This document shows positions 1-64,000 of a stretch of DNA of 64,000 nucleotides, piece after piece; the first letter of the stretch is position 1, and the number at the start of each line of letters is the position of its first letter. The stretch is taken from the IMG/VR virus record IMGVR_UViG_3300009703_004110, positions 124,001 through 188,000 of that record; one strand, given 5' to 3'. The translations under genes were made by a program, and so were the position numbers. A model generated the notes under the pieces. That model was not told the origin of the DNA. It was given only the letters and a program-made list of their open reading frames with translations, and ran no database searches.

Positions 1-580
1 CTTTAGTTGGAAAAACATTGCTCTGAACTGCAGTAGTACGAAGAACTGCACCAGAGATTCCTTTTCCAGAATTAGAATATATAGTCTGGTCTTCTGCCAC
101 CAGATAATGCGCCATCTTAAGTCTATTGCCCTTAAAAAAGCTACCATGATTGCTAATCGTTGAGACGTGAATATCTCCGGTTTCAAACATGGAGACACCA
201 TTGCCTCGACCACCTCTTATAACAATGCGCCCATTTTGCATCTTAGGATAAGGAAGAGTTCCGCCAGGAATGTTTTTCATTCTTCCTGCGCCTCTAAAGT
301 TATCACCTATTCGTCTCTTGCTAGGTATGGTTCCAACAATTACTGTATATTCCGGACCAGATCCAGACGTATCTGCTGCAATAACTCGTGAACCACGTTC
401 GAGACCATGAAAGATACCAGCGTTTCCGCTTCCCGCATGATATGGCAACGGTACATCTGGAATCATATCTTCCAGCCCAAATGATAACGGGCTTAAAGTA
501 CAGGTACCATTTTCGTAGTCGACCTTCTCGACGATGGCTTCATAAATAAATTCTGAAAATGGTGTACGTAATTGACTCAT
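1..580 (-). CDS. Baseplate spike-like protein (gpV/gp5-type N-terminal OB-fold), 3'-truncated by the window edge
   Basis: Not in the ORF track. ATG at 580 preceded by AAGGTGA. Reads MSQLRTPFSEFIYEAIVEKVDYENGTCTLSP...AGIFHGLERGSRVIA, a gpV-like pattern. Lies directly after the hub gene. Confidence 0.5.
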   Translation of the reverse strand, partial: MSQLRTPFSEFIYEAIVEKVDYENGTCTLSPLSFGLEDMIPDVPLPYHAGSGNAGIFHGLERGSRVIAADTSGSGPEYTVIVGTIPSKRRIGDNFRGAGRMKNIPGGTLPYPKMQNGRIVIRGGRGNGVSMFETGDIHVSTISNHGSFFKGNRLKMAHYLVAEDQTIYSNSGKGISGAVLRTTAVQSNVFPTK

Positions 581-589
581 TTATCACCT

Positions 590-3500
590 TTAATTGCCTA
601 GACCGCTAGCACTAATTTCTCCGCCGCCGATGGCAATCCCACCTTCTCCAGGATCTTCTTCAAGCCCTCTAGTTAAATCAATTATACCAACTTCTACAAC
701 TTTAAAAAGCTTGGTAAAATCATCTCTAAAGTCTAACCAAGTTTTTTGTTTTGGTCCGCCTTTTGGATATGCCGGAGAATCGACCGACGCTAAGATTTCT
801 TTATCCAAACACTTTATTTCAAATTCAGCCGAGCCTTCTAGTATGGACACCTGCTGCACAATGGCGTCAGCGGGCACAGGAGCTGCCTGGAGGCCGTTTG
901 GCAATACCAGGCTGGTGAGGCCCTTCTCGGAGCCTGTATCCAGCCCTAGCAGGTTGGAGGCCGACAAATCGATACTATCGGATAGGCCGGTCGTTTCAAA
1001 TTGCGTAATCATCTGAGGGTTCTGCAACAACTCCTTTATTATGTTCATATTATTTTCGACTTCTGAACGGTGTATGTCATCTCTCTGCTTAACAAAGCCA
1101 CGTATTAATACCTTCTTATTACCAAGCAACAAAGTATTTAGCTCAATCATCATATTTGCAAAGCGAACCATATTGTCTTGATGATCCAAGAGGACATCTA
1201 TATTGTCTGTAGTAATCTCTTTATTATTCGGGAATAGAATAGCGCAATCTGGACGCAGCTCTCTGTATTTATCGTCTCCATCTGAATTTCTATACGTTGT
1301 AATCTGTCTATCAAATGGGTCCTTTGTTAGTTGCTGACCTATAACATCCAATGGGCTTGGCAGATACACACCTGGAGGATGACCATTGTTTAAAGTTAAC
1401 TGTGTAGTAAAGCTTTGGCCGGCAAAATCAAAAGAGTGATTGACTGAAGTTACATAATACAGGAGGCCTTTTCCTCGAACAAAGACTACGTCTCCAGGTT
1501 CATAATACTCATTACCAACTACGGTTATACTGGCTTGTTGAATCTTTGTTCTCTGTATTTGAAGTTCCATTATGGCAAACGGTCTAGACTGAAGATCTGC
1601 ATTGCTTGCAAACGGAAGATCAATCTTACTTGGTTTATAGCCATACTGTCTCCACATATCAAAGTCTGTTGCACCGGCCCAATAATATGTATTTTCAAAA
1701 CTCTGCTGAAGATTTTCTAGTAGCGGAGCATTACCAACTACATCAACTCTAGTAAATTCTGGAGGCATTTCATTAAATGTGCAGGTTATAATATCATGGT
1801 CTTCAATAACAAAGCGCCTTCCTGAGCCAGGACCTTTAAGATTCTTAGAGTCATCGGAAACTAAGTGGTCTAAGAGATTGCCTTTAGTGGAGTCACCTGT
1901 AATAATATCCTTTGCGGTTGATATGGTGTTACTTGCATTTGTCAAGAATTCTTCAGCGCCAGCCAGTGGGCCTGTAGCTTCTGTATCTTCTGCTGTAAAT
2001 TCACCAGACAATGCAGACTCCAAGTCTTCTAGCTCTTGCTGCTTTTCTTCATTCCTAACGAGAAGCTCTACTAGTTTATCTCTTTCAGATATGGTTGAGG
2101 ACATCTTTGCTAAATAATAATTAACCTTGCCAACCGCCCTGGTCTGATCGCTCAAATTAAAGATAAAGTCCGCATCTTCAAAGGTAGAGTTGGCTGCCAA
2201 GTCGGCGCCCGGATCACCACCATTCAGCTTTCTAAACTGACTTCTAATGGCATTAACATTGCTTGGATTCGCAACCTTTTTGGCGGGAGCACCACCGCGA
2301 TTTCCTACTGTATTCAAAACATTGTTAAATACATTCGCACTACTTTCTTGGAACACTGCATCGAAAACTCCAAGCAGGGTGGAGGTGTCACCATTCGTAA
2401 TATCACCCTCATCTCCCAATGAAAAGTCTACAGATAATCCATCTCCAAGTGTCTGATCATCAAGTGTTTGGATATCTCCAATCGAAAAGTCAAACCCCTT
2501 TAGTTGTGCTACACCAAGGGCAGTACCACCACCTTCAAGGTCGTCTTGCGATACGCCAAAGAAGGCTAAAGAATCAGGGCCAGAAAGAAGAAGGTTCGGG
2601 ATTAATGTCTTATCAGGATACTTACCTAGCAGCAATGCTATAATAACTATTCTCATATTTAGCATATGAATTTCTCTTCTAAGCGACTCTGTTCTATTTC
2701 CGAATAGATCCTTTAGGAACGCAGGAACAACGCCGTCTTCCTCTATTTGATACAGTCTTTCTAAAATAGATTTAGGAGTTTTATTCCACTGTGGAGGACG
2801 AAACTCAAGATGTCCTTGGGGATTGCAGAAAAATTCCATATTCATAAACTTGGCAGCAGCTTCACACTTCTCATAAACACTGGCATATACACCTTGAAAT
2901 ACTTTGTAACTAGAGTCACGGAGCTTGAATAGGTACGGCCTGATGTCAGTATTCTCATCATATTGATCAGAGACTATAAAGAGATTCATATCCCTATTCA
3001 ATCTTGCATCTTCCAGTCTTCTTTGTGCCCCAACTAAAACCAAGGCTCTGGTCGTTTGGTGATCTGCTGTAAAGTTGCCACTTAAAGATAGAGTTCTATT
3101 GTTGCCAAAGAGATTAAAATTATCAAGAAGAAGGCTTGAGGAGTCAAGTGATACATCTGCATATGGTTTTACCTGCGCCTTAATACTTCTATTGATATCG
3201 TTAATTTCTGCCTGGACAGACCTTGCCAGGGCGCCTTCTGCGCCACCTGTTATAGAAACTCTATTTGGATTAGAAGGATTAACTAAATCTTTCTTAATCT
3301 TTTTTAGTTGAATCTTTCTATTTCTTAAGGCTTCGATACTTGCATTAGCATTGCTACGCATAATATAACCACTAGTACCGGCCTCTAAAGATTGAGAACT
3401 CATAGTTATCATTCTATATGGACGGAAATTTCCTAAGTATCTATTTTGTCGCCTAGTGATATCAAGAACAGAAGTTACTGCATTTGTCGGGTCTAGTGAT

Positions 3501-5335
3501 CCAGCAGAATTTCCGGTGTAACCGTTAGCGAAATAAGCCTGCTCAATAAAGCCTTCTACATTGTATGGCTGACCAACAATTAAGATACTTAGGATATTGG
3601 CAATATCTAAGTTGTTAAGAACACCAAGGGCATTGCTATCAGTAGAGGTTACGGGATAACCATACGCTTGCCTGTGCCTCTTGGATGAAACACTTTCTTC
3701 ATTTAATGGATCATCAATAGTCGCAAGATTTGCAATGGCGGTTATAATTCCAGTTTTCCATCTGTAAATAAACCCACTGGGATGTTGCAAAACTCTGGCG
3801 CCCTGCAAAGAGCCTCCGTCATTATACTGCCCCTGAAGCAAGTTTGTCTCTGTAGCAACCTGACCATTTAATAGTCCGGCATCATATTTTAATAGACCAC
3901 TCTGTAGAAGTGCTTTGTTTTCATCCAGAAGCTCAGGGCCTCCAGCGGACAGAACCCTTCCAGAGTCGTCTGTTTTAATTTCATATGGAGTTAGTGGATC
4001 TTCAAGAACGCCTTGCGGATCGCTCATGGCAGGTTCAATCATAAACCTGGCCCACTGTAGCCATCCCATGTTATCAATGCAATTAGCCTTTAAGGTCCAC
4101 TTGCCACCTGAGAAGCTCTCATTAACGTCAGTTACAAAGCCACCAAATACGTGCGCCATACTGAATGAGTTATCTGCGTTCCTTCTTAATTTAGTATAAG
4201 TGTCAAGATCGATCCTTTGATTTGTATAAAGGATTCTTTCTGCTTCTAAGATGCTTGAGTCGATGGTGAGATAGTCTTCTTCAAAAGACGGACCTTCTTC
4301 ATTTCTATAATCATTAACACTTTTGTTTCCGCGTATATAAAAATGGACACCGTCTCCAGGATTTATAATAGCCTTGCCAAGATAAAAAATACGTAGCCTA
4401 TCTCGTATATATCCTATGTTCAAACTTCCGTCCAAGGAGCCTAATCCGAGCTGTTCTAGTCCAGCAGAAACAAGACTTGAGGCATCAAGAAGCGGGGCGT
4501 CAGGATCTCCGCCAGTCAAATTTCTGAGCAATCCTATGGTTCCATTCAAAGCTTCGTCTATTGCTAACTCAATTTCATCATCTGTAATAGTTAGAATACG
4601 ATATGGGTCTTCCATTACAATTGAAGCTGGACTTGGGTTAGTCTGAATATCTGTAGTTGTGCTAAAGGATGTAAACGCACATAAATCTATAACGCCTGTT
4701 CCAGGACCTGTAGTATAATTATCTGTACTTTCAGGATCGACCATCCAGGTTGTTAGACTTATATCTGATGAAAAAGCATTCCTTTTGACAATCTTAAGAA
4801 CATCCCCTTTGTAAGCGTCATAAGCCAGATCAGATAGGGTATTGCTGATCGCCGAAGTGATTAAGCTCAAACCGGACTCTGCGCTAAGATCGGTTCCTTC
4901 TGCCTCAAGAAATTGAGCGTTATTAAGAAGGTCCACAAACAATCCGAGATTAACCTGATGAGTTGATTTGAAATCACTTTCAAATTTTGTTAAGCTTTCA
5001 TAGGTTCTGATCTGCGCACACTTGTATGCAAACAAAGCCTTGGTCGCTCTTAGCAGCATCCTCTCTGTCTTGTCCATAAAACGTAAATCATTATTGGCTT
5101 TAAAGGTAGAAAACGCCTTCTTCTTAATTAAGATAGAAGCTTCAGGTGATACTGTTACTATATTTCTAGTATTTGGAGTATGTGCCTTAAGTTTATTTTC
5201 ACCGAGGTTAAGAGATATACCTTCCCCAAACAATGTATTTTCTGCATTTCCACCAACAAATAATGGATAGCGTCCAGAAAGTACATTCGTAAGAATGTTA
5301 TGAATACTCTTACCAACAATATAATTATATGACAT
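590..5335 (-). CDS. Large baseplate hub protein (gp27/late-control-D-like), 1581 aa
   Basis: Hub-type segments EFFCNPQGHLEFRPPQWN and ASITVVGNEYYEPGDVVFV...YYVTSVNHSFDF...FTTQLTL. Follows the tape measure and tube-initiator genes. Confidence 0.65.
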   Translation of the reverse strand: MSYNYIVGKSIHNILTNVLSGRYPLFVGGNAENTLFGEGISLNLGENKLKAHTPNTRNIVTVSPEASILIKKKAFSTFKANNDLRFMDKTERMLLRATKALFAYKCAQIRTYESLTKFESDFKSTHQVNLGLFVDLLNNAQFLEAEGTDLSAESGLSLITSAISNTLSDLAYDAYKGDVLKIVKRNAFSSDISLTTWMVDPESTDNYTTGPGTGVIDLCAFTSFSTTTDIQTNPSPASIVMEDPYRILTITDDEIELAIDEALNGTIGLLRNLTGGDPDAPLLDASSLVSAGLEQLGLGSLDGSLNIGYIRDRLRIFYLGKAIINPGDGVHFYIRGNKSVNDYRNEEGPSFEEDYLTIDSSILEAERILYTNQRIDLDTYTKLRRNADNSFSMAHVFGGFVTDVNESFSGGKWTLKANCIDNMGWLQWARFMIEPAMSDPQGVLEDPLTPYEIKTDDSGRVLSAGGPELLDENKALLQSGLLKYDAGLLNGQVATETNLLQGQYNDGGSLQGARVLQHPSGFIYRWKTGIITAIANLATIDDPLNEESVSSKRHRQAYGYPVTSTDSNALGVLNNLDIANILSILIVGQPYNVEGFIEQAYFANGYTGNSAGSLDPTNAVTSVLDITRRQNRYLGNFRPYRMITMSSQSLEAGTSGYIMRSNANASIEALRNRKIQLKKIKKDLVNPSNPNRVSITGGAEGALARSVQAEINDINRSIKAQVKPYADVSLDSSSLLLDNFNLFGNNRTLSLSGNFTADHQTTRALVLVGAQRRLEDARLNRDMNLFIVSDQYDENTDIRPYLFKLRDSSYKVFQGVYASVYEKCEAAAKFMNMEFFCNPQGHLEFRPPQWNKTPKSILERLYQIEEDGVVPAFLKDLFGNRTESLRREIHMLNMRIVIIALLLGKYPDKTLIPNLLLSGPDSLAFFGVSQDDLEGGGTALGVAQLKGFDFSIGDIQTLDDQTLGDGLSVDFSLGDEGDITNGDTSTLLGVFDAVFQESSANVFNNVLNTVGNRGGAPAKKVANPSNVNAIRSQFRKLNGGDPGADLAANSTFEDADFIFNLSDQTRAVGKVNYYLAKMSSTISERDKLVELLVRNEEKQQELEDLESALSGEFTAEDTEATGPLAGAEEFLTNASNTISTAKDIITGDSTKGNLLDHLVSDDSKNLKGPGSGRRFVIEDHDIITCTFNEMPPEFTRVDVVGNAPLLENLQQSFENTYYWAGATDFDMWRQYGYKPSKIDLPFASNADLQSRPFAIMELQIQRTKIQQASITVVGNEYYEPGDVVFVRGKGLLYYVTSVNHSFDFAGQSFTTQLTLNNGHPPGVYLPSPLDVIGQQLTKDPFDRQITTYRNSDGDDKYRELRPDCAILFPNNKEITTDNIDVLLDHQDNMVRFANMMIELNTLLLGNKKVLIRGFVKQRDDIHRSEVENNMNIIKELLQNPQMITQFETTGLSDSIDLSASNLLGLDTGSEKGLTSLVLPNGLQAAPVPADAIVQQVSILEGSAEFEIKCLDKEILASVDSPAYPKGGPKQKTWLDFRDDFTKLFKVVEVGIIDLTRGLEEDPGEGGIAIGGGEISASGLGN

Positions 5336-6228
5336 TAAAAATTACCTCGTCTATTTACCCCAACATTATTTGGATCTATTTCTCCGGCTATATCATTAAA
5401 TAAAGACGTCATTCTATCACTTATAATTCTATTCTGAGTATCTCCATACTCGGCGTTCGTAGCAAATGATAATTCGTCAGTAACAGCACCAGCGGTTGGA
5501 ATTGAAGCAGTTCTTGGTGTTCCATCTATAGTGGTTGGACTTCTATGCCACGGCATAAAATTCTGTCTCTTCCCCATAATACGTGTTATCATGAAAGTAA
5601 AAGAGTAATTAAATAGACCTGGAGAATCTGCACTCTCTCTTGCACTAAAGTCTTTAAAAAACCCCCTGTACTTTACACCTTGAAAGAATATATCTACTGA
5701 TATAGCAAAGGCTCCAAGTGATGGTACCAGTCCAATCTTAGAAGAATCATCAGAAATTCCCAAAAAAGCATCGGTCACCTCTTCTATTGCAGATCTAGTT
5801 CCCTCGACAATATCAGTAGCTGCGCCACCGGCGAATGTATCAATAGCCTCCAGTAGTCCTGCCGCAGTAGTGGCACTCGAAGAATTTTCTATAGCAGTAT
5901 TGGTATCATCACCAAATCTATTAGCTCGACTAAGGAGAACTCGTCTCATAGTAAGCTGTTCAGATCTATAGATATCTCTTAGAATATTTATAGCCTCTAT
6001 ACCGCCCGAGCCTGTGGTTCCTTCTACAGACATAACGGGAAGTTCCTCTCCCCAATACTGAACAATATATCCGCCCTTAGCTAGTGTGTGACTTACTAGC
6101 TTGCTTTCTTTTATATCAATACTTTGAGGATTGATATAAATCTGCAAGGGATCTCGATCGGCTCCAGTGTCTGAGAATAAAGATTTAAGATTTGTGGGTA
6201 ATAAAAACCACATTGTGTGTCGTGACAT
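5335..6228 (-). CDS. Baseplate/tail-tube initiator-like protein
   Basis: YINPQSIDIKESK...GGYIVQYWGEEL...VEGTTG and YRGFFKDFSARESADSPGLFNYSFTF give a tube-fold pattern. Lies between tape measure and hub. Confidence 0.55.
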   Translation of the reverse strand: MSRHTMWFLLPTNLKSLFSDTGADRDPLQIYINPQSIDIKESKLVSHTLAKGGYIVQYWGEELPVMSVEGTTGSGGIEAINILRDIYRSEQLTMRRVLLSRANRFGDDTNTAIENSSSATTAAGLLEAIDTFAGGAATDIVEGTRSAIEEVTDAFLGISDDSSKIGLVPSLGAFAISVDIFFQGVKYRGFFKDFSARESADSPGLFNYSFTFMITRIMGKRQNFMPWHRSPTTIDGTPRTASIPTAGAVTDELSFATNAEYGDTQNRIISDRMTSLFNDIAGEIDPNNVGVNRRGNF

Positions 6229-6237
6229 TATATTCTC

Positions 6238-8079
6238 CTAGGGACCGCTGCCTACTGTTCCCGCCATACCAGTTACTGATTTAAGCAACGGCTTTAATCC
6301 TTCCACTGCCCTGACAATCTCCCCAAGTCCTGCGGCCAATTCTGAGAAGCTAGGTATTAGTGCGGATGGATCAACAGCGGCTTTCTTGCCGGCGCCAGCT
6401 TCGGTGGCATCAGGAAGATCTGTCTTGCCAAGCAAGGCTTCGTTTATATTTCCAAAAGCAGGGATGCTGTTAATCAGTCCTTCTAGCTGGCCGGTAGACA
6501 CCATAGTTCCTTCTGTTATACCAAGCGCACTAAGCGAATCAGACATCTCTTTATTTAGACCAGAAAAATCCAATACCTCTCCAGCTTTTTTAAGTATAGA
6601 TTCTCCGACTATATCTATCTCGGCCTTACCAGCATGCATGGCCAAAAATTGCAAAGAGGATGTTTGCGCATGAAGCTGCGCAACAGCCGCATCAACCTTG
6701 GCACTCATAGCATCTTGAAAACTTAAGGTGGTATTTCTAACGCTGACACCATCTTGAATATCCTTTGTAAGCTTAGCCACCATATCAGCATCACCAGCTT
6801 TAGTGGCATCTTCTAGCTGAGCCAGCATCTCCAAGGTTCTTGCACTAGATTTCGAATCTATCTTGAATAAATCCTGAAGAATTAACATCTGCTTGTACGA
6901 AGTTTCTGCGAGCGCCTTATTTTCAGAGCCCTCCGTTACTGTAACGATTCGGCCGCCACCTAGCGCCGCAACTGTATCCTTCATAGCTCCGACCAATTCA
7001 GCTCCAACCTGCCCTTGTCCGCCCTCTTTGAGTAGAGCAGCCTGCATATCAATTGTAGCAGATACTGCACCGCCACCAACGCCATAAGATAAATCTCCAA
7101 ACTGTGAAGTCAGATACGCAAGAGCAGGATCTTGTGTGATCCCAATCAAAGATTTGCTTAAATCTTCAGTTAGTTTTTTAGCGTTTTCTGCACCAAGACC
7201 TATCTCCTGTAGAGACTTAGCATAACCCCTTAGAACCGGTTCGCCAAAGCTCGCTTGGACACCAAGAGATCTAAAGGATCTTGACATTCCCTGCAATGTA
7301 CTTGTTACATCATCAAGGGCTACACCTGTATCACCAGACACGTCACGAAAAGATGAAAGCTGTTCCATGGCCTGCTGGGTACTTAGCCCCTGACCATAAA
7401 TCGCATCACCAAGCAACTTGGTATATTCTGCCATTTCTAAGTTAAGGGCGCTAGCTTGCAGAATGCCGGCGGCATATGCGGTCATCGAACCATCAGAGGT
7501 TGTTATAGTTTGGGTTAAATCATCCAGACTAAGCCTTGCTGCTTTAGCTGCGGCAAACATAGCCTGAACTTCTGCCTGCCTAATAAAACCAAATTCATAA
7601 GTAGACAAAGTTTCTGCCAAGCTAAGAATCATATTCTTATAATCCCAAGCCGCCTTAAGCCCGCCGCCGAATCCTGCAGATACTTCGTAAAGCTGCTTAA
7701 CTGTTTCTCGTGTAATGCCGGTCATACCATCCATTACACCTGCGGCTTCTCCGATTGCACCGACAAAAGCTCCAGCTACTTGTCCTACGTTCTTAAATAC
7801 TCCACCGAGAACTCCAAATATTTTACTAAAGTTTCCAAGAATAGGAGCCTTCTCAACCAATAGAGAGATAGATTTCGCTGCTGCCTCACCTGCTTTACCT
7901 ACCAACTCCATAGACTCACTTAGAGCCTTCATTGAATTGCCACCAGTTAATACAGACTTATTAATGCCCTCTATGGCGTTACCAACGTTTTCAATAGCAG
8001 ATGTCGCCGAACTCGCAGAGCCGCCGATGGCGTCAAGAATTGCCTTTACTGCACTATCTGATGCTGACGGAGTAGCCAT
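6238..8079 (-). CDS. Tail tape measure protein (613 aa)
   Basis: Ala/Gly/Leu-rich helical sequence immediately downstream of the frameshifting chaperone pair. Confidence 0.65.
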   Translation of the reverse strand: MATPSASDSAVKAILDAIGGSASSATSAIENVGNAIEGINKSVLTGGNSMKALSESMELVGKAGEAAAKSISLLVEKAPILGNFSKIFGVLGGVFKNVGQVAGAFVGAIGEAAGVMDGMTGITRETVKQLYEVSAGFGGGLKAAWDYKNMILSLAETLSTYEFGFIRQAEVQAMFAAAKAARLSLDDLTQTITTSDGSMTAYAAGILQASALNLEMAEYTKLLGDAIYGQGLSTQQAMEQLSSFRDVSGDTGVALDDVTSTLQGMSRSFRSLGVQASFGEPVLRGYAKSLQEIGLGAENAKKLTEDLSKSLIGITQDPALAYLTSQFGDLSYGVGGGAVSATIDMQAALLKEGGQGQVGAELVGAMKDTVAALGGGRIVTVTEGSENKALAETSYKQMLILQDLFKIDSKSSARTLEMLAQLEDATKAGDADMVAKLTKDIQDGVSVRNTTLSFQDAMSAKVDAAVAQLHAQTSSLQFLAMHAGKAEIDIVGESILKKAGEVLDFSGLNKEMSDSLSALGITEGTMVSTGQLEGLINSIPAFGNINEALLGKTDLPDATEAGAGKKAAVDPSALIPSFSELAAGLGEIVRAVEGLKPLLKSVTGMAGTVGSGP

Positions 8080-8084
8080 TTAAG

Positions 8085-8537
8085 TTATACCTCATTAATT
8101 AACGACGCCAGATCAGTCGGCAAGCGCATTTTACGTCGCTTAACAATATCTTTCATTACTTCATCGCTACTCTTACCCGGTCTATTAGTATCTGGATTTT
8201 TCATCGAGTTAATTTTCTGAATAGCCTCAACATATTTATTGGCCTTATACTCTTCTTCCACAACCTGCCTATTGAATTCATGATCAGATGCGAAGGCGTG
8301 AGCTTCTGCTGCTTTACGAGATGTCTGAATCTTACCAACTGCTTCTGGGTTCCAGAAGGAAGCTAGATATTCTGTAAATTCTCTTTCTGATTCAAATGAG
8401 TCTATGTCATCTTGAATCAACATAGCGTTATACCAATGCCATTGCTCTTTGCTGATAAGACTAAGTTCAGGATCATCAACAAATCTTCCGAGAGCCTTAC
8501 ATAGTTTCCAGCGGAGTCTATGGCTTGACTCCTGCAT
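8085..8537 (-). CDS. Tail assembly chaperone, downstream (gpT-like) part
   Basis: Lies in the -1 frame relative to the upstream chaperone (TAATG overlap) and precedes the tape measure gene. Confidence 0.65.
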   Translation of the reverse strand: MQESSHRLRWKLCKALGRFVDDPELSLISKEQWHWYNAMLIQDDIDSFESEREFTEYLASFWNPEAVGKIQTSRKAAEAHAFASDHEFNRQVVEEEYKANKYVEAIQKINSMKNPDTNRPGKSSDEVMKDIVKRRKMRLPTDLASLINEV

Positions 8538-9115
8538 TATTTTTTTAGATCGTCTTCCAATTTATCGACCTTGAAGATGCCTTTGGATTCGTCAAATAGA
8601 GCTTCGTATTCGTCAAATAATCTTTCTATCAGGGAATCTTGCCAGCTCGTGATAAACTCGAACTCATCTTCATATCCTGCCGACTGTGCTGCGACAGCAA
8701 CTGGCGCATCATTGATAGTATCTAGCGACATCCACAGGGTATAGGGCTTGGCATATATTAGGCGCTTTTCTGCTGGTAAGAGCATAATTTGGGATAGTAA
8801 CTCTCGCTGCTCTGCCCCCGTTAAGGTATGCATCGAGAATACAAATCCTGAGATCTCTACAGTCTTATTCATCTTTCCAAGAAAAACTAAGTCTTTAAAG
8901 TTTGCAAGCCGTGGAGCACTTTCCGCCGCGTCCTTTTCTTCAGCCTCAATACGCTCTTCTTCTAACTTGGAGAATACGTCATCAGCTCCAGATAAAACTT
9001 CCTGAGCTTTGTCGACCTGAGCTTTACTCAAACCTTTGTTATTTCTTCTACTTTTGCGAGACTTGGGCGAGCCAACGCCATCGTGACCCATCTGTACATC
9101 TTTACGTGCTGGCAT
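8537..9115 (-). CDS. Tail assembly chaperone (gpG-like)
   Basis: Lies between tube and tape measure. Ends in the slippery sequence CTA AAA AAA TAA. Confidence 0.7.
   Translation of the reverse strand: MPARKDVQMGHDGVGSPKSRKSRRNNKGLSKAQVDKAQEVLSGADDVFSKLEEERIEAEEKDAAESAPRLANFKDLVFLGKMNKTVEISGFVFSMHTLTGAEQRELLSQIMLLPAEKRLIYAKPYTLWMSLDTINDAPVAVAAQSAGYEDEFEFITSWQDSLIERLFDEYEALFDESKGIFKVDKLEDDLKK
8540..8546 (-). promoter_or_regulatory. -1 ribosomal frameshift slippery heptamer A AAA AAA
   Basis: Minus strand reads GAT CTA AAA AAA TAA TG. A -1 slip reads AAA AAA ATA ATG CAG into the 150-aa ORF. Confidence 0.75.
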
Positions 9116-9174
9116 AATTACTCCTCAATAGCTATGATTTTCATAGCTTACACTTTGATTCTACCGTACCGAAA

Positions 9175-9204
9175 CAAAAATGCCGCCATAATTATGGCGG
9201 CATT
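9175..9204 (-). terminator. Intrinsic terminator after the tail tube gene
   Basis: Perfect palindrome AATGCCGCCATAATTATGGCGGCATT (9179-9204) followed by a T-run on the minus strand. Confidence 0.8.
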
Positions 9205-9227
9205 ATGTATAAGTTTATTTATTTTCT

Positions 9228-9836
9228 TTAGAATGCAGCAGAGATAAGCCCAGGGAAGTCTAAGGCACCTCTTCTTGTTCCCGAATCAGCCTGTCCTTCA
9301 ACATCGTCAAACTGTGTACCAGATAGCTGACGACCACCGCCGGCACCTTGACTTAGTACAACTGCGTCTCCGCCTCTAATGGTTGATACAAATTCAACGT
9401 CAACACCACAGTCTTCTGTGATGATGTAGTCGTCAGAGCTATATGATCGTCCGACCTTGTTGAACCAGCAATTGTGGTATGTAGTGATAATAGCATCATC
9501 ACCACTACCAGTAAACTGATCGATTACTACAATATCGAATGGAATTCTCTGCGCCTGTAGGTTTCTGAAACTTTTTGAGAAAGCCTCAGTAATACTCAGG
9601 CCATCGAATGCTACTCTGTTGACAGTAAGGGTAATGTTAGTAGGGCTCTGAGGAACGATTTCTATTGTTCCGTCTGTACCAACTTCTGCAATTCTTTTAT
9701 TTGTTCTGCTTTGATCTTCTCCAAAAGACTGTACCGCACCGACTGGCTCGTTATTTACCATGATTATAATCTGGGTAGATAACGCAGTCCTTGTGGTACT
9801 GTCTAGAATTGATCCTGTTGCTGGATATGTTGGCAT
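9228..9836 (-). CDS. Tail tube protein
   Basis: Immediately downstream of the sheath gene. Motifs IIIMVNNEPVGAVQSF, IPFDIVVID, TYHNCWF, YIITEDCGV. Confidence 0.8.
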   Translation of the reverse strand: MPTYPATGSILDSTTRTALSTQIIIMVNNEPVGAVQSFGEDQSRTNKRIAEVGTDGTIEIVPQSPTNITLTVNRVAFDGLSITEAFSKSFRNLQAQRIPFDIVVIDQFTGSGDDAIITTYHNCWFNKVGRSYSSDDYIITEDCGVDVEFVSTIRGGDAVVLSQGAGGGRQLSGTQFDDVEGQADSGTRRGALDFPGLISAAF

Positions 9837-9855
9837 TTTTTAATTAACTCCTAGA

Positions 9856-12800
9856 TTATCCGAAAGATGATACGCCTACTTCAATGTCAATGAAGACGTA
9901 GTTTATTGGGTAAGCAGGCTGGAATCTTACAAACACATTCCATTGTCTTGGGTCGACCTTGTCTCTTTCTACTCTTACATTACTAAAATTAGTAATTAGT
10001 CCTTGAGAAAGTAACGCGGACATAAGTGCGATTACTCTAGAGGTTAATACCGCTTGAGTATTTTCATCTTCGACCGTACCGATGAATGGCTTCATTCCAG
10101 CTCTAAGAGCCTTCTTTGCAGCATCTCGGATGAACATAACTGAAATTTCTTCGTCCTCTACGAATCCAGACTGACTAGTAGTTCTTCCGGCAAGAACTCG
10201 GCCTCCACCAATTACCGGCTGCAGAACAGTTGCTCCAACATTTCCAAGAGAATTAAGGGTTATTTGCTTCAGCCTCTTATCTCTTAAGATTGAGAATCCC
10301 TGAAGAACCTTGTTAGTAAGTGGAAGTGCAACATTCTGATGACCAGAGAACCATCCGCCGGCACAAGCCGCTAGGTAGAATCCGTCAATGAATACATTCG
10401 TTCCATTAATATTTCTTACAATTTGGTCAGGCCAGAAGTACATTGAACGCTTACTTGTGAAGTTATCGCTTAGTTTAAAGTTAACAAGGTCCTCGACATT
10501 GCCATCCAAAACTTCTTCTGGATCATCGCCCTGAATTCCTTCAAGAACTCCAATGTCTTCGACAGCAACTTCTTCTGTTCCAATCAGCGCTGCTGGAGTA
10601 ACACCCTGCTGAGCGCCGAAGAAAGCATAGCGCTCCTTCTGAATAGCGATGGTACTCATATTTTCAGCGTGTGTCACAGCCGCTCTAAAGATACCGCTTC
10701 TGTTCTGAAGAGGCAGAGGAACTACAATTTCGCAGTCCGCAGCCTCAAGCGCCTCATAGGCGTTGAACCAATTAGTATCGAAGAAGTCTGCGTCTAGCTG
10801 ATCGATATAAGAAATCTTGATACCGTCACCTTCTTGTAAAGTTCCGTTATCAACCAAGTCTTTATGTAGAAGTAGTGCAGCTCTTACATCTGTAGTGTTA
10901 GATTCGTCTTTAACAAAATATTGTACATCAAATCCATTACCAGTCATTGCGGTTAAGGATCCGTCGTTAGACACTACCACTACTGTACTATCGTCAGTTA
11001 CTGAAGAGATTACCAATTCAACACCAGGAGTTGTAGACCCGAAGAGTTGAGTACTAATGTCATTATCTGTAGTAGAAATAGTTCCAGAAGAATTTTCTAG
11101 ACTTTGAACAACGATAATCCTACCTACGTCATCTGCATCAAAGTCAACTTCTGCAGTAGTGAAGGTACTGTCGGTAGCATTTAGCTCGCCGTTAAAACCT
11201 TGTCCTGTAATTTCGAAGTTAGTATTGATAATGGTGTAGGAGAATGATGTGTCGCTACTTGATATAAAAGCAGTTTGGCCAACAGCGTTCTCATACTGAG
11301 AGTTGTAGAAAGCTGTCTTGTTAGGGAAGATTTGAGTCTCTACCTCGTCTCTAACTACAAAGATATTAACTTGTGTATCTCCATCAGGCTTCGCTGCCTT
11401 AAGTCCTTCTCTTGGAATAGGAATGATGAACAATAGATCATCAACTTCGCAATCATCAGCATTTCCACCGCAAGCTGTAAACCCGCCATCACCGTTGCTA
11501 TCTACTTCTTCTAGTAGAGTTACAGTGGTTCTTGCAGAAATTGGGGGCTTAGCCTGTAGTGCAAGAACGCCCGGGGCGCCATTCTCAAAGACTAACTGAG
11601 AGCCTAGAGATAGAGTATTTGTTAAGCTTGGAGCACCATGCTTATCAAAAAGAGATGCTGCAGAGGTAAAGAACTCTGGATCGTCAATATCAATTAAGTC
11701 GATATATCTGATCTTAAGCTCGTCGCCTACATCAAGAACTCTAGACTTAACATCTATGAAGAACTTGTCTCCAACTTCAAATGGCACTGCGCCCTCTTGA
11801 ATTCCGAAAAGTAGGATTCCGTTACTCTCTAATAGATGCCAGGTAAGTCCAATTTCGGCTAGGCCGTCACTGTTATCATCCTGCAATCCTGCTGGGAAAG
11901 CTACTGTAGCGTCACCAAGCTTCTGAACTCTCAACCTTCTGGTCGAAGTTACCGCTGTAATTTCGTATTTACCAGTGCTATCTCCGCTGCAAATCATCAA
12001 GACCTTACCAACGTCTCCTCCGGTGAAGCTACCTTCTCCGGATGGGGCGCCAGTTAGACCATTGTGACTGACAGTTGGGTCATCGATGAATAAATCAGTT
12101 GCTCTAATGTCCCATGAGAAGTCATCAGCACCAGCGTCAAGGCTGTCACTTATTAAGGTAATGGTTGTTTTTGTAGTGTCTGAATCGTATGCAAGCTCTG
12201 TAATTTCAATGCCAACATAACCGTCTACACATAAGAAGTCACCAGGTACAACCTGTCCTTGATCGACCAAGTCTCCGTCAATTGAGAATTGATCAGTTGT
12301 ATCTTTTGTAGAGTCTCCAACCTTACGAACTGCATTTCCTACTCCGAAATCTGCATCAGAAGCTACAATAAAGCCGTCTGTACACTCATCATCGTTACCG
12401 GAAACTGCTCCATTGGAGCTTGTTAGATAAGCGCTATGAAAGATAATTGGCTGATTTGCTGCATCGCGAACCTGTCCAGATGATGATCCGGTCAAGGTAA
12501 ACGTAGCTTTGCCAGGAACAGGATCTCCATTGGAATCTCTAATGACACCAATGCATCTCACAGTCCATCTTTCTGCTGGTGCGGAATCGTCAATCACAGA
12601 TATGGTATCAAAGAGGCCGCATGTAGTGTCAATGATTGTTCCTGTACCAACGTTCAAAGAACTGGCAGAGTACTTCTTTCCGTCTTGATCTCCGACACTT
12701 GCGCCCTGAAGCTCTAAGCATCCTGTGGTTGTATCTAATCGATAATCGAACTGACCATCAAAGCTATTTGCATCGATGTTGTCTTCTGTACCAAATAGTA

Positions 12801-13077
12801 AGTTCTCGTTAACGTAAACTTCCGTACGTCCGCTTACGATTGATGTAGCCTTTGTATCAAAGAAGCGTCCGCCAGCAACATCTGTAGGGCTGCAGTCATC
12901 GTCACCATCTGCGCCACCACCTACAGCGGATGCGATTAAAGTGCGCTCCTTAAGACCCTCACCAATCACACAGACAATACGGGTACCGCCAGGAATAGAC
13001 ACACCCTGAGAGATAACTCTATCTCTTGCGAATACTCCTGGCTGAACGTAGCCTGAAATTCCTGGGATATTAGCCAT
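9856..13077 (-). CDS. Contractile tail sheath protein with large insertion domains (1073 aa)
   Basis: N-terminal YVQPGVFAR. C-terminal sheath signatures DGFYLAACAGG, LPLTNK, EEISVMFIRD, VFVRFQPAYPINYVFIDI. Confidence 0.9.
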   Translation of the reverse strand: MANIPGISGYVQPGVFARDRVISQGVSIPGGTRIVCVIGEGLKERTLIASAVGGGADGDDDCSPTDVAGGRFFDTKATSIVSGRTEVYVNENLLFGTEDNIDANSFDGQFDYRLDTTTGCLELQGASVGDQDGKKYSASSLNVGTGTIIDTTCGLFDTISVIDDSAPAERWTVRCIGVIRDSNGDPVPGKATFTLTGSSSGQVRDAANQPIIFHSAYLTSSNGAVSGNDDECTDGFIVASDADFGVGNAVRKVGDSTKDTTDQFSIDGDLVDQGQVVPGDFLCVDGYVGIEITELAYDSDTTKTTITLISDSLDAGADDFSWDIRATDLFIDDPTVSHNGLTGAPSGEGSFTGGDVGKVLMICSGDSTGKYEITAVTSTRRLRVQKLGDATVAFPAGLQDDNSDGLAEIGLTWHLLESNGILLFGIQEGAVPFEVGDKFFIDVKSRVLDVGDELKIRYIDLIDIDDPEFFTSAASLFDKHGAPSLTNTLSLGSQLVFENGAPGVLALQAKPPISARTTVTLLEEVDSNGDGGFTACGGNADDCEVDDLLFIIPIPREGLKAAKPDGDTQVNIFVVRDEVETQIFPNKTAFYNSQYENAVGQTAFISSSDTSFSYTIINTNFEITGQGFNGELNATDSTFTTAEVDFDADDVGRIIVVQSLENSSGTISTTDNDISTQLFGSTTPGVELVISSVTDDSTVVVVSNDGSLTAMTGNGFDVQYFVKDESNTTDVRAALLLHKDLVDNGTLQEGDGIKISYIDQLDADFFDTNWFNAYEALEAADCEIVVPLPLQNRSGIFRAAVTHAENMSTIAIQKERYAFFGAQQGVTPAALIGTEEVAVEDIGVLEGIQGDDPEEVLDGNVEDLVNFKLSDNFTSKRSMYFWPDQIVRNINGTNVFIDGFYLAACAGGWFSGHQNVALPLTNKVLQGFSILRDKRLKQITLNSLGNVGATVLQPVIGGGRVLAGRTTSQSGFVEDEEISVMFIRDAAKKALRAGMKPFIGTVEDENTQAVLTSRVIALMSALLSQGLITNFSNVRVERDKVDPRQWNVFVRFQPAYPINYVFIDIEVGVSSFG

Positions 13078-13130
13078 TGATGTTCCTCCAAAGTATAAAT
13101 AAACTCATTTCATTCTCTTATATTAGTAGT

Positions 13131-13943
13131 TTAAGATATATCAGCAATTTCCAAAATATCATCGTATTTTAATGCTATAGCAGTAGACGTAGAACCGAAA
13201 TTTGGTATAGGGGTTAAAACAGAATCAAAGTAGAAAAGCATTTTCTCAATTACATTATCAATAGGTATTTCGACTCTCCACTCGGAATAAGTCGAAATAC
13301 TTATTGTCTGGTTGTATACATAGTCATTAGCATATGCCTCGGCATTTTCGCCACCAATTGATAGGCTTTGAATAAACAATCCATTGGCTCGCAGTTCATT
13401 CCATGCTACATATTGAAGCATCATGGTGACTGTGTCGACTAACTCTTCCAGCTCAGACTGGCTTTCAGAGTAGATATTAATTTCAAAATTCATGCTCCAC
13501 GCACCAGCATAAACACGATGAGAGGGAGTTAGTGTCTCTGATATTAAACCAAAGGAACTCTCCTCCACATCTTTTCTATATTTGTATGTAGCATTTTGAT
13601 TAAAAGATATCGGCTTATATTGTCCGCCGGCATTTTTAATCACGATGGCTGGATAGAACTTAACTTCATATCTGAATATATCACTGATTAAGATCTTTGT
13701 AGTTTCTTCTGAATCTATTTCTATTCCAGTAAGGTCTCTAGTTTTAGGAAAACCATATTCGTCCATTCTATATGTAAAGATATTGTCACGAGCGAAATGT
13801 TTTCTAAGTGTGTCAATTAAAAGATTTTTTGGCTGAACGATACAAACTTGCTGAATGATCGCATTATCATCATAAAAGTTAGAATAAACTCTATGGTCAC
13901 CATTAAATCCTGTTCCAGGGGTCGCTTGGCTATCAATAGGCAT
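13131..13943 (-). CDS. Tail completion/terminator-like protein
   Basis: Upstream of the sheath gene. Motifs FYPAIVIK and FEINIYSESQSELEELVD. Confidence 0.55.
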   Translation of the reverse strand: MPIDSQATPGTGFNGDHRVYSNFYDDNAIIQQVCIVQPKNLLIDTLRKHFARDNIFTYRMDEYGFPKTRDLTGIEIDSEETTKILISDIFRYEVKFYPAIVIKNAGGQYKPISFNQNATYKYRKDVEESSFGLISETLTPSHRVYAGAWSMNFEINIYSESQSELEELVDTVTMMLQYVAWNELRANGLFIQSLSIGGENAEAYANDYVYNQTISISTYSEWRVEIPIDNVIEKMLFYFDSVLTPIPNFGSTSTAIALKYDDILEIADIS

Positions 13944-14242
13944 TATAATAATCCATTATTTTTATGTTCTATAATATGACATTCATGACATAAAGTAATT
14001 CCATTATCAAGATTAAACATAAGATCTCTGTGCTTAGGCTTTGATAGAATATAATGCGCATGTAGCTCATTCCTTAAATGAGTAACGTTACACTTTTGAC
14101 AAATATAGTTATCTCGCTCCCTCACTTCTTTAGACCACTTTGATAATTTATAAGAATTCTTATAAACAGGATTAGATATACCACAATCTTTACATATCTT
14201 TTCCATACTTGCGCCCGGTAGATTTTGTACATCTATTCCCAT
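13943..14242 (-). CDS. Small HNH endonuclease, possibly inactive
   Basis: WSKEVRERDNYICQKC...LHAHYI...NLDNGITLCHECH. The usual AHH reads AHY here. Confidence 0.75.
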   Translation of the reverse strand: MGIDVQNLPGASMEKICKDCGISNPVYKNSYKLSKWSKEVRERDNYICQKCNVTHLRNELHAHYILSKPKHRDLMFNLDNGITLCHECHIIEHKNNGLL

Positions 14243-14249
14243 AGTTTAG

Positions 14250-14591
14250 TTACCTCATGTGTAAAGGCAGATATATGCTCTCCTCTACTTCTTTTGCCTG
14301 GTTACAAAAGTGTTTTATATTAGTAATATATCGATCAAGTTCCGCTCTATCTTTAAAAGCCTCTTTATTAATAACTACTGTCTTTCTAATTACAAGTTCT
14401 GCAACAATTTCATCAGAAGATACACCGGCCTCTTTACCGGCAATTATTTCAATACAATGATTATCAGACAAAACCTTAGTATCTTTTAAATTAAGTTCTT
14501 TACATATATATTCTGAAATATTATTAATCGTTTTATCAAACTCAGAAGTTCTTTCATCTTTTTCTTGGTGTATTTTAACAGCTAACATCAT
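14250..14591 (-). CDS. Hypothetical protein
   Basis: 113-aa ORF coupled to the upstream gene by a 4-nt start/stop overlap. Confidence 0.6.
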   Translation of the reverse strand: MMLAVKIHQEKDERTSEFDKTINNISEYICKELNLKDTKVLSDNHCIEIIAGKEAGVSSDEIVAELVIRKTVVINKEAFKDRAELDRYITNIKHFCNQAKEVEESIYLPLHMR

Positions 14592-15094
14592 GTCACCTCA
14601 TATTCTTTTGTTCTTTCATTCAATTCAACCGTGCGGTTAATTGGTTTAAACTTTCTATTACCAAAATGGTGATTATACTCAACCCCGTATTTACCTGGAG
14701 GGAGTCTTACGCTCCAGTGTCCATCGTTATTGGAAACCTTTTCTTTAATAACTTCACCAGTTTCATTATAAACAGTAATATTAACACCTTTTATTGGTGA
14801 ATTGTTTTTACTAAAAATATATCCAAATAATTTAATATCACCAATAACTAACCCTTTATTTCGTGCAGGCACCAGAGATGGCCCTGGAGCAGATGCCGAT
14901 GGTGTCTTTGCTACTGCTGCCGCTGATGGTCTGGTGCTAACCCCTCCCTCTATTTTTTTTGACAACTTAGAAACTTTATTATTCAGATTTTTAATATTAC
15001 TATCAATCACAACTAAATACTTTTCAATAGTTTCAAGTCTTTCTGAGATAGCGAAGATTTCATCTATCGCTGACTTTGCTTTCTCTTCTGACAT
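14588..15094 (-). CDS. Coiled-coil protein with C-terminal carboxypeptidase-regulatory/SdrD-B-like beta-sandwich
   Basis: N-terminal heptads and an A/P/S linker, then GYIFSKNNSPIKGVNITVY...SNNDGHWSVRLPPGKYGV. Confidence 0.6.
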   Translation of the reverse strand: MSEEKAKSAIDEIFAISERLETIEKYLVVIDSNIKNLNNKVSKLSKKIEGGVSTRPSAAAVAKTPSASAPGPSLVPARNKGLVIGDIKLFGYIFSKNNSPIKGVNITVYNETGEVIKEKVSNNDGHWSVRLPPGKYGVEYNHHFGNRKFKPINRTVELNERTKEYEVT

Positions 15095-15102
15095 ATTTAC
15101 TC

Positions 15103-18100
15103 CTAACTTAGACTAACAGCATTGCTATTCTCAATGACTCCTTCCATTGTCGGGGCTGTTGGGAATTCTATAATTTCGAATCCATCTTCAAGTTCCGCCG
15201 GAGACATATTGGTGGCTATATTATTGGACACCACAACGTTTCTAAATGTGCCGCTGGCAGAGTTAGAAAAAATAATCCCTCCGAATTCCAGACCCATTCT
15301 GTCGAGCCTGCACCCCGTTACAATCAAGTTACCCATAGTTATGCTACTAGTGGGAGTAAAATCGTTCTCATCTGTTTGTCCTACAGCTATTGCGTATTCA
15401 CCTATTAAATCACTATCAGCCCCAGTTCCGAACTGTATGTCCTCTGGCCCCAAAAAGTTAACGTTCTGAACTCTAAAGGTCGCGACCTGACTAGCAGACT
15501 CGCCTGATTTAATAAGTGGATGAGTAATCGATATCACACAGCCAACCGCCTCTAAATCTTCTGAAGACTCATAAGTGAAATTTTCAAAAGTGACTCCATT
15601 GAAAATTCTGTCTGAGCCTGTTTCAGATGTTTTACCAACCAAGAAGAGCGCATCACCAAAGTCTACATTGCCAGATACGGGAGGAGTACCCTCTGCAAAT
15701 GCCCCAGAACGCTTCAGGACAGTGTCAGGACCTGCTCCACAAATCTTAACATCAAAGTCTACTATAATGGTGCTGGATATTTCAAAATCCCCCTGTTCAA
15801 TATATACTATGGGAGTTCCTTGGTTTGGATACATTTCAGTAAATTTACCAGCATATGCAATTGCTGAACTTATGCTGGTAAAGTGTCCGAAGTTTTGAGT
15901 TTTTGAGACAACAATCTTTCCAGACTTTAGATCTATCCGATCAATGAAATGTCTTAAGTCAACTATTGTTGATTCTGAGGCGTCTATAAATCCTAAGTAT
16001 GCCAACTCTTGATCTGCAAATGGCGCAATTTGATCGGTATAACCATCGGTATAACCGTCAGGATTTGTAATTTGGTTACCTGTTGCGATGCATCCGAAGG
16101 CATCTACAGCCAAGTAAAAGTCCGAACCAGAGTTGATTCGGAAGGCAGAAAATCCAGATATCTCATATCTAATGCCATTAACATATGCTACACCTGCATC
16201 GATATCGACTTCCTGATAATAAATGATATCACCAGATCCATCTGTTTCACCACTATCTATTAAGTTTACATTTGAAAGACCCAGACCTCTAACAATTCCG
16301 TGAGATCTAAGCTCGTTTCTGGGACCCTGGATATATTTCTCTAGCAATGATTCGCTAACTATAGTTTCATCAACAGTTCCGCTACTTCTTTTATCAATAA
16401 CCGATGGAACTCCAACACCAGTATAAGCTCCGAGAACTCTACCAAGTGACGTTGAGAAAGTGCCTCTGCATACTCTATAGTTGTTTAAAGCAATCTCGTC
16501 AAAGCCGTATAGATCTACTGTCTGTGCCACAGCGGGAAGACCGGTACTGTGAACCGAAAGAGTCACATAAGATAGCCCATCATTAGCGAGAAGCCTATAG
16601 ACACCAGACTGCCCGACGTAGATAGAGGCACCGTCAGCTAGGTTTGGATCTGTTAGAGATGCAAATCCAAGTGTATCTACATTGACCGTTGCCTTCTCCC
16701 CGTCTACTACAAACCCTCTTGATACGTCAATAATTGCAGCTTGGAATCCGCCGCTAGAGACTGTTCCATCAATCTCCATTCTCTTATAATATTGAACATC
16801 TTTTTCTTCAGTTATAAAAACATCAATCAGGATAGAGCCATCAACTGAAACAATCTCTGTAAAGTCAAGTTCTTCAATTGGAGCGGAGCATCTTATGATA
16901 TATATTATGCCAGTATCCGCTGGGAGCGCCCCAACAAGGCTGAGGGTAGAGCTATCAAGCGTGACTATGCTTCCGCTGACATCAGAGACGCGATATGTTC
17001 CATCATCATCTGATTCTTCCGAACCAGTGATAACCAGAAGGTCCCCGATTCTTACGCCTTTTTCTGTAAAAGTGCCTGAGAACAAAGAGATAGTATTTGT
17101 TTCTGATATAATTTCTACATCAGCTGATGAAAATTCTAATACGCCACCAAAGGTGTCTAGGATTAGTCCGTTAATATGATATGAGTTTCCGGCCTCTCCT
17201 TCTTTGGTTATATCTAAAACTAAGTCAAGTCCAAGTTCTGAGGCGCCATCATCAGAGGAGCCCTCTTTGACTTCCAAAGTTCTATTTACTACATCTCCTC
17301 CAATATTTGGAAGAATGTGCGTTAATGCCATTTCATAACAATTATTTGATCTAATTTTATAGGCTAAGAAATTCAGATTTTGGTCGACTGCTTGTTCGTT
17401 AATCTTATTGACAATAGATTCAATAGACTGGGTAGTCGCATTTGAATCAAAGGTTTCAATCGTTACTACTGTTCCGCCGTCAATTGAGATATCAAAAGTA
17501 TCTGTGCCGTCTACAATTTTAGAAGGTTGAATTCCAGTGGTTATAACTGTGGCTGCATCCGGATTTGCCACGATAATATCCGGTGTGTTGGTCTTATCAA
17601 AACGTGGCCTTGGCGTAGCATTCAATCCGTTAGCGTTATAGGTTACATAAATGTTCTTCGAAATAGAAGCAGTTAGTCCAGTTGTAGACTCACCTAAAGG
17701 TGCGCCAAATACTACAACTGTAACAAGATCAGAGCCACTATAGATTAATTCAGCAATCTGATAACTCTTGTTATCATTATCAGTATCAGATCCGGCAAGA
17801 ATTAAATAGTCAAAATTTGAGATAGGGTCTAGCGGCGTCTGAGCATTTTCAAAAGAGAATCTAGTCCTAGAGCCTTCTTTGGCATATGTAACAGTCGCAG
17901 CCTCAATTAATACGCTTCCAGTACCGTTATCTTCGTAGTCGTCTACTATAGAGCCCGTGCGTATTCTTCCATTCGATGCAATATTAAGGGTGGTATTTCT
18001 AAGACCGACACTTCCAATGTTCGCAAGATCCTCAATAGCACCCTGCACGTCATCTTGAAAGATTACGTCCTCTACCTCTTCAGTATCAAAATAAATTTGG

Positions 18101-18711
18101 TCAGCGGAATGAGAATTATTTCCAGATAAAACATTGCCACTGAAATTAATATGGCCATTAACAATATCCTCTATTACGTTCTGTAAGTTATCATCAGAAC
18201 CTAGTGAATTAAACGACGTAGAACTCTCATCTAGATCTGCCTCAAGAACTGTTATAGCAACAGCATTATGTCGATCTATAGCGTCAGGATGTACGTGAGC
18301 AGAGATAGTAGCATTCAAAACTACAATTTGTGCAGCGAGTACATCAAGCTCTCCGCTTACAATTGATATTTCATCTTGCAGAACCTGGGTAGGAAAATTT
18401 AGCCTTAGCTTTTTTTCCGCAATTGCAGCTACATTAGATACATCTGTATCAGTAATTGGTCCAGCTAAAACATTGGCCTTCGCCAAAGCCTCTTTCCTAA
18501 TATTGCCTGTATCATCTAGAGAGGAGTTTAATCTTGTAGATACAGTATTACCAGCGACACCTTGCGGATTAATACCGAGAGTCTTCTCAATATTTAGAAT
18601 GGCAGACCTTAGGCTGTTAATAACCTCTGAGCCAATTTCAGTTATATTGTCACGAACTGGTGGCAGCTCCTTCGAGGTATCTAACGATGTTGGATATTTA
18701 GACTTCGCCAT
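15103..18711 (-). CDS. Large virion fibre/spike protein B with C-terminal beta-helix-like domain (1202 aa)
   Basis: Collinear paralogue of 18711-23009. C-terminal HFTSISSAI...VYIEQGDFEI...VKICGAGPDTVL is a pectate-lyase-like opening. Confidence 0.6.
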   Translation of the reverse strand: MAKSKYPTSLDTSKELPPVRDNITEIGSEVINSLRSAILNIEKTLGINPQGVAGNTVSTRLNSSLDDTGNIRKEALAKANVLAGPITDTDVSNVAAIAEKKLRLNFPTQVLQDEISIVSGELDVLAAQIVVLNATISAHVHPDAIDRHNAVAITVLEADLDESSTSFNSLGSDDNLQNVIEDIVNGHINFSGNVLSGNNSHSADQIYFDTEEVEDVIFQDDVQGAIEDLANIGSVGLRNTTLNIASNGRIRTGSIVDDYEDNGTGSVLIEAATVTYAKEGSRTRFSFENAQTPLDPISNFDYLILAGSDTDNDNKSYQIAELIYSGSDLVTVVVFGAPLGESTTGLTASISKNIYVTYNANGLNATPRPRFDKTNTPDIIVANPDAATVITTGIQPSKIVDGTDTFDISIDGGTVVTIETFDSNATTQSIESIVNKINEQAVDQNLNFLAYKIRSNNCYEMALTHILPNIGGDVVNRTLEVKEGSSDDGASELGLDLVLDITKEGEAGNSYHINGLILDTFGGVLEFSSADVEIISETNTISLFSGTFTEKGVRIGDLLVITGSEESDDDGTYRVSDVSGSIVTLDSSTLSLVGALPADTGIIYIIRCSAPIEELDFTEIVSVDGSILIDVFITEEKDVQYYKRMEIDGTVSSGGFQAAIIDVSRGFVVDGEKATVNVDTLGFASLTDPNLADGASIYVGQSGVYRLLANDGLSYVTLSVHSTGLPAVAQTVDLYGFDEIALNNYRVCRGTFSTSLGRVLGAYTGVGVPSVIDKRSSGTVDETIVSESLLEKYIQGPRNELRSHGIVRGLGLSNVNLIDSGETDGSGDIIYYQEVDIDAGVAYVNGIRYEISGFSAFRINSGSDFYLAVDAFGCIATGNQITNPDGYTDGYTDQIAPFADQELAYLGFIDASESTIVDLRHFIDRIDLKSGKIVVSKTQNFGHFTSISSAIAYAGKFTEMYPNQGTPIVYIEQGDFEISSTIIVDFDVKICGAGPDTVLKRSGAFAEGTPPVSGNVDFGDALFLVGKTSETGSDRIFNGVTFENFTYESSEDLEAVGCVISITHPLIKSGESASQVATFRVQNVNFLGPEDIQFGTGADSDLIGEYAIAVGQTDENDFTPTSSITMGNLIVTGCRLDRMGLEFGGIIFSNSASGTFRNVVVSNNIATNMSPAELEDGFEIIEFPTAPTMEGVIENSNAVSLS

Positions 18712-21700
18712 TAATCGAATCCTCCAATTCCTTCTACAGTTGTTGTTTCAACCACATAAGATATATACGCAACATGCTCTTTAAAAGAAGATACGGCCTG
18801 GCGATTAAATTTAATATAAAAATATTTATAATCAGAACCAGATATAGATAAGCCAGATAAATCAACTACATTAAATCCAAGCGCACCATTAGGGTGTATA
18901 CCGATAGTCATTGGATTTGCAGAAGAGCTGGCTTCAGAAGATTGCGTGAGATCTAAATCTTCTGAAAATATTTCATAATCGTGATTTCCAAACTCACCAG
19001 ATCCAGCTATTATTTCTGAATAAAAATGGATCGCCAGTTGAGTCAGCGTTTGTCCGTTTAAAATATCAGGAAGGCGCATCTGAACAAAGTCAGTAGTGTT
19101 AGTTCCATCCAGCAGAATAGTCTTGACCTCTCTACTTCCGTTATTAAATGTACTAAAGGCTGATCCAGGTGTCGGCTCGCCCATAGCCACGTCAGGCAGC
19201 TGATCGACGTGCGCGTATTTGATAGCATTCCTAGCAGTATTATACTTATAAAGATCTGCCTTTATAAAGTCAGTCGACTCAACAAATCCGCCAATATACT
19301 GATTACTTTCTGTTCTAGCACTAATACCATCTATACTTTGAACTAATGTTGGCGCAGTTGCAGAATCTGAAACCTCATGATTGTCTGCAATATAGTTACC
19401 ATAAACTTCTATATTGGATCCATCATTAGCATCATCAAAGCTCACAACATTATTATGTAATAAATAACCAGTGTCATTAGAGTAAAGTACATTATTACTA
19501 AATCTAAAATTTTGAATTCTACTAGCTGTTGTGAATATGACATATGAATCTATAAACTTACAATTATCAATAACGATGTTACCTTTATTTGTGGTTTTAT
19601 CATCAAGTTCAGTAATCGACACACCTCTTCTGCCAATCAGATCATCAAGATTGACAGTGGTAAATGCCGCATCAAAATCGAAAGTAACATTTTTAATCTC
19701 TACTCCAAAGGTAAATGGCGTTCCAGTATCGTCTTCGACATTTAAATCGACACAAGATACCCTACAATTATCCATTCTAAAATCTGAAAGCTTAATAAAT
19801 CCAGAACTAAAAGTACTATTTGGTGCAGTTATTGTTGCAAATTTATCACCAGGTATAAATATAATCCCTCTAAATGAAGCAACTTGATCGGAAAAAGTAT
19901 ATTCTGTTCTTATCTTCAGAATAGTTCCATCGCCTTCTCCAGTGATTGTGACCGGAAAATCGATAAGAAGCCCTTGATCATATACTGCCGTATAAAGACT
20001 GTCATATATTACATCCGGGTCCGCGACAAAATCAGTCTCCCACTCATCATAGGTCCTGGTAGATTCATCCTTTTTAACGGTAACTTCGTGTGTACCAGAC
20101 TTCAGATGAATAGTTGGTGTGCCAGCCAACGGGAACATATCAGAAAATCTTTCTGCATATTTAAGAGCCTGCGTTACACTGTCGAAGTGTGCAAGTCTAT
20201 AGTCTGGAGATACTGTAATAGAATTTAACAGAGTTAGATCTAAATCGCTAATAAACAATCTAAGATCGTAAACTCGAACAGTAGTTTGATCGTATTCAAC
20301 TGTAGCTAAAATCACAGAATCATCATCAGCAAATGGATTATCACAAGTACTTGCCTCTGCCGGTTCAGCTAAAATCTCACCTTCGGAGTTGATTGCAACA
20401 TAAAACTTATCTACTGTGGCCGATTCTATATCCGTTTCAATTGTAACAGTAGATGGTATTTCAAACCTTCTTCCACGAACATAGCAAGTTCCTGATCCAA
20501 CAGTTATGCTATACAACCCATCGTTGATTACAGGGGAGGTAACCTGTAGTCCATATGTTACACCATCACTCCTAAGTTCATTGATCGGCCTTTCCGTACC
20601 TTTATGTATAGCATCCGTTCTTAGATCATCCCATCCAACAGACCCTCTCTGAACAGGAGAAAATACCCTTGGGTTGTCTGGATCGACGCCACCAACTATT
20701 CTACCTCTATAATTTCCAAACGGTACTCGTCCAAGCATCAAAACGGAATCTTCATTAATGCCGTCAAAGGCATATACTGTGGTAGTTATGGTTCCATTGG
20801 CAACAATTTTAGATAGCAGAGTTGCCGCATTTGGAATATAAACTCTCAACCTTCTATTGTCTGTACCTGATTCAATCCATATATATGAGTCGCTTCCGAT
20901 GGCCCTCTGTTTAGTTCCGCCATCTAGAGAAATATTAACTATACTGTTAATATCTTCTATAGTTAAAGTTAGCGTCTCATCCTTGGCAAACGGCCCTTCG
21001 TAATCTGAAATAGAGATAAGAGCATCAATGCCAGAAATTTCTACACCATATTCGAGCCTCTTATTCGAAAACAAGTTTTGATTCTCATCTATAAAAACTT
21101 CCATCATTGTTGCGCCGATCGAGCCGGCGACAGCATCAAAGACAGTATCGTCCAGGTTTATAATATTTTCATAGATTTCAAATACCGCATCATCACCTGG
21201 CGAACCAGCGAATCCGCTCGGTATTTGATCGGTATCGATCACAAGTGACGTAGAGGTCACATCTGAAATTACAAAGCTTCCATCATCTGTACCTTCTTCC
21301 GCACCAGATATGGTAATTAGATCACCATTCTTAATACCAGCTTTCAAAAAATCGACTGATGCACTTCCTATAGTGATTGATGTTGTTCCCGCAAAATATG
21401 ATAGACCAGTAGTATTTAATTTTTCTCTTAGACCAGAGAGTGGCAACCCTTTTATAAAATAAAGTGAACCAACTTCTGCAGAGATATCCAAGTCTTTAAG
21501 ATGAGACAGCCCCGCTGTTGTAAGTGCACCATCGCTACCTTCTCCGATCATCAGGGTCCTCTGATTATCAGTAGTGTCTGGTAAATTATGAACAATAGCG
21601 AACTCAACTCCGCCATCACGAAGCTCTAATCTGTAAGCCAAGAACTTAAAATTGCCTTCAACCGCCTGCTCATTGATTTTCTTTACAATGGAATCAACAG

Positions 21701-23009
21701 ATTGTGTCGTAGAACTTGCATCATAGAGATCTAATGTGGTTGTAGAGCTACCATCAACCGATAAGGTAATGAATCTATTTGTACTGGTAATTTCAGACGG
21801 CTTAACGCCACTAGAGACTATGGCGCATGAATCCGGATTAGCAACCTGCATAGATGTAGCAGAAGTTAAGGTAGCCTTTTCTCTAATGCCAAGAAGCATG
21901 CCTGGTGCATTTTGCGGCCTCTGTGGGTTTTTAGCAACCGTGAATAAAGTTGTAGATACATTAGAGCCATGTAAAAGTCCGTAGACTTCTACGCTCTCTA
22001 CGTCTTCTTCGTCATCAGACAGATTTATAATTGCAATGTAATATGTTCCTACATAAAGTTCATCAGTATCTGCAGTATCTTTTATAATTAAAAGGTCGCC
22101 TTTTTTCGGAGTAAAAGATTCTATTTCTATAGGGTCATTGAAGGTAACCTTGGTTAGACCATCTGACTCACCATCACTTGCTGAAAAAGACGCACCAACA
22201 TCTTCTGCGAAAATTAATCCAATCTCGTCATTTGTAGCATCTTTTAGAGATCCATTCCTCAAATATCCATTGGAATGATGTCTGTCTTGATGAAGAATTG
22301 TTTGTGTACTGGTCAAAAGAGCTGTTTCTTCTATTGCTTCTTGTACGTCATCAGAACTTAATAGACCACTTACTTCAGCGTCATTAAAGTATATTTGATT
22401 AGCGAGATGAGAATTATTTGAAGAACTTATGTCCGCACCCGTATAGTTAATATGTCTATCATGGATGTCTTCAAATGCCTGCTGTACATCTGTTGCCTCA
22501 ATGTCTAGGATACCCTCATCAGATCCTATAGCAGTTGTAGGGTCTGCTGAGATTGCGGTGGCAGCATGCCTGTTGATAGCCGAACTGTTTGTGTGAGCGG
22601 ATAATAGAGCAGAAACATTCTTAATCTGTTCTCCCAGAATATCTAACTCGCCACTGACAATTGATATCTCATCCTGTAAGACTTGTGTTGGAAAAGTAAG
22701 TCTTAGTTTGCTCTCAGCAATGGCTGCTACGCTGGATACGTCTGTATTGGTAATTGGCCCAGAAAGTACATTGGCCAAGGCAAGAGCCTCTTTTCTAATT
22801 TTTCCATTACCATCCAACGCGGCATTTAGTCTGTTTGCCACGGTATTGCCAGATGCGCCCTGAGGGTTAATTCCAAGGGCTCGTTCAATATTGAAAAGAG
22901 CAGAGCGTATGCTGTTAATAGCCTCTGATCCGATCTCTAAAATATCATCTCTAACCGCAGGAACTTCCTTAGATGTATCCAGTTTGCTTGGATAATTAGA
23001 TTTTGCCAT
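18711..23009 (-). CDS. Large virion fibre/spike protein A with C-terminal beta-helix-like domain (1432 aa)
   Basis: N-terminus MAKSNYPSKLDTSKE shared with its paralogue. Contains IHLKSGTHEV...VTITGEGDGTILK and IDNCKF / FSNN / VYGN repeats. Confidence 0.6.
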   Translation of the reverse strand: MAKSNYPSKLDTSKEVPAVRDDILEIGSEAINSIRSALFNIERALGINPQGASGNTVANRLNAALDGNGKIRKEALALANVLSGPITNTDVSSVAAIAESKLRLTFPTQVLQDEISIVSGELDILGEQIKNVSALLSAHTNSSAINRHAATAISADPTTAIGSDEGILDIEATDVQQAFEDIHDRHINYTGADISSSNNSHLANQIYFNDAEVSGLLSSDDVQEAIEETALLTSTQTILHQDRHHSNGYLRNGSLKDATNDEIGLIFAEDVGASFSASDGESDGLTKVTFNDPIEIESFTPKKGDLLIIKDTADTDELYVGTYYIAIINLSDDEEDVESVEVYGLLHGSNVSTTLFTVAKNPQRPQNAPGMLLGIREKATLTSATSMQVANPDSCAIVSSGVKPSEITSTNRFITLSVDGSSTTTLDLYDASSTTQSVDSIVKKINEQAVEGNFKFLAYRLELRDGGVEFAIVHNLPDTTDNQRTLMIGEGSDGALTTAGLSHLKDLDISAEVGSLYFIKGLPLSGLREKLNTTGLSYFAGTTSITIGSASVDFLKAGIKNGDLITISGAEEGTDDGSFVISDVTSTSLVIDTDQIPSGFAGSPGDDAVFEIYENIINLDDTVFDAVAGSIGATMMEVFIDENQNLFSNKRLEYGVEISGIDALISISDYEGPFAKDETLTLTIEDINSIVNISLDGGTKQRAIGSDSYIWIESGTDNRRLRVYIPNAATLLSKIVANGTITTTVYAFDGINEDSVLMLGRVPFGNYRGRIVGGVDPDNPRVFSPVQRGSVGWDDLRTDAIHKGTERPINELRSDGVTYGLQVTSPVINDGLYSITVGSGTCYVRGRRFEIPSTVTIETDIESATVDKFYVAINSEGEILAEPAEASTCDNPFADDDSVILATVEYDQTTVRVYDLRLFISDLDLTLLNSITVSPDYRLAHFDSVTQALKYAERFSDMFPLAGTPTIHLKSGTHEVTVKKDESTRTYDEWETDFVADPDVIYDSLYTAVYDQGLLIDFPVTITGEGDGTILKIRTEYTFSDQVASFRGIIFIPGDKFATITAPNSTFSSGFIKLSDFRMDNCRVSCVDLNVEDDTGTPFTFGVEIKNVTFDFDAAFTTVNLDDLIGRRGVSITELDDKTTNKGNIVIDNCKFIDSYVIFTTASRIQNFRFSNNVLYSNDTGYLLHNNVVSFDDANDGSNIEVYGNYIADNHEVSDSATAPTLVQSIDGISARTESNQYIGGFVESTDFIKADLYKYNTARNAIKYAHVDQLPDVAMGEPTPGSAFSTFNNGSREVKTILLDGTNTTDFVQMRLPDILNGQTLTQLAIHFYSEIIAGSGEFGNHDYEIFSEDLDLTQSSEASSSANPMTIGIHPNGALGFNVVDLSGLSISGSDYKYFYIKFNRQAVSSFKEHVAYISYVVETTTVEGIGGFD

Positions 23010-23010
23010 C

Positions 23011-23460
23011 TTAGTTGGTCTCCATACTATCGCCTATCTTATCTCCCAGATAAATAGCGCCTCCAGTTACTGCTACTCCCAAAACAAACCATCCAACATT
23101 TTCGAGAGTATTAAACTTTTCTCGTCTTTCAAGCTTATCAACCCTATCTTGATAAAGTTCTCCAAGCTCTTGCCATTCGCCTAACTGAGCGTCCTTGACA
23201 ACCAAAAGGTCTTCCAGGGTGGCAATCTCTCTTTCTTGTATCTCGGTAAGCTGCTTGAAAGCCTCTGCCTTTCTTTCTATAACCTCTAATGTCTCTATCC
23301 TAACTCTTAATGCATCCGCTTCTTCTACCGTAAAGACTACAGATTCCTCTTCGATAACGTCACCTGGATGCATTATTTCAGAGGCATGTGCAACTGGAGC
23401 AAGTATCAAAGATATTGCAATAAGCATCGCAAAGAAAATTTGAGTTATTTTATGTAACAT
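23011..23460 (-). CDS. Secreted coiled-coil protein with C-terminal TM helix (spanin-like candidate)
   Basis: Signal peptide ending AHA, long coiled coil, C-terminal GWFVLGVAVTGGAIYLG. Confidence 0.5.
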   Translation of the reverse strand: MLHKITQIFFAMLIAISLILAPVAHASEIMHPGDVIEEESVVFTVEEADALRVRIETLEVIERKAEAFKQLTEIQEREIATLEDLLVVKDAQLGEWQELGELYQDRVDKLERREKFNTLENVGWFVLGVAVTGGAIYLGDKIGDSMETN

Positions 23461-23689
23461 TCTCCACCTCTACAACGTCCATCTCAACTTCAGGAAATTC
23501 AAACTTATCAGAATTAATCATAGATTCAAGCTGGAATACGTCTATAGGTATTGTCTGATCTAGTGATTGTGCAGAAGTGGCACGAGCATCTTGATCATCA
23601 GAATACTTTAATATTGTACTCGCAATCCTTTTATTTATACTTGGAAACTCTGAAGAAGCCTTTATTAGATTTACTAGGTTATATTCCAT
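23450..23689 (-). CDS. Hypothetical protein
   Basis: 79 aa, overlapping both neighbours. Carries LIKAS/ILKYS motifs like the head proteins. Confidence 0.55.
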   Translation of the reverse strand: MEYNLVNLIKASSEFPSINKRIASTILKYSDDQDARATSAQSLDQTIPIDVFQLESMINSDKFEFPEVEMDVVEVENVT

Positions 23690-24018
23690 TAAAATCCTCG
23701 TGAATCAAAAAAGGAGTCAAGCTCTTCCACTGACATCTCGCGACCTATCTCAACCTCTTGAGCCTCAATTACATCAATCTTTCTAAGAATTGCCCCTTTT
23801 TGTTCCCGCAAAACTTCTAACTTTTTCTCCCTTGCCTTAGCATCTTTTTCTAAATGTGCTAGTTCAGATTCGTGAGTTACACGGGCTAATTCAAATTTAA
23901 GCTTATCCTTAGCTAAGAACTTACGTTTTGCTGTCATGAATAATAACATGCCTATAAACATTCCAATTAAGCCAACAGCAATCTTGAATTTTATATTTAA
24001 CTTTTTAAACCATTCCAT
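23689..24018 (-). CDS. Membrane protein: N-terminal TM plus coiled coil (i-spanin-like candidate)
   Basis: IAVGLIGMFIGMLLFMTA followed by a charged coiled coil. Confidence 0.5.
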   Translation of the reverse strand: MEWFKKLNIKFKIAVGLIGMFIGMLLFMTAKRKFLAKDKLKFELARVTHESELAHLEKDAKAREKKLEVLREQKGAILRKIDVIEAQEVEIGREMSVEELDSFFDSRGF

Positions 24019-24353
24019 TATCTTTCTCCAGTTGGCTCAAAATCATCTGGCACATCTACGGAGCCATCACCTTGTTGAACGATAATAGTTGTATTTCCGG
24101 TCTCAGGTGGTGGGTCCGTTTCGTCGGTAGAATAAGCGGCCGTTGTCCAACGTCTACCAACGTAAGCTGATAATGTTGGCGCTAAGAATGCCGCCATAGT
24201 ACCTGAGTCCATCGCAACAAAAGTAAAGCTAACTCCAGCTACAGTAAGTGTTCCTAAAGTTGCCAGAATAACATTAAATACCACGACTGCAAATGCAATC
24301 AAGGCAATAGTCAACATTGCATCAGGCCTTCCTTTTGTATTCTTAATCCACAT
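24018..24353 (-). CDS. Holin-like membrane protein
   Basis: 111 aa with 2-3 hydrophobic segments and an acidic C-terminal tail. Confidence 0.45.
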   Translation of the reverse strand: MWIKNTKGRPDAMLTIALIAFAVVVFNVILATLGTLTVAGVSFTFVAMDSGTMAAFLAPTLSAYVGRRWTTAAYSTDETDPPPETGNTTIIVQQGDGSVDVPDDFEPTGER

Positions 24354-24366
24354 TTTTTATTCTCCA

Positions 24367-26355
24367 TTATATTGTCCAACCAAATGTATAGACTATATCA
24401 GTTTTGTCAAGTCTTTTAAGCTCGATTCTTTGCCTTGTAAAGTGTCTAAAGACTATCTTCTCTCTACTGACTTTTAGCACTTCATAAATATATTCCTGAT
24501 CGTCTGTAAAATCAAATCTAACAATTAAGTCTCTATCTTTAATTGCCGGGATTGGCACAGTCCAAGCTGATGGTTCAAAATCTTGCTCCAAATGCTCTGC
24601 AGCACCTAGCTTTAAGTCTTCAACTGCATCTGCAAAGGAAATAATAACTCGCTTATCCTCTCGTCTGAGATTTGAATATTGACTATATCCACCAACATAT
24701 CCTGTGCCAAAGCACTCCTTACAGCTTTTAACCTTTGGATGCATTCTCCTTGAACCCATGCAGCTACAGATTTGGCCATCCCAAATTCTTCTAAGTAGAA
24801 CAATAGGTTCACCAACCTGGTCCAGAAGCACCTCTTCTCTGCCAATAAGCCTATCCCAAAGATTAAATCCTCTAAACCCATTATACTCACCACCAAGATA
24901 AGTTCCACAGTCATCTACGCCATTTAATGTATGTTGAGGAAGCGGCCTGTGATATCCACAAAAATCATAGCCCTGAAAGAACTTCTGATCATTATCACCA
25001 TAGTCTGTAACAACTAGTCCGGTATTATCGACTTCACGCTGAAGATCATATCCGTCATGGAAAGTTGGCGTAGCCATAATAATAACAGTATTTTGATCTC
25101 TGCAGTTAGTAAAAAACTTTACTTCGTCTCCAACGACATAGACACCAGCGGTAGTGCCTAATAAACCTCTGCCACCAGAAGGCACTAAGAACGAAGAGTT
25201 CTCTTCTGAAACTGAGTTATATCCTATAATCTCTGTTCCAATTATCAGGTTTCCTTTGGCTCCAAATCCATCTACTGAATCAACATAGATAACCGAATCT
25301 GTATCAAAAATTGATTGTGATACTGCTGTTGCAGACGGGAACTCCCAAAATCCATCAGAAATCTCCACCATCCCGGTAAAGTCTAATGCATCCTTATGGG
25401 TCTCCATAGCTCTTGCCGCAAAAGACAAAGTTAGGCCTGGGGTTAAGCCGGTAATAGTAGCCGATAGTATATCTGCTCTGGCTATATAAGACGGCTCAGA
25501 ATCAAAAATATCAAGCCTCTTCTCGTTCATATAAATCAAAACATAGACATCGCTCTTATACGCTCTTTTGGCTGGTACGTTCCATTCCAAAAGAAGGGAG
25601 TCACCAGAGCCGCAACTTGAAACTTTTTGCATTCCCTGAAAGAATCCAACGAATCCTGTTTGTGGAAAAACTTCGGGAAGTGTAGCGACCCTCTGCTTAA
25701 CAGTAAAGGGGATCTCGCCAGTAGCTTTGCCGCCATTCTCATCGGAAACGGCCCAGTTGATTTTATAATCACCATTCTTAAGAGGCTCATCCGGATCGAT
25801 CTTGACTACTACGGTATCGCTGTCTTCAAAGATTCCTGATTCAGCTCCGTTAGGGCTGCTTTCGAATGCTCCATTAACAACATAATCTAGGCCGCCTATG
25901 CTAATTTGAATTGAACTTAAGTCAATATCATCCAGCAAGTCCTCAAACTCTAATGTAATTAATTGGGGATTTACAATGACGCCGTTCGCTACAGGATTTG
26001 ACTCAACTAGTACCGGCTCTTCTAAGATAGCTCTATAGACATAAGTACGATTAAAATATCCACCGTCCATATCTTGAACTTGGATTTTTATAAATACTTG
26101 GGTACCCTTTGGAAAGTCTGACTCTGGATCGATTACAACATTGAAATTTTCGCCATCCTGATTTATCTCAGAGTTAAGGCCGTCAAAGCCGGTTTTAAAG
26201 TCTACTCCAACCACCGCCCGGTTGCCACGCACCTCCACAATAAGCGTAGATATATCTATGCCCGTGCCGTCGTCCAGTATGGTAAACTCTATATCGGCAT
26301 CAAGTGCGACTTGTTTTTCGCCCTCTGATGGTGATAATCCTGATATTGAAAACAT
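24367..26355 (-). CDS. Neck/head-closure protein with N-terminal Ig-like/FN3 domains
   Basis: Ig-like repeats (SPSEGEKQVALDADIEFTI; SNPVANG) and FN3-like ITGLTPGLTLSFAARA. C-terminal GEPIVLLRR...CSC...CKECFGTGYVGGY...IKDRDLIV is a head-closure pattern. Confidence 0.55.
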   Translation of the reverse strand: MFSISGLSPSEGEKQVALDADIEFTILDDGTGIDISTLIVEVRGNRAVVGVDFKTGFDGLNSEINQDGENFNVVIDPESDFPKGTQVFIKIQVQDMDGGYFNRTYVYRAILEEPVLVESNPVANGVIVNPQLITLEFEDLLDDIDLSSIQISIGGLDYVVNGAFESSPNGAESGIFEDSDTVVVKIDPDEPLKNGDYKINWAVSDENGGKATGEIPFTVKQRVATLPEVFPQTGFVGFFQGMQKVSSCGSGDSLLLEWNVPAKRAYKSDVYVLIYMNEKRLDIFDSEPSYIARADILSATITGLTPGLTLSFAARAMETHKDALDFTGMVEISDGFWEFPSATAVSQSIFDTDSVIYVDSVDGFGAKGNLIIGTEIIGYNSVSEENSSFLVPSGGRGLLGTTAGVYVVGDEVKFFTNCRDQNTVIIMATPTFHDGYDLQREVDNTGLVVTDYGDNDQKFFQGYDFCGYHRPLPQHTLNGVDDCGTYLGGEYNGFRGFNLWDRLIGREEVLLDQVGEPIVLLRRIWDGQICSCMGSRRMHPKVKSCKECFGTGYVGGYSQYSNLRREDKRVIISFADAVEDLKLGAAEHLEQDFEPSAWTVPIPAIKDRDLIVRFDFTDDQEYIYEVLKVSREKIVFRHFTRQRIELKRLDKTDIVYTFGWTI

Positions 26356-26404
26356 GCGTGTATCTCCACTAAAAATGAATTCTATTAATAGAGAAGTCTA
26401 TAGC

Positions 26405-26932
26405 TTAGTTTCTTAACAGCTCATCAATTTTTTCTTTTTTGTCGCCATCACTGACCTCATGATACTCGACAAGTTCGACAACGTATTTGTGGGCAGACTC
26501 CTCACCCTCGACTTCCTTCTGATATTCTATTTGATTTTGAAATGCTTCAAGTTCGTCATCTCTATCTAAGTAATCATCATCTGCATATGGATCCTCTTCT
26601 ATGTGCTCACGATTCATATGTTGCAAAGCATGGGTTAATTCATGAACTGCATATCTCATTATAACTTCAAATGATTCAGATAGAAGATTTTCATTTAAAT
26701 AAATTTTAGAGTCTATCGTCTTGGCAGAAACGTCAAGTTCTGAAAACTCAATAGAGATTCCATCAAGGATTTCTATCGGATATCCTAATTCTTCAAATAG
26801 ACTGTGAACAACAGGCAGAGATGCAAGCTCTCTTTTAACCTGCGCTAGCAATCTTGCTTTGTCTTTTAGTTCCACTTCTTCTTTTGATGTTATTATGATC
26901 ATCTTTTGTGATTGCCTCTTTTGTCTCATCAA
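26405..26932 (-). CDS. Zinc metallopeptidase-like protein (HEXXH); start uncertain
   Basis: YAVHELTHALQH with downstream DELEAF. Confidence 0.65.
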   Translation of the reverse strand: MMRQKRQSQKMIIITSKEEVELKDKARLLAQVKRELASLPVVHSLFEELGYPIEILDGISIEFSELDVSAKTIDSKIYLNENLLSESFEVIMRYAVHELTHALQHMNREHIEEDPYADDDYLDRDDELEAFQNQIEYQKEVEGEESAHKYVVELVEYHEVSDGDKKEKIDELLRN

Positions 26933-27071
26933 GTGACTTTATTAAGTTACTTACATTATACTGTAATATGGCTTGTAGTTCCAAGCATTCGGCGACAAGT
27001 TCTTTTAAGTTCTTATCGCGGCCTTCATCATTATCACGAAGACCTAAGGTCTGCTGAAAGGATTCTATCAT
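26835..27071 (-). CDS. Hypothetical protein
   Basis: 78 aa, ATGA-coupled to the upstream gene. Confidence 0.5.
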   Translation of the reverse strand: MIESFQQTLGLRDNDEGRDKNLKELVAECLELQAILQYNVSNLIKSLDETKEAITKDDHNNIKRRSGTKRQSKIASAG

Positions 27072-27658
27072 TGTTCAATCTCCACTGGTCTAATAGTTGA
27101 TCTAATTTTTTCAAGAGCAATGGTTAGATCAATCAGAGTTTTATTATAATTTGTTAAAATTTCTTTTAACTCATCTACACGTCCTTCATTTAGTTTAGAA
27201 AGTTCTTTACTATGCTCCACCAATATAATTGCATCACGCTGCATTGTATCAGCCAATTCTTTGATGCCTTCATACAAAGAGCGCTTGACATACCATATTG
27301 GAGCACCATCCTGATCCTTAACATTATGCCAATCCCAAAGATCTTTAACTAACTCACCAATATGTTGCATAGAATTATGCATCATGTCGGCAGTCTTTTC
27401 GTGCTCAATATGACTTGTGTGCCCGTTCGATATATTATTTTCAATAGTTATAACCCTATCAGATACGGCTTCTAAATCTTTAGAGAGCGCATCAATTTTT
27501 TCAATGAGTATATCAACAGATTTTTGATCAGGTTTTTTATCCGCCTTTTTAGACAGATCTTTTCCCTTTCCAGTCCACCATATATACACTAACGACAATA
27601 GAAACAAAAGGCCGAAGATGCCTCCCTTTTCTAAAAGGAAGGCTATAATTAAGTCCAT
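27068..27658 (-). CDS. Membrane-anchored coiled-coil protein
   Basis: N-terminal TM GGIFGLLFLLSLVYIWW followed by coiled coil. Confidence 0.55.
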   Translation of the reverse strand: MDLIIAFLLEKGGIFGLLFLLSLVYIWWTGKGKDLSKKADKKPDQKSVDILIEKIDALSKDLEAVSDRVITIENNISNGHTSHIEHEKTADMMHNSMQHIGELVKDLWDWHNVKDQDGAPIWYVKRSLYEGIKELADTMQRDAIILVEHSKELSKLNEGRVDELKEILTNYNKTLIDLTIALEKIRSTIRPVEIEQ

Positions 27659-27659
27659 A

Positions 27660-28583
27660 TTATATAACCCTCCTCGCCCTCAAGTGCCTAAGCCTAGTGA
27701 AGGCCGGCGCACCAGAAGTAAGATTCGTATAAGTACCATAGCCACGCGGACCAGGACGAATGCTATTCTTCATAAACTTTAGTCTTTCGCGATAAGAGGT
27801 AAGCCAATTATTGTAATTTGCCTGAAGAAAGTCGCCAAGCCGAGGAGGCTGATAACTAATTCCACCATCTGATATAGTGAAGTCTCTTCCTTTTTCTACT
27901 AGAGCCTGAGAGGCCATAGCGTAAATCATAGCGCCCTCTACTACGGCAGATGAGAATAGAGTCTTGATAATCTCATCAGCGAAGGTGTATGCTGTAAAGA
28001 ATGGTATCATATTAAATTCTGACAAAGCCATGCATAGAAAGCACACTAAGACTTCATCATCGAAAACATTACATTGTTCAGTTAATATCTCACCATATCC
28101 ATCTGTAACAAAAGCACCAAACTCATCACGAACAGGCTTAACACCTGTTGAACTAAGTCTTGACTTCAATAACTTAAGTAATAAGTTTAGAGTGGCAAGT
28201 TCTTCTTGAGTAAAATCAAAGACAACGTCATCACCAAGTGTGACCTGGCCGGGACCAGTATCTGCGGTCAGCACATCATCCGGACTTACTACCACGAAAG
28301 AGAAAGTGGCGTCAAATGGGGCCGTCTCTATTTCGGCCTCCCAGGTGTCCGCCCACTCGCCTTCTTCTGCAAATGACCCTACGGTATAGGAGTATTTGTA
28401 AAGGCCGGTGCTAACCCTGCTAACACCGGTAGAAGTGGACGCAACAAAGACGGAGCCGTTTGGATCAGCAATTTCAATCGCAGGTGTGCTATCGGCATCT
28501 ACTTCGTTGCCATCAGCATCATAAAACTGAATTTGGAGGACAAGTTCTTGTCCTTTTACTGCTGAGTCTCTGTCGTTTGCCAT
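27660..28583 (-). CDS. Head-tail adaptor (neck) protein with N-terminal Ig-like domain
   Basis: Ig-like STGLYKYSY...GEWADTW, then adaptor-like ALSEFNMIP...DFTISDGGISY. Confidence 0.55.
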   Translation of the reverse strand: MANDRDSAVKGQELVLQIQFYDADGNEVDADSTPAIEIADPNGSVFVASTSTGVSRVSTGLYKYSYTVGSFAEEGEWADTWEAEIETAPFDATFSFVVVSPDDVLTADTGPGQVTLGDDVVFDFTQEELATLNLLLKLLKSRLSSTGVKPVRDEFGAFVTDGYGEILTEQCNVFDDEVLVCFLCMALSEFNMIPFFTAYTFADEIIKTLFSSAVVEGAMIYAMASQALVEKGRDFTISDGGISYQPPRLGDFLQANYNNWLTSYRERLKFMKNSIRPGPRGYGTYTNLTSGAPAFTRLRHLRARRVI

Positions 28584-28595
28584 TGACTACTCTCC

Positions 28596-28820
28596 CTACT
28601 TTGTATAAAGAAGCTTCTTTATTAATCTAACTTGACTATCAAATTTAGAAAATTCTGAGTTTATATACTCCAAAGATAAAGATGCGGCTACAGCATCGGG
28701 GTCGCTCAAAATAAATTCAAATTTGCCACCCGGAAGCTTAACTGCTTTCTTTATATCAAGACCTCTCATCGACAAAAATGCAGCAAGAGAAAGATCAGAT
28801 GTAACATAACAATTATCCAT
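28596..28820 (-). CDS. DUF5659-like small protein
   Basis: YVTSDLSLAAFLSMRG...KFEFIL pattern. Confidence 0.55.
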   Translation of the reverse strand: MDNCYVTSDLSLAAFLSMRGLDIKKAVKLPGGKFEFILSDPDAVAASLSLEYINSEFSKFDSQVRLIKKLLYTK

Positions 28821-28853
28821 AGTTGACTCACTTATCGATAATTAATTAATAGA

Positions 28854-29312
28854 TTACTTTTTACGATGAGCGGCACACAAAGTGCCCTTTTTCGGAGCTT
28901 GACGTTTACATCGCTGACCATTAGTCTTTACAAATAAACATCTTTTAAACTCAGGAGGCGCCTTAACCTCTTCATAATCTTCCATTACAACCGGATTAAA
29001 CTTTGGTTCAGACTCTTCCTCCATCACTATAAATCCATGAGATTCGTCCTTTTTCTCTGTAATGTTTGTAACATCACCTGAGGTAGTAGTACCATAAATT
29101 GCGGCGCGCCTCTCCTGCTCGTTGGAGGCCTCTAACTCATCTAAATCTTTTTGAAACTCAAAGAAGCTTTCATACGCCACATCATATTCATCTGCATCAT
29201 CTGGAACATGGTGCTCTCCACGTCGTCCAATATCATGAGGAGATGGGGCTTTACGAATTGGCGTACCTTTAATTAGATGACTTCTTTTCTTCAGCTTGCT
29301 CTTTAGCATCAT
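28854..29312 (-). CDS. Hypothetical protein with C-terminal C3H Zn-finger
   Basis: RCLFVKTNGQRCKRQAPKKGTLCAAH. Start moved to 29312, which follows a GAGGAGG RBS. Confidence 0.6.
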   Translation of the reverse strand: MMLKSKLKKRSHLIKGTPIRKAPSPHDIGRRGEHHVPDDADEYDVAYESFFEFQKDLDELEASNEQERRAAIYGTTTSGDVTNITEKKDESHGFIVMEEESEPKFNPVVMEDYEEVKAPPEFKRCLFVKTNGQRCKRQAPKKGTLCAAHRKK

Positions 29313-29922
29313 CTTCCTCCTCAAAATACCTTGACAGAATCTCTTCTAAGGCGTCATGGATCTCATCCTCTAAATCCTCTGCCTCTTCTTTGTCTAGCTC
29401 TAGATCGAATGGCAGGTTTACCCTTGCGCCGACTTCATTATCCTTTATGAAGATATTAAAATGAGGGTCCGGAGTTTTGCACTCAGTATCTTCGTCATTA
29501 GTAGTGTGAAGAACTTCCTTCATCTGTTCGGCCATGTCATGAACCCTGTCAGATGCGTCGGGAAGCTCTAAAAGTTTAAGAGCAATCGCGAGTTTGGTAA
29601 GGTCACTAAAGAGAGAAGACTTCTTTTTCTTCTTCTTCTTCTTCTTTTTATCTTTCCACTTGACCTTCTTTTCCCACTTCTTAACTTTCTTTTTTGTTTC
29701 CTCTTTGTCAGTGGAAACGTGAGATTCTTCTAGATTTTTGTTTTGGTTCAATACGCCCCATGCCTTTGCATAAGCTCTCGCATCGCTTTCGCCAGCATCC
29801 TTAGCGCCCTCAAAGACAGCCATAAATTGGCGGTACTCTTTGGCGCCAGCACCTGGATGACGCTTCTTGACTTTCTTTTTAATATCAGCAGGAACTGATT
29901 TTTTCTTTGCCGTAATCAGCAT
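29269..29922 (-). CDS. ChaB-like protein with poly-Lys tract and acidic C-terminus
   Basis: VPADIKKKV...RQFMAVFEGAKDAGESDARAYAKAWGVL matches the ChaB pattern. A run of ten Lys follows. Confidence 0.6.
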   Translation of the reverse strand: MLITAKKKSVPADIKKKVKKRHPGAGAKEYRQFMAVFEGAKDAGESDARAYAKAWGVLNQNKNLEESHVSTDKEETKKKVKKWEKKVKWKDKKKKKKKKKKSSLFSDLTKLAIALKLLELPDASDRVHDMAEQMKEVLHTTNDEDTECKTPDPHFNIFIKDNEVGARVNLPFDLELDKEEAEDLEDEIHDALEEILSRYFEEEDDAKEQAEEKKSSN

Positions 29923-29935
29923 CTTAAAACTCCAT

Positions 29936-29970
29936 TAAAAAAGCCGCAGATCTAATGGGATCTGCAGCTT
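29936..29970 (-). terminator. Intrinsic terminator closing the accessory island
   Basis: RNA AAGCUGCAGAUC-loop-GAUCUGCGGCUU plus U-run. The G-U pair favours the minus orientation. Confidence 0.7.
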
Positions 29971-30072
29971 TAAGACTTTCCCATCTAATTAGGAGCGTCA
30001 ATATTAATATAGTTTAATCACATATGCGCGCGCGCGGCTCTAACTACATTATCTAGTTCAATTTTTTTCCAT

Positions 30073-30174
30073 TTATTCCTCGCATTCACACCTGACGCAA
30101 TCACAGCAGCTAGTAACACAAACGCACTCTCTGCAGATTGCACATAGCTCGCAACATTCACATTTATTTTCCAT
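30073..30174 (-). CDS. 33-aa Cys-rich metallothionein-like peptide
   Basis: AGGAGG RBS 5 nt before ATG. Reads MENKCECCELCAICRECVCVTSCCDCVRCECEE (12 Cys). Confidence 0.7.
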   Translation of the reverse strand: MENKCECCELCAICRECVCVTSCCDCVRCECEE

Positions 30175-30201
30175 AATAACCTCCTATAAAGTAGCTAATT
30201 A

Positions 30202-30570
30202 TTAGTTGGTTATATTCATCTTCGATATGCCTTTTGGATTCATAACGCCTATGCCAATTTTTTCAGTTACAGACCATGAAAGTCCCGTCCTTGGTAATAA
30301 AGCAGGAAAAGAATCAAAGTTATATACGCACCATTCCTTTAAAACATCTGGAAGATCATCAAATATCTCCTCCAGAGGGCATGGTGTTGATGTGGCAATA
30401 AGCTTTCCATTACGAATACTTTTCTGCTGTTTAATTTTATAACAATTAACTTTATAATCATATATTCCATAGTATACGAATTCAAATTCGCCATTAGAAA
30501 ATTTACCACTACTAACTTCTTTAAAGCCAGCAGCTTTCAATATTCTTTCAAATTCATTACAGTCTTCCAT
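30202..30570 (-). CDS. Array protein with shared motif (DLPDVLKEWCVYNFDSF) and C-terminal extension
   Basis: Variant of the shared motif; TAATG-coupled to the upstream gene. Confidence 0.65.
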   Translation of the reverse strand: MEDCNEFERILKAAGFKEVSSGKFSNGEFEFVYYGIYDYKVNCYKIKQQKSIRNGKLIATSTPCPLEEIFDDLPDVLKEWCVYNFDSFPALLPRTGLSWSVTEKIGIGVMNPKGISKMNITN

Positions 30571-30953
30571 TAGGCAAACCTCAATCTTTCGTATTCTGCT
30601 TTCTCTGTGGCATTAGCACGTTTTGCCTCAGCAGCATTAACAAGTCTTTTACGTTCTCTAGCAAGGTCCTGCATGTTAAATAATGTTGTATCTCTTATTT
30701 CATATACAGTTAATTGGTCATATGCGTGTTCGTTATAACTCTCAGGTAAGTGTCCGGCATATTTGCTATCCCAATACATTTCCTCATAATCGTCATCATT
30801 ATAGTCAAGATCGTTAACAAATAAAAGTTCTTTTTTAATTCTTGCAACAAGCTCCTCCATCGAATCAGCATATTCTGTCCAGGTTTTTACTCCGCAGCCA
30901 ATAGTGTAATCACATCCGCTGCCTTGCTCGGCTATAACTAAAAAGGTCTTCAT
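30570..30953 (-). CDS. Hypothetical protein in the array, no shared motif
   Basis: 127 aa; contains EQGSGCDYTIGCG. Confidence 0.65.
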   Translation of the reverse strand: MKTFLVIAEQGSGCDYTIGCGVKTWTEYADSMEELVARIKKELLFVNDLDYNDDDYEEMYWDSKYAGHLPESYNEHAYDQLTVYEIRDTTLFNMQDLARERKRLVNAAEAKRANATEKAEYERLRFA

Positions 30954-31240
30954 AATCTTATCTCTCCTTTACTTGTAGATACAAACATATCTAGATTACA
31001 TAATACAAATATCGCCTGATCTCTTCCAAGTTCCATTAGAAAATCATCAAGCTCAGTCTCTCCTATATCCTTAGGGTCAAGTCTACGTCGTTTATAAACC
31101 AATAGTTTATACCCATCGCTTACCATTTTTGGAACAAATCGCCACTTAAACTTATCTTTTCCAAGCTCTCGAAACAGCTCATCTTTAAAGCCTTGGCATT
31201 CAAATAAGGTCATTAAATGGCTCCATATCATTATGGTCAA
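30950..31240 (-). CDS. Array protein with shared motif (ELGRDQAIFVLCNLDMF)
   Basis: Motif near the C-terminus; start uncertain. Confidence 0.6.
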   Translation of the reverse strand: MTIMIWSHLMTLFECQGFKDELFRELGKDKFKWRFVPKMVSDGYKLLVYKRRRLDPKDIGETELDDFLMELGRDQAIFVLCNLDMFVSTSKGEIRL

Positions 31241-31448
31241 ACATATCTAAATTATTAATCAAAATATCTTTAATCGAAACTGATAAATAATCATCATTTA
31301 ACATAGCTTCCAATAACATCTTGGTACTATTTGGGCTAGACCAGCATATTATTTGAACCTTGCTACCTATTTGCCCCATAAACATTTTTCGTCTAGCCAG
31401 GTAATCGTCTAATCCAAGCTTATTCATTTCTGATATTATTTTCATCAA
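31200..31448 (-). CDS. Array protein with shared motif (YLSVSIKDILINNLDMF)
   Basis: Motif near the C-terminus. Confidence 0.6.
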   Translation of the reverse strand: MMKIISEMNKLGLDDYLARRKMFMGQIGSKVQIICWSSPNSTKMLLEAMLNDDYLSVSIKDILINNLDMFDHNDMEPFNDLI

Positions 31449-31816
31449 AATAACTCCGCATTATAAATAATAAAGTCTTGCAACTCTATGGGTAAATCAT
31501 CAATAATCTGGTCAGTGCTTTGATAAATATAGTTACTATCTTTTGGATTCCATCTTGAAAATACGATTGTTTCATCTCTGTGCATAGAGACGCGCAACTC
31601 TTTTTTAAGCTCTGAGTCAGATACATCCAAACGAAAATCTTCAAAGTACTGAAGAGATTTAAAACCGCTTGATATAACTAAGGACCTAAATCTTGCAAAT
31701 TTATCAAACGGCAGTTTATAGCCATTAGAAATAATTAGATTAAGACTAACATAGTCGAGTCTAAAACCTAAGTCTATAGTGCACAAGGAATTATTTAATC
31801 CTCTAATTTTCTTCAT
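31445..31816 (-). CDS. Array protein with shared motif (DLPIELQDFIIYNAELF)
   Basis: Motif at the extreme C-terminus. Confidence 0.7.
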   Translation of the reverse strand: MKKIRGLNNSLCTIDLGFRLDYVSLNLIISNGYKLPFDKFARFRSLVISSGFKSLQYFEDFRLDVSDSELKKELRVSMHRDETIVFSRWNPKDSNYIYQSTDQIIDDLPIELQDFIIYNAELF

Positions 31817-32039
31817 AAATCTCGCGCTCTAATACATCGTTAATTAAAAGCTCAAGAGGACGCCTTATATACTCAGGCGGCTGTATTCTGGGCGATTGAT
31901 CGCTAGCCCGTATAAATTGGGTCTTACGCATAGAATCTAAACGACATTGCTTAGAGCAGTATGCTAGAGAGCACTCAGTCTTTTTTATATATATAAATGC
32001 TTTGCAGCAATGGGTACACATGGTTTTATGGGTTTTCAT
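31803..32039 (-). CDS. Small Zn-finger protein in the array, no shared motif
   Basis: CTHC...YCSKQC. Confidence 0.6.
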   Translation of the reverse strand: MKTHKTMCTHCCKAFIYIKKTECSLAYCSKQCRLDSMRKTQFIRASDQSPRIQPPEYIRRPLELLINDVLEREIYEEN

Positions 32040-32239
32040 ATAAACAGCTCCATATTGTGAATCATATAATTTTGAAACCTTTTTGGTATTCCAGGAAATT
32101 CCAGAATCTTTTCAGCAGAGATCGGATTAAATACATCCGAAATTAAAGACACAAAAATAATCTTTTTTTTGCCATCGACTCTCGCCATTGATATAAAATT
32201 TAGACTCAGCCATTCCGAAAATTCTTCTTCAATATTCAT
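32036..32239 (-). CDS. Array protein with shared motif (GIPKRFQNYMIHNMELFI)
   Basis: Motif at the C-terminus; ATGA overlaps on both sides. Confidence 0.7.
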   Translation of the reverse strand: MNIEEEFSEWLSLNFISMARVDGKKKIIFVSLISDVFNPISAEKILEFPGIPKRFQNYMIHNMELFI

Positions 32240-32532
32240 ATAAATAACCCTATATTATGAATGATGAGATCTTGAACATCAGGCGGAAACTCATTCATAT
32301 GTTCTGACACCTTTCTTAACTCATAATTAAGATAACCATCTATATTATTAGGATCTCTAATTTTATCTATTGATTCGTATACATATAATTTTTCCATACG
32401 AACAGAATAAACGATGCGCATTCTTAAGCCATCATTAAAAAATGCATGATTATGTCGATAGGTCTTTTGTACAAATCCTATCGAATTTAATATTCTTATT
32501 ATAGACGGAGGCACGGCATTTCCATAATTCAT
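32236..32532 (-). CDS. Array protein with shared motif (EFPPDVQDLIIHNIGLFI)
   Basis: Motif at the C-terminus; ATGA overlaps on both sides. Confidence 0.7.
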   Translation of the reverse strand: MNYGNAVPPSIIRILNSIGFVQKTYRHNHAFFNDGLRMRIVYSVRMEKLYVYESIDKIRDPNNIDGYLNYELRKVSEHMNEFPPDVQDLIIHNIGLFI

Positions 32533-32834
32533 ATAAATAACTCCGCATTATAAATCACAAACTCTTGGACCTCTTCTGGCAAAAAAGCAAATAGGTCTCC
32601 GACGCTTTTACCCGGATAAGATTTCACAAATCCGCTACAATCAAGCTTTCCAAATGTAAGCTTAACATGATCGCCGCGCTCACGGAAAGATATTCTAATC
32701 TCCTTTTTAAAGGTATAGTCGTATCTGCTTCCAGAACGTGAACTTATTTCAAATCCTGAGCACATCATGACGCTGTGAAATTCATAAGCGGGAATAGTGG
32801 CGAGAATGTATTCTCCCGGGTATCTTCCTTTCAT
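32529..32834 (-). CDS. Array protein with shared motif (FLPEEVQEFVIYNAELFI)
   Basis: Motif at the C-terminus; ATGA overlaps. Confidence 0.7.
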   Translation of the reverse strand: MKGRYPGEYILATIPAYEFHSVMMCSGFEISSRSGSRYDYTFKKEIRISFRERGDHVKLTFGKLDCSGFVKSYPGKSVGDLFAFLPEEVQEFVIYNAELFI

Positions 32835-33081
32835 ATAAGTAAATCCATATTATGAATCAAAGCATCCTTTACATATTGTGGGAAACGATTGCTTTCAAGG
32901 GCCTCTGATATATATCCCAAGTATAAACATATCTATATCCCGCCTCATCATCGCGACGCTCCTGTATATAGGTGCTTATAAAAAAATCGTCTACATCATT
33001 GCGACCACTATATATGACCATATTATTTTCTTTTAGATATTCACTTATTTCTGGTATATCGATATAATCTCTGACACTCAT
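32831..33081 (-). pseudogene. Frameshifted array gene; motif RFPQYVKDALIHNMDLLI lies in the shifted frame
   Basis: Removing one AT from (AT)4 at 32908-32915 gives ...WDISEALESNRFPQYVKDALIHNMDLLI*, whose stop overlaps the next ATG (ATGA). Confidence 0.7.
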
Positions 33082-33159
33082 AAATTCCGCCTGCCTATCT
33101 AGGCTTTTCTATACAGTACCTGCGCGAACGATGGTGTGCAAATCTAGGAATGGAAAGAT

Positions 33160-33414
33160 TTACACAAACAGTTCCAAATTATGGATAATATAATCCTGGA
33201 TGGTTAACTCAAGATCGTTTAGTTTATCACCTATATCATAAAGAATATACTCCATTCTATCATTGTTCCAGATCCCATAATACCATTTTTTATAAGGATG
33301 ATTGCTCCAGTAATCACATATAATTTTTTCATCGCCATAACAATAGCATCCCTTTTGTCTGGATACAAAACCGCGCTTCTCTAGAAGATCGAAGAATTCA
33401 TTATATTCAATCAT
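33160..33414 (-). CDS. Array protein with shared motif (DLELTIQDYIIHNLELFV)
   Basis: Motif at the C-terminus. Confidence 0.7.
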   Translation of the reverse strand: MIEYNEFFDLLEKRGFVSRQKGCYCYGDEKIICDYWSNHPYKKWYYGIWNNDRMEYILYDIGDKLNDLELTIQDYIIHNLELFV

Positions 33415-33650
33415 ACAAACAACTCCATATTATATATGATATAATCTTTAACTTCTATAGGAAATTGATTAGAATTTAATACATAAGTTATAGAATGCCA
33501 CTCAATATGTTTTCCAGGCCTTTTAATCCCAATAGAATATTTACCATCTTCATCTGCAAAGCTGCTAGTTGCCAAACTACAGTCATACTGTCCAATGAAA
33601 TGACTTATAATTGCATAATAATTATTTGTATTATCATCAGGTATTGACAT
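33411..33650 (-). CDS. Array protein with shared motif (QFPIEVKDYIIYNMELFV)
   Basis: Motif at the C-terminus. Confidence 0.7.
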   Translation of the reverse strand: MSIPDDNTNNYYAIISHFIGQYDCSLATSSFADEDGKYSIGIKRPGKHIEWHSITYVLNSNQFPIEVKDYIIYNMELFV

Positions 33651-33839
33651 TTATTGGCCCTTTATTCTAATAAATAGATCCAAGTTATAAATAATAAAGC
33701 TGCGCGCAGGATCCGGAAGGTCTTCGCATTCTAAGAGTGCTTCGGCAGACCACCAGACTTTCTCGCAATCATCACTCTAAGTAACGTACTCCCATAAGTC
33801 CATATATCCATACACTTCTGTTAACTTTGGTTTATTCAT
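33651..33839 (-). pseudogene. Array gene with in-frame TAG at codon 21 (motif DLPDPARSFIIYNLDLFI)
   Basis: Reads MNKPKLTEVYGYMDLWEYVT*SDDCEKVWWSAEALLECEDLPDPARSFIIYNLDLFIRIKGQ*. TAATG-coupled to the HNH gene. Confidence 0.65.
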
Positions 33840-34708
33840 TACCAGTTATCCTTATTGGCGAGCATTTTTTCTAAATGAGACTTGAGAAAGCAGGCATCGT
33901 GAGCCATCTTTACTCTATTACATACTTCACAACAAGATACTACATTGTCAAGGCTATAGCCTTTGCTAGAGTCAACTCTGTCCACCCCAAGAGTTTCTAT
34001 CTTGTCCCCGCAATAATTACAAGGCTTCTGCCAAAAAGTAGAAAACTGTTCGTCAGTTAGATTCCAAGCAAATCCTCTTTTCTTTGCATTAAACTTATAT
34101 TTAGATAGCTTACCTGCGAGAGTGGCGTTATGTATTTTAGCATAGGCACGCTCCTGCTTTCTGGCTTTTTCTAGATTTTCACTTCGCCACTTATTCTTTG
34201 CAACTCTTCTCTTTTCGCGATATACCTCATCATCTTTATATTTTTCCTTGTGCCATTTGGCCTTGCAGGGTTTGCAAACTACTCCAAATCCATCATCCCT
34301 TGACTTATCCTTATAAAAGTCATCAACTGATAACGTTAGCTTACAATGCGAGCATCGTTTTTCTATTTTATCTGAAAATATACCACTTGCTGCATTTTTC
34401 TTTCTCTTTTTAATACGACAAAGTTTGCACACATTCTCCCTACCATCCGCAAGAAGCTTTGATTTATTAAAGCTATCCATAGGTAATAATTCCGAACAAG
34501 CTTTGCAGGTCTTTTCTATTCTATCTATATCATATTTAATTCTTGGAACCGGCACTCTTTTGGCATTTTTTACTTTACTAGTACAGGTTCTGCACCTATT
34601 AGAATATCCATCTTTAGTTGCCTTATTTAAACTATATGCCTCATATGGCATAGGATCTTTACAGTAGTTACAAGTCTTCATCCCTCCTCCATACATATAT
34701 TTTACCAT
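33839..34708 (-). CDS. HNH-type homing endonuclease-like protein with three N-terminal CxxC Zn-finger repeats
   Basis: KTCNYC...CRTC, KTCKAC...CKLC, KRCSHC...CKPC, then PCNYCG...GVDRVDSSKGYSLDNVVSCCEVCNRVK. The start may be 34681. Confidence 0.75.
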   Translation of the reverse strand: MVKYMYGGGMKTCNYCKDPMPYEAYSLNKATKDGYSNRCRTCTSKVKNAKRVPVPRIKYDIDRIEKTCKACSELLPMDSFNKSKLLADGRENVCKLCRIKKRKKNAASGIFSDKIEKRCSHCKLTLSVDDFYKDKSRDDGFGVVCKPCKAKWHKEKYKDDEVYREKRRVAKNKWRSENLEKARKQERAYAKIHNATLAGKLSKYKFNAKKRGFAWNLTDEQFSTFWQKPCNYCGDKIETLGVDRVDSSKGYSLDNVVSCCEVCNRVKMAHDACFLKSHLEKMLANKDNW

Positions 34709-34727
34709 CGTGAAGCATCGAAATCAA
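34699..34727 (-). promoter_or_regulatory. Sigma70-like promoter for the HNH gene and the array
   Basis: TTGATT-N17-TAAAAT with an extended -10 TG, just downstream of the capsid-gene terminator. Confidence 0.55.
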
Positions 34728-34800
34728 AAAAATTTGGATTGGGTGTGAAAATTTTATTTCTTAGTGACGACCCACCCAAGCCAAAGCAGCATCAGAGGCG

Positions 34801-34834
34801 AAAAAAAATCCCTGTCTCCGAAGAGTCAGGGATT
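34801..34834 (-). terminator. Intrinsic terminator after the major capsid gene
   Basis: AUCCCUGACUC-UUCG-GAGACAGGGAU followed by a U-run; C(UUCG)G tetraloop. Confidence 0.85.
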
Positions 34835-34866
34835 AATTATACGGAATCCTCAATGAGGACTAGGGT

Positions 34867-35880
34867 TTAGTCAGTGACAAAGCCACTGCCGACACCTCGG
34901 GGGTTTACAATCCCAATTCCGATTATTTCGCTGACTACCCAGCCAAGCTTCAACTGCTTAGGCTCGTCAGCAGGCAGTACCTCGATGTCCTGACGGACAG
35001 GCATTACACCTACGAACTCTGGATCCGCTACTGCGAAGACCTGCTTGTTAGTAACAACCTTGGAGACGATGATATCAGCACCGAAGATTGAACCATAAAG
35101 TCCAGTCTGTAGTAGTTCACGCTGAGTCACAGGATCGACCTGAGACGCACCACCGGCACCAGCAGACTCCCAATTAAGGATGTCAGTGAATTCATTGATG
35201 TGCATGAAGTACTTAGCAGTCACGAGGTCCCAACGATCGACCTGACGCTTTAGGTTTAGAAGACCGACCTTAGCCAGTTCATCAGTGGTAGTACCGTTGT
35301 CCAATGTCTGCAACTGGTTCTCACCACCTGCGTTGTTGTCACCGGCGAAATCAAGAGCGGCGAATACGTTAGCATCCTCCTGCGCCTGGATTTCCTGACG
35401 GGCCTTTTGCTGAGCACGATCGATTACATTGAATCTACGCCTCTTGACTTCAGCAATACGGACGGTTGGGTTTGAAACTACTTCAAACTCTGGGATGGTT
35501 ACTCTGTCACCGAAGACACGGGACTCAGGCGCGGTACCATTGCTAGATATAACAACAGCTCCTACGTCGATATCACGGTCGTAGACAGGTAGAGCACCTT
35601 GTGGAAGTGGATCGACTACGAGAGCCTTTCTACCTACACCTTGGTAATCAAGGTTCCTACGAATAGGATTAGCCATAGCTTGACCGAGGGCAGTCTTACC
35701 TTCTTGAGTCATAAGAGCCTGCTTGATCATTTCGTCTCTCTGCTCTTCATTTAATGAAGAACCCTGAGATAGAGCTGAGCTAGAAGGTGCCAATTCTTCA
35801 ATGATGGAAGCGTATCTAACAATCTGCGCTAGAGCATCTTTTACGTTGCCGGCGTTTAATTCGCCTTGTGTATTAAACAT
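34867..35880 (-). CDS. Major capsid protein (HK97 fold, compact encapsulin-like type)
   Basis: PIRRNLDYQGVGRKALVVDPLP, FEVVSNPTVRIAEV, AQEDANVF, GLYGSIFGADIIVS, IGIGIVNPRGV. Follows scaffold and decoration genes and ends at a strong terminator. Confidence 0.85.
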   Translation of the reverse strand: MFNTQGELNAGNVKDALAQIVRYASIIEELAPSSSALSQGSSLNEEQRDEMIKQALMTQEGKTALGQAMANPIRRNLDYQGVGRKALVVDPLPQGALPVYDRDIDVGAVVISSNGTAPESRVFGDRVTIPEFEVVSNPTVRIAEVKRRRFNVIDRAQQKARQEIQAQEDANVFAALDFAGDNNAGGENQLQTLDNGTTTDELAKVGLLNLKRQVDRWDLVTAKYFMHINEFTDILNWESAGAGGASQVDPVTQRELLQTGLYGSIFGADIIVSKVVTNKQVFAVADPEFVGVMPVRQDIEVLPADEPKQLKLGWVVSEIIGIGIVNPRGVGSGFVTD

Positions 35881-35901
35881 AATTTAGTTACTCCTTTAAG
35901 A

Positions 35902-36564
35902 TTACATCTGTAGGCCAGCAAGGTAGAAGGCACCATACTGAGAAGCGGTAGAAGAAGCACCTGCCTGGGTATCAGTAGTAGATACTAGAGAGATGTCGTC
36001 AACGCGCCCAATATGTAGGCCAACGGCCTGCCCATTGCTGGTTGATGTGGTGGTTAGTTTTCCATCGTTAGTTGCATCTGCTGCGTCGCCATAAATTGCG
36101 TCATTCAAAGAAGCTGCAGTGTATTCAGATTCTGCGGTCCAAGCATCCTTAGTAACTCCGTAAAGTCCTGGCTTGGTCCATAGGGTTGCTTTACCTGATC
36201 CTACGATGGTGGAAGGGCCGACAACGACGACACCTGCGGTAGAAGAGTCACCGAATCCGGTTCCCTTACCTGTGGTGGCGCCAATTACGGTACCGAACAA
36301 AGTTCCATAGCTCTGAGAGCCATCACCCTGTACTGAAGTACCTTCATCGACTAGGCCGTGGAAAACTGCCACGGCAGAGACACTTCCAAGAATAAGATGA
36401 ATTTGCGGACCTGGGTCGCCAAAAACGTCAGCAGCATATAAATCTGTATTGACGGTTAGCGCCTGAAGTGTCGCAACCTCACCACCCTTGACTAAGGCTC
36501 TATTGTCGTCCTCAAGGTCGAACTGGCCTAATGGCTCAATTCCTGGTTGTAATGGTTTTAACAT
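35902..36564 (-). CDS. Capsid decoration/cement-like protein
   Basis: Directly upstream of the MCP gene. Shares GSGKATLW..PGLY and DGKLTT with 40595-41290. Confidence 0.55.
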   Translation of the reverse strand: MLKPLQPGIEPLGQFDLEDDNRALVKGGEVATLQALTVNTDLYAADVFGDPGPQIHLILGSVSAVAVFHGLVDEGTSVQGDGSQSYGTLFGTVIGATTGKGTGFGDSSTAGVVVVGPSTIVGSGKATLWTKPGLYGVTKDAWTAESEYTAASLNDAIYGDAADATNDGKLTTTSTSNGQAVGLHIGRVDDISLVSTTDTQAGASSTASQYGAFYLAGLQM

Positions 36565-36589
36565 TTATTATTACTCCTACATTAGACAA

Positions 36590-39193
36590 TTATTTGTCTA
36601 GTATATTGTTTATAGTTGTATCTATTAATTCAGAAACTTCAAAAAATCCAGCTTTATCAGCTTGATTTGCAATTTTGGTCAAAGCCATAATCACTTCGAG
36701 ATTTGCGTGCTTTCCTCTAAAGTTTCCTGTAGGAGCGCTCTTAGCCACACCTTCAGAATGTGATTTCTGCTCTAATGAATTTTCAACAAGCCCGCCATTT
36801 CCCATTGCGTCTGCGACAACAATAGCTTCAGGGTGAGCCTCCTGAACCAAGTCAGCACCTTTCTCTCCATGTAATTCATAAAGGTCGCGGTAATCTGCCT
36901 TGGATTTGTCCGCTTTCGTATTGTACTGACTCTTAAGTCCAGCAAAATACGATTTGGCATATTGGTCTGAAAGACCAACGATAGCGTCACTTATATACTT
37001 ATTTGGATATTCGTTTGCCATCTTCACTCCAATGGTCGATCTATTAGTAGATCTCTTAATTAAGTCTGTGTATATTACTAGATTTTCAGCTCGTCTTGAA
37101 CGACCTCTTCTTCTATAATACTTAACAGCATTTTTCCATCCACTATGACGCCTTCTTCCCTGTTTTGGTATAGCGTGTCTCATGAATTTTCTCAATTGAG
37201 AAGGAGTGTGAACGCCTTCTTTATAGAGATACCCAAGCGAATTTAGATAGTCTACTTCCGGCCTACCAGTCTTTCTAATAAATCCGCCCCACTGATTATC
37301 TGGATCTACGAAAGCTTTGCCGACAGGATGGTTGAGTAATCTCTTGACCATTCTGAACGCTGTGCTTCTAAACCCTGCCGGGGTATCTGTTATATCTATT
37401 GGGACACCATAGACATCTAGAATTGTCCTTTCACCTTCTACGCCTTCGCCGATTCTTGGAGATGCAACAGGTTTAGTTCCTTGCTGTACACCGCCTTCTG
37501 TGCCTGCTCCTGCACCGACTCCCTGACCGCCACTAATACTTTCTCCGCCACCCGCATTGATAAGTGCTCGGAATTGCTCTTTTGCAGAACCAAGAGCTGC
37601 TAACAGTTCCTGATCCGCCGCAAGAGTATCCTCCCAGTGATTTGCTGCTGACAAATGTTCAGCAATATCATCACTACTTCTCATAAAATTAGTCGTCTCA
37701 GTTTTAAGTTCGCTAAGCTGTACCATTGCTTCGTCTTTCTCTTCGTCAGTTGACTCCGAAAGATTGTAAAGTACAGAGGCAGAACGCTGATTATCTCCAA
37801 GCTCATCAACCATATGCTGGTTGTGAGTTTCACCAGGACTAGCTGCAACAAACCTTAAAGCCTTATGCTTAGCCGTGGAAGCAATGATAGCCTTATGAAG
37901 ACGATTAATAGCCTCTTGATATGCGGCTAATTTATCGGCATCTCCCGAGATATAAGCCCAAATATTATCCCAGTTAAAATATACAGCAAGAAGAATAGCT
38001 CCAACTGCCGCATATGTTATTCCCTTAATTGCAAGGCCCGCAACAGTGCCCTCACCCATAAGCTTTTGGAGCCATTGAAGATTGCCACGCCTTATTGCCT
38101 GTAGCCAGGTTTCTGGTAAGTCGGAAGCCTTAACCGCTTTTTTTCCGGCCTTTCTTCCGGAATCTGCGAACTGCTTACATAGTTTTTTAATTGCCTCTTG
38201 ATTACCGGCAGATGTCTTTGCCACAGCCTCAATCTGTCCAACAAGCTCTTGCTTAAGCTCTCCCAAGCCAAAACGCATAGAGCCGGCAATCTCTTCGGCT
38301 GCCGCTATATTTCTTTCGGCTATGGCTCTAACCTCATCTGTCATAGTAGAGAGTGTGCCTTTTACTTCTCGTACTGAACCTTCTAGTACAACAACAGCTT
38401 CTTCTAGAACACCTAATTGCTGACTAGATGTATTTAAATCATCCGCCAGTTTGGTAACTTCTGGAGTTACTGCTCCACCAGAATTAACAATTGCAGTGGT
38501 TAAATCTTCAACCGCTGGAGCTTCTGCCTTTAATGTTGCATCAGCAGGGTTCGGCTTCGTAGGCGAAACCTCTGGAGCTTCAGGCTTTGCAGCTGGAGCC
38601 TCAGGCTTTACCGGAGGAACCTCCGGAGCATCAGGTTTTACTGTCGGAGCATCTGGTACCTTTACTGGCGGCACATCTGTCCTAGCTGCCGCAGTAGTTA
38701 ATTCTGCTATACGTGAGTCTAGTCCGGTCGTCACCCCTGGGATGCCATTATTTATACGGATTGCAAGATACTTTTCAACAGCAACTGCCGCTTCTGGAGT
38801 TGACTCTGCAAAGTCGATAGACTCTCGCGCCTTTTCTAGTAGCTGCTTAAACTTGCCTAACTCTTCGGATGATCTTTGCAAATAAGCTATATCGTCCCAG
38901 CCATCTCCGGCCGCCTCTTTAGTAGCCTTTGCTAAAATTCGAAACTGTTCATCTAAAGACTTTAAGTTAACTTTAAATAGATCTTCAAACATGCTATGAA
39001 ATTCAGCTGTATTTTTAAGAGTAACCTTTGTAGCTACGGTTGCAAACCCAAGAGCATCATCAATATATTTGGCAAAGTCGCCAAACGCACCAACAGCCAT
39101 ATCAGCCTTGCTGCCCTTCTTTTCGATAAAAGAATGCATTACAGACGAATATATGTCGAATACTTCAGATAAAGATACTGGTTGAATTTTCAT
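36590..39193 (-). CDS. Putative internal head/ejection protein (867 aa) with Pro-rich repeats and a TM-like segment
   Basis: KP(D/E)AP repeats, coiled coil, hydrophobic GITYAAVGAILLAVYFNW, C-terminal LTKIANQADKAG motif. Confidence 0.5.
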   Translation of the reverse strand: MKIQPVSLSEVFDIYSSVMHSFIEKKGSKADMAVGAFGDFAKYIDDALGFATVATKVTLKNTAEFHSMFEDLFKVNLKSLDEQFRILAKATKEAAGDGWDDIAYLQRSSEELGKFKQLLEKARESIDFAESTPEAAVAVEKYLAIRINNGIPGVTTGLDSRIAELTTAAARTDVPPVKVPDAPTVKPDAPEVPPVKPEAPAAKPEAPEVSPTKPNPADATLKAEAPAVEDLTTAIVNSGGAVTPEVTKLADDLNTSSQQLGVLEEAVVVLEGSVREVKGTLSTMTDEVRAIAERNIAAAEEIAGSMRFGLGELKQELVGQIEAVAKTSAGNQEAIKKLCKQFADSGRKAGKKAVKASDLPETWLQAIRRGNLQWLQKLMGEGTVAGLAIKGITYAAVGAILLAVYFNWDNIWAYISGDADKLAAYQEAINRLHKAIIASTAKHKALRFVAASPGETHNQHMVDELGDNQRSASVLYNLSESTDEEKDEAMVQLSELKTETTNFMRSSDDIAEHLSAANHWEDTLAADQELLAALGSAKEQFRALINAGGGESISGGQGVGAGAGTEGGVQQGTKPVASPRIGEGVEGERTILDVYGVPIDITDTPAGFRSTAFRMVKRLLNHPVGKAFVDPDNQWGGFIRKTGRPEVDYLNSLGYLYKEGVHTPSQLRKFMRHAIPKQGRRRHSGWKNAVKYYRRRGRSRRAENLVIYTDLIKRSTNRSTIGVKMANEYPNKYISDAIVGLSDQYAKSYFAGLKSQYNTKADKSKADYRDLYELHGEKGADLVQEAHPEAIVVADAMGNGGLVENSLEQKSHSEGVAKSAPTGNFRGKHANLEVIMALTKIANQADKAGFFEVSELIDTTINNILDK

Positions 39194-39194
39194 T

Positions 39195-39572
39195 TTAATC
39201 TCCGGAGATTTCGGAAATGGTACGTTCTATACGATATGCGAGTTTAATATTTCCTAAATCAGCAGCCGCTTGTGCTGCAGCCTTTAGCTCATCTAATAGA
39301 GACTGCTGAGCAGACGCGTGCTCTTCTTCACTAATGCCATCTGCTTCACCATCGTCAGCAAGCTTCGCACTCTGCTCTACAACTGTTTCTATCGCCGCAG
39401 CTGCAGGTGTTCCTGCATCTTTAATATCAGTTAACTTCTGAACAGTCTGAGCAGTTTGCGCTTGAACCATGAGTTCCAACTTCTTTGCAGTTTCAAGAAT
39501 ATACTTTTCTAACTCTTGAGCCACAACGCTCTTTTTCCACGCTTGTCTAGTTGTAAGATCCCATTTTGCCAT
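39195..39572 (-). CDS. Hypothetical head-cluster protein
   Basis: 125 aa ending in LKAAAQAAADLGNIKLAYRIERTI. Confidence 0.6.
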   Translation of the reverse strand: MAKWDLTTRQAWKKSVVAQELEKYILETAKKLELMVQAQTAQTVQKLTDIKDAGTPAAAAIETVVEQSAKLADDGEADGISEEEHASAQQSLLDELKAAAQAAADLGNIKLAYRIERTISEISGD

Positions 39573-39673
39573 TATATCTCCTTAGCTATAATAACTATAT
39601 AAATTAGTATGTTTTATTAGAAGCTAAATTGCTTCATATGCACTATCAAATATTTTTGTTCTTCCAAAATCTT

Positions 39674-40556
39674 TCATTTATTTTCCCTTCTAACTCTTTT
39701 AATTACATTTCTGCTAACAGAGAAGCGTTGGGCTAGTGCTTTGCCGCTTAACGTATATGACATAATCAAATCTATTTGTTCTTTAGTAAATTCAATTCTA
39801 TTGACAAGCTTTACGCCCCTTAAGAGCTGCCGATATCTTAGCCTTTGTTTCTTCAGGAAGAGGGACGCCCTTGTTGTGAGCGATTCTATCAGGAGCGGTG
39901 AGTGCGCCATGCTTTCTTAATCTCTGTTCATGCATATCACAATAACGTATTCCATTAACTTTGAATCCATCGGTTCTTTCGCATCCTGGTGCGTTGCAAA
40001 CTTTGGAGCCATAGTTTTTATCAAATGTTATTTTCCTTTTATCCAGCTCATCTTGAGTTGGCTGGTAACCTTTTTTGTAATTACCAGCATGAAGATTTTC
40101 TTTGTGATGTTCTGATATTTTTCTTTTATGTTCTTCAGAAAGTTTTCTGCCTCGATTAGCTTCGTGAGCTTTTTTTATACTTTCAAGAGTATGGTGCTTG
40201 TGCCAATCTTCGGACATCTTCTTCTTTGTTTCTTCGGAGTGTTTCCAGCCCCCACGAGTATTCCCGCCGGGCCTTAGATTGTATCCAAACTTTTTATCTT
40301 GAGACTTATATTGTCTTATTACCCTTGCCTCTGCTAAGTCGCAATCATTTTTAAAAATATGCTCCTCAAGGATTTCGAAAGTAAAGTTTTTAACTCCATG
40401 TTTATTTATCGCATGATGAACATACTGATTGGTCTTTTTATTCTTAGCCAAATATCTATGCCTATACCATCTAGCCATGGGATCTGCACTCTGACCTATG
40501 TAGACTTTTTTATTCAGAATATTTGTTATTTTATATATGTAGTATTTTTTGGACAT
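39674..40556 (-). CDS. GIY-YIG homing endonuclease with NUMOD3 repeats; C-terminal HTH-like tail split off by a probable 1-nt frameshift near 39807
   Basis: YYIYKITNILNKKVYIGQS, GYNL and NUMOD3-type HSEETKKKMS / LSEEHKRKIS / LPEETKAKIS. The tail continues in the overlapping 78-aa ORF. Confidence 0.8.
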
Positions 40557-40594
40557 TATTTGCCCTCCAATTTACATTATACGCAATTTCTCCT

Positions 40595-41290
40595 TTAAAG
40601 CCACATAAACTCTAATGTTCCGTTGACAGAACTCGGCGGACCAGTAACATATGCAATTGCCGGATGGTTTTCTGTTGGCTGCTCAGTAGTAAGCTTTCCA
40701 TCCAATCCAACATATAGGTTGGCATTCAATGGATAGAGCTGAAGAGTATCAAACTGGTCTGTAGCATAGATGCCACGCTGATAATGGACGGTAATTCTAC
40801 CAGACCCGATGGTTGAGTCATCTCCTGGCTTAGTAGCTATACGATAGGCATAACTAACAACTACTTTAAATGCGTTAAAATCTCCATCGCCATCTGTATC
40901 ATAATTAAGTGCCGTACCTGCTGGAACCGTAATAATGCCATTTACATCATTAAGCTCTACAGTTATAGTTGAGGTAAAACTATTTCTGTTAATGTGCGGA
41001 AATTCAAGAGGGCCCATTTGATCCGTAGAGGTCACTCTAACACCATTTGATTCTGTAATATGCAAAGTATTAACTTCGATAATCACAACTTCATCAATTT
41101 GTGATTTAGTAAACGCACTAGTTCTTACATCATCAATAATACCGAGCGGAGCTGTACCATCACTGACACCGGCTATAATGTCATTACCCAAAATCTTAAG
41201 CTGCGCAATCATTCCTGATTCGAACTCTGCAGTAGGATCCAGGGGATAACTTGCTGGCAAACCTGTTCCGGTATGTACAACTCTTAACAT
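40595..41290 (-). CDS. Capsid decoration-like protein (paralogue of 35902-36564)
   Basis: DSTIGSGRITVH..RGIYATDQFD and YPLNANLYVGLDGKLTT. Confidence 0.5.
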   Translation of the reverse strand: MLRVVHTGTGLPASYPLDPTAEFESGMIAQLKILGNDIIAGVSDGTAPLGIIDDVRTSAFTKSQIDEVVIIEVNTLHITESNGVRVTSTDQMGPLEFPHINRNSFTSTITVELNDVNGIITVPAGTALNYDTDGDGDFNAFKVVVSYAYRIATKPGDDSTIGSGRITVHYQRGIYATDQFDTLQLYPLNANLYVGLDGKLTTEQPTENHPAIAYVTGPPSSVNGTLEFMWL

Positions 41291-41333
41291 ATGTTTTCCT
41301 CCACGGTATTCAGTTTAAAGAGAATAATTAATA

Positions 41334-41366
41334 AAAAAGGAAGGATATAGAAACATCCTTCCTTTT
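41334..41366 (-). terminator. Intrinsic terminator
   Basis: AAAAGGAAGGAT-N8-ATCCTTCCTTTT inverted repeat. Confidence 0.75.
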
Positions 41367-41387
41367 ATCATACTATAGCAAACGGCA

Positions 41388-41993
41388 TTAAGCCTTTTTA
41401 ATTTTCTCTATAGTCACCAAAACCATATCAGAAGCGATCTGGTTACCTGATTCAGTTAACTCTTTAGCCATTTTTTGAAGTTCAGAAACAACATGGAGTC
41501 GATCAGACGCTTCTTTAACGAAGTCATCTTTGATACTCATAGCTGTAGTTTCTACAATATCAGAAGCAAAGCCGTGCCCTTTCACTCTTAAGCTGCCAGC
41601 AATCTTACCAAGACCGTTCAGAATATGACCGGCCGTGGCATCGAAATAGTCAGACTCAGATAACTGAGCATCTTCTGCCATAGAAGGATCGCAAGCGCAA
41701 GATTCTTGAGCACACTTCTTACAGACAGCTAAAGCCTCCATCGAGTCAATGCTGCCATCAAGTGCCCCACTAATATCGTCCATTGATACTTCTGTAGACA
41801 TAAGAAAAGATTCAGCACTAGGCTCCACATCAGTGGCTTCTGCTTCTAGATCAGGATTTAAAACAGCTTCTACAGGATCATCAATCGGAGACTCAAAAAG
41901 TTCTTGAGACTCCTTGATAATCTTTGCTCGCTCCTCAAGAATTCTTTGATATTCTTGAGCAATACTATCACCATTAAATCTATTACCAAGCAT
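41388..41993 (-). CDS. Acidic head-cluster protein with two helical-hairpin motifs
   Basis: LGKIAGSLRVKGHGFASDIV and LQKMAKELTESGNQIASDMV. Confidence 0.6.
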   Translation of the reverse strand: MLGNRFNGDSIAQEYQRILEERAKIIKESQELFESPIDDPVEAVLNPDLEAEATDVEPSAESFLMSTEVSMDDISGALDGSIDSMEALAVCKKCAQESCACDPSMAEDAQLSESDYFDATAGHILNGLGKIAGSLRVKGHGFASDIVETTAMSIKDDFVKEASDRLHVVSELQKMAKELTESGNQIASDMVLVTIEKIKKA

Positions 41994-42010
41994 TGGAATC
42001 TCCTTTTAGA

Positions 42011-45000
42011 TTAGTTGAATAAGTCAGAAAGACTTTCGACCATAGTTTTTCTAGGAGTATCCTCTGGGGTTTCGTAACCAACGTTTAGCCCACCAAGATC
42101 ACTGGCTACCTTAACGGTGTCAGGGACTCTGGCGTTTGCTACTGAGCGCTTGAATGCTTCAAATGCCTTTTCGTCAAACTCTAGAACTAAATCTACTTGA
42201 CTATCAAGAGCTGCTCTGGTAGGAGGTATTAGTTGCTTGCGCTGCATATCCATCGCAAGGTCATAAGCCCTTCTCATCCTTAGCTTAATCTGCTCTCTTT
42301 CGTCTTCAGCTTTCTTCTCCATGAACTTCTGGCCAAGGGCCGCTCTTGGGGAAGGAACCTGTTCGGTTACAAAGGCAGCGTCTTGGACGCCATCGTTAGG
42401 AACGACATCATTCGCGTCGTTTGCGTCTGACTCCTCTCCTTCGTCTCCTTCGTGATGCTTATCTTCATGCTCATCAACTTCTTCTTCAGCTGCTTCCTCT
42501 GCCTTCTCTTCTACGTCTGCTTCGTCTACTGCATTATTTACAGCACCGTCATCAGCCGCTTGACCGGTAGGCTCTTTCTGAGCTACAACTTCTGCATCAT
42601 CAGCAGCGTTTAGTAGTCCATCATCAGCGCACTGTCCGGTAGGAGTCTTCTCTGCCACTTCTCTCGGAGTACCAGTTGGAGCCTTATCGCCAGGAACTGC
42701 CTGTACTTGTCCACCAGTTGGCGCTGCTTTCGCTACACCCTCTGCTGCACCTGCACCGTCATCAGCTGCATTGTCATCAACTTCGCTATCATCATCGCCT
42801 TCGCTAGCCTCACCGTCATCAGCGGCCATTTCTGCAGCAGCAGGAGCGGCTTCTTGAGCAAGCTTCTTACGAGCCTCCTCTACCATAGCTGCCCTTCGAG
42901 CCTTTCTCATCTCTAGTGCCTTGGCATATAGTTCTGAATCAGTTGCTTCAGTTGCGGATGCGGTGCTCTGTTCAGGAACTTCCTCTACATACTCAGAAGT
43001 CTTAACTAAAGACTTAGCCATTACGCTGGCCATTCTTAGTAAGGTACGTGCCTCACCAGATAGCTGGGCTGAATCACTTAGAGCGTCAGCAGCGAGACCC
43101 TTTAGTTCTGCCATTTTCTTAGCAGGAATCTTCTTTCTGTGCTCGAATGCTTCAGAGATCAAGGCTAGTTCATCAGCAGATTCACTAGACTCGGCCATAA
43201 CGACCTTCATATCTCTTAGAAGTCTCTTAGATAGAGCTACTTGTTCTGCATCGCCTTCACCAGGAGTAACGTTGATTTCTACATCACCGCCACCACCAAG
43301 TTCGTCTACGGCAGTTCTAAGTGCAGATACGGCTTCTTCCATATCTACTAGCGCACTGTCTACTCTTGACTTCGGATCGCCTTCTTCTTCTGCGAGTGGC
43401 TCTTCATCAAGTGGAGCCTCTTCGCCCAACGGAGCTTCCTCACCAAGTGGGGCCTCTTCGCCGAGAGCCTCTGGAGCTGCTACATCGCCAAGATCGCCAA
43501 GCGGAGATTCTTGAGCTACGCGAGTTAGCTTAGCAGCAATTGCCGGCAAACCTTCTTCACGAATAGCTGCGACAACAGCCTTACCGTATTCACGGCTGCT
43601 TAGGAATTCCCAATTTTCTTCTAGCTTAGGACCATAGATGTCCTTAGCAGTTGTTGCCAAGACGAGGTGGCCATCAGCATATACTTCGAAGCAAGAAGCC
43701 GCTTTATTAACGGCACCGTTAAGGGCCCTAACCTGCTTGAACTTAGTGCTTAGCTTAGCTCTCTTTTGCTGTTCTTTTATCTGCATATCGCCAGGGAAAG
43801 TTCCAGTGTCTCCACCCATTGACTTATCCTGGTGCATGTGCTTATCGTCCATCCAGTACTTCTTGTAGTCTTCAGACTTAAAAGTAGATGGCTCAACAGG
43901 CTCAGCGGAACCTTCGCCTGCCGCACCACCGTAGAAGTAGGCTCTCCTCTCCATACGACGTTGTGCAAGCTCAGCTCTCTTTTGCTGCTCTTTTACCTGC
44001 ATATCTCCTGGGAAGGTACCAGAGTCTCCACCCATTGACTTGTCCTGATGCATGTGCTTGTCATCCATCCAGTATTTCTTGTAATCTTCTGAGGTAAAAG
44101 TACTTGGCTCGACAGGCTCAGCGGAACCTTCTCCTGATGCACCACCGTAGAAGTAAGCAATACGACGTCTCAATTCCGCACGCTTTCTTAGATTTGATTC
44201 ACTCATTATTTCTCCCATAATGTTTTTAATTGATTTGTCTCTATCTAGACTGGAAAAAGCATAAGATTCTGGTCCTACACCATCCGTATCGAACGTATCA
44301 GTAAGTTCACCACTGTCACTAGAAACTAATCCTGTGGACTCGCCTCCAGTTCCTCTAACACCTTCACTATCATATGTTTCAAGAGAAGGTGCTCCTTCAG
44401 CAGATTGACCGCTTGTAAATACCTCTCCTTCAGCTGTACTCATTTCATTCTCATACGCTTTACCAAAACTAGTATATAGCGTTTGAATATCTCTATCTGT
44501 TGCGCCGGCGTCCCTTAGCTGGGACAGAGCCTTTGCAAACTGAACCTCTTTAGCTGCTTCCGGACTAAGGGCTGCATCTTGAGCGTTCTTTATAAATCCC
44601 TTCTTTTCTAGATAGCCGCCAATTAATGACGCCCTCTTATCGATCGTGCAACCTTGCGGCCCACATGCGACCTTTAATAGCTGGTCCAACTCTTCAGCAT
44701 TCTTTAACGTTAGATTCGATACGAACTCGTTATAATCAGAAATGCCGTGGCTGACCAGTTCCGCCTTGTGATCGCCAATAGACGCCAAGCACTGAAGTAA
44801 TCTAGCCCCAGGTTCTGCAGGCTGAACTACGAGGCTATACTCAATTGGCTGTAAGCCAATGTTGATTTCGCCATATGCAGAACGTGCTGTTACACACTTG
44901 CAATACTGAGTTGGAGTGCTGGCTCTGTTTCCGCAGTCACTACAAATAGAAGTAGAAACCGCAGTTCCCATAGAACCATATCGAACAACCCCCGTCTCAA

Positions 45001-45508
45001 CCTTTCTAGCTAAGTTAGGGTAATTTACTTTATCTAATGCGCAAAGACCTACCGCCTGCTTGTGCTTCTCATCGTAATAAACGTCAAGAATAATACCCCT
45101 GATTCCGTCAACAGATTCAGATTTGTGGTCTACACAAAGTGGCATTCCAATCCAATCTCGGGCGGCCTTCTTTAGTTCTGATTCCGGGAAGATGTCGCCA
45201 TTGTTATTCTTGTGAGGTTGAACATTACCGTGCCACTTAAATTGGTCATCAAAATAACCCCAAGCACGGTCACTGCCAACCTTCCTCAAATTACCTTCGT
45301 CATCAACCAGGGAAGCTTCAGCTGCTCTTAAAAATATGATTGTAAAATATAAAAAATCGTCTGATTTAGGAGCCAGAACTTGTGAGGTTCTAGCAAACTT
45401 TCCAAGCCTTTTCAAAATAACAGGAGACGCGGTAACCGTATCAGCATCGACTTCTTGCACCACATTGCTATTGGAATATCCAAATTTTTTAATATCTAGT
45501 CCAGGCAT
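42011..45508 (-). CDS. Prohead protease-scaffold fusion (1165 aa)
   Basis: N-terminal NNNGDIFPESELKKA..WIGMPLCVDH...SMGT...CSDCG...IEYSLVVQPAEP is an HK97/herpes-type protease pattern. The C-terminus is acidic and coiled-coil. Confidence 0.8.
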   Translation of the reverse strand: MPGLDIKKFGYSNSNVVQEVDADTVTASPVILKRLGKFARTSQVLAPKSDDFLYFTIIFLRAAEASLVDDEGNLRKVGSDRAWGYFDDQFKWHGNVQPHKNNNGDIFPESELKKAARDWIGMPLCVDHKSESVDGIRGIILDVYYDEKHKQAVGLCALDKVNYPNLARKVETGVVRYGSMGTAVSTSICSDCGNRASTPTQYCKCVTARSAYGEINIGLQPIEYSLVVQPAEPGARLLQCLASIGDHKAELVSHGISDYNEFVSNLTLKNAEELDQLLKVACGPQGCTIDKRASLIGGYLEKKGFIKNAQDAALSPEAAKEVQFAKALSQLRDAGATDRDIQTLYTSFGKAYENEMSTAEGEVFTSGQSAEGAPSLETYDSEGVRGTGGESTGLVSSDSGELTDTFDTDGVGPESYAFSSLDRDKSIKNIMGEIMSESNLRKRAELRRRIAYFYGGASGEGSAEPVEPSTFTSEDYKKYWMDDKHMHQDKSMGGDSGTFPGDMQVKEQQKRAELAQRRMERRAYFYGGAAGEGSAEPVEPSTFKSEDYKKYWMDDKHMHQDKSMGGDTGTFPGDMQIKEQQKRAKLSTKFKQVRALNGAVNKAASCFEVYADGHLVLATTAKDIYGPKLEENWEFLSSREYGKAVVAAIREEGLPAIAAKLTRVAQESPLGDLGDVAAPEALGEEAPLGEEAPLGEEAPLDEEPLAEEEGDPKSRVDSALVDMEEAVSALRTAVDELGGGGDVEINVTPGEGDAEQVALSKRLLRDMKVVMAESSESADELALISEAFEHRKKIPAKKMAELKGLAADALSDSAQLSGEARTLLRMASVMAKSLVKTSEYVEEVPEQSTASATEATDSELYAKALEMRKARRAAMVEEARKKLAQEAAPAAAEMAADDGEASEGDDDSEVDDNAADDGAGAAEGVAKAAPTGGQVQAVPGDKAPTGTPREVAEKTPTGQCADDGLLNAADDAEVVAQKEPTGQAADDGAVNNAVDEADVEEKAEEAAEEEVDEHEDKHHEGDEGEESDANDANDVVPNDGVQDAAFVTEQVPSPRAALGQKFMEKKAEDEREQIKLRMRRAYDLAMDMQRKQLIPPTRAALDSQVDLVLEFDEKAFEAFKRSVANARVPDTVKVASDLGGLNVGYETPEDTPRKTMVESLSDLFN
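43757..44158 (-). repeat. Two near-identical 186-bp (62-aa) repeats within the scaffold, period 216 bp
   Basis: AYFYGGA.GEGSAEPVEPSTF.SEDYKKYWMDDKHMHQDKSMGGD.GTFPGDMQ.KEQQKRA at 43973-44158 and 43757-43942. Confidence 0.95.
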
Positions 45509-45570
45509 ATGAAAATTCCTTGTTAATCACCATTTCTTTAATTATTAGTTATTTGATATTTTTGTGTAAA

Positions 45571-47388
45571 TTATTCAGATAGAACAATCATACCCAAAAT
45601 GTTAGAATTAATGTATTCTTTTGCTCTTTCTAGAGAGGAAACAAGGTCCTCTACCGCGCTCTCATAACCGTCTGTTAGTCCCGAAAACTCTATAAAAAAG
45701 TCCGGAGATTTAATTTTATCTATCATAGCGAAAACTTTTTCCGCAGCATCTGATGATGCCTTAGATGATGATACCAGGCTATCAATAATTTCCAAGGTAG
45801 TTGTTATATCCCTTATATCATTCAATATTCTAATAGAGTCCCTTACCTTAATCAGATATGACTTAATCAAAGCAGTATTTCTTTTAACAGACTGATGAAA
45901 CTGGCCTTTGGAATTAGATATTACCTCATCATTTCCTTGATGCTTTTCGTATTCAATTTTGTTTTTAAGCATCTTCTCAAGAGATTCTTCAGCAATAGTC
46001 TGTGCACGTTGCAAAGCCTTTATAGCTTCCTTGCCCTTTCTCTTTACGTCGTCTGGAACAGGAATACCGGCGTTTCTAAGAAGGGAGCTGTCCGCCTTAA
46101 TAGTGATTTTAGCATTAGGATATTTATCTTTGATACAAGTCAATATATTTATCGCATCCATGTCTGAAGATAAAGATAATATTTCTACTGTATCTAAATC
46201 TATCAGCTCTCCATGCTGGTAAGTCATTTTATGCTTTAGCATATCTACCAGATTTCTAGGCGCAGATGCGGATGTACAGAATATTATTTTCTCTTTAGAG
46301 TCATAAGCTGTTTTTATAGAACTAAGAAGCTTGCCGACTTCGTTGTTATACGGCATGTCTCCATCTATATGTAGAAATTCAGCAAAGCTGCCCCTAACTA
46401 ATCTTCCAATAGAATGTTCTTTTCTCGCGTCTACAGATAGACTCTTTGTTACAAATACAGATAACCCATTGATATCAGTCGTCATAAATCCTTGCCAGCT
46501 ATCATCAACATCAATGCTTCTAGTATAGTTTTTTACTTGCGCCGCTTGTGCGAATAAGCCATCCATATAGAACGCAGTAACGCTCTCAATAGGCTGAGGC
46601 GCAAGGTTAATTAAATCGGAAGTAAGGCCTAGACTCTTTCTAGATGCCTTCTTGGATAAAGTTGGAGATATATTAACAACAGGAAAGTTATTCCATTTAT
46701 ATGCCCCATTCTTCTGGAAATCAAAATGAGTTAATATCGCACTCTTAGAAAAGCCGGCCTCTGAAGATGTCTTATTGATATCCTTTATTAAGTGAGAACG
46801 TCTTCCTATCTCAATCATATCACCAACATCGATTCCAAGTCGACTTGTTAACCCGCCATATATTTCTAAGACATATTTTATATCTGAGCATCCGAATGTC
46901 GCTAAAGATCCTGGCTCGATGTTGCGATAGATTCTTCTTATAACGTTATCCTCGTTTACAAAAAGTATATCAATCGGAAAAGATACAGATCCCATGTGAT
47001 ATAGTACATCCTCCGGCCTTCTATATTTAAAGAGAAGGCCGGCATCTTCACCTAAAGATTTATAAGATTGAAGCCCAATGACTTTATCTTGGTAACTTTC
47101 GGCCACACCACATAAAAATACTGCTAATGGAGAATTTGCCCCATTATAAACTGTAATCTGAGCTTTCTTTTTAGTATCTTGATCATCAACCCAACTATAG
47201 TCATTACACTCGACGGGGCTTATAATGCCGCCCTCATAGCCCATAATCTCCTGATCTTCTAAAACGGACTTTTCTGGAACTAGTCCATCATACGGTTCTG
47301 AGGTATCTTGCTCAATTGACATAGGGCCACCTTCTGGTGTAGTATCTTTGATAGAACCTGGTGCTCCAAGCAATGCAGTTTTCTTCAT
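45571..47388 (-). CDS. DUF192-domain fusion protein (605 aa)
   Basis: VAESYQDKVIGLQ...GLLFKY...YHMGSVSFPIDILFV...KYVLEIYGG...GIDVGDMI, followed by C-terminal helical domains. Confidence 0.7.
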   Translation of the reverse strand: MKKTALLGAPGSIKDTTPEGGPMSIEQDTSEPYDGLVPEKSVLEDQEIMGYEGGIISPVECNDYSWVDDQDTKKKAQITVYNGANSPLAVFLCGVAESYQDKVIGLQSYKSLGEDAGLLFKYRRPEDVLYHMGSVSFPIDILFVNEDNVIRRIYRNIEPGSLATFGCSDIKYVLEIYGGLTSRLGIDVGDMIEIGRRSHLIKDINKTSSEAGFSKSAILTHFDFQKNGAYKWNNFPVVNISPTLSKKASRKSLGLTSDLINLAPQPIESVTAFYMDGLFAQAAQVKNYTRSIDVDDSWQGFMTTDINGLSVFVTKSLSVDARKEHSIGRLVRGSFAEFLHIDGDMPYNNEVGKLLSSIKTAYDSKEKIIFCTSASAPRNLVDMLKHKMTYQHGELIDLDTVEILSLSSDMDAINILTCIKDKYPNAKITIKADSSLLRNAGIPVPDDVKRKGKEAIKALQRAQTIAEESLEKMLKNKIEYEKHQGNDEVISNSKGQFHQSVKRNTALIKSYLIKVRDSIRILNDIRDITTTLEIIDSLVSSSKASSDAAEKVFAMIDKIKSPDFFIEFSGLTDGYESAVEDLVSSLERAKEYINSNILGMIVLSE

Positions 47389-47396
47389 AATACCTC

Positions 47397-47684
47397 CTAT
47401 AGCATCCTTGCGAGTTCGTCTAGAACTTGCGTTATATATGCTGGATTTTTACCATTGAGCGTATTTTTAATCAAACTAATGCTAACACCAATAGACGCCC
47501 CACCGGGTGTTTTCTTGCTCGCCATATCCGGCACATTAAGTTCGTTAATCTTTTTCCTTAAATTAGGATAAGCTTTGACCCTAGACTCTAATGACATCTT
47601 ATAAAGCATGATATCAATAATACTCTTAATTTGCTTAGCCACATATTGCGGATTTTCATAAATGTATTGAGATTCTTTTTTCAT
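47397..47684 (-). CDS. Hypothetical head-cluster protein
   Basis: 95 aa starting MKKESQ. Confidence 0.6.
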   Translation of the reverse strand: MKKESQYIYENPQYVAKQIKSIIDIMLYKMSLESRVKAYPNLRKKINELNVPDMASKKTPGGASIGVSISLIKNTLNGKNPAYITQVLDELARML

Positions 47685-48217
47685 TCCGACTCCGACAAAT
47701 ATTGTTCAGCACGAGTTACAATCTTTTTATAGGCAGATTGCTTAGCCTTAGATAAATTAGCGTGCTTACTGTATTCAAGAAGTATAGTTCTGCTAAATAT
47801 CTTGGTCAATTTCTTTAAAATATCATTAGTATTAACTAAATTAGCATTTGTAATTTTAATCATTAGCTGATTAAAAAGAATCGTGGGATCCTCTTCTGTT
47901 GTTTCAGCATATTTTACAAGTAAATAATCGGTAAAGTCAGCAAGAGTCTGATTGTCTTGATCATCAGCTGCATCACCAAGTTCCACCATCAAATTAATTA
48001 TATCAGAAAAAGACCTTTTATCTTTTTCTTTCGGCTCTTTATAATGGTTCTCCTCGTAATTAGCAGGATCTTGCCCAAACCCTTCGACTCCCATCTCAAG
48101 CAAATTCCAGCCATTAGCACCTTCGGCCGCAACGTCATTTTCACGAAATGATATAGGTACATTCTTAACTGGCTTTGGTTCTTCTGGAATAGAAGATCTG
48201 TGAGATTCTTTTTTCAC
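47681..48217 (-). CDS. Hypothetical head-cluster protein
   Basis: 178 aa starting MKKESH; contains LMVELGDAADDQDNQTLADFTD. Confidence 0.6.
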   Translation of the reverse strand: MKKESHRSSIPEEPKPVKNVPISFRENDVAAEGANGWNLLEMGVEGFGQDPANYEENHYKEPKEKDKRSFSDIINLMVELGDAADDQDNQTLADFTDYLLVKYAETTEEDPTILFNQLMIKITNANLVNTNDILKKLTKIFSRTILLEYSKHANLSKAKQSAYKKIVTRAEQYLSESE

Positions 48218-48459
48218 TTATTGTCTGCGCCTCGCACATTGGTTATACCATAATCAGATTTGCCAACTTCACTTGCTTTACTTGCGCTTCTGTACTTAGC
48301 CGGCTTCTTTTTCTTACCGGATACAATATCCGAAATAGAAAACTTCTCACCATCCTCACCTTCGTAATACGAACTGGTACTTGTAGCTGCAGCAATCTTT
48401 TTTAAATCGACAAGTTCTTCGGCTGTGATTGGAAATAACTCACTATATAATTTGGACAT
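48214..48459 (-). CDS. Hypothetical protein
   Basis: 81 aa; contains LKKIAA. Confidence 0.55.
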   Translation of the reverse strand: MSKLYSELFPITAEELVDLKKIAAATSTSSYYEGEDGEKFSISDIVSGKKKKPAKYRSASKASEVGKSDYGITNVRGADNK

Positions 48460-48489
48460 ACGGGCCCCCTGCTTAGAATCTAAATATTA

Positions 48490-50280
48490 CTATGCCGGAG
48501 GGGGAGCTTCTCCTCCGCCACCACCAGCTTCTGGTGATCCTCCAAGATCTAAGCTGCCTTCTGCTCCGCCATCTTCAGCCCCAGGCATTGGAGGCAGCCC
48601 TCCCATGTCAAGGCCTCCGCCACCTCCGACGCCAGGTAATCCGCCCATATCTTCGCCACCGGGCTCTTCCATCCCCGGAAGGTCGTCTCCATCTGGTGGC
48701 TCTGCAATAGCGCTATCTGCATCAAGATTCCTAAGCTCAGCTAGCCTCATACCGTTCATAGACTGCTCTTCCTTCTGTCGGATGACGTTAGCGATAAGCT
48801 CTTCTTTAAGACGCCTGTCTTCTTCTTCCTTACTTAGGCCCAAACTTCTATATAGAGTCTGCAGAGAGACCTTGTTGTCTGATACGAAGTTAGATATGTT
48901 CTGGATATAATCATTCATATCGTATAGGTTCATATGGTTGAAGTCTACTTGCGGAATTACGAGTCTTTTTTCGCCATCAACATATTCAAAAAATCCTTGT
49001 ATTTCGCATATTGGTGCGAAAATCTTTTGCTCAAGCCACTTCTTAATCATATTTCTAAAGATATCGTATCTCTGCCTTAGAACCTCTAAGCCAACAGATG
49101 AGCTGGCGTAAGTTACGCCCTCCTGATCCATCAGTGCCTTCGGTGTCATTAGTCCTGTATAGATATTATTATTGATTAATTCTATATCTGAAGCTATATC
49201 CAAAACCGATCCAGAGAATCCAACTCTCTCGATTGTAACACCTTCGTGAGTCACAATCTTGAAGTCTTTATCGTACTGAGCCTCTTCTAGAATTATTCTA
49301 AATGCGTCAATGTCCGCCTGAGTTGGCCTATAATCGTTAGAGCCTCCAAGCTTAACCAGAGTTAATGGATTAACCATTCCGTCTGCTTGCGCAAATTTAG
49401 ATTCACGAAGTTTGTCATATAGCATCAAATCTTTATAGATTGATACAATTACAGAGGTTCCTCTAATGTCATAAGGGGAGCTTAAAAGCTTAAGGTGAGA
49501 AACGTTAAGTGCATCTAATGGAATATTCTGACCTTTTTTAACAAAGTCCAAAATATACTTAGGCATCCTTCGCCTCATTTGCAAATCAGCAGGAGCATTA
49601 GAGTTAACTAATCTTTGCAGAGATGCATCGGGCCTAAGCGAAATAATAGTCTGATCGCCAATCGCCGGCTTCTTGACATGGGTATAGTCCGGATTAAGAA
49701 CTGTAATTCTTTTCCACATACCAGTCTTTCGATCTAATTCGGCATACGGGAAGGCCTCTCCCATCTTCCAGAACTCAAGCGATACGCCATACACTATGGA
49801 GTATAAGTCGATTCTCTCGGCCATCTCAAGAAAGAACTCTTGAACCTGCTTGCTTTTGCAGGTTATGTTTATTTTAGAGATAGGATAAGAGGCGTGCAAG
49901 TTGATAGCATTTCTAACAATAGGATGTGTATCATAAAAAATCCTATTCCATGCATTCATCGTGACTCGATCACGAGGTAAGTTTAGATTAGATAATTGAA
50001 ATAATGGAGAATAAACATCTGGCGCTAAACGATCTGTAGCACTCGTAGATGAAGGTAGAACAGTTCCACCAGAAGACGCACTCTTTCTAAATCCAGGACT
50101 ATGAGCTACTGCGGAATCAGCAAATTTGCTGAAGCTAGCAGGATCCATGTTCTCTTCTCTGCTCAAAGCAGTAGAAACTTCTGCCCTACGAAGCTTAGAA
50201 AGCTTATCAAGGGTGTTCTTATCTACTGAACCTCGATCAAGAACATTATTATTTGATGGTCTCTCGCCTCTTCTGGGCAT
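48490..50280 (-). CDS. Portal protein
   Basis: Follows TerL. Motifs FYDTHPIVRNAINLH, EFWKMGEAF, VSHLK...YDIRGTS, PLTLVKLG, KVSLQTLY; Gly/Pro/Glu-rich tail. Confidence 0.85.
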   Translation of the reverse strand: MPRRGERPSNNNVLDRGSVDKNTLDKLSKLRRAEVSTALSREENMDPASFSKFADSAVAHSPGFRKSASSGGTVLPSSTSATDRLAPDVYSPLFQLSNLNLPRDRVTMNAWNRIFYDTHPIVRNAINLHASYPISKINITCKSKQVQEFFLEMAERIDLYSIVYGVSLEFWKMGEAFPYAELDRKTGMWKRITVLNPDYTHVKKPAIGDQTIISLRPDASLQRLVNSNAPADLQMRRRMPKYILDFVKKGQNIPLDALNVSHLKLLSSPYDIRGTSVIVSIYKDLMLYDKLRESKFAQADGMVNPLTLVKLGGSNDYRPTQADIDAFRIILEEAQYDKDFKIVTHEGVTIERVGFSGSVLDIASDIELINNNIYTGLMTPKALMDQEGVTYASSSVGLEVLRQRYDIFRNMIKKWLEQKIFAPICEIQGFFEYVDGEKRLVIPQVDFNHMNLYDMNDYIQNISNFVSDNKVSLQTLYRSLGLSKEEEDRRLKEELIANVIRQKEEQSMNGMRLAELRNLDADSAIAEPPDGDDLPGMEEPGGEDMGGLPGVGGGGGLDMGGLPPMPGAEDGGAEGSLDLGGSPEAGGGGGEAPPPA

Positions 50281-50292
50281 ATGGGAGTCTCC

Positions 50293-52080
50293 TTATCTAA
50301 GTCTTGGTAGATGAGCAAGGGATGGCAATGGCATCGTTGTTTCTTTGTCAACTCCAGGCCTAATAGTGAAACCCTTAGTCATATCATACTTCCAAGCTAT
50401 ATACGCATACATTAAAGCCATAAGGCCGTCATTAGGTATACTACCTTTTTTATATATTTTAATTGGCTGCCCAGAGGATATTCTTGTTCCCTGTTCCATT
50501 GAGGTACAGTGATCAATTAACCACTCCAGATGCTCATAGCTCTGCCAAGGGAATCTAATTTTGCCTTTTTTAAACTTCTCAAATATTTCATCAATAAGAA
50601 GGTCTTTGTGATAACCAACCATTAGTTCATCCTCACGATACTTTAAAGGCTTAGCTAAGTTACCACTTCCTTGGGCCCCAAGAAATCTATCTCCATATAT
50701 CATTTGTAGATCTGTAACTACGTCCTGACCATAGAAATGATCGGATACACCTCTTTGGATTCCAAACCTTCTATAGCATTCTTTAATGGTTGCTATCTTA
50801 TGCTTGAATCTATGCTCGCCAATTTTATGAGCATGCTCTACCAGAAGGGTGCCATCTGCTTGTGCCGACAATACCACTACGCAAGAGAAAGATTGCCCTC
50901 GGTCTATATTGTCATTCTCTACTTTACCACCCCAGTCTACACCAAGATATGTTCTCTTATGATGCGGATCAATTTTTCTCGCCATAGACCTGTCCTGATC
51001 TCGACACATCTCATATATATCGGCCTTGGTCAACGGAAGACCTGCACCAGAATAGAATTCTCCAATAACCTCATTGTTCCACACTCGGTTGGACTGGGTC
51101 GGATTATTCTCAGGCATCAAGTCTAGAATGTTTTGTTTTGGAAAATTAGGAAGATAGAGCTGATTAATATGATAGCCAACATACTTGGCTGTAGCAGGGT
51201 CTCTAGTAGGAACCCACTTTCCAAGCTCAATTGACTCAATCTTATGCTGCTTATGTCCGCATAGTGGGCACTGAATAGTGAAGCCCTCTACCCAAATAGT
51301 CTTCCATCGATCATCACCAGATAGATAGAATGGAAAATGATCTTTACAGTTGCCGCATCCAAGGTGATAATATCTCTGATCTGATTGTTCCCAGATGGAA
51401 TGAAAGTAAGAGCTTCTTTCTTTTGGAGTTCCGAAGTAAACTTGAACGCCCTTACCTACGGCGCCGTATTTTGCAGCGGTTAATATCTTGGTGGCATTAC
51501 CAATTGCCGCACCATACATGTCCTGAACCTCATCAAAGAAGGTTACATCTGCAGTCATACCTCTGATTCTATCCGCATCTCTACCGAGACTATCTACCCA
51601 TAAGGTTCCAGAGGTAAATTGCTTCATCGTCAGATTATCTACGGCATTAATATCTTTGAGCTTATTCTTGTTAATGATATCATTCTTAGCCGTTCTAATC
51701 ATTCCCTCTAGTTTATCTTGAGTGAACTTCTTTACCATAGCTAAAGCAGGAAAAGCATGCAATACTCTAATTGGAGGATTAGAAAAAAGGCCGCTATTAG
51801 TCAGATATAGATCTAGGGCGCCAGCCATCATGGTTGCACCAACCTGACGACCCTTACATAATACAACAGGCTTCCCTATTTCGGTGGTAGCCTGCATAGC
51901 AATATAACGATAAATGTCGGCCATGAATTTCCATCCATTGCCGACAATCCTAAACGGTTGTCCGTCAATCGTTAAATTATTTTCAACAAAGTGAGCCGGA
52001 TCATAATCTAAAAAACTAGATTTGATCTGAGTAAACAGCTCATCATTACTTTTAATTAAATCTTTCTTATACTTTGACAC
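50293..52080 (-). CDS. terL: Terminase large subunit (lambda GpA-like)
   Basis: Walker A-like KGRQVGATM, Walker B FFDEVQ, FGTP coupling motif, CxxC...CxxC, nuclease YLGVDWG. Confidence 0.9.
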   Translation of the reverse strand: MSKYKKDLIKSNDELFTQIKSSFLDYDPAHFVENNLTIDGQPFRIVGNGWKFMADIYRYIAMQATTEIGKPVVLCKGRQVGATMMAGALDLYLTNSGLFSNPPIRVLHAFPALAMVKKFTQDKLEGMIRTAKNDIINKNKLKDINAVDNLTMKQFTSGTLWVDSLGRDADRIRGMTADVTFFDEVQDMYGAAIGNATKILTAAKYGAVGKGVQVYFGTPKERSSYFHSIWEQSDQRYYHLGCGNCKDHFPFYLSGDDRWKTIWVEGFTIQCPLCGHKQHKIESIELGKWVPTRDPATAKYVGYHINQLYLPNFPKQNILDLMPENNPTQSNRVWNNEVIGEFYSGAGLPLTKADIYEMCRDQDRSMARKIDPHHKRTYLGVDWGGKVENDNIDRGQSFSCVVVLSAQADGTLLVEHAHKIGEHRFKHKIATIKECYRRFGIQRGVSDHFYGQDVVTDLQMIYGDRFLGAQGSGNLAKPLKYREDELMVGYHKDLLIDEIFEKFKKGKIRFPWQSYEHLEWLIDHCTSMEQGTRISSGQPIKIYKKGSIPNDGLMALMYAYIAWKYDMTKGFTIRPGVDKETTMPLPSLAHLPRLR

Positions 52081-52091
52081 AGATCACCTTA

Positions 52092-52694
52092 TTACACTGT
52101 TGGTTCAGCGTGCTGGTAATACTCTGCTCTATTGTCTTCTGCATCACCAGATGCTATCGGCTCTGGCGGAACGTATTTTACATCATACTCTTCATCATCA
52201 GATACAAGAGTTCCGATCCACTCCTGTAATTTCTTAAGATTGATTGGAAGATCGACGAAGCGTAAGCCAGGTTCTTTTCTGCATCTATCAAGTACAGTAG
52301 GGACATCAAGATGAGGCTCATGATCTGAAAGGTCTTTAATGTAACTTAATATTTGGCTCATAGCTTTGATATCAGACTCGCTATGCTCAGCCTTTGCAGT
52401 CTTAATTTTACATACGCATGAAGCTACCTTTTCACATCCGCAGTTTTGGGAAGCTACCTTAGGCTCTTCGTTACGATATTCTGCTAACAGATCAAATCCT
52501 ATTCGACTTTTAATATCTGCCATTTTAGCATCTATCGTTCTAAATCGCCTAGCGTTATCTAATATACGAGTCCTATCACCTCCGTCTAGATATTCTAAAT
52601 TTGCTTCTTTAGCTATGCTATTTGCAAATTCATCCAACCAGTCGCAAGTTATATTATAGTTCTCTGTTAAATCAGATTGCCTGTTAATCTTCAT
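52092..52694 (-). CDS. Hypothetical head-cluster protein
   Basis: 200 aa with repeated KEA/KVA/KTA sites. Confidence 0.6.
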   Translation of the reverse strand: MKINRQSDLTENYNITCDWLDEFANSIAKEANLEYLDGGDRTRILDNARRFRTIDAKMADIKSRIGFDLLAEYRNEEPKVASQNCGCEKVASCVCKIKTAKAEHSESDIKAMSQILSYIKDLSDHEPHLDVPTVLDRCRKEPGLRFVDLPINLKKLQEWIGTLVSDDEEYDVKYVPPEPIASGDAEDNRAEYYQHAEPTV

Positions 52695-52704
52695 TTGTAA
52701 TCCT

Positions 52705-53760
52705 TTATCCGAAGTAATTCTTAATAAAGTCTATACCGTGACCCTCAGTTTCTTTACCACTTTGTGGAGTTGCACCAATAGTTCCACGATCCTTAAAGAT
52801 CGGAAATCCGTAATCCATCACTAACTGAAGAACAGCAAGCTCTTCACGGTCGGTTAGTTTGTACTTGTCCTTTAGAAAGTCATAAACATCTTCAAATGGG
52901 TGTCCACCAGAAACTACAGAGTTGACAAGAATGCCAGAAATAGCTCTTTCGAATGGGGTCATAACCATTTGTACACGAGAGACGGTTGCTTCCTTTTGCA
53001 TAGGCTCATTATCAGATACTCCAGCAAGAATGATGACCTCTTCGAGATCAACCGAACTGTTGGACTTTAACTTCTTCTTAAGCTTGCCCATGTGCTCTTT
53101 TAATGCACTCATATCGTGAATCATGTTAACTCTTGCCTTCTCGATAAAATCCATATCAAGAACGTGACTTACGTCCTTTCTAACAGCCTCTGAAACTTCA
53201 TTATTCAGTCTGTTCAAATAAGAGTAGGCCCTTTCACATCCGGAAATAGAGCGGCCATCGTGACGAGGAATGCCGCCAGGGTAGCCTTCCTGTAGATAAT
53301 TTGTAAAGTGTGAAACATCTCTGTCGTCAACCCATGAGGTCTGCTTTGGCTCTTCTGGCTCAGGTTCAGGATCTTCGACATAAGCAACATCAGATCCTGG
53401 AAGATATAGGCCATCACGGTTCTCATCGGACTGCTCTTCTGGATGGTCCCCTTCTTCAAATCCCATTAGCCCATGCAATAGACCTTCTGAAACTTCTTCA
53501 TCTGAAGGCTCTGAACCTTCCTCAAATGTAACTTCTTCGAACGGTATAATATCAGCCTCTTCTATAGGTAGTTCTTCCTCTTCCTCAAAGGTAACAACTA
53601 ATGGCTCGATCTCCTCTATGTCAAGCTCAGGCATATCAGAGCCTTCCTCGACCTCAAGAAGCTCATGTAGATCAGGTTCGTCAGCTAAACTTTCAGCCAC
53701 GGGAGGATGAGCAATCTCCTCTTCTCTTGCGCCTGGATATACATAGCTTATTTTTTTCAT
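52705..53760 (-). CDS. Acidic head-cluster protein
   Basis: Start refined to MKKIS at 53760 (AAGGAG RBS). Glu-rich N-half; C-half contains IPRHDG..ISGCERA. Confidence 0.6.
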   Translation of the reverse strand: MKKISYVYPGAREEEIAHPPVAESLADEPDLHELLEVEEGSDMPELDIEEIEPLVVTFEEEEELPIEEADIIPFEEVTFEEGSEPSDEEVSEGLLHGLMGFEEGDHPEEQSDENRDGLYLPGSDVAYVEDPEPEPEEPKQTSWVDDRDVSHFTNYLQEGYPGGIPRHDGRSISGCERAYSYLNRLNNEVSEAVRKDVSHVLDMDFIEKARVNMIHDMSALKEHMGKLKKKLKSNSSVDLEEVIILAGVSDNEPMQKEATVSRVQMVMTPFERAISGILVNSVVSGGHPFEDVYDFLKDKYKLTDREELAVLQLVMDYGFPIFKDRGTIGATPQSGKETEGHGIDFIKNYFG

Positions 53761-53770
53761 TACGTTCTCC

Positions 53771-54049
53771 TTAACCAAAAAAACTCATAAGGCCGTGCCA
53801 CGTATTAGTGATATTATCATCACCAACCGCTCCAGAATCCGGATACGGACCAGTAGAGAGTGGCTTAGCCGATTCACCCGTCCATATCCTTGGGGATAGG
53901 GGGCTACCATTTAAAGGAATATTAACAGAAAATTCTTCAGACAGCAGAGGGGCATCAGGATCAGCTTCAGCACTCTCTTCTTCAGAGCCTTCAAGTTCAT
54001 CATTCATTTCTTTATTTAAGAAATCAAAAAAATCTTTGGGGCTTGACAT
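53771..54049 (-). CDS. Hypothetical protein
   Basis: 92 aa with an AGGAG RBS. Confidence 0.55.
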   Translation of the reverse strand: MSSPKDFFDFLNKEMNDELEGSEEESAEADPDAPLLSEEFSVNIPLNGSPLSPRIWTGESAKPLSTGPYPDSGAVGDDNITNTWHGLMSFFG

Positions 54050-54084
54050 ATTATACTCCTTCTAACACAATTATTATTAGCAAA

Positions 54085-55041
54085 TTATCCAGTGACTTTG
54101 ACATGAAAATGATCATCTTCTTCGAGCTTAGACATTTGAAATTCACCACTTTGTTCTACCTCAGATAATAGCTCTTTTGTTTCGCCATCTTGAAGTCTTA
54201 AATCTATAGCATTACCAGAACCATGACCAGTATGAGCTAGGCCTAGAGATTCATAATATTCTGCGCCAGCTTTTACACCATTTCGGCTAGTTCCAAGATC
54301 TAAAAAAATATCATTCATGCCTATGACCATATTTTTATTTTGATAAAGATCATAGAGATATATAAGGCCGGCATTAAGAGGCTTATTAGTTACGCTTCTT
54401 AGTCTATCAACAGTCGCCTGGCCATGAAAACGGGCATACTTATGCGCATCACTATCTGATACAATCCTGGAACCGTCTCCTCCCTGTCTTTGCCAATTTT
54501 TAGCCATAGCACGAATTTGTGCTCGTGGAGATCTAAACCCACTGGTAACGTGCGGTTTGTGATATCCTTTTTCCTTCGCCAAATTGCCAAGAGCTGCGAG
54601 AAATTCTTTCATGGTATCTGAAACACCATCTAGATTTACACCTGTATTTGATTTTACAACTCCTTTATAGTCGCGTGAACCGCCTCTAAGTTTGCCGCTT
54701 AAACCCCCTCTGTCAAAAAGACCGGCTGCCCAGTCTCGTACTCTTCTGGTTCGCTCTTGTATGCCGTCTGATAATCCGGCAGCTTCTCCAGCAACTGTTC
54801 CGTCCGACTCCGCTTGAAGTATTTCTAAAACATCAGCTGGCCCACGATGGACCCTTCCCCACTTATCGCTATACTTATTCCAATACCACAATGTCCAAGA
54901 ATTATAGTCAGAAGTATAAGACCCAGGCAAACTAGTTGCGTGATTCCTCCACCATAGCTCCAACTCTTTATAGTCAGGCCCTTGGCTAGAATACTCTTCC
55001 CAGTTGTAAGCAGTGAATGCTGTTTTTCTAATTTTATGCAT
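54085..55041 (-). CDS. M15-family Zn peptidase (peptidoglycan hydrolase)
   Basis: VTSGFRSPRAQ, GHGSGNAIDL, EDDHFHV. Confidence 0.75.
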   Translation of the reverse strand: MHKIRKTAFTAYNWEEYSSQGPDYKELELWWRNHATSLPGSYTSDYNSWTLWYWNKYSDKWGRVHRGPADVLEILQAESDGTVAGEAAGLSDGIQERTRRVRDWAAGLFDRGGLSGKLRGGSRDYKGVVKSNTGVNLDGVSDTMKEFLAALGNLAKEKGYHKPHVTSGFRSPRAQIRAMAKNWQRQGGDGSRIVSDSDAHKYARFHGQATVDRLRSVTNKPLNAGLIYLYDLYQNKNMVIGMNDIFLDLGTSRNGVKAGAEYYESLGLAHTGHGSGNAIDLRLQDGETKELLSEVEQSGEFQMSKLEEDDHFHVKVTG

Positions 55042-55789
55042 CCGCTAAATACTCCACTAATAATCTCTTCTGTATCAAAATATCTTTAAATTCGCCAACC
55101 AATGGAACATTCTTAAACAAATCCAGCTCTTTTAATAATCGAATAGTTTTATCGGCGTCTAGTTTAAGTGCCTTAGCTAACTTTACGGTTATATACTTAT
55201 CTTTAATATTTTCAGAAGAAAATAGCTCTGGATTATCTAGAGTGTATTTAATAATCTCATCTGATATCTCAAAATCATATCTTACAGCAAGGTTAATTGC
55301 TCTGTATATTCTTCTTGGATCGTCACCGATGGAAATTTTTGGCTTGACCGGTGTTCTTATCACCCCGCTCTTTATATCATCGAAAGCCATTCCGGTTGGA
55401 TCGTAGACCTCCTTAGTATCAAGATCTTGATGTAAAGTATTAATCGTAAAGTCTCTACTAAAGACCTCTGCCAAATGCTTCTTATCTTCGTCTAGTTCTT
55501 CCAGGACGCCTACCGACTCAAAGTTACTAGAGAAGTCAATATCAAAAGAGTCTGTATAGACAGTAACATGGCCATCATCTGATAGTTCAAAGGTTACGTT
55601 TAGTGTTGAGGCTAGTAAGATTCCAAGTCTAAGTACATCTGCCGAGTTAGTCGTAAGGTCTATATCGGAAGTCTTAATATCTTTTCCTAGATATACGTCT
55701 CTAGCTAGGCCGCCTACAATGTAGGGCCTATCTATCTTATTTCTCTCAGCTATTTGAGAGATAAGCCTTAAGACGCTATCGACTTCCAT
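55034..55789 (-). CDS. cca: Class II tRNA nucleotidyltransferase (CCA-adding/poly(A) polymerase family)
   Basis: YIVGGLARDVYLG..SDIDL, SRDFTINTL, DPTG, DDPRRIYRA. Confidence 0.8.
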   Translation of the reverse strand: MEVDSVLRLISQIAERNKIDRPYIVGGLARDVYLGKDIKTSDIDLTTNSADVLRLGILLASTLNVTFELSDDGHVTVYTDSFDIDFSSNFESVGVLEELDEDKKHLAEVFSRDFTINTLHQDLDTKEVYDPTGMAFDDIKSGVIRTPVKPKISIGDDPRRIYRAINLAVRYDFEISDEIIKYTLDNPELFSSENIKDKYITVKLAKALKLDADKTIRLLKELDLFKNVPLVGEFKDILIQKRLLVEYLADA

Positions 55790-55799
55790 GACTCAATCC

Positions 55800-57281
55800 T
55801 TACTCTATTGGCTGTGCTTCTTGTCCGCTCTGGCCGGGGCCAAACTCTTGGCTTAACGCCTCAGTACCTTTGCCACCGGCAACTTGTTCCTCTCCCTGGT
55901 TAAAGGTTTTGTTTACCTCTTTAATTGCTTTGTTGGAGATGTCAGTTGTCTTAGCTTCGGAAATCTCGGCCATACTTTTTCCTGAGGATAACATGCCAAG
56001 CATCTTGGTTACACGAACTAACGCATAAGAATACGCATCAATCAGCTTACTTTGAGCTTCAGCTAGTTCTGGGAATAAAGATGCTATGCCCAGTTTATCT
56101 AACATAATATCAAACTCAGCCAGCTGCCTAATGGTTCTTCTGTCTGCTAATCTAGCAGCTACCTCTTCTAGCTTAACAGCCGCTTCTCCAAGATTAATTT
56201 GTCCGCCAGTCTGTGCAAGCTCATCAAAGACGGCTCCATGATTTTCCACCGGAGGTTCTCCAGACGTTAAAACCCTCTCTATGGCCTCTCCTGGGCCTCC
56301 GGCTGCTGCCGGTTCCTGGCCTGGTACGGTATTTGGGGCGGCCTCTGCTGGCGCCTCAGGAGCCTCCAAACCGGTATCCGCACCGGGGACCTCAGGGGCT
56401 CCGAGATCCTGTGCTGCTTTCATTAGTAAATCAGATCCTGCGTCATAACCAAGCTTCTTAAACAGGCTCGCAGCCTGGAAAGTCAAATCTTCTCCGGTTG
56501 ATTGGAGGCGAACACGTCGAACTTGAAGATCGAAAGCATGAAGCATTTCTGCCAAGTCCTGCTGTTCTTCTGGCGACAAATGCTCATCAGTTCTTAATAG
56601 CTTATCTAGTCTACGAATTGCACCATTAAGCTTGCTTTTCCACTCTTCAAACATCTGGCCTTTGGCGTCCTTATCCTCAAGCTCTTTAAGCTTCTTACTA
56701 ATAGACTCGTCATGAGGGACGGAATCACCCGGATAAAAGTTGGAACTCAAACCAAATTGGTAATCTGACTCCTTTTTGATGTCCACTATCTGATCCTCCT
56801 CGGAATATTTCTGGTGCTGACCATCTTTATAATAAGTGATCCATTTTTTGAATCTAACATCTTCACCATTTCTAGTGTTTAATGTACCGGAATAATAATC
56901 TAATGCGTGATGAAATGTCATGTCACCAGATTCAACGGCACTGTATATTTTATGAACAAGAGATACCCACTTTTCCATATCAGCCTGAATCCACGGATTC
57001 TCTGATAATGCGCCCATGCCGATAGGGTACGCCTTCTTTGTAAGGTCTGCATTTTTAATTAATGAAGTGGTAATCAAATAGTAATAATCGTTTGCCGTCT
57101 TTAGACTTACTGAATCTCTATTTAAAAATGCATCCATCAAAATGGTTGGGTCTACATTCTCAAAGGTTGCTTCTAATATATTATGTATATTAACGAAATC
57201 TCTAGTCTCATCATGAGAAGCAAAGCGTAGACCGGGATATTTTTGTTCTATCCTACGAATGTCATTCTTTAAACTGCTCAT
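55800..57281 (-). CDS. Hypothetical head-cluster protein (493 aa)
   Basis: Multiple KTA/KNA/KKA/KES/KAA sites and a helical C-terminus. Confidence 0.6.
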   Translation of the reverse strand: MSSLKNDIRRIEQKYPGLRFASHDETRDFVNIHNILEATFENVDPTILMDAFLNRDSVSLKTANDYYYLITTSLIKNADLTKKAYPIGMGALSENPWIQADMEKWVSLVHKIYSAVESGDMTFHHALDYYSGTLNTRNGEDVRFKKWITYYKDGQHQKYSEEDQIVDIKKESDYQFGLSSNFYPGDSVPHDESISKKLKELEDKDAKGQMFEEWKSKLNGAIRRLDKLLRTDEHLSPEEQQDLAEMLHAFDLQVRRVRLQSTGEDLTFQAASLFKKLGYDAGSDLLMKAAQDLGAPEVPGADTGLEAPEAPAEAAPNTVPGQEPAAAGGPGEAIERVLTSGEPPVENHGAVFDELAQTGGQINLGEAAVKLEEVAARLADRRTIRQLAEFDIMLDKLGIASLFPELAEAQSKLIDAYSYALVRVTKMLGMLSSGKSMAEISEAKTTDISNKAIKEVNKTFNQGEEQVAGGKGTEALSQEFGPGQSGQEAQPIE

Positions 57282-57522
57282 GTTTTATTAGCCTTCCTTT
57301 GAGTCTCTCAATAGTTTTAAACCATACAAGCCTGTCGTATGGAAAATTTTCTTTTCGTACCTGATCTTCAATATATTGAAGAAATATATTTAGATGTTCA
57401 TCCGGTACTTCCTTTTCATTGTAAATATTAATATGCTTTCGTGCCCAGGCTTCAAATGCGGTGATATTAATTAGGTCCGAAAGTTTTAACTCTCTAATCT
57501 TCTCCATCTGTAAACTCCACAT
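57262..57522 (-). CDS. Hypothetical protein
   Basis: 86-aa ORF filling the gap between its neighbours. Confidence 0.5.
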   Translation of the reverse strand: MWSLQMEKIRELKLSDLINITAFEAWARKHINIYNEKEVPDEHLNIFLQYIEDQVRKENFPYDRLVWFKTIERLKGRLIKHEQFKE

Positions 57523-58198
57523 CTATAGTCTCTATTTGTTTATATTCTGGGGATTTATATTCCATTCCGTCCATTTTGGCATTCACTTTATCTATAAATA
57601 TCGGAATAAGAGATGGTTCTAATTCTCTCAGAACTTCGAAGACTACACCTTTAACTACATTTACCTGCTCGTTGACTACGTTTATATTGATATTGTGCTC
57701 GATAGTTTTATCTGCAACACCATCAATGTACTTCTTCCAGTCCTGCAGGATGCCCTTGTACATGTTTAGATACTCAAGAAAGACTCTATCATGCTTTATA
57801 TCTCCCTGCCCACTGGCCAAAGAGTCATAATAAAATTCAAGCCTAGAGGTCACTAGAGCGTCCATTTGTAATAACTTTTTAGAGACATCAAGCTCAGCAT
57901 CAGCAATCTCATTTATCTTTTTCTGATATGAGGAGCTTTGGCTTACGATATGCTTTGCCTCTGCCAATGCGGCATTTCTATCTGTATCCGCTCTAGAGTT
58001 CTTAACCGCATCAAGGACGTCGCCGTGAAGGTCGAGGTGCTCCTTTCTGAATGTTTGCAATGTCATATAGCTTATCCAAAGAGATTTCTTCTTGGGATAT
58101 TTATCTTTCAGCCACGCATCAACACTTTTGACAGATTCTCCATCAAGAAGCTTCTTAATGATTTCTTCTTTATCCACATGTCTTAAAACTTTGCTCAC
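57494..58198 (-). CDS. Putative terminase small subunit-like protein
   Basis: N-terminal HTH-like region, central helices, IEHNININV strand; lies in the packaging region. Confidence 0.35.
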   Translation of the reverse strand: MSKVLRHVDKEEIIKKLLDGESVKSVDAWLKDKYPKKKSLWISYMTLQTFRKEHLDLHGDVLDAVKNSRADTDRNAALAEAKHIVSQSSSYQKKINEIADAELDVSKKLLQMDALVTSRLEFYYDSLASGQGDIKHDRVFLEYLNMYKGILQDWKKYIDGVADKTIEHNININVVNEQVNVVKGVVFEVLRELEPSLIPIFIDKVNAKMDGMEYKSPEYKQIETIDVEFTDGED

Positions 58199-58213
58199 GC
58201 CATCTCCTTAAAT

Positions 58214-58255
58214 AAAAAATCCACTACTATATTACCAGAATATAGTAGTGGATTT
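58214..58255 (-). terminator. Intrinsic terminator
   Basis: AAATCCACTACTATATT-ACCAG-AATATAGTAGTGGATTT with a T-run on the minus strand. Confidence 0.75.
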
Positions 58256-58273
58256 ATAGTTTTGGAACTAGGT

Positions 58274-58744
58274 TTAGTATTCGAAATACAAATCTGACTG
58301 CAAAGAGACTTGCCCGCCAGGAAATTTCTCACCTGTTTCTGTAGTAAATCCGTCATTCCAGTTATATTCCTTTCCGGTCAATGGGTCAGTTTGTACGCCA
58401 TCTTTGGTAGGGGCTTGAACACCGACTCTATCTGGAGAATACCTTGTTGACAGGGTTCGCGGGGCATCGTCATAGCTTATCTTTGACTTCTCGTGTTTCG
58501 GACCTAGATTGTATTTACGCTCATCGCCTTTGGTTCCACCTCTCTGATGCGCAAATTCAGTTCTGGTCGGATAGTCTTGGGCACCATGTTGCATATTTTG
58601 GAATATACCATGCTGATCACTAGTTGACGCAGCTTCTTTGGACATTTCGATAATAGTCTCTAGTGCCGCTTTGCGCAACTTTCGAGCCAAAGATCTATCA
58701 ATCCCTGATGCTGACGTTAGTATTTTTGATACTTTTGTAGACAT
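58274..58744 (-). CDS. Hypothetical head-cluster protein
   Basis: 156 aa; contains LSTRYSPD and DPLTGKEYNWNDGF. Confidence 0.6.
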   Translation of the reverse strand: MSTKVSKILTSASGIDRSLARKLRKAALETIIEMSKEAASTSDQHGIFQNMQHGAQDYPTRTEFAHQRGGTKGDERKYNLGPKHEKSKISYDDAPRTLSTRYSPDRVGVQAPTKDGVQTDPLTGKEYNWNDGFTTETGEKFPGGQVSLQSDLYFEY

Positions 58745-58754
58745 AGACCGCTCC

Positions 58755-60335
58755 TTAGGAGAATACTATTCTAGAGGTGGAGATTAACGTTTCCTCATCA
58801 ATATTAGCACTCTTGTTTCTGTACTTAGGATAAGGACGACCCTGCTCATCAAAGTCAACTTTACTTAGTGGCAATCCTAGCTTAGGACAGTATGGCTCTA
58901 CTGATGTGGAAATGGTGATTAGATCACCGCGTTCGAAGGCCTCCTTAACTACCTGAGCCCTAGAAGAGCCTTGTCTAGCAGATACCTTTAGAAGTTCAGC
59001 AAACTTATCAAGCGCAATCTTGTGTTGTACTGCGCCAAATTTTTCTTGGATAGTTGCCAAAGAATCTTCGGCAAGCTTATAATCTTGTGATGATACACCA
59101 TCAATCATTCTATCTACAAGCTGATAGTAAGTCATGCTACTCATTTCGCCATTCTGCCTAGCCTTTCGTATGCCGGAGTCATCACGAGATGTGTTAGTCA
59201 CAAATGCTTTAATGTCATTATATGTAAAGTCGTGTATAACCTCTTCGGTCGAAGAAGAGGACGCAAACCTGCTTGGAAGAATTGGCTTATCGTTATGGAA
59301 TTCTACGGGAACGTGAATCATGCTCCTGCCCATTGCGGTAGGAATAGATACATCGAACATCAGAGTGTTTTGATCCGAAGAAGCAACTCTAATCTGCGGG
59401 TTAACCACGCCAGCAGCCTTGAACTCTGTTGCCAACATGCTGCTCGCCATTAATACCTGCTCTCTGCTGAAGTTAGATGCCGCAACTACTAGCTCATTCT
59501 CTAGTTCTGCATAATCCTTTAGGGCGTTTGGAACAACCGCCTTATCAACAGATATAGCCTGAGAACCATGCTGCCCGGCGAACTTATTCAAACTAGCAGT
59601 CTTGACCTGATTTTCTTCCATCTTTAGATGCACTAATAGATTAGCGCGACTTAGCTCAGTCACTTCCCCACCAGAGATCATTGTCTTAGGTGGGGAAACC
59701 TGGCCACCAGTTATAGGAACCGGTATGTGTACCGCAACCTTGTTAAGGCTGTTAGTATTGTATACTGCGGTAGCCAAAACAAAGTGATTGTTTGATTCTG
59801 AAATCACAACGTCATTTGGCTGCATACCCATATGGCTTAGCTTGGAAATAACGGCTTTCTGTACTTCTCTTTTATCTTTCGGATTATATAAGCCAAAAGA
59901 ATTTTCATTACCAAGATCAAAAATAGAGGCAAACGCATTGGAAAGCCCCTCGTCATGATCCACCTGAATAGACTTGGATTCATCTGAGCCTCTTCTCGTG
60001 GAAGCAGAATAGGCCGTCTTCTGAAGTTGTCTATTTTGTAATAGTAAGTCACCAAGTTCTGCGCGGAAAGCGGTCTGTCCGCCAGATAGTCCGTACATTC
60101 TATCATAACAGTCGGTCAGTTCTTGCTGAGAAAAGAATTCCTGTCGGCTTGCACGTTTTACTACAACATCACGCATATTTCCGATTAACTGATCAGTTGG
60201 ATGATTAGACGCTGCGGTTACAAACCTGCTGACAATATATGGCGCAGAATACTTGCTTCCATCTTCCATCTGCCCCAAAGCGGCTCTAGCTTCTTTTAGG
60301 AGCTGCTTAATGTCTGTTGCTTTTAAATCTTTCAT
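58755..60335 (-). CDS. Hypothetical protein with an internal domain duplication (526 aa)
   Basis: KVAVHIPVPITGGQVSPP and RSMIHVPVEFHNDKPILP segments; several K-x-A sites. Confidence 0.6.
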   Translation of the reverse strand: MKDLKATDIKQLLKEARAALGQMEDGSKYSAPYIVSRFVTAASNHPTDQLIGNMRDVVVKRASRQEFFSQQELTDCYDRMYGLSGGQTAFRAELGDLLLQNRQLQKTAYSASTRRGSDESKSIQVDHDEGLSNAFASIFDLGNENSFGLYNPKDKREVQKAVISKLSHMGMQPNDVVISESNNHFVLATAVYNTNSLNKVAVHIPVPITGGQVSPPKTMISGGEVTELSRANLLVHLKMEENQVKTASLNKFAGQHGSQAISVDKAVVPNALKDYAELENELVVAASNFSREQVLMASSMLATEFKAAGVVNPQIRVASSDQNTLMFDVSIPTAMGRSMIHVPVEFHNDKPILPSRFASSSSTEEVIHDFTYNDIKAFVTNTSRDDSGIRKARQNGEMSSMTYYQLVDRMIDGVSSQDYKLAEDSLATIQEKFGAVQHKIALDKFAELLKVSARQGSSRAQVVKEAFERGDLITISTSVEPYCPKLGLPLSKVDFDEQGRPYPKYRNKSANIDEETLISTSRIVFS

Positions 60336-60349
60336 TAGACCTTATCCCT

Positions 60350-60856
60350 TTAAATGAATTTGCTCAGCTCTGGAAAAGAGGAGACCAAAGCATGCTGCTT
60401 CCCTTGAGGTTGCTCTGCAAGAACTTCTTTTAAAAATCCTTCATCTTCACCAACCAATTCTAGCAGCGCCGTCTTAAACGAGCTTATATCGTCTGGATTA
60501 AATCCATAACTTTCTGCCGAGAACCTTGCAACTGGTACATTTTTATAAGCTAAGGTTACATTTTGATGCTCATAATCACTAATTGCGGCCCAATCACCTT
60601 GGCCCCTAGAGTCATATTTTGGATCCGACATTCTTACGAGATGCTTTCTTCCGTCACTTTCTTCCACCTGCCACAAACTACGGTAAGGATCATTTTCAAC
60701 ACGATATACGTCAAAAGCAACTCTACGAATTGCTTTTGAAGCCTCAAGTTCTTCAGAATATTCAATAGAATTTACAGTTCTCAAGCTAGAAGATGTCTTA
60801 CCAAAAACCTCTCCCAAGACCTTATCGAGATCCGTACTAAACTTTTCTTTTGCCAT
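60350..60856 (-). CDS. Hypothetical protein
   Basis: Start refined to MAKEK at 60856 (GAGGG RBS). Confidence 0.6.
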   Translation of the reverse strand: MAKEKFSTDLDKVLGEVFGKTSSSLRTVNSIEYSEELEASKAIRRVAFDVYRVENDPYRSLWQVEESDGRKHLVRMSDPKYDSRGQGDWAAISDYEHQNVTLAYKNVPVARFSAESYGFNPDDISSFKTALLELVGEDEGFLKEVLAEQPQGKQHALVSSFPELSKFI

Positions 60857-60903
60857 GTTTATGCCCTCTACGTAATTTTTACGATTTATTAATAGAAAAG
60901 AAA

Positions 60904-61341
60904 TTAGCATAAAGTGCTGTTCTTAATCTGGTCAATCTCTTTGAGTATCCTTACTATTCTTTGATTATTAGTACATATCTTCTTTAGCTTTTTAATTATG
61001 CCGCCATATCGCTTCTTATTATTCTTATAATCGATATTACCATGCATGGCTTTGTGTACAGCAGACTGTGTTATTCCAAGATGTTCAGCAATATCATTCT
61101 GTGTTTTGCCGGTCAGCCTCATCATTAAAATAGTTTTCTGATGTTCTGTTAAATAGTTACCACTAACAATATTATAGATCTCTTCAATTAGTTCGTCACG
61201 TAATTCTGAGATCCTATCGTTACATTGGTTGTCTGCAAGCAAGGAACTGATTCCTCGCTCAACAGGAAAGTTATCGAGCTTATCATGGTCAAATGATATT
61301 TCGACAATCTTGTATTGATACAATCTTGATTTATTCTTCAT
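60904..61341 (-). CDS. Sigma70 region-4-like HTH protein
   Basis: LTEHQKTILMMRLTGKTQNDIAEHLGITQSAVHK. Confidence 0.7.
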   Translation of the reverse strand: MKNKSRLYQYKIVEISFDHDKLDNFPVERGISSLLADNQCNDRISELRDELIEEIYNIVSGNYLTEHQKTILMMRLTGKTQNDIAEHLGITQSAVHKAMHGNIDYKNNKKRYGGIIKKLKKICTNNQRIVRILKEIDQIKNSTLC

Positions 61342-61348
61342 CTTTCTC

Positions 61349-62125
61349 CTAAGACCAGTTTGGGATATATGGTTTTAGATCTTTAAGAAAGGATTCCTTG
61401 CTATTAAATTCGTTTTTGAAATATTCATCCGCATCTTTATAGCCATCTGGAATCAGCATAAATCTTAGCTTAACACCCTTATTTGAGTACTTACTATATA
61501 TCCTTTCCATAGATTTTATACCACCATCATCTCTATCCAAAATGAAGGTGATTCTGTCTGTATATCGTGATAGTTTAACTAGATGATTTTTTGAGAATGC
61601 GGTTCCACAAATTGCTACACAATTTGGCATACCGGCTCGGACCATTGCCATGAAATCAAAATAGCCTTCAACGGCGTATGCATTTCGTTCCTTTAGAATA
61701 TATCCTCTGGAATGATTTAGGCCGTAAAGATACTTGGACTTTTTATAACCAGATCCTTCGTACTTCGCTAACGAAAGAAGACTCCTTTGATTGTCGTTCA
61801 AAAGAGTCCTCCCGCTAATTCCTATTGCATTATTGTATTCATCAAAAATGGGAAATATAACACCATGTGTTGTGGCGAATTTACTATCCCCAAAATAATC
61901 TGTTATTTTTTCTTCCTTTAAGACTGCACTAGACACATGCTTACTTAACATAGAAGTATTTTGTGGAAAAAATCCGAGCTTATATTTCTTAACTTCAGGC
62001 ACACTAATCCCTCGTTCCTTAACTAAATAAGTTGCGATTTCTTTTGAATTTTTTAAATTAGCGTGACAAATATTCACAAGTTTTCCTAGTTCTATAGATT
62101 TTTCTTCAGCTGTAACATTTGACAT
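61349..62125 (-). CDS. dnaG: DnaG-type primase catalytic core (TOPRIM), lacking the N-terminal Zn-binding domain
   Basis: YLVKERGI, LGFFP, IFPI...IGISGR, KY, LYGL, VEGYFD, VAICGTA, DRDDGG, KDADE. Confidence 0.85.
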   Translation of the reverse strand: MSNVTAEEKSIELGKLVNICHANLKNSKEIATYLVKERGISVPEVKKYKLGFFPQNTSMLSKHVSSAVLKEEKITDYFGDSKFATTHGVIFPIFDEYNNAIGISGRTLLNDNQRSLLSLAKYEGSGYKKSKYLYGLNHSRGYILKERNAYAVEGYFDFMAMVRAGMPNCVAICGTAFSKNHLVKLSRYTDRITFILDRDDGGIKSMERIYSKYSNKGVKLRFMLIPDGYKDADEYFKNEFNSKESFLKDLKPYIPNWS

Positions 62126-62130
62126 TTTAT

Positions 62131-62463
62131 TTAATCCTGTGTAATTTTGATAGATTCGATCATAAACTTAGATATATTGAACTCGCAACCACCTTGGTCG
62201 CAATTTTGCCCAACCACTTCACCAGAATCATTCACCACGGCTTCGACTTTTTTATTACATGTTTGACAATCAAACTGAAAAGCCTTTCGCTTATCTTTTC
62301 TTACAATATCTCCACGTTGTTTCATCGACTTTTTAGAGTATGAAGAGATGTGCGATAACACCTCTTCGCAGTCTTCACAAACTACCTCATCGAGATCTAA
62401 ATCAACGGAGCCAATTGTTGTACCATCTCGCTTAGTACACCCAACATTACATCTGACTAACAT
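62131..62463 (-). CDS. Cys-rich Zn-ribbon protein
   Basis: CNVGC, CEDC, CQTC, C..GGC. Confidence 0.65.
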   Translation of the reverse strand: MLVRCNVGCTKRDGTTIGSVDLDLDEVVCEDCEEVLSHISSYSKKSMKQRGDIVRKDKRKAFQFDCQTCNKKVEAVVNDSGEVVGQNCDQGGCEFNISKFMIESIKITQD

Positions 62464-62488
62464 CTAATATACTCCTATGATTAATAGA

Positions 62489-63661
62489 TCATTCAAACGG
62501 ATCAGCCGGGATTTCAATCTCTGGATCTTCTTCCGTATATTCCGCTTGGATATTTTCACCAAGATAATAAGACCTGATCTCCTGGTCGAACCTATCCAAA
62601 TTATCTCGGATGGCCTCCAGCACCGTGGCCCTACTTGAATATTTTACGCCGTCGATCAAATAAGTTCTTGCACTTGGTCTTTCCCAGTACCCAATAGCGT
62701 TACCAACATCAAGAAGTTCTTCTTCTTTACGGACAATACCTTCGAGATATTTAATGGTATATTCGCATTGTGCATACGAAGTAGAGACCTTATTCTTCAG
62801 GACTTTAGCTCTAACTCTATGTCCAATCCTGACGTCATTAGAGTCTTTAATGATATTATCTGCGCCGCCCATAGGTGCGAAATTTATCATAAGGCTGCAA
62901 GCGTGCTTAAGAGCACGGCCGCCAGGAGAATCCTCAGGGTTTCCAAACATTTGACCGGGGTTGACACGTAACTGGTTAATCAGAATAACCGCTGTATTTG
63001 ATTGCGCCGCCCCAGGGGTGATTTTTCGTAGCTCTACGGAAAGGAATCTCGCCATTAAAGCCATGTTCTGCTTACCAACATCAGAAGTTCTTTCCATTGG
63101 TGGTTGCATTGCCGCTATAGAATCCAAGATAACAAGTCCGCATCGTCCAAGATTTAGACGATTCATCTTAGTCCCATCTGGATGTGGGTAATCCATAACA
63201 ATACCATCTTTAATCATATCAAAGATGCCCTTGATTTTAGTTTCTTTCTTAGTCTGCTTATTTACCTTCGTCTTTCCAACTAATCCGCCGAATAGCTTTT
63301 CGGCTTGATTGCTTTTTACTAAGAAGATTCTATCATTATCAATTCCAAATTTCTCAGCCCATGATGCAGAGTAAGTATATTCTGCATCTAGGAAAACAAA
63401 ACAATTTTCCGGATGTAAAGACTGCCAATAAGCCGCACTCTGTAAAGCTGTAAAGGTCTTTCCGGATGCTTCCTTTCCAGCATATTGTGTTACTCGTCCC
63501 CTTACCGGTCCGCCGCCAGTCGCGAAATCTAAGCCGGGGCTACCTGTACTGATAGTTTCAATATTATTGCTGATTGCCTTTGGGTGCACAATTGCGTCGT
63601 TACCGAATAGACTTTCGGCCTGCTTAAAAGCCTCACTTGGTGATAGTAGTTCTTTTGCCAT
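62489..63661 (-). CDS. recA: RecA/UvsX-like recombinase
   Basis: ISTGSPGLDFATGGG, GKEASGKT, FLDAEY, ILDS, INQLR, PGGRALKH, KNKV. Start refined to MAKELL (AAGGAG RBS). Confidence 0.92.
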   Translation of the reverse strand: MAKELLSPSEAFKQAESLFGNDAIVHPKAISNNIETISTGSPGLDFATGGGPVRGRVTQYAGKEASGKTFTALQSAAYWQSLHPENCFVFLDAEYTYSASWAEKFGIDNDRIFLVKSNQAEKLFGGLVGKTKVNKQTKKETKIKGIFDMIKDGIVMDYPHPDGTKMNRLNLGRCGLVILDSIAAMQPPMERTSDVGKQNMALMARFLSVELRKITPGAAQSNTAVILINQLRVNPGQMFGNPEDSPGGRALKHACSLMINFAPMGGADNIIKDSNDVRIGHRVRAKVLKNKVSTSYAQCEYTIKYLEGIVRKEEELLDVGNAIGYWERPSARTYLIDGVKYSSRATVLEAIRDNLDRFDQEIRSYYLGENIQAEYTEEDPEIEIPADPFE

Positions 63662-63674
63662 CTTGATATACTCC

Positions 63675-64000
63675 TTAATATTTGTGATTGTAGCCTGTAT
63701 CAGAAGGCAGACGATATCCGGCTGGTGGGCTCCATCCAACAGGATCTTCTGGTCTTTCTGCTACTGCGGCTTCTGTTCTAATTAACAAATTGGCTATACT
63801 TGTTGCATTAATAAGGGCTGTTTTAGTAACTTTCTTAGGGTCTATTACACCCATTTCAACTAAGTCACCGTACAGGCCCTCTGCTACATTATACCCGAAA
63901 TTTGGGTTAGCATCAGGGAGTATTTTGTTCAAAACTTCTTCTACATCTTCATCCGCATTCTTCAATATTTGAGCAATAGGTCTAACGCATGCGCCTAATA
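63675..64000 (-). CDS. groL: Chaperonin GroEL C-terminal part, 5'-truncated by the window edge
   Basis: ACVRPIAQILKNA...GYNVAEGLYGDLVEMGVIDPKKVTKTALINATSIANLLIRTEAAV. Confidence 0.9.
   Translation of the reverse strand, partial: LGACVRPIAQILKNADEDVEEVLNKILPDANPNFGYNVAEGLYGDLVEMGVIDPKKVTKTALINATSIANLLIRTEAAVAERPEDPVGWSPPAGYRLPSDTGYNHKY

What the first reader, a model, noticed from the sequence alone, without database searches (positions are those of the whole stretch)
31445..33430. Motif codons double as the RBS and start of the next gene: plug-and-play cassettes
Seen: in four copies the x-E codons create GGAG exactly 8 nt before the next ATG (AAT ATG GAG TTG TTT GTA TGA; AAT GCG GAG TTA TTT ATA TGA; AAT ATG GAG CTG TTT ATA TGA; AAT GCG GAG TTA TTT TGA TG). 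The final codon plus stop supplies that ATG. The copy at 33160, which is not coupled to a downstream gene, has GGAA and TAA instead. Two copies share an identical 21-mer, AAATAACTCCGCATTATAAAT (31448-31468 and 32535-32555). Inference: each unit ends in a homologous junction that re-initiates translation, so recombination between junctions (the phage encodes RecA) could add, delete or shuffle units without breaking expression.
Basis: partly seen in the sequence, partly recalled or inferred. Interest (0 to 1): 0.75.

Follow-up and report, generated by a model that had tools for sequence, protein, structure and literature searches.

The report
Coupled array of small phage paralogs
A jumbo phage carries a head-to-tail row of eleven small related genes of unknown function; the conserved last codons of several copies also spell the ribosome-binding site and start of the next gene, which is ordinary translational coupling and not shown to be a recombination cassette.

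Summary
On the minus strand, 30202-33839 holds 11 paralogous small genes, two of them broken, plus two unrelated ORFs, packed by ATGA/TGATG overlaps. Four junctions read GGAG-8 nt-ATG, the uncoupled copy has GGAA and TAA, and the 21-mer occurs twice.

The shared motif is a protein feature. It is the end of a ~28-residue C-terminal two-helix module (…LPxxhQ[DE]hhIhNh[DE]LFh) of an unannotated phage family. The genome has ~25 copies, and other metagenomic phages carry tandem arrays, with different codons and mostly Asp where this array often has Glu.

The module ends one residue before the stop. Its x-[D/E] codons therefore lie 8 nt before an overlapped ATG, inside this phage's Shine-Dalgarno window (GGAG peaks 5-8 nt upstream). 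Across 41 members from 10 contigs, GGA occupies that spot in 15/17 coupled versus 8/24 uncoupled copies (p=6e-4), and GGAG in 6/17 versus 0/24. The RBS reading is supported, as ordinary intragenic-SD coupling.

The plug-and-play recombination idea is not supported here:
- Only one pair shares more than 15 nt.
- Codon identity in the motif is the same within and between genomes.
- The paralogs are old (14-38% identity).
- No close relatives or raw reads exist to map breakpoints.

Protein function is unknown.

The parts
33839..34708 (-). HNH / endonuclease VII-like gene between the major head gene and the array. Its stop overlaps the ATG of copy a (TAATG).
   Evidence: PHROG 1035 endonuclease VII, E=1.9e-38; junction read
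33651..33839 (-). Copy a: family member with an in-frame TAG at 33777-33779. The module reads …FIIYNLDLF followed by a 6-residue tail. The next ATG follows the TAA directly.
33411..33650 (-). Copy b (79 aa), ending …IIYNMELFV. GGAG at 33423-33426 lies 8 nt before the ATG of c (ATGA overlap).
33160..33414 (-). Copy c (84 aa), ending …IIHNLELFV with GGAA and TAA. It is followed by a 78-nt gap and is not coupled.
   Evidence: nearest relatives are outside the genome (L088 and L003 members)
32831..33081 (-). Copy d: frameshifted member. The start frame stops at 32869, and the module …LIHNMDLLI is in the -1 frame, so the shift lies between 32872 and 32932 near a TATATAT run. In the module's frame its ATA TGA end is ATGA-coupled to e, with GGAT in place of GGAG.
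32529..32834 (-). Copy e (101 aa), ending …VIYNAELFI. GGAG at 32541-32544 lies 8 nt before the ATG of f. It carries the 21-mer (32535-32555).
   Evidence: AlphaFold2 model, pLDDT 76.5
32236..32532 (-). Copy f (98 aa), ending …IIHNIGLFI. AGGG lies 8 nt before the ATG of g (ATGA overlap).
32036..32239 (-). Copy g (67 aa), ending …MIHNMELFI. GGAG at 32048-32051 lies 8 nt before the ATG of h.
31803..32039 (-). ORF h (78 aa), Cys-rich, without the module. It is an unrelated gene inside the array and overlaps i by 14 nt.
31445..31816 (-). Copy i (123 aa), ending …IIYNAELF. GGAG at 31454-31457 lies 8 nt before the ATG of j (TGATG overlap). It carries the 21-mer (31448-31468).
31200..31445 (-). Copy j (81 aa). 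The module …LINNLDMF is followed by a 12-residue tail (DHNDMEPFNDLI). The ME codons of that tail give GGAG (31221-31224) 7 nt before the ATG of k.
30950..31213 (-). Copy k (87 aa). The module …VLCNLDMFV is followed by a 9-residue tail that holds AAAGGAGAG, the SD for l (ATGA overlap).
   Evidence: P0009; ortholog in L118/L119
30570..30953 (-). ORF l (127 aa), without the module and with no family hit.
30202..30570 (-). Copy m (122 aa). The module (…CVYNFDSF) is internal and is followed by a ~35-residue tail similar to the last 40 residues of the major head protein.
   Evidence: 38% identity over 40 aa, E=6e-7; orthologs P0015 and P0022
34867..35880 (-). Major head protein gene, the conserved anchor upstream of the variable region that holds the array.
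   Evidence: PHROG 2522, E=2e-73; 391 relatives in IMG/VR

Best explanation
The region is a late-module operon of 11 paralogous small genes (67-123 aa), two of them broken and two unrelated ORFs interspersed. They belong to an unannotated jumbo-phage protein family. The family is defined by a ~28-residue C-terminal two-helix module, S-h-E-E-h-h-D-x-LP-x-x-h-[QK]-[DE]-h-h-I-[YHF]-N-h-[DE]-L-F-h. This module is conserved for the protein's sake. The genes are packed stop-on-start (ATGA, TGATG), so ribosomes finishing one gene re-initiate on the next, helped by a Shine-Dalgarno sequence that has to lie inside the upstream gene. Because the module ends one residue before the stop, its x-[D/E] codons always sit 8 nt before the overlapped ATG. 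In coupled copies these codons have been chosen to spell GGAG or at least GGA: Met, Ala-GCG or Leu-NTG at x, then Glu-GAG or Asp-GAT. In uncoupled copies they are not. Shown: the anatomy, protein-level conservation of the motif, the phage's SD preference, and the association between codon choice and coupling. Inferred: that coupling actually operates and that selection for the SD shaped the codons. The array itself is an old expansion in a hypervariable slot downstream of the head gene. Homologous recombination at the motif is possible in principle but is not evidenced here.
For: The motif behaves as a protein motif:
- The Leu codon is TTG, TTA, CTG or CTA, the last residue is ATA, GTA or GTG, and D and E interchange.
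- The module is found in about 25 ORFs of this genome, including uncoupled ones.
- It is found in arrays in unrelated metagenomic phage contigs with other codons and mostly Asp: L122 has at least 11 copies, L120 five, L119 five, L124 three.
- It is also attached to a different, Imm5-like N-terminal domain in the 335-kb relative.

AlphaFold2 places the motif in a C-terminal helix of one compact alpha/beta domain.

SD use in this genome: GGAG peaks 5-8 nt before ATG, 124 of 381 crude genes have it, and 40 of 354 same-strand pairs overlap by ATGA.

Codon choice versus coupling over 41 members from 10 contigs:
- GGA in 15/17 copies with a start 7-11 nt downstream, against 8/24 without (p=6e-4).
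- GGAG in 6/17 against 0/24 (p=0.003).
- A G-ending Leu codon in 5/6 against 4/14 (p=0.05).
- GAG in 6/6 against 1/3.
- Genome background is GAG 40% and GCG 14%.

The terminal codon that builds the ATGA differs between lineages (ATA, GTA, AAA, CGA, CCA). The overlap has therefore been re-invented rather than inherited as one DNA junction. Intragenic SDs in overlapping pairs are general in prokaryotes and usually raise re-initiation (PMC6728339).
Against: - Starts are predicted, not measured.
- The SD is only 4 nt.
- Two coupled junctions (d, f) lack GGAG.
- The family members are related, so the Fisher tests overstate independence.
- The purely synonymous tests are marginal (p=0.05 and 0.08).
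- The host, and hence its anti-SD, is unknown.
- The e-i 21-mer is somewhat longer than codon pools predict (permutation P=0.035).
- Two neighbours in L121 share a 36-nt identical 3' end on otherwise unalignable genes, so some DNA-level exchange at the module does occur in this family.
Confidence: 0.75

Rival explanations
1. One reading: the conserved junction DNA is a portable linker. Recombination between junctions, by the phage RecA or by short-homology recombination, adds, deletes or shuffles whole units while keeping frame and translational coupling. The array would then be an actively shuffled cassette system, comparable to T4 PeSL cassettes.
For: - Six junctions form a ~56-nt direct-repeat family at 65-80% identity.
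- The e-i pair shares an exact 21-mer (permutation P=0.035).
- L121 neighbours share a 36-nt identical 3' end.
- Copy number at this slot differs among relatives: 1 in L003, 1-2 in L088, at least 5 in L119, 11 here.
- One metagenomic protein (P0024) is two units fused in one frame.
- Copy j carries a second, degenerate motif after the first.
- A RecA homolog is present at window 62489-63739.
- T4 recombines at microhomologies of 2-10 bp (PMC9391042) and at PeSLs (PMC2839356).
Against: - All pairs other than e-i share at most 15 nt, mostly at the chance level of codon-shuffled controls.
- Codon identity at identical residues of the motif is 0.54 within this genome and 0.55 between genomes, so there is no homogenisation.
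- Paralogs are 14-38% identical, and none is a recent duplicate. Copies c, k and m are closer to genes of other phages than to any array neighbour, and they keep their relative order.
- Three independent assemblies of the L122-type array are collinear, although 99.98-100% identical and so weakly informative.
- No joints appear in the contigs of the two runs that hold the sequence.
- No promoter or terminator cassette is present at the junctions.
Confidence: 0.15
2. The conserved C-terminal module is a shared handle on variable N-terminal binder domains. It would be a docking or targeting signal, for example for loading into the head for co-injection or for a common partner. The array would be a diversified repertoire of host-takeover or anti-defence proteins, and the SD overlap would be incidental.
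For: - The same module sits on unrelated N-terminal parts, including Imm5-like domains in the 335-kb relative (below the Pfam cut-off).
- The array lies directly downstream of the head protein gene.
- Member m and its orthologs end in a copy of the head protein's C-terminal ~40 residues.
- There are many copies per genome, and three are broken, suggesting birth-and-death turnover.
- T4 internal proteins offer a precedent for a common targeting sequence on variable proteins (PMC3012670, listed; details from my own knowledge).
Against: - No experimental or homology evidence for any partner exists.
- AlphaFold2 puts the module inside a single compact domain rather than on a free tail.
- Other arrays of the family lie far from the head genes.
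- There is no Pfam, PHROG, PDB or fold match.
Confidence: 0.15
3. The C-terminal N-h-[DE]-L-F is a sliding-clamp binding peptide of the QL[SD]LF type, and the proteins target the host replisome.
For: The only support is resemblance of NLELF, NLDMF and NLDLF at the extreme C-terminus to QL[SD]LF. This is recalled from my own knowledge, not from a tool.
Against: - Position 1 is N, H or E, never Q.
- The peptide is predicted as part of a helix in a folded domain.
- The conserved block is 28 residues, not 5.
- No clamp gene was found in the phage.
- The host is unknown.
Confidence: 0.03

Closest known systems
Translational coupling by termination-reinitiation at ATGA/TGATG overlaps with an intragenic Shine-Dalgarno (Huber et al. 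2019, PMC6728339; review PMC12548453)
   Same: Co-directional genes overlap by 4 or 1 nt. The SD of the downstream gene lies inside the 3' end of the upstream gene at normal spacing. This is widespread and usually raises re-initiation.
   Different: Here the SD falls in the most conserved residues of a repeated protein module. The same dual-use arrangement therefore recurs down a paralog array and in other phages. Coupling itself was not measured.
PeSL mobile regulatory cassettes of T4-type phages (Arbiol et al. 2010, PMC2839356; Comeau et al. 2014, PMC4122927)
   Same: Repeated conserved sequence lies between small accessory genes in hyperplastic regions, and was proposed to let units be gained or lost without breaking expression.
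   Different: PeSLs are ~100-bp intergenic promoter plus stem-loop terminator elements, with demonstrated crossovers and mini-circles. Here the repeat is coding sequence, 65-80% identical, with no promoter or terminator signal and no observed crossover.
Microhomology-mediated tandem amplification in T4 (tifA; Srikant et al. 2022, PMC9391042)
   Same: Tandem gene arrays in a large lytic phage arise by recombination at very short homologies under selection from host defence.
   Different: Those amplifications are recent, made of identical units, and use any 6-10 bp microhomology. The present copies are ancient and diverged.
T4 internal proteins with a common capsid targeting sequence (PMC3012670, listed; details from my own knowledge)
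   Same: A short conserved segment is shared by otherwise variable small proteins encoded near head genes.
   Different: The T4 signal is N-terminal and is cleaved by the prohead protease. Here the conserved part is a C-terminal helix pair, and packaging is untested.

Membership tests
Translationally coupled overlapping gene pairs with intragenic SD | Co-directional genes whose stop and start overlap (ATGA, TGATG or TAATG) | tested here: met
   ATGA at b/c, d/e, e/f, f/g, g/h and k/l. One-base overlaps at HNH/a (TAATG), i/j (TGATG) and l/m.
Translationally coupled overlapping gene pairs with intragenic SD | SD-like sequence in the upstream gene at functional spacing | tested here: met
   GGAG at 8 nt in b, e, g and i, with weaker AGGG in f and GGAT in d. 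The genome-wide GGAG optimum is 5-8 nt.
Translationally coupled overlapping gene pairs with intragenic SD | Downstream translation depends on upstream translation | not testable with these tools
   Needs reporters or ribosome profiling. No RNA run holds the sequence.
PeSL-type mobile regulatory cassettes | Conserved intergenic promoter plus stem-loop terminator flanking each unit | tested here: not met
   Promoter-like and terminator-like sites are at the level of shuffled controls (26 against 21.4±4.3; 3 against 3.2). None sits at the junctions, which are coding sequence.
PeSL-type mobile regulatory cassettes | Indels between close relatives, or mini-circles, have breakpoints in the repeat | not testable with these tools
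   No relatives at 90% identity or more. The nearest relatives differ across the whole region. Only contigs are available, not reads.
Beta-clamp binding motif QL[SD]LF | Gln at position 1 of a flexible pentapeptide | tested here: not met
   Position 1 is N, H or E in all members, and the peptide is predicted helical.
HicA toxin (PF07927) | Pfam match over the gathering score | tested here: not met
   One of 33 members matches, at E=0.018. No HicA structure appears among the fold matches.
Any annotated protein family (Pfam, PHROGs, PDB) | Significant profile or fold match | tested here: not met
   No hits. The best Foldseek match has E=0.017 and TM 0.47. The best VIA Z score is 6.6, within the tool's stated noise.

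The most novel reading that the evidence does not exclude
The ~28-residue C-terminal module is a common handle for a large, fast-turning repertoire of small binder proteins in jumbo phages, some with Imm5-like immunity domains. The handle would serve head loading or docking to one partner. Its coding DNA, which also carries the SD and start of the next gene, would be the place where unequal recombination can add or remove units and still leave every gene in frame and translated. That would make a protein-coding counterpart of T4 PeSL cassettes.
Probability: 0.1. Interest if true: 0.75.

Novelty: new member of a known kind. Interest (0 to 1): 0.3.

Why it matters

Two things are worth keeping. 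First, it is a clean natural example of dual coding: the most conserved residues of a protein module also act as the ribosome-binding site, and codon choice tracks whether a downstream gene is coupled. Second, it exposes an unannotated multigene family. This genome has about 25 copies. Tandem arrays of up to 11 or more occur in other uncultured large phages, and the module is also fused to Imm5-like domains. The family probably belongs to the variable, host-interaction part of jumbo-phage genomes and is a candidate for functional work.

Tried and rejected
- Pfam and PHROGs on all array proteins gave nothing.
- A PDB profile search gave nothing.
- Foldseek against PDB and VIA-align wide on the model of e gave only generic alpha+beta matches (TM<0.5, Z<=6.6). 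The viral fold library was unavailable.
- ESM Atlas gave no lead.
- A second AlphaFold2 run on c with 47 sequences was worse (pLDDT 67).
- blastn against GenBank phages hit only the head gene of Bacillus phage G.
- The search for related loci with the family alignment failed because no stretch was conserved enough.
- A degenerate DNA pattern for IIxNM[DE]LF in IMG/VR returned mostly chance matches.
- Read-level variants could not be examined. Only Logan contigs of two subsurface metagenome runs hold the sequence, and they show no joints.
- Searches for closer relatives of e and m found only the proteins themselves, and all nine proteins checked are singleton clusters.
- Three contigs with the L122-type array proved to be the same strain.
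- TAG recoding of the whole genome was rejected, because coding coverage is 0.9256 with TAG read through against 0.9261 with the standard code.
- Rfam gave no hit.
- The clamp-binding and HicA ideas were rejected (see the membership tests).
Full report
**What is there.** The window is part of a 332,270-bp virus record with 39.7% GC. Its major head protein (34867-35880, minus strand) matches PHROG 2522. At DNA level its only match in the GenBank phage collection is the head gene of Bacillus phage G.

Downstream of the head gene on the minus strand lies an HNH / endonuclease VII-like gene (33839-34708). After it comes an uninterrupted chain of small ORFs from 33839 down to 30202. Eleven of them (a-g, i-k, m) end in variants of …LPxxhQ[DE]hhI[YH]Nh[DE]LFh. 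Two others (h, 31803-32039, Cys-rich; l, 30570-30953) lack this ending.

Almost every neighbouring pair is joined stop-on-start:
- HNH/a by TAATG.
- a/b with TAA followed directly by ATG.
- b/c, d/e, e/f, f/g, g/h and k/l by ATGA.
- i/j (TGATG) and l/m by one shared base.
- h/i and j/k by 14-nt overlaps.
- The only real gap is 78 nt between c and d.

**The observation.** All four quoted junctions, the GGAA/TAA end of copy c and the duplicated 21-mer are exactly as described. Four of the five GGAG-N8-ATGA sites in the 64-kb window are these junctions. The constant 8-nt spacing is a consequence of homology. The motif ends one residue before the stop, so Leu (3 nt) + Phe (3 nt) + 2 nt of the last codon separate the [D/E] codon from an ATG built from that codon's last base and the TG of TGA.

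These are coupled in the same way without GGAG.

**The motif is a protein feature.**
- Within the array the Leu codon is TTG, TTA, CTG or CTA. The terminal residue is ATA, GTA or GTG, and Glu alternates with Asp or Gly.
- A profile of the C-terminus finds about 25 ORFs with it in this genome, most outside the array and most uncoupled.
- A profile search of 1.84 billion representative proteins returns only 34 hits. About half are this genome's own, and all hits carry the same C-terminal block.
- The conserved block is ~28 residues: a short acidic helix, LP, then the amphipathic helix that ends in N-h-[DE]-L-F.
- The contigs that encode the foreign hits hold tandem arrays of the family: at least 11 in L122/L139, five in L120, five in L119, three in L124, two in L121. 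One protein (P0024) is two units fused.
- The complete 335-kb relative (the record of L003) has 15 matches. These include arrays of ~195-aa Ala/Tyr-rich proteins with a weak Imm5-like signal (E=3e-4, below the Pfam cut-off) that end in the same module.
- The family consensus is F-N-L-D-L-F, so Glu is a local variant.
- AlphaFold2 models e as one compact domain in the order beta, alpha, five beta strands, alpha, alpha, with the motif in the last helix (pLDDT 76.5). The model of c has the same order of elements but lower confidence.
- Nothing in Pfam, PHROGs, PDB sequences or fold libraries matches above noise.

**Do the motif codons act as the RBS?** In a crude gene set of 381 ORFs, GGAG upstream of ATG peaks sharply at spacings of 5-8 nt, and 124 of the 381 genes have it at 5-10 nt. 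Forty of 354 same-strand pairs overlap by ATGA, and 15 of those 40 have GGAG. The four junctions therefore fit this phage's normal initiation signal.

GAG is 40% of Glu codons and GCG 14% of Ala codons genome-wide, yet every coupled Glu copy uses GAG. The two Ala copies use GCG, though those two are not independent.

I pooled 41 family members from 10 contigs:

| Feature at the x-[D/E] codons | Next ATG 7-11 nt downstream | No such ATG | p |
|---|---|---|---|
| GGA | 15/17 | 8/24 | 6e-4 |
| GGAG | 6/17 | 0/24 | 0.003 |
| Leu codon at x ends in G | 5/6 | 4/14 | 0.05 |
| Glu is GAG | 6/6 | 1/3 | 0.08 |

An independent phage (L088) has the same AAT ATG GAG TTA TTT ATA TGA junction. The closest relative's uncoupled copy has GAT, TAA and its own AGGAG after the stop. 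Members are related, so these tests overstate independence, but the direction is consistent.

The codon that supplies the A of ATGA differs by lineage (ATA, GTA, AAA, CGA, CCA). This points to repeated selection for overlap rather than inheritance of one junction. Intragenic SDs at overlapping pairs are the rule in most prokaryotes, and removing them usually lowers re-initiation (PMC6728339).

**Are the junctions recombination cassettes?** At DNA level the junctions form a ~56-nt repeat family of only 65-80% identity.

Evidence against active shuffling:
- The longest exact word shared by any two units is the e-i 21-mer. The next is 15 nt. Two 14-nt 'matches' are only the physical overlaps of neighbours (h/i, j/k), and the rest are mostly at the level of codon-shuffled controls.
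- Given the amino-acid sequences and the codon pools of each column, a run of 21 nt or more somewhere in the family has P=0.035.
- e and i are also the only pair alignable over most of their length (31% over 86 aa). The 21-mer is best read as residual common ancestry or a single small conversion.
- Codon identity at identical residues of the motif is 0.54 within this genome, 0.57 within L122 and 0.55 between genomes. There is no general homogenisation.
- Paralogs are 14-38% identical. Copies c, k and m have clearer counterparts in other phages than in the array, and in the same relative order. The duplications therefore predate the divergence of these phages.

Evidence for some turnover and exchange:
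- The slot between the head gene and the conserved downstream genes (from 29922 down) is hypervariable. Family copies there number 1 in L003 (together with adenylosuccinate lyase and other genes), 1-2 in L088, at least 5 in L119 and 11 here.
- In L121 two neighbours share a 36-nt identical 3' end on otherwise unalignable genes. Exchange at the module DNA does therefore happen in the family.
- T4 can recombine at microhomologies of 2-10 bp (PMC9391042).

The decisive comparison could not be made:
- All nine array proteins checked are singleton clusters among ~15 billion proteins, and searches for closer homologs of e and m found only the proteins themselves.
- The two runs that hold the sequence are available only as contigs and show no joints.
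- Three assemblies of the L122-type array are the same strain.
- Unlike T4 PeSLs (~100-bp promoter-terminator cassettes with demonstrated crossovers, PMC2839356), the junctions here show no promoter or terminator signal.

The cassette model is therefore unproven and, for this genome, not favoured.

**Function of the proteins.** Function is unknown. The pattern is a variable body with a conserved C-terminal helix pair, many copies per genome, three broken copies, and the module on a different, Imm5-like N-terminal domain in a relative. Member m also has a tail that copies the last ~40 residues of the head protein (38% identity, E=6e-7). Together these features suggest a diversifying set of binder proteins with a shared structural or docking element. 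I rate that as a lead only. The clamp-motif and HicA resemblances failed their tests.

**Verdict.** The RBS and start overlap is real and shows modest evidence of codon-level adaptation. The plug-and-play recombination inference is not supported here and is untestable with present data. The mechanism is known; the protein family is new to annotation.

Noticed in passing
window 33777-33779 (copy a); genome C1:303576-303651 (outside the window): Copy a has a single in-frame TAG, and the genome encodes a tRNA with anticodon CUA among its 25 tRNA genes. Genome-wide TAG read-through does not improve coding coverage (0.9256 against 0.9261), so the standard code holds. Local suppression of this TAG cannot be excluded.
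   Followed up: partly
genome C1:321768-322078 (locus L086): Another family member is split over two frames at a run of seven A (GCA AAA AAA TTG). A -1 shift there joins the N-terminal part to a perfect C-terminal module. This is either a slippery A_AAA_AAA site or a homopolymer indel or pseudogene.
   Followed up: partly
window 32872-32932 (copy d): Copy d is frameshifted (-1) near a TATATAT run. Together with a and the copy at C1:321768, that makes three of about 25 family members broken, which suggests birth-and-death turnover or assembly errors.
   Followed up: partly
window 30202-30310 (tail of m) versus 34867-34990 (end of the head gene): The last ~40 residues of m resemble the C-terminus of the major head protein (38% identity, E=6e-7). 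The same tail is kept in orthologs from other phages (P0015, P0022).
   Followed up: partly
L133:1-1644 and the record of L003 at 412-2807, 19212-20484 and 295982-297158: The 335-kb relative carries tandem arrays of ~195-aa Ala/Tyr/Asn-rich proteins with a weak Imm5-like match. They end in the same C-terminal module and are also joined by AAATGA overlaps.
   Followed up: partly
window 33839-34708: An HNH / endonuclease VII-like gene sits directly between the head gene and the array. The closest relative has a longer (471 aa) version at the same place. It may be a homing endonuclease that could stimulate local recombination.
   Followed up: no
window 29269-29922, especially 29613-29658: A conserved 217-aa protein contains a run of 11 Lys encoded by a long A-rich homopolymer-like tract. 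The assembler's contigs break exactly there.
   Followed up: no
genome C1:258605-331451: There are 25 tRNA genes in the last quarter of the genome, and several out-of-array family members lie next to them (for example at 258900, 314238 and 317737).
   Followed up: no
window 31200-31240 (tail of j): After its module (…NNLDMF), copy j has a second, degenerate motif-like stretch (HNDMEPF). The ME codons of that stretch give the GGAG for k. This may be a remnant of a junction duplication.
   Followed up: no
whole record: IMG/VR classes the 332-kb record as a provirus, and the same proteins are on record from a 420,521-bp contig. The source is a subsurface metagenome. A second sample holds two 151-nt pieces identical to the array.
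   Followed up: no

What the first reader, a model, noticed from the sequence alone, without database searches (positions are those of the whole stretch)
36590..60335. Recurrent (hydrophobic)-x-K/R-x-A/S motif across head-cluster proteins: candidate prohead-protease cleavage code
Seen: several proteins begin MKKES, MKKES, MKKTA, MKKIS or MHKIRKTA. Internal sites include FIKNAQ, LTRVAQ, LVKTSE and TVKVAS (scaffold); IIKESQ and FVKEAS (201 aa); SLKTAN, LIKNAD, LTKKAY and LMKAAQ (493 aa); LQKTAY and QVKTAS (526 aa); MQKEAT; IAKEAN and KVAS twice; and FRKSAS (portal). They often sit at domain boundaries. Established: T4 gp21 and phiKZ gp175 cleave many head proteins at short motifs ending in Glu. 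Inference: this phage processes its head contents after K-x-A/S, a different specificity, which would mark the DUF192 fusion and the M15 peptidase as packaged cargo.
Basis: partly seen in the sequence, partly recalled or inferred. Interest (0 to 1): 0.65.

Follow-up and report, generated by a model that had tools for sequence, protein, structure and literature searches.

The report
Candidate cleavage motif in phage head proteins
In this 332-kb jumbo phage and its uncultured relatives, a short motif (hydrophobic-x-Lys/Arg-x-Ala/Ser, core L-x-K-x-A) is over-represented and conserved in head-assembly proteins only, and it is most likely the site where the phage's head-maturation protease cuts them, although no cut has been shown.

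Summary
All the listed strings are present.

**Enrichment**
- Phi-x-[KR]-x-[AS] occurs 51 times against 26.6 expected (z 4.9) in the genes from major capsid protein to portal.
- It is at expectation in the tail genes (42 vs 41.8) and in the large terminase.
The acidic (Phi-x-[DE]-x-[AS]) and reversed versions are not enriched.
- The head module is also the only significant 10-kb bin in a related complete 335-kb genome.

**Conservation**
- Across 11 syntenic head modules the ratio is 2.0, the top of 241 motifs.
- There are 34 conserved motif columns in head proteins, many flanked by insertions or deletions.

**Where the sites lie**
- They lie on both sides of the protease domain of a 1165-aa protease-scaffold protein.
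- One sits in a capsid-protein N-terminal extension that phage G lacks.
- They mark the N-termini of three small head proteins.
- In the DUF192 protein the three conserved sites fall in low-confidence stretches of the AlphaFold model, two of them short inter-domain linkers.

**Limits**
- Cleavage is inferred, not shown.
- The cut could follow K/R, as in HK97 and T4, or follow A/S.
- The M15-like gene is not supported as packaged cargo.

I rate this a new variant of a known kind.

The parts
42011..45508 (-). 1165-aa prohead protease plus scaffold-like polyprotein. It holds 15 motif matches against 6.6 expected.
   Evidence: PHROG 18299 'head maturation protease', E 2.7e-11 at residues 113-209. 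tblastn matches phage G gp19 and annotated head maturation proteases. Motif count. 116 homologs give 1865 matches against 783 expected.
44774..45391 (-). Protease domain, residues about 40-245. H128 and S179 (in G-S-M-G) are invariant, and a Cys cluster follows.
   Evidence: Alignment A1 of 37 sequences. The AF2 model has pLDDT 65. The best fold matches are T4 gp21 (5jbl; Foldseek ranks 1-3 at E 0.04; VIA Z 5.0 over 117 residues) and VZV assemblin (Z 4.0). S179 aligns to HK97 gp4 Ser114 in a non-significant hhalign.
45392..45406 (-). Site LGKFA, residues 35-39, directly N-terminal of the protease domain. Candidate autoprocessing site.
   Evidence: Motif present in 11/11 orthologs and 116/116 homologs. 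Phage G gp19 has LVKTA and VVKIA at the aligned place.
44582..44680 (-). Sites LLKVA (277-281), IDKRA (289-293) and FIKNA (305-309) at the C-terminal edge of the protease domain.
   Evidence: Conserved in 8/11, 4/11 and 7/11 orthologs. FIKNA becomes LVKTA in L004 with every free position changed.
42995..44191 (-). Scaffold-part sites: LRKRA 440, MERRA 519, VNKAA 600, LTRVA 661, LLRMA 823, LVKTS 834. They would cut the tail into pieces of about 10 to 160 aa, plus a C-terminal piece of about 330 aa.
   Evidence: Each is conserved in 8-10 of 11 orthologs. Residues 661 and 834 are followed directly by indel-rich columns.
34867..35880 (-). Major capsid protein, 337 aa.
   Evidence: PHROG 2522, E 2.2e-73. 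It is 50% identical to phage G gp27 from residue 44 onward.
35809..35823 (-). Site IVRYA, MCP residues 20-24, in an N-terminal extension of about 40 aa. Candidate propeptide cut.
   Evidence: The pattern I-[VI]-[KR]-[YF]-A is present in 11/11 orthologs with K/R exchange. Phage G gp27 lacks this extension.
45571..47388 (-). 605-aa DUF192 fusion protein. Conserved sites: MKKTA at 1-5 (window 47374-47388), LSKKA at 244-248 (46645-46659), LLRNA at 436-440 (46069-46083).
   Evidence: Pfam DUF192, E 1.9e-20. The fold matches 3pjy and 3m7a. The sites are kept in 10/11, 8/11 and 11/11 orthologs. The AF2 stretches with pLDDT below 50 are 1-63, 244-253 and 437-442, which cover exactly these sites.
47397..47684 (-). 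95-aa head-module protein. N-terminal site MKKES (47670-47684).
   Evidence: Kept in 9/9 orthologs. In three orthologs the motif is preserved although 2-4 residues precede it.
47681..48217 (-). 178-aa head-module protein. Sites MKKES at 1-5 (48203-48217) and LVKYA at 100-104 (47906-47920).
   Evidence: Kept in 7/8 and 8/8 orthologs.
48214..48459 (-). 81-aa protein. Site LKKIA at 19-23 (48391-48405).
   Evidence: Kept in 6/6 orthologs.
48490..50280 (-). Portal protein, 596 aa. Sites in the N-terminal variable region: LDKLS 24-28 (50197-50211) and FRKSA 64-68 (50077-50091).
   Evidence: PHROG 16240, E 3.5e-48. FRKSA scores 6/10 by column, but 9/10 orthologs carry a motif within the indel there by inspection.
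41388..41993 (-). 201-aa protein, the most motif-dense. Sites IIKES 25, LGKIA 128, FVKEA 158, LQKMA 172.
   Evidence: Orthologs give 48 matches against 13.0 expected, ratio 3.7. Sites kept in 6-10 of 10.
36590..39193 (-). 867-aa head-module protein of unknown role. Site LTKIA at 838-842 (36668-36682).
   Evidence: Kept in 9/11 orthologs. The ortholog set has ratio 1.54.
52092..53778 (-). 200-aa and 357-aa genes upstream of TerL. Sites IAKEA 27-31 (52602-52616) and MQKEA 260-264 (52987-53001).
   Evidence: Kept in 10/10 and 9/10 orthologs. The second lies in an indel-rich linker.
58755..60335 (-). 526-aa protein of unknown function, 10 matches against 3.5 expected. Conserved sites: VVKRA 58-62 (60150-60164), LLKVS 448-452 (58980-58994), VVKEA 462-466 (58938-58952).
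   Evidence: 73 homologs give 729 matches against 248 expected, ratio 2.94. Sites kept in 64, 67 and 64 of 73. No family or fold lead was found.
50293..52080 (-). Large terminase. Internal negative control, since it is not a prohead component.
   Evidence: PHROG 675, E 1.2e-66. Motif 3 vs 2.8 in the window, and ratio 1.08 across 9 orthologs.
54085..55041 (-). 318-aa M15/VanY-like protein. Not supported as a substrate.
   Evidence: Pfam hits are only E 0.07-0.1. Motif ratio 0.93. 0/2 matches are kept in G001. It is fused to PolyA_pol in L007-L009.

Best explanation
The window holds the head-assembly module of a 332-kb jumbo phage related to Bacillus phage G. Its prohead protease is the N-terminal domain of a 1165-aa protease-scaffold polyprotein.

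The motif [LMFIV]-x-[K>R]-x-[A>S] is most likely the recognition and cleavage site of that protease. After prohead assembly the enzyme would:
- free itself at sites on both sides of its domain;
- chop the acidic scaffold tail and the 201-aa and 526-aa proteins into small pieces;
- trim N-terminal peptides from the capsid protein (about 22-24 aa), the portal and three small head proteins;
- separate the domains of the DUF192 protein.

Shown here: the enrichment, its restriction to head proteins, its conservation, and its placement in linkers and at N-termini.

Inferred: that the motif is cut, and by this protease.

Undetermined: the scissile bond. My rough odds are 50% for a cut after K/R (P3 hydrophobic, P1 basic, as in HK97 F-N-K|S and T4 L/I-x-E|), 35% for a cut after A/S, and 15% for something else.
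For: 1. **Head-specific enrichment.** MCP to portal z 4.9, tail z 0.0, TerL none. The head module is the most enriched stretch of the whole genome. In relative G001 it is the only 10-kb bin with p<0.01 (40 vs 19.2, p 2e-5).
2. **Unbiased ranking.** First of 235 motifs in the region, while the rest of the genome gives z 0.2. First of 241 motifs across 11 genomes, both in observed/expected ratio (2.0; motif distribution mean 1.0, sd 0.27) and in conserved columns (34).
3. **Selection on the motif itself.** 33 of 45 sites are kept at 40-90% protein identity. Several are kept with every free position changed: FIKNA to LVKTA, IIKES to LEKKA, LSKKA to LIKTA. K and R exchange within the same column. 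There is no information outside the three fixed positions, so the sites are not copies of one longer repeat.
4. **Placement.** Sites lie on both sides of the protease domain, and phage G gp19 has matches in the corresponding N- and C-terminal flanks (7 vs 2.0). One site is in the MCP N-terminal extension that phage G lacks. Sites mark the N-termini of three consecutive head genes. The three conserved sites of the DUF192 protein fall in AF2 low-confidence stretches 1-63, 244-253 and 437-442. About half of the conserved sites are islands next to indels.
5. **Precedent.** Prohead proteases of T4, phiKZ and SPN3US cut many head proteins at one short motif, and SPN3US gp245 also cuts its own C-terminus (PMC5694885). 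The HK97 scaffold domain ends in F-N-K at residue 103 (PMC10275583).
Against: - There are no protein-level data of any kind.
- The motif carries little information. About 27 of the 51 head-module matches are expected by chance.
- Conserved matches inside well-conserved folded segments may be structural rather than cleavage sites. Examples are protease K61 and K114, MCP K53 and K84, portal K123 and TerL K129.
- Homolog counts are not independent, because the sequences share ancestry.
- More distant phages with a homologous protease show no significant enrichment. Mycobacteriophage Alice gp90 has 9 vs 5.6, and phiRSL1 has no excess. The specificity, if real, is therefore clade-specific.
- The protease assignment rests on a PHROG hit, tblastn matches and weak fold matches. 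No Pfam S77 or S78 hit was found, and the model is poor around H128 and S179.
- N-terminal M-K-K may partly reflect a general preference for Lys codons after the start codon.
- Removing a peptide of 3-5 residues has no obvious purpose.
Confidence: 0.62

Rival explanations
1. The motif is a docking or capsid-targeting peptide. It would bind the scaffold, the protease or the inner capsid surface to recruit proteins into the prohead, and would not itself be cut.
For: The motif is at the extreme N-terminus of three head proteins, where cutting would remove only 3-5 residues. T4 internal proteins use an N-terminal capsid-targeting sequence (own knowledge; mentioned in PMC5694885). Everything measured here (enrichment, conservation, linker position) fits binding as well as cutting.
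Against: In T4 the targeting peptide ends in the protease site, so the two readings are not exclusive. Ten or more sites spread along a scaffold tail, and sites on both sides of the protease domain, fit fragmentation better than docking.
Confidence: 0.17
2. The excess is a by-product of composition or secondary structure, for example Lys/Ala/Leu-rich amphipathic helices in scaffold-like proteins, or of shared ancestry among the homologs.
For: Phi at position i and Ala at i+4 lie on one face of a helix. The scaffold-like proteins are helical and rich in K, A, E and L. Phi-x-[KR]-x-Phi is enriched everywhere in the genome.
Against: Phi-x-[DE]-x-[AS] (z 0.9), Phi-x-[QN]-x-[AS] (z 0.2) and the reversed motif (z -0.2) are not enriched. 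Local shuffles keep the excess. The rest of the genome gives z 0.2. The conserved sites sit in low-pLDDT linkers and next to indels rather than in helices. The motif is kept while all free positions change.
Confidence: 0.07
3. The motif is cut, but by a different enzyme: a host protease or another phage protease.
For: Staphylococcal phage 80alpha uses a host protease for capsid and scaffold trimming (PMC5744158 title and abstract). Phage G encodes ClpP and ClpX, which were found in particles (PMC12484599).
Against: The motif brackets the prohead protease domain in all 116 homologs and in phage G gp19, which points to self-processing. The relatives come from very different habitats, and presumably hosts, yet keep the same motif.
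Confidence: 0.07
4. The Lys is a site of covalent chemistry, such as an isopeptide cross-link or acylation, rather than of recognition.
For: HK97-type capsids cross-link through a lysine (own knowledge).
Against: Arg replaces Lys in the same alignment columns (MCP site, scaffold sites 661 and 823), and 21% of all sites have R. Most sites are in proteins or segments expected to leave the head.
Confidence: 0.03

Closest known systems
T4 gp21 prohead protease and its L/I-x-E cleavage motif (with the capsid-targeting peptides of the internal proteins)
   Same: One protease inside the prohead and one short motif repeated over many head proteins. N-terminal peptides are removed, the scaffold core is fragmented and the enzyme processes itself. 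Position P3 is hydrophobic. T4 gp21 is the best fold match of the protease domain here.
   Different: The specificity residue is basic (K/R) instead of Glu, and a third fixed position (A/S) lies two residues further on. Here the protease is fused to about 900 aa of scaffold-like sequence. There is no sequence-level match to Pfam S77.
phiKZ gp175 and SPN3US gp245 (S/A/G-x-E or A-x-E motif) in giant phages
   Same: A giant-phage head with many processed proteins, in which the motif can be read from sequence and predicts propeptides (PMC5694885, PMC10052503).
   Different: A different motif, a different phage lineage (a phage G-like MCP of 337 aa, not the phiKZ type), and a prediction only, with no mass spectrometry.
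HK97 gp4 protease cutting gp5 after Lys103 (F-N-K|S)
   Same: Phi-x-K directly before the maturation cut. The catalytic order is His then Ser. S179 in G-S-M-G aligns with gp4 Ser114 in G-M-S-V-G, without statistical significance.
   Different: In HK97 the small residue follows K directly. HK97 has one fused scaffold domain on the MCP, whereas here the scaffold is fused to the protease and the motif is spread over ten or more proteins.
Herpesvirus assemblin (V/L-x-A|S maturation and release sites) - own knowledge
   Same: Assemblin-type fold (VZV protease, Z 4.0). The protease is fused to the scaffold in one polyprotein and is released by cuts on both sides. A small residue (Ala) sits at the cut if the bond here follows A/S.
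   Different: Assemblin has P3 hydrophobic and no basic residue requirement. It has only two sites per polyprotein.
Bacillus phage G gp19, and the protease-fusion proteins of mycobacteriophage cluster C (Alice gp90, 1511 aa)
   Same: Homologous protease domain (34-35% identity). Phage G shows the same motif around gp19 and an excess in its head region (66 vs 41.2; 13 proteins with an N-terminal match vs 4.3 expected). Alice gp90 has the same fusion architecture.
   Different: In phage G the protease is a separate 300-aa protein and its MCP lacks the N-terminal extension. Alice and phiRSL1 show no significant enrichment of the motif.

Membership tests
Prohead (capsid maturation) serine protease of the assemblin / T4 gp21 / HK97 gp4 fold | Sequence match to a curated protease family | tested here: inconclusive
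   PHROG 18299 'head maturation protease', E 2.7e-11, and tblastn to annotated head maturation proteases of BcepSaruman and phiRSL1. There is no Pfam S77/S78 hit at E<=0.01 and no PDB sequence hit.
Prohead (capsid maturation) serine protease of the assemblin / T4 gp21 / HK97 gp4 fold | Assemblin-type fold | tested here: inconclusive
   The AF2 model has pLDDT 65. T4 gp21 takes Foldseek ranks 1-3 but only at E 0.04. VIA gives Z 5.0 (117 aa) for gp21 and Z 4.0 for VZV protease, within the noise range stated by the tool.
Prohead (capsid maturation) serine protease of the assemblin / T4 gp21 / HK97 gp4 fold | Conserved His followed by the Ser nucleophile | tested here: met
   H128 and S179 (G-S-M-G) are invariant in 37 sequences. 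They are also present in phage G gp19 and Alice gp90. Catalysis itself was not tested.
Prohead (capsid maturation) serine protease of the assemblin / T4 gp21 / HK97 gp4 fold | Gene placed between portal and major capsid protein in the head module | tested here: met
   The order TerL, portal, three small genes, DUF192 protein, protease-scaffold, further genes, MCP holds in the window and in the 9 relatives whose locus spans it; L005 lacks a full-length TerL at that position.
Motif-directed head processing system (T4 / phiKZ / SPN3US type) | One short motif recurring in many head proteins and not in tail, packaging-enzyme or replication proteins | tested here: met
Motif-directed head processing system (T4 / phiKZ / SPN3US type) | Motif positions conserved among relatives, near N-termini or between domains | tested here: met
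   34 conserved columns in head proteins, plus the linker and N-terminal positions.
Motif-directed head processing system (T4 / phiKZ / SPN3US type) | Motif flanks the protease itself (self-processing) | tested here: met
   Sites at residues 35-39 (116/116 homologs) and 277-309. Phage G gp19 has matches at 41, 48, 246 and 272. Only placement is shown, not cutting.
Motif-directed head processing system (T4 / phiKZ / SPN3US type) | Mature protein ends map to the motif (mass spectrometry or Edman) | not testable with these tools
   No proteomic data are available. The supplements of the phage G paper are not held.
Motif-directed head processing system (T4 / phiKZ / SPN3US type) | Cut follows Glu | tested here: not met
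   Phi-x-[DE]-x-[AS] is not enriched (z 0.9). The fixed charged position is K (79%) or R (21%). Hence this is a variant, not a member of the Glu-specific group.

The most novel reading that the evidence does not exclude
A whole clade of uncultured phages (contigs of 135-420 kb from lakes, oceans and other habitats), together with cultured Bacillus phage G, may use a basic-residue cleavage code, L-x-K-x-A, for head maturation. This differs from the Glu-directed code of T4 and the phiKZ group. If so, the set of processed and packaged head proteins could be read from sequence alone, including the DUF192 fusion, the 526-aa protein and a protease-scaffold polyprotein that dismantles itself.
Probability: 0.5. 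Interest if true: 0.62.

Novelty: new variant of a known kind. Interest (0 to 1): 0.55.

Why it matters
- Prohead-protease specificities are known for only a handful of phages. For T4, phiKZ and SPN3US, all of which cut after Glu, the motif predicts which proteins are processed.
- A sequence-readable code for the phage G-like giant phages, almost all of them uncultured, would allow three things from metagenomes alone. Internal head and ejection proteins could be annotated, mature capsid and portal termini could be predicted for structural work, and propeptides could be recognised.
- The work gives a concrete, cheap experiment in a cultured phage (phage G).
- It carries a practical warning. If the cut follows K/R, ordinary trypsin-based proteomics cannot see it.

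Tried and rejected
- **DNA similarity.** megablast of the region against the phage collection found nothing.
- **PDB by sequence.** Searches with the protease domain as a single sequence and as a profile gave nothing usable.
- **HK97 gp4.** hhalign against HK97 gp4 was not significant, probability 0.3.
- **Fold searches.** The matches to T4 gp21 and assemblin are weak because the AF2 model is poor (pLDDT 65). I treat them as leads only.
- **526-aa protein.** The ESM Atlas search gave no lead.
- **bS21.** No ribosomal protein S21 gene is present, so the genome is not one of the bS21-encoding phages of PMC9723584, although that paper notes a fused prohead core scaffolding and protease gene in them.
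- **Literature.** Searches for a described K-x-A-type prohead motif, and for N-terminal sequencing of Bxz1 or phiRSL1 capsids, found nothing relevant. The Gonzalez et al. 2020 phage G structure paper is not held, and the 2025 phage G paper has no held supplements.
- **DNA-level cause.** Rejected, because codon usage at motif positions equals the background.
- **Lysine modification.** Rejected on the K/R exchange.
- **Distant relatives.** Extension of the code to mycobacteriophage Alice and phiRSL1 was tested and found no significant enrichment.
- **Not used.** The large representative-protein search and the read-mapping tools were not needed.

Full report
**What the window is**

The window is bases 124001-188000 of a single 332,270-bp virus contig, estimated 99% complete. 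Nearly all genes are on the minus strand.

Read in the direction of transcription, the genes run as follows.
- A replication block: UvsX-like recombinase and primase.
- Several unknown genes, including the 526-aa and 493-aa proteins.
- A CCA-adding-type nucleotidyltransferase and a weak M15/VanY-like protein.
- 92-, 357- and 200-aa genes.
- Large terminase (50293-52080) and portal (48490-50280).
- 81-, 178- and 95-aa genes.
- A 605-aa DUF192 fusion.
- A 1165-aa protein whose residues about 45-245 match head maturation proteases.
- 201- and 231-aa genes, a GIY-YIG homing endonuclease, and 125-, 867- and 220-aa genes.
- The major capsid protein (34867-35880).
- Small genes, then the tail, with the sheath at 9856-13077.

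The nearest cultured relative is Bacillus phage G. Its MCP is 50% identical and its protease domain 34% identical.

**The observation**

Split by function, the excess belongs to head genes.

| Group | Observed | Expected | z |
|---|---|---|---|
| MCP to portal | 51 | 26.6 | 4.9 |
| 493-aa to 526-aa block | 17 | 8.8 | 2.9 |
| Tail and neck | 42 | 41.8 | 0.0 |
| Large terminase | 3 | 2.8 | 0.1 |
| M15-like and CCA genes | 2 | 3.4 | -0.8 |

The acidic version (z 0.9), the amide version (z 0.2) and the reversed motif (z -0.2) are flat. Shuffling within 20-residue blocks keeps the excess in the three densest proteins. Codon usage at the motif positions equals the background, so this is a protein-level signal.

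**Replication in relatives**

The 1165-aa protein has a large family of homologs of about 1100 aa on metagenomic contigs of up to 420 kb. In 116 of them the motif occurs 1865 times against 783 expected, with fixed positions along the alignment.

I fetched ten syntenic head modules and aligned each gene.
- Across the 11 genomes the head proteins give 627 matches against 313 expected.
- That is the highest ratio of 241 motifs (distribution mean 1.0, sd 0.27).
- It is also the most conserved columns for its expected count (34).
- The terminase gives a ratio of 1.08.

In the complete 335-kb genome of one relative, a scan with the pre-defined motif flags a single 10-kb bin at p<0.01, and that bin is the head module (40 vs 19.2, p 2e-5). 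The 526-aa protein family gives a ratio of 2.94 over 73 homologs.

Residue by residue, the motif narrows to [LMFI]-x-K-x-A. Ala is 2.9-fold and Ser 1.5-fold over expectation, and Lys 2.7-fold and Arg 1.3-fold. There is no information outside these three positions.

**Why this looks like a functional short motif**

Sites persist while everything around them, and the free positions inside them, change. Examples are FIKNA to LVKTA, IIKES to LEKKA and LSKKA to LIKTA. K and R alternate in the same column. About half of the conserved sites are islands next to indels.

The sites are placed as follows.
- One lies directly before the protease domain (residues 35-39, 116/116 homologs).
- Three lie just after the protease domain (residues 277-309).
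- Six lie along the acidic, repeat-bearing tail.
- One lies at residues 20-24 of the MCP, inside an N-terminal extension that phage G gp27 lacks.
- Two lie in the variable N-terminal region of the portal.
- One lies at the very N-terminus of each of three consecutive head proteins. In some orthologs of the 95-aa protein the motif is kept although extra residues precede it, which argues against a mere M-K-K start preference.

In the AlphaFold model of the DUF192 protein, the stretches with pLDDT below 50 include 1-63, 244-253 and 437-442. The three conserved sites are at 1-5, 244-248 and 436-440.

Twelve of 24 proteins in window 34867-60335 have a match in their first 30 residues, against 63 of 359 elsewhere in the genome.

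**Interpretation**

In T4, phiKZ and SPN3US, one short motif recurs across many head proteins and marks where the prohead protease cuts. It removes N-terminal propeptides, and SPN3US gp245 also cuts its own C-terminus (PMC5694885, PMC10052503).

All characterised proteases of this fold that I could check put a hydrophobic or small residue at P3 and the defining residue at P1.
- T4 cuts at L/I-x-E|.
- SPN3US cuts at A-x-E|.
- The 103-residue HK97 scaffold domain ends in F-N-K.

Read the same way, the motif here would be Phi(P3)-x-K/R(P1)|x-A/S(P2'). A cut after A/S, with Ala at P1 as in herpesvirus assemblin (own knowledge), remains possible. The conserved block runs from Phi to one residue past A/S, which fits either register.

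**The protease itself**

- H128 and S179 are invariant.
- The domain model is poor, at pLDDT 65.
- Its best structural matches are T4 gp21 and, lower down, VZV assemblin, at scores the tools themselves call inconclusive.
- No Pfam protease family is hit.

I therefore file it as a prohead protease on the PHROG and tblastn evidence, the gene position and the His/Ser pair. The fold remains unconfirmed.

**Reach of the code**

Phage G shows the same pattern.
- gp19 has 7 matches against 2.0 expected, placed before and after its catalytic domain.
- gp6-gp57 together have 66 matches against 41.2 expected.
- 13 proteins have an N-terminal match against 4.3 expected. That last figure may be inflated by Lys-rich N-termini.

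Mycobacteriophage Alice, which has a similar protease fusion (gp90, 1511 aa), and phiRSL1 show no significant enrichment. The specificity is therefore clade-level, not family-wide.

**Claims about cargo**

The DUF192 fusion is a conserved head-module gene with three conserved linker or N-terminal sites, which is consistent with a processed internal head protein. Its DUF192 domain matches structures of unknown function.

The M15-like protein is not supported as cargo.
- Its Pfam matches are weak.
- It shows no enrichment.
- Both of its matches are lost in G001.
- It is fused to the nucleotidyltransferase in relatives.

The 493-aa protein is weakly supported: 5 matches against 2.7 expected, with 3 of 5 kept.

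**Novelty**

I found no description of this motif. The concept is well known, but the specificity, the clade and the fused protease-scaffold substrate map are new predictions. I rate it a new variant of a known kind.

Noticed in passing
window 39798-40556 (-): A free-standing GIY-YIG/NUMOD3 homing endonuclease sits between the 231-aa and 125-aa head genes. The same spot is empty in 8 of 10 relatives. It is occupied in L007, and L012 holds a 51-aa remnant.
   Followed up: partly
L004 3094-6954 and 211-3084; L011 2041-4887; proteins P0054, P0094: Intein-sized insertions in relatives. The portal is 1286 aa against 596 aa, with two inserts. TerL is 957 or 948 aa against 595 aa, and one copy has Intein_splicing and LAGLIDADG Pfam hits. 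Two protease-scaffold homologs also carry intein domains. The window's own copies are intein-free.
   Followed up: partly
window 43752-44155 and 43400-43459: There is a 216-nt (72-aa) tandem duplication, 87% matching, inside the scaffold part of the 1165-aa gene. Each copy begins just after a motif site. An 18-nt repeat encodes E-E-A-P-L-G units.
   Followed up: partly
window 44900-44950 approx. (residues 187-205 of the 1165-aa protein): An invariant cysteine cluster (C189, C192, C203, and C205 in the window's copy) lies just after the putative nucleophile S179. It looks like a zinc-ribbon insert in the protease, and a similar cysteine cluster follows the nucleophile Ser in phage G gp19 and mycobacteriophage Alice gp90.
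   Followed up: no
window 54085-55789 (-): The M15/VanY-like 318-aa gene and the PolyA_pol (CCA-adding type) 251-aa gene overlap by 8 bases. In relatives L007-L009 they correspond to one fused ORF of 463-581 aa as I called the frames (548-703 aa in the contigs' own gene calls).
   Followed up: no
window 33839-34708 (-): A 289-aa HNH / endonuclease VII-like protein with a Lar-like N-terminal part lies directly downstream of the MCP. It is another likely mobile nuclease in the head module.
   Followed up: no
All four sites are kept in G001 with changed free positions.
   Followed up: partly
L016 8839-13374 (Mycobacterium phage Alice gp90): Cluster C mycobacteriophages encode a 1511-aa 'hypothetical protein' that is a prohead protease domain fused to a long tail. 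This is the same architecture as here, but without the L-x-K-x-A excess.
   Followed up: partly
whole contig G000: IMG/VR labels the 332-kb contig 'provirus', although it is 99% complete, almost entirely one-stranded and phage-like throughout. The relative G001 has direct terminal repeats.
   Followed up: no
genome C1 0-20 kb and 220-250 kb (outside the window): There are mild motif excesses (ratios 1.3-1.6, p 0.02-0.1) in two other genome stretches. They might hold further head or internal proteins, but none is significant after correction for multiple testing.
   Followed up: no
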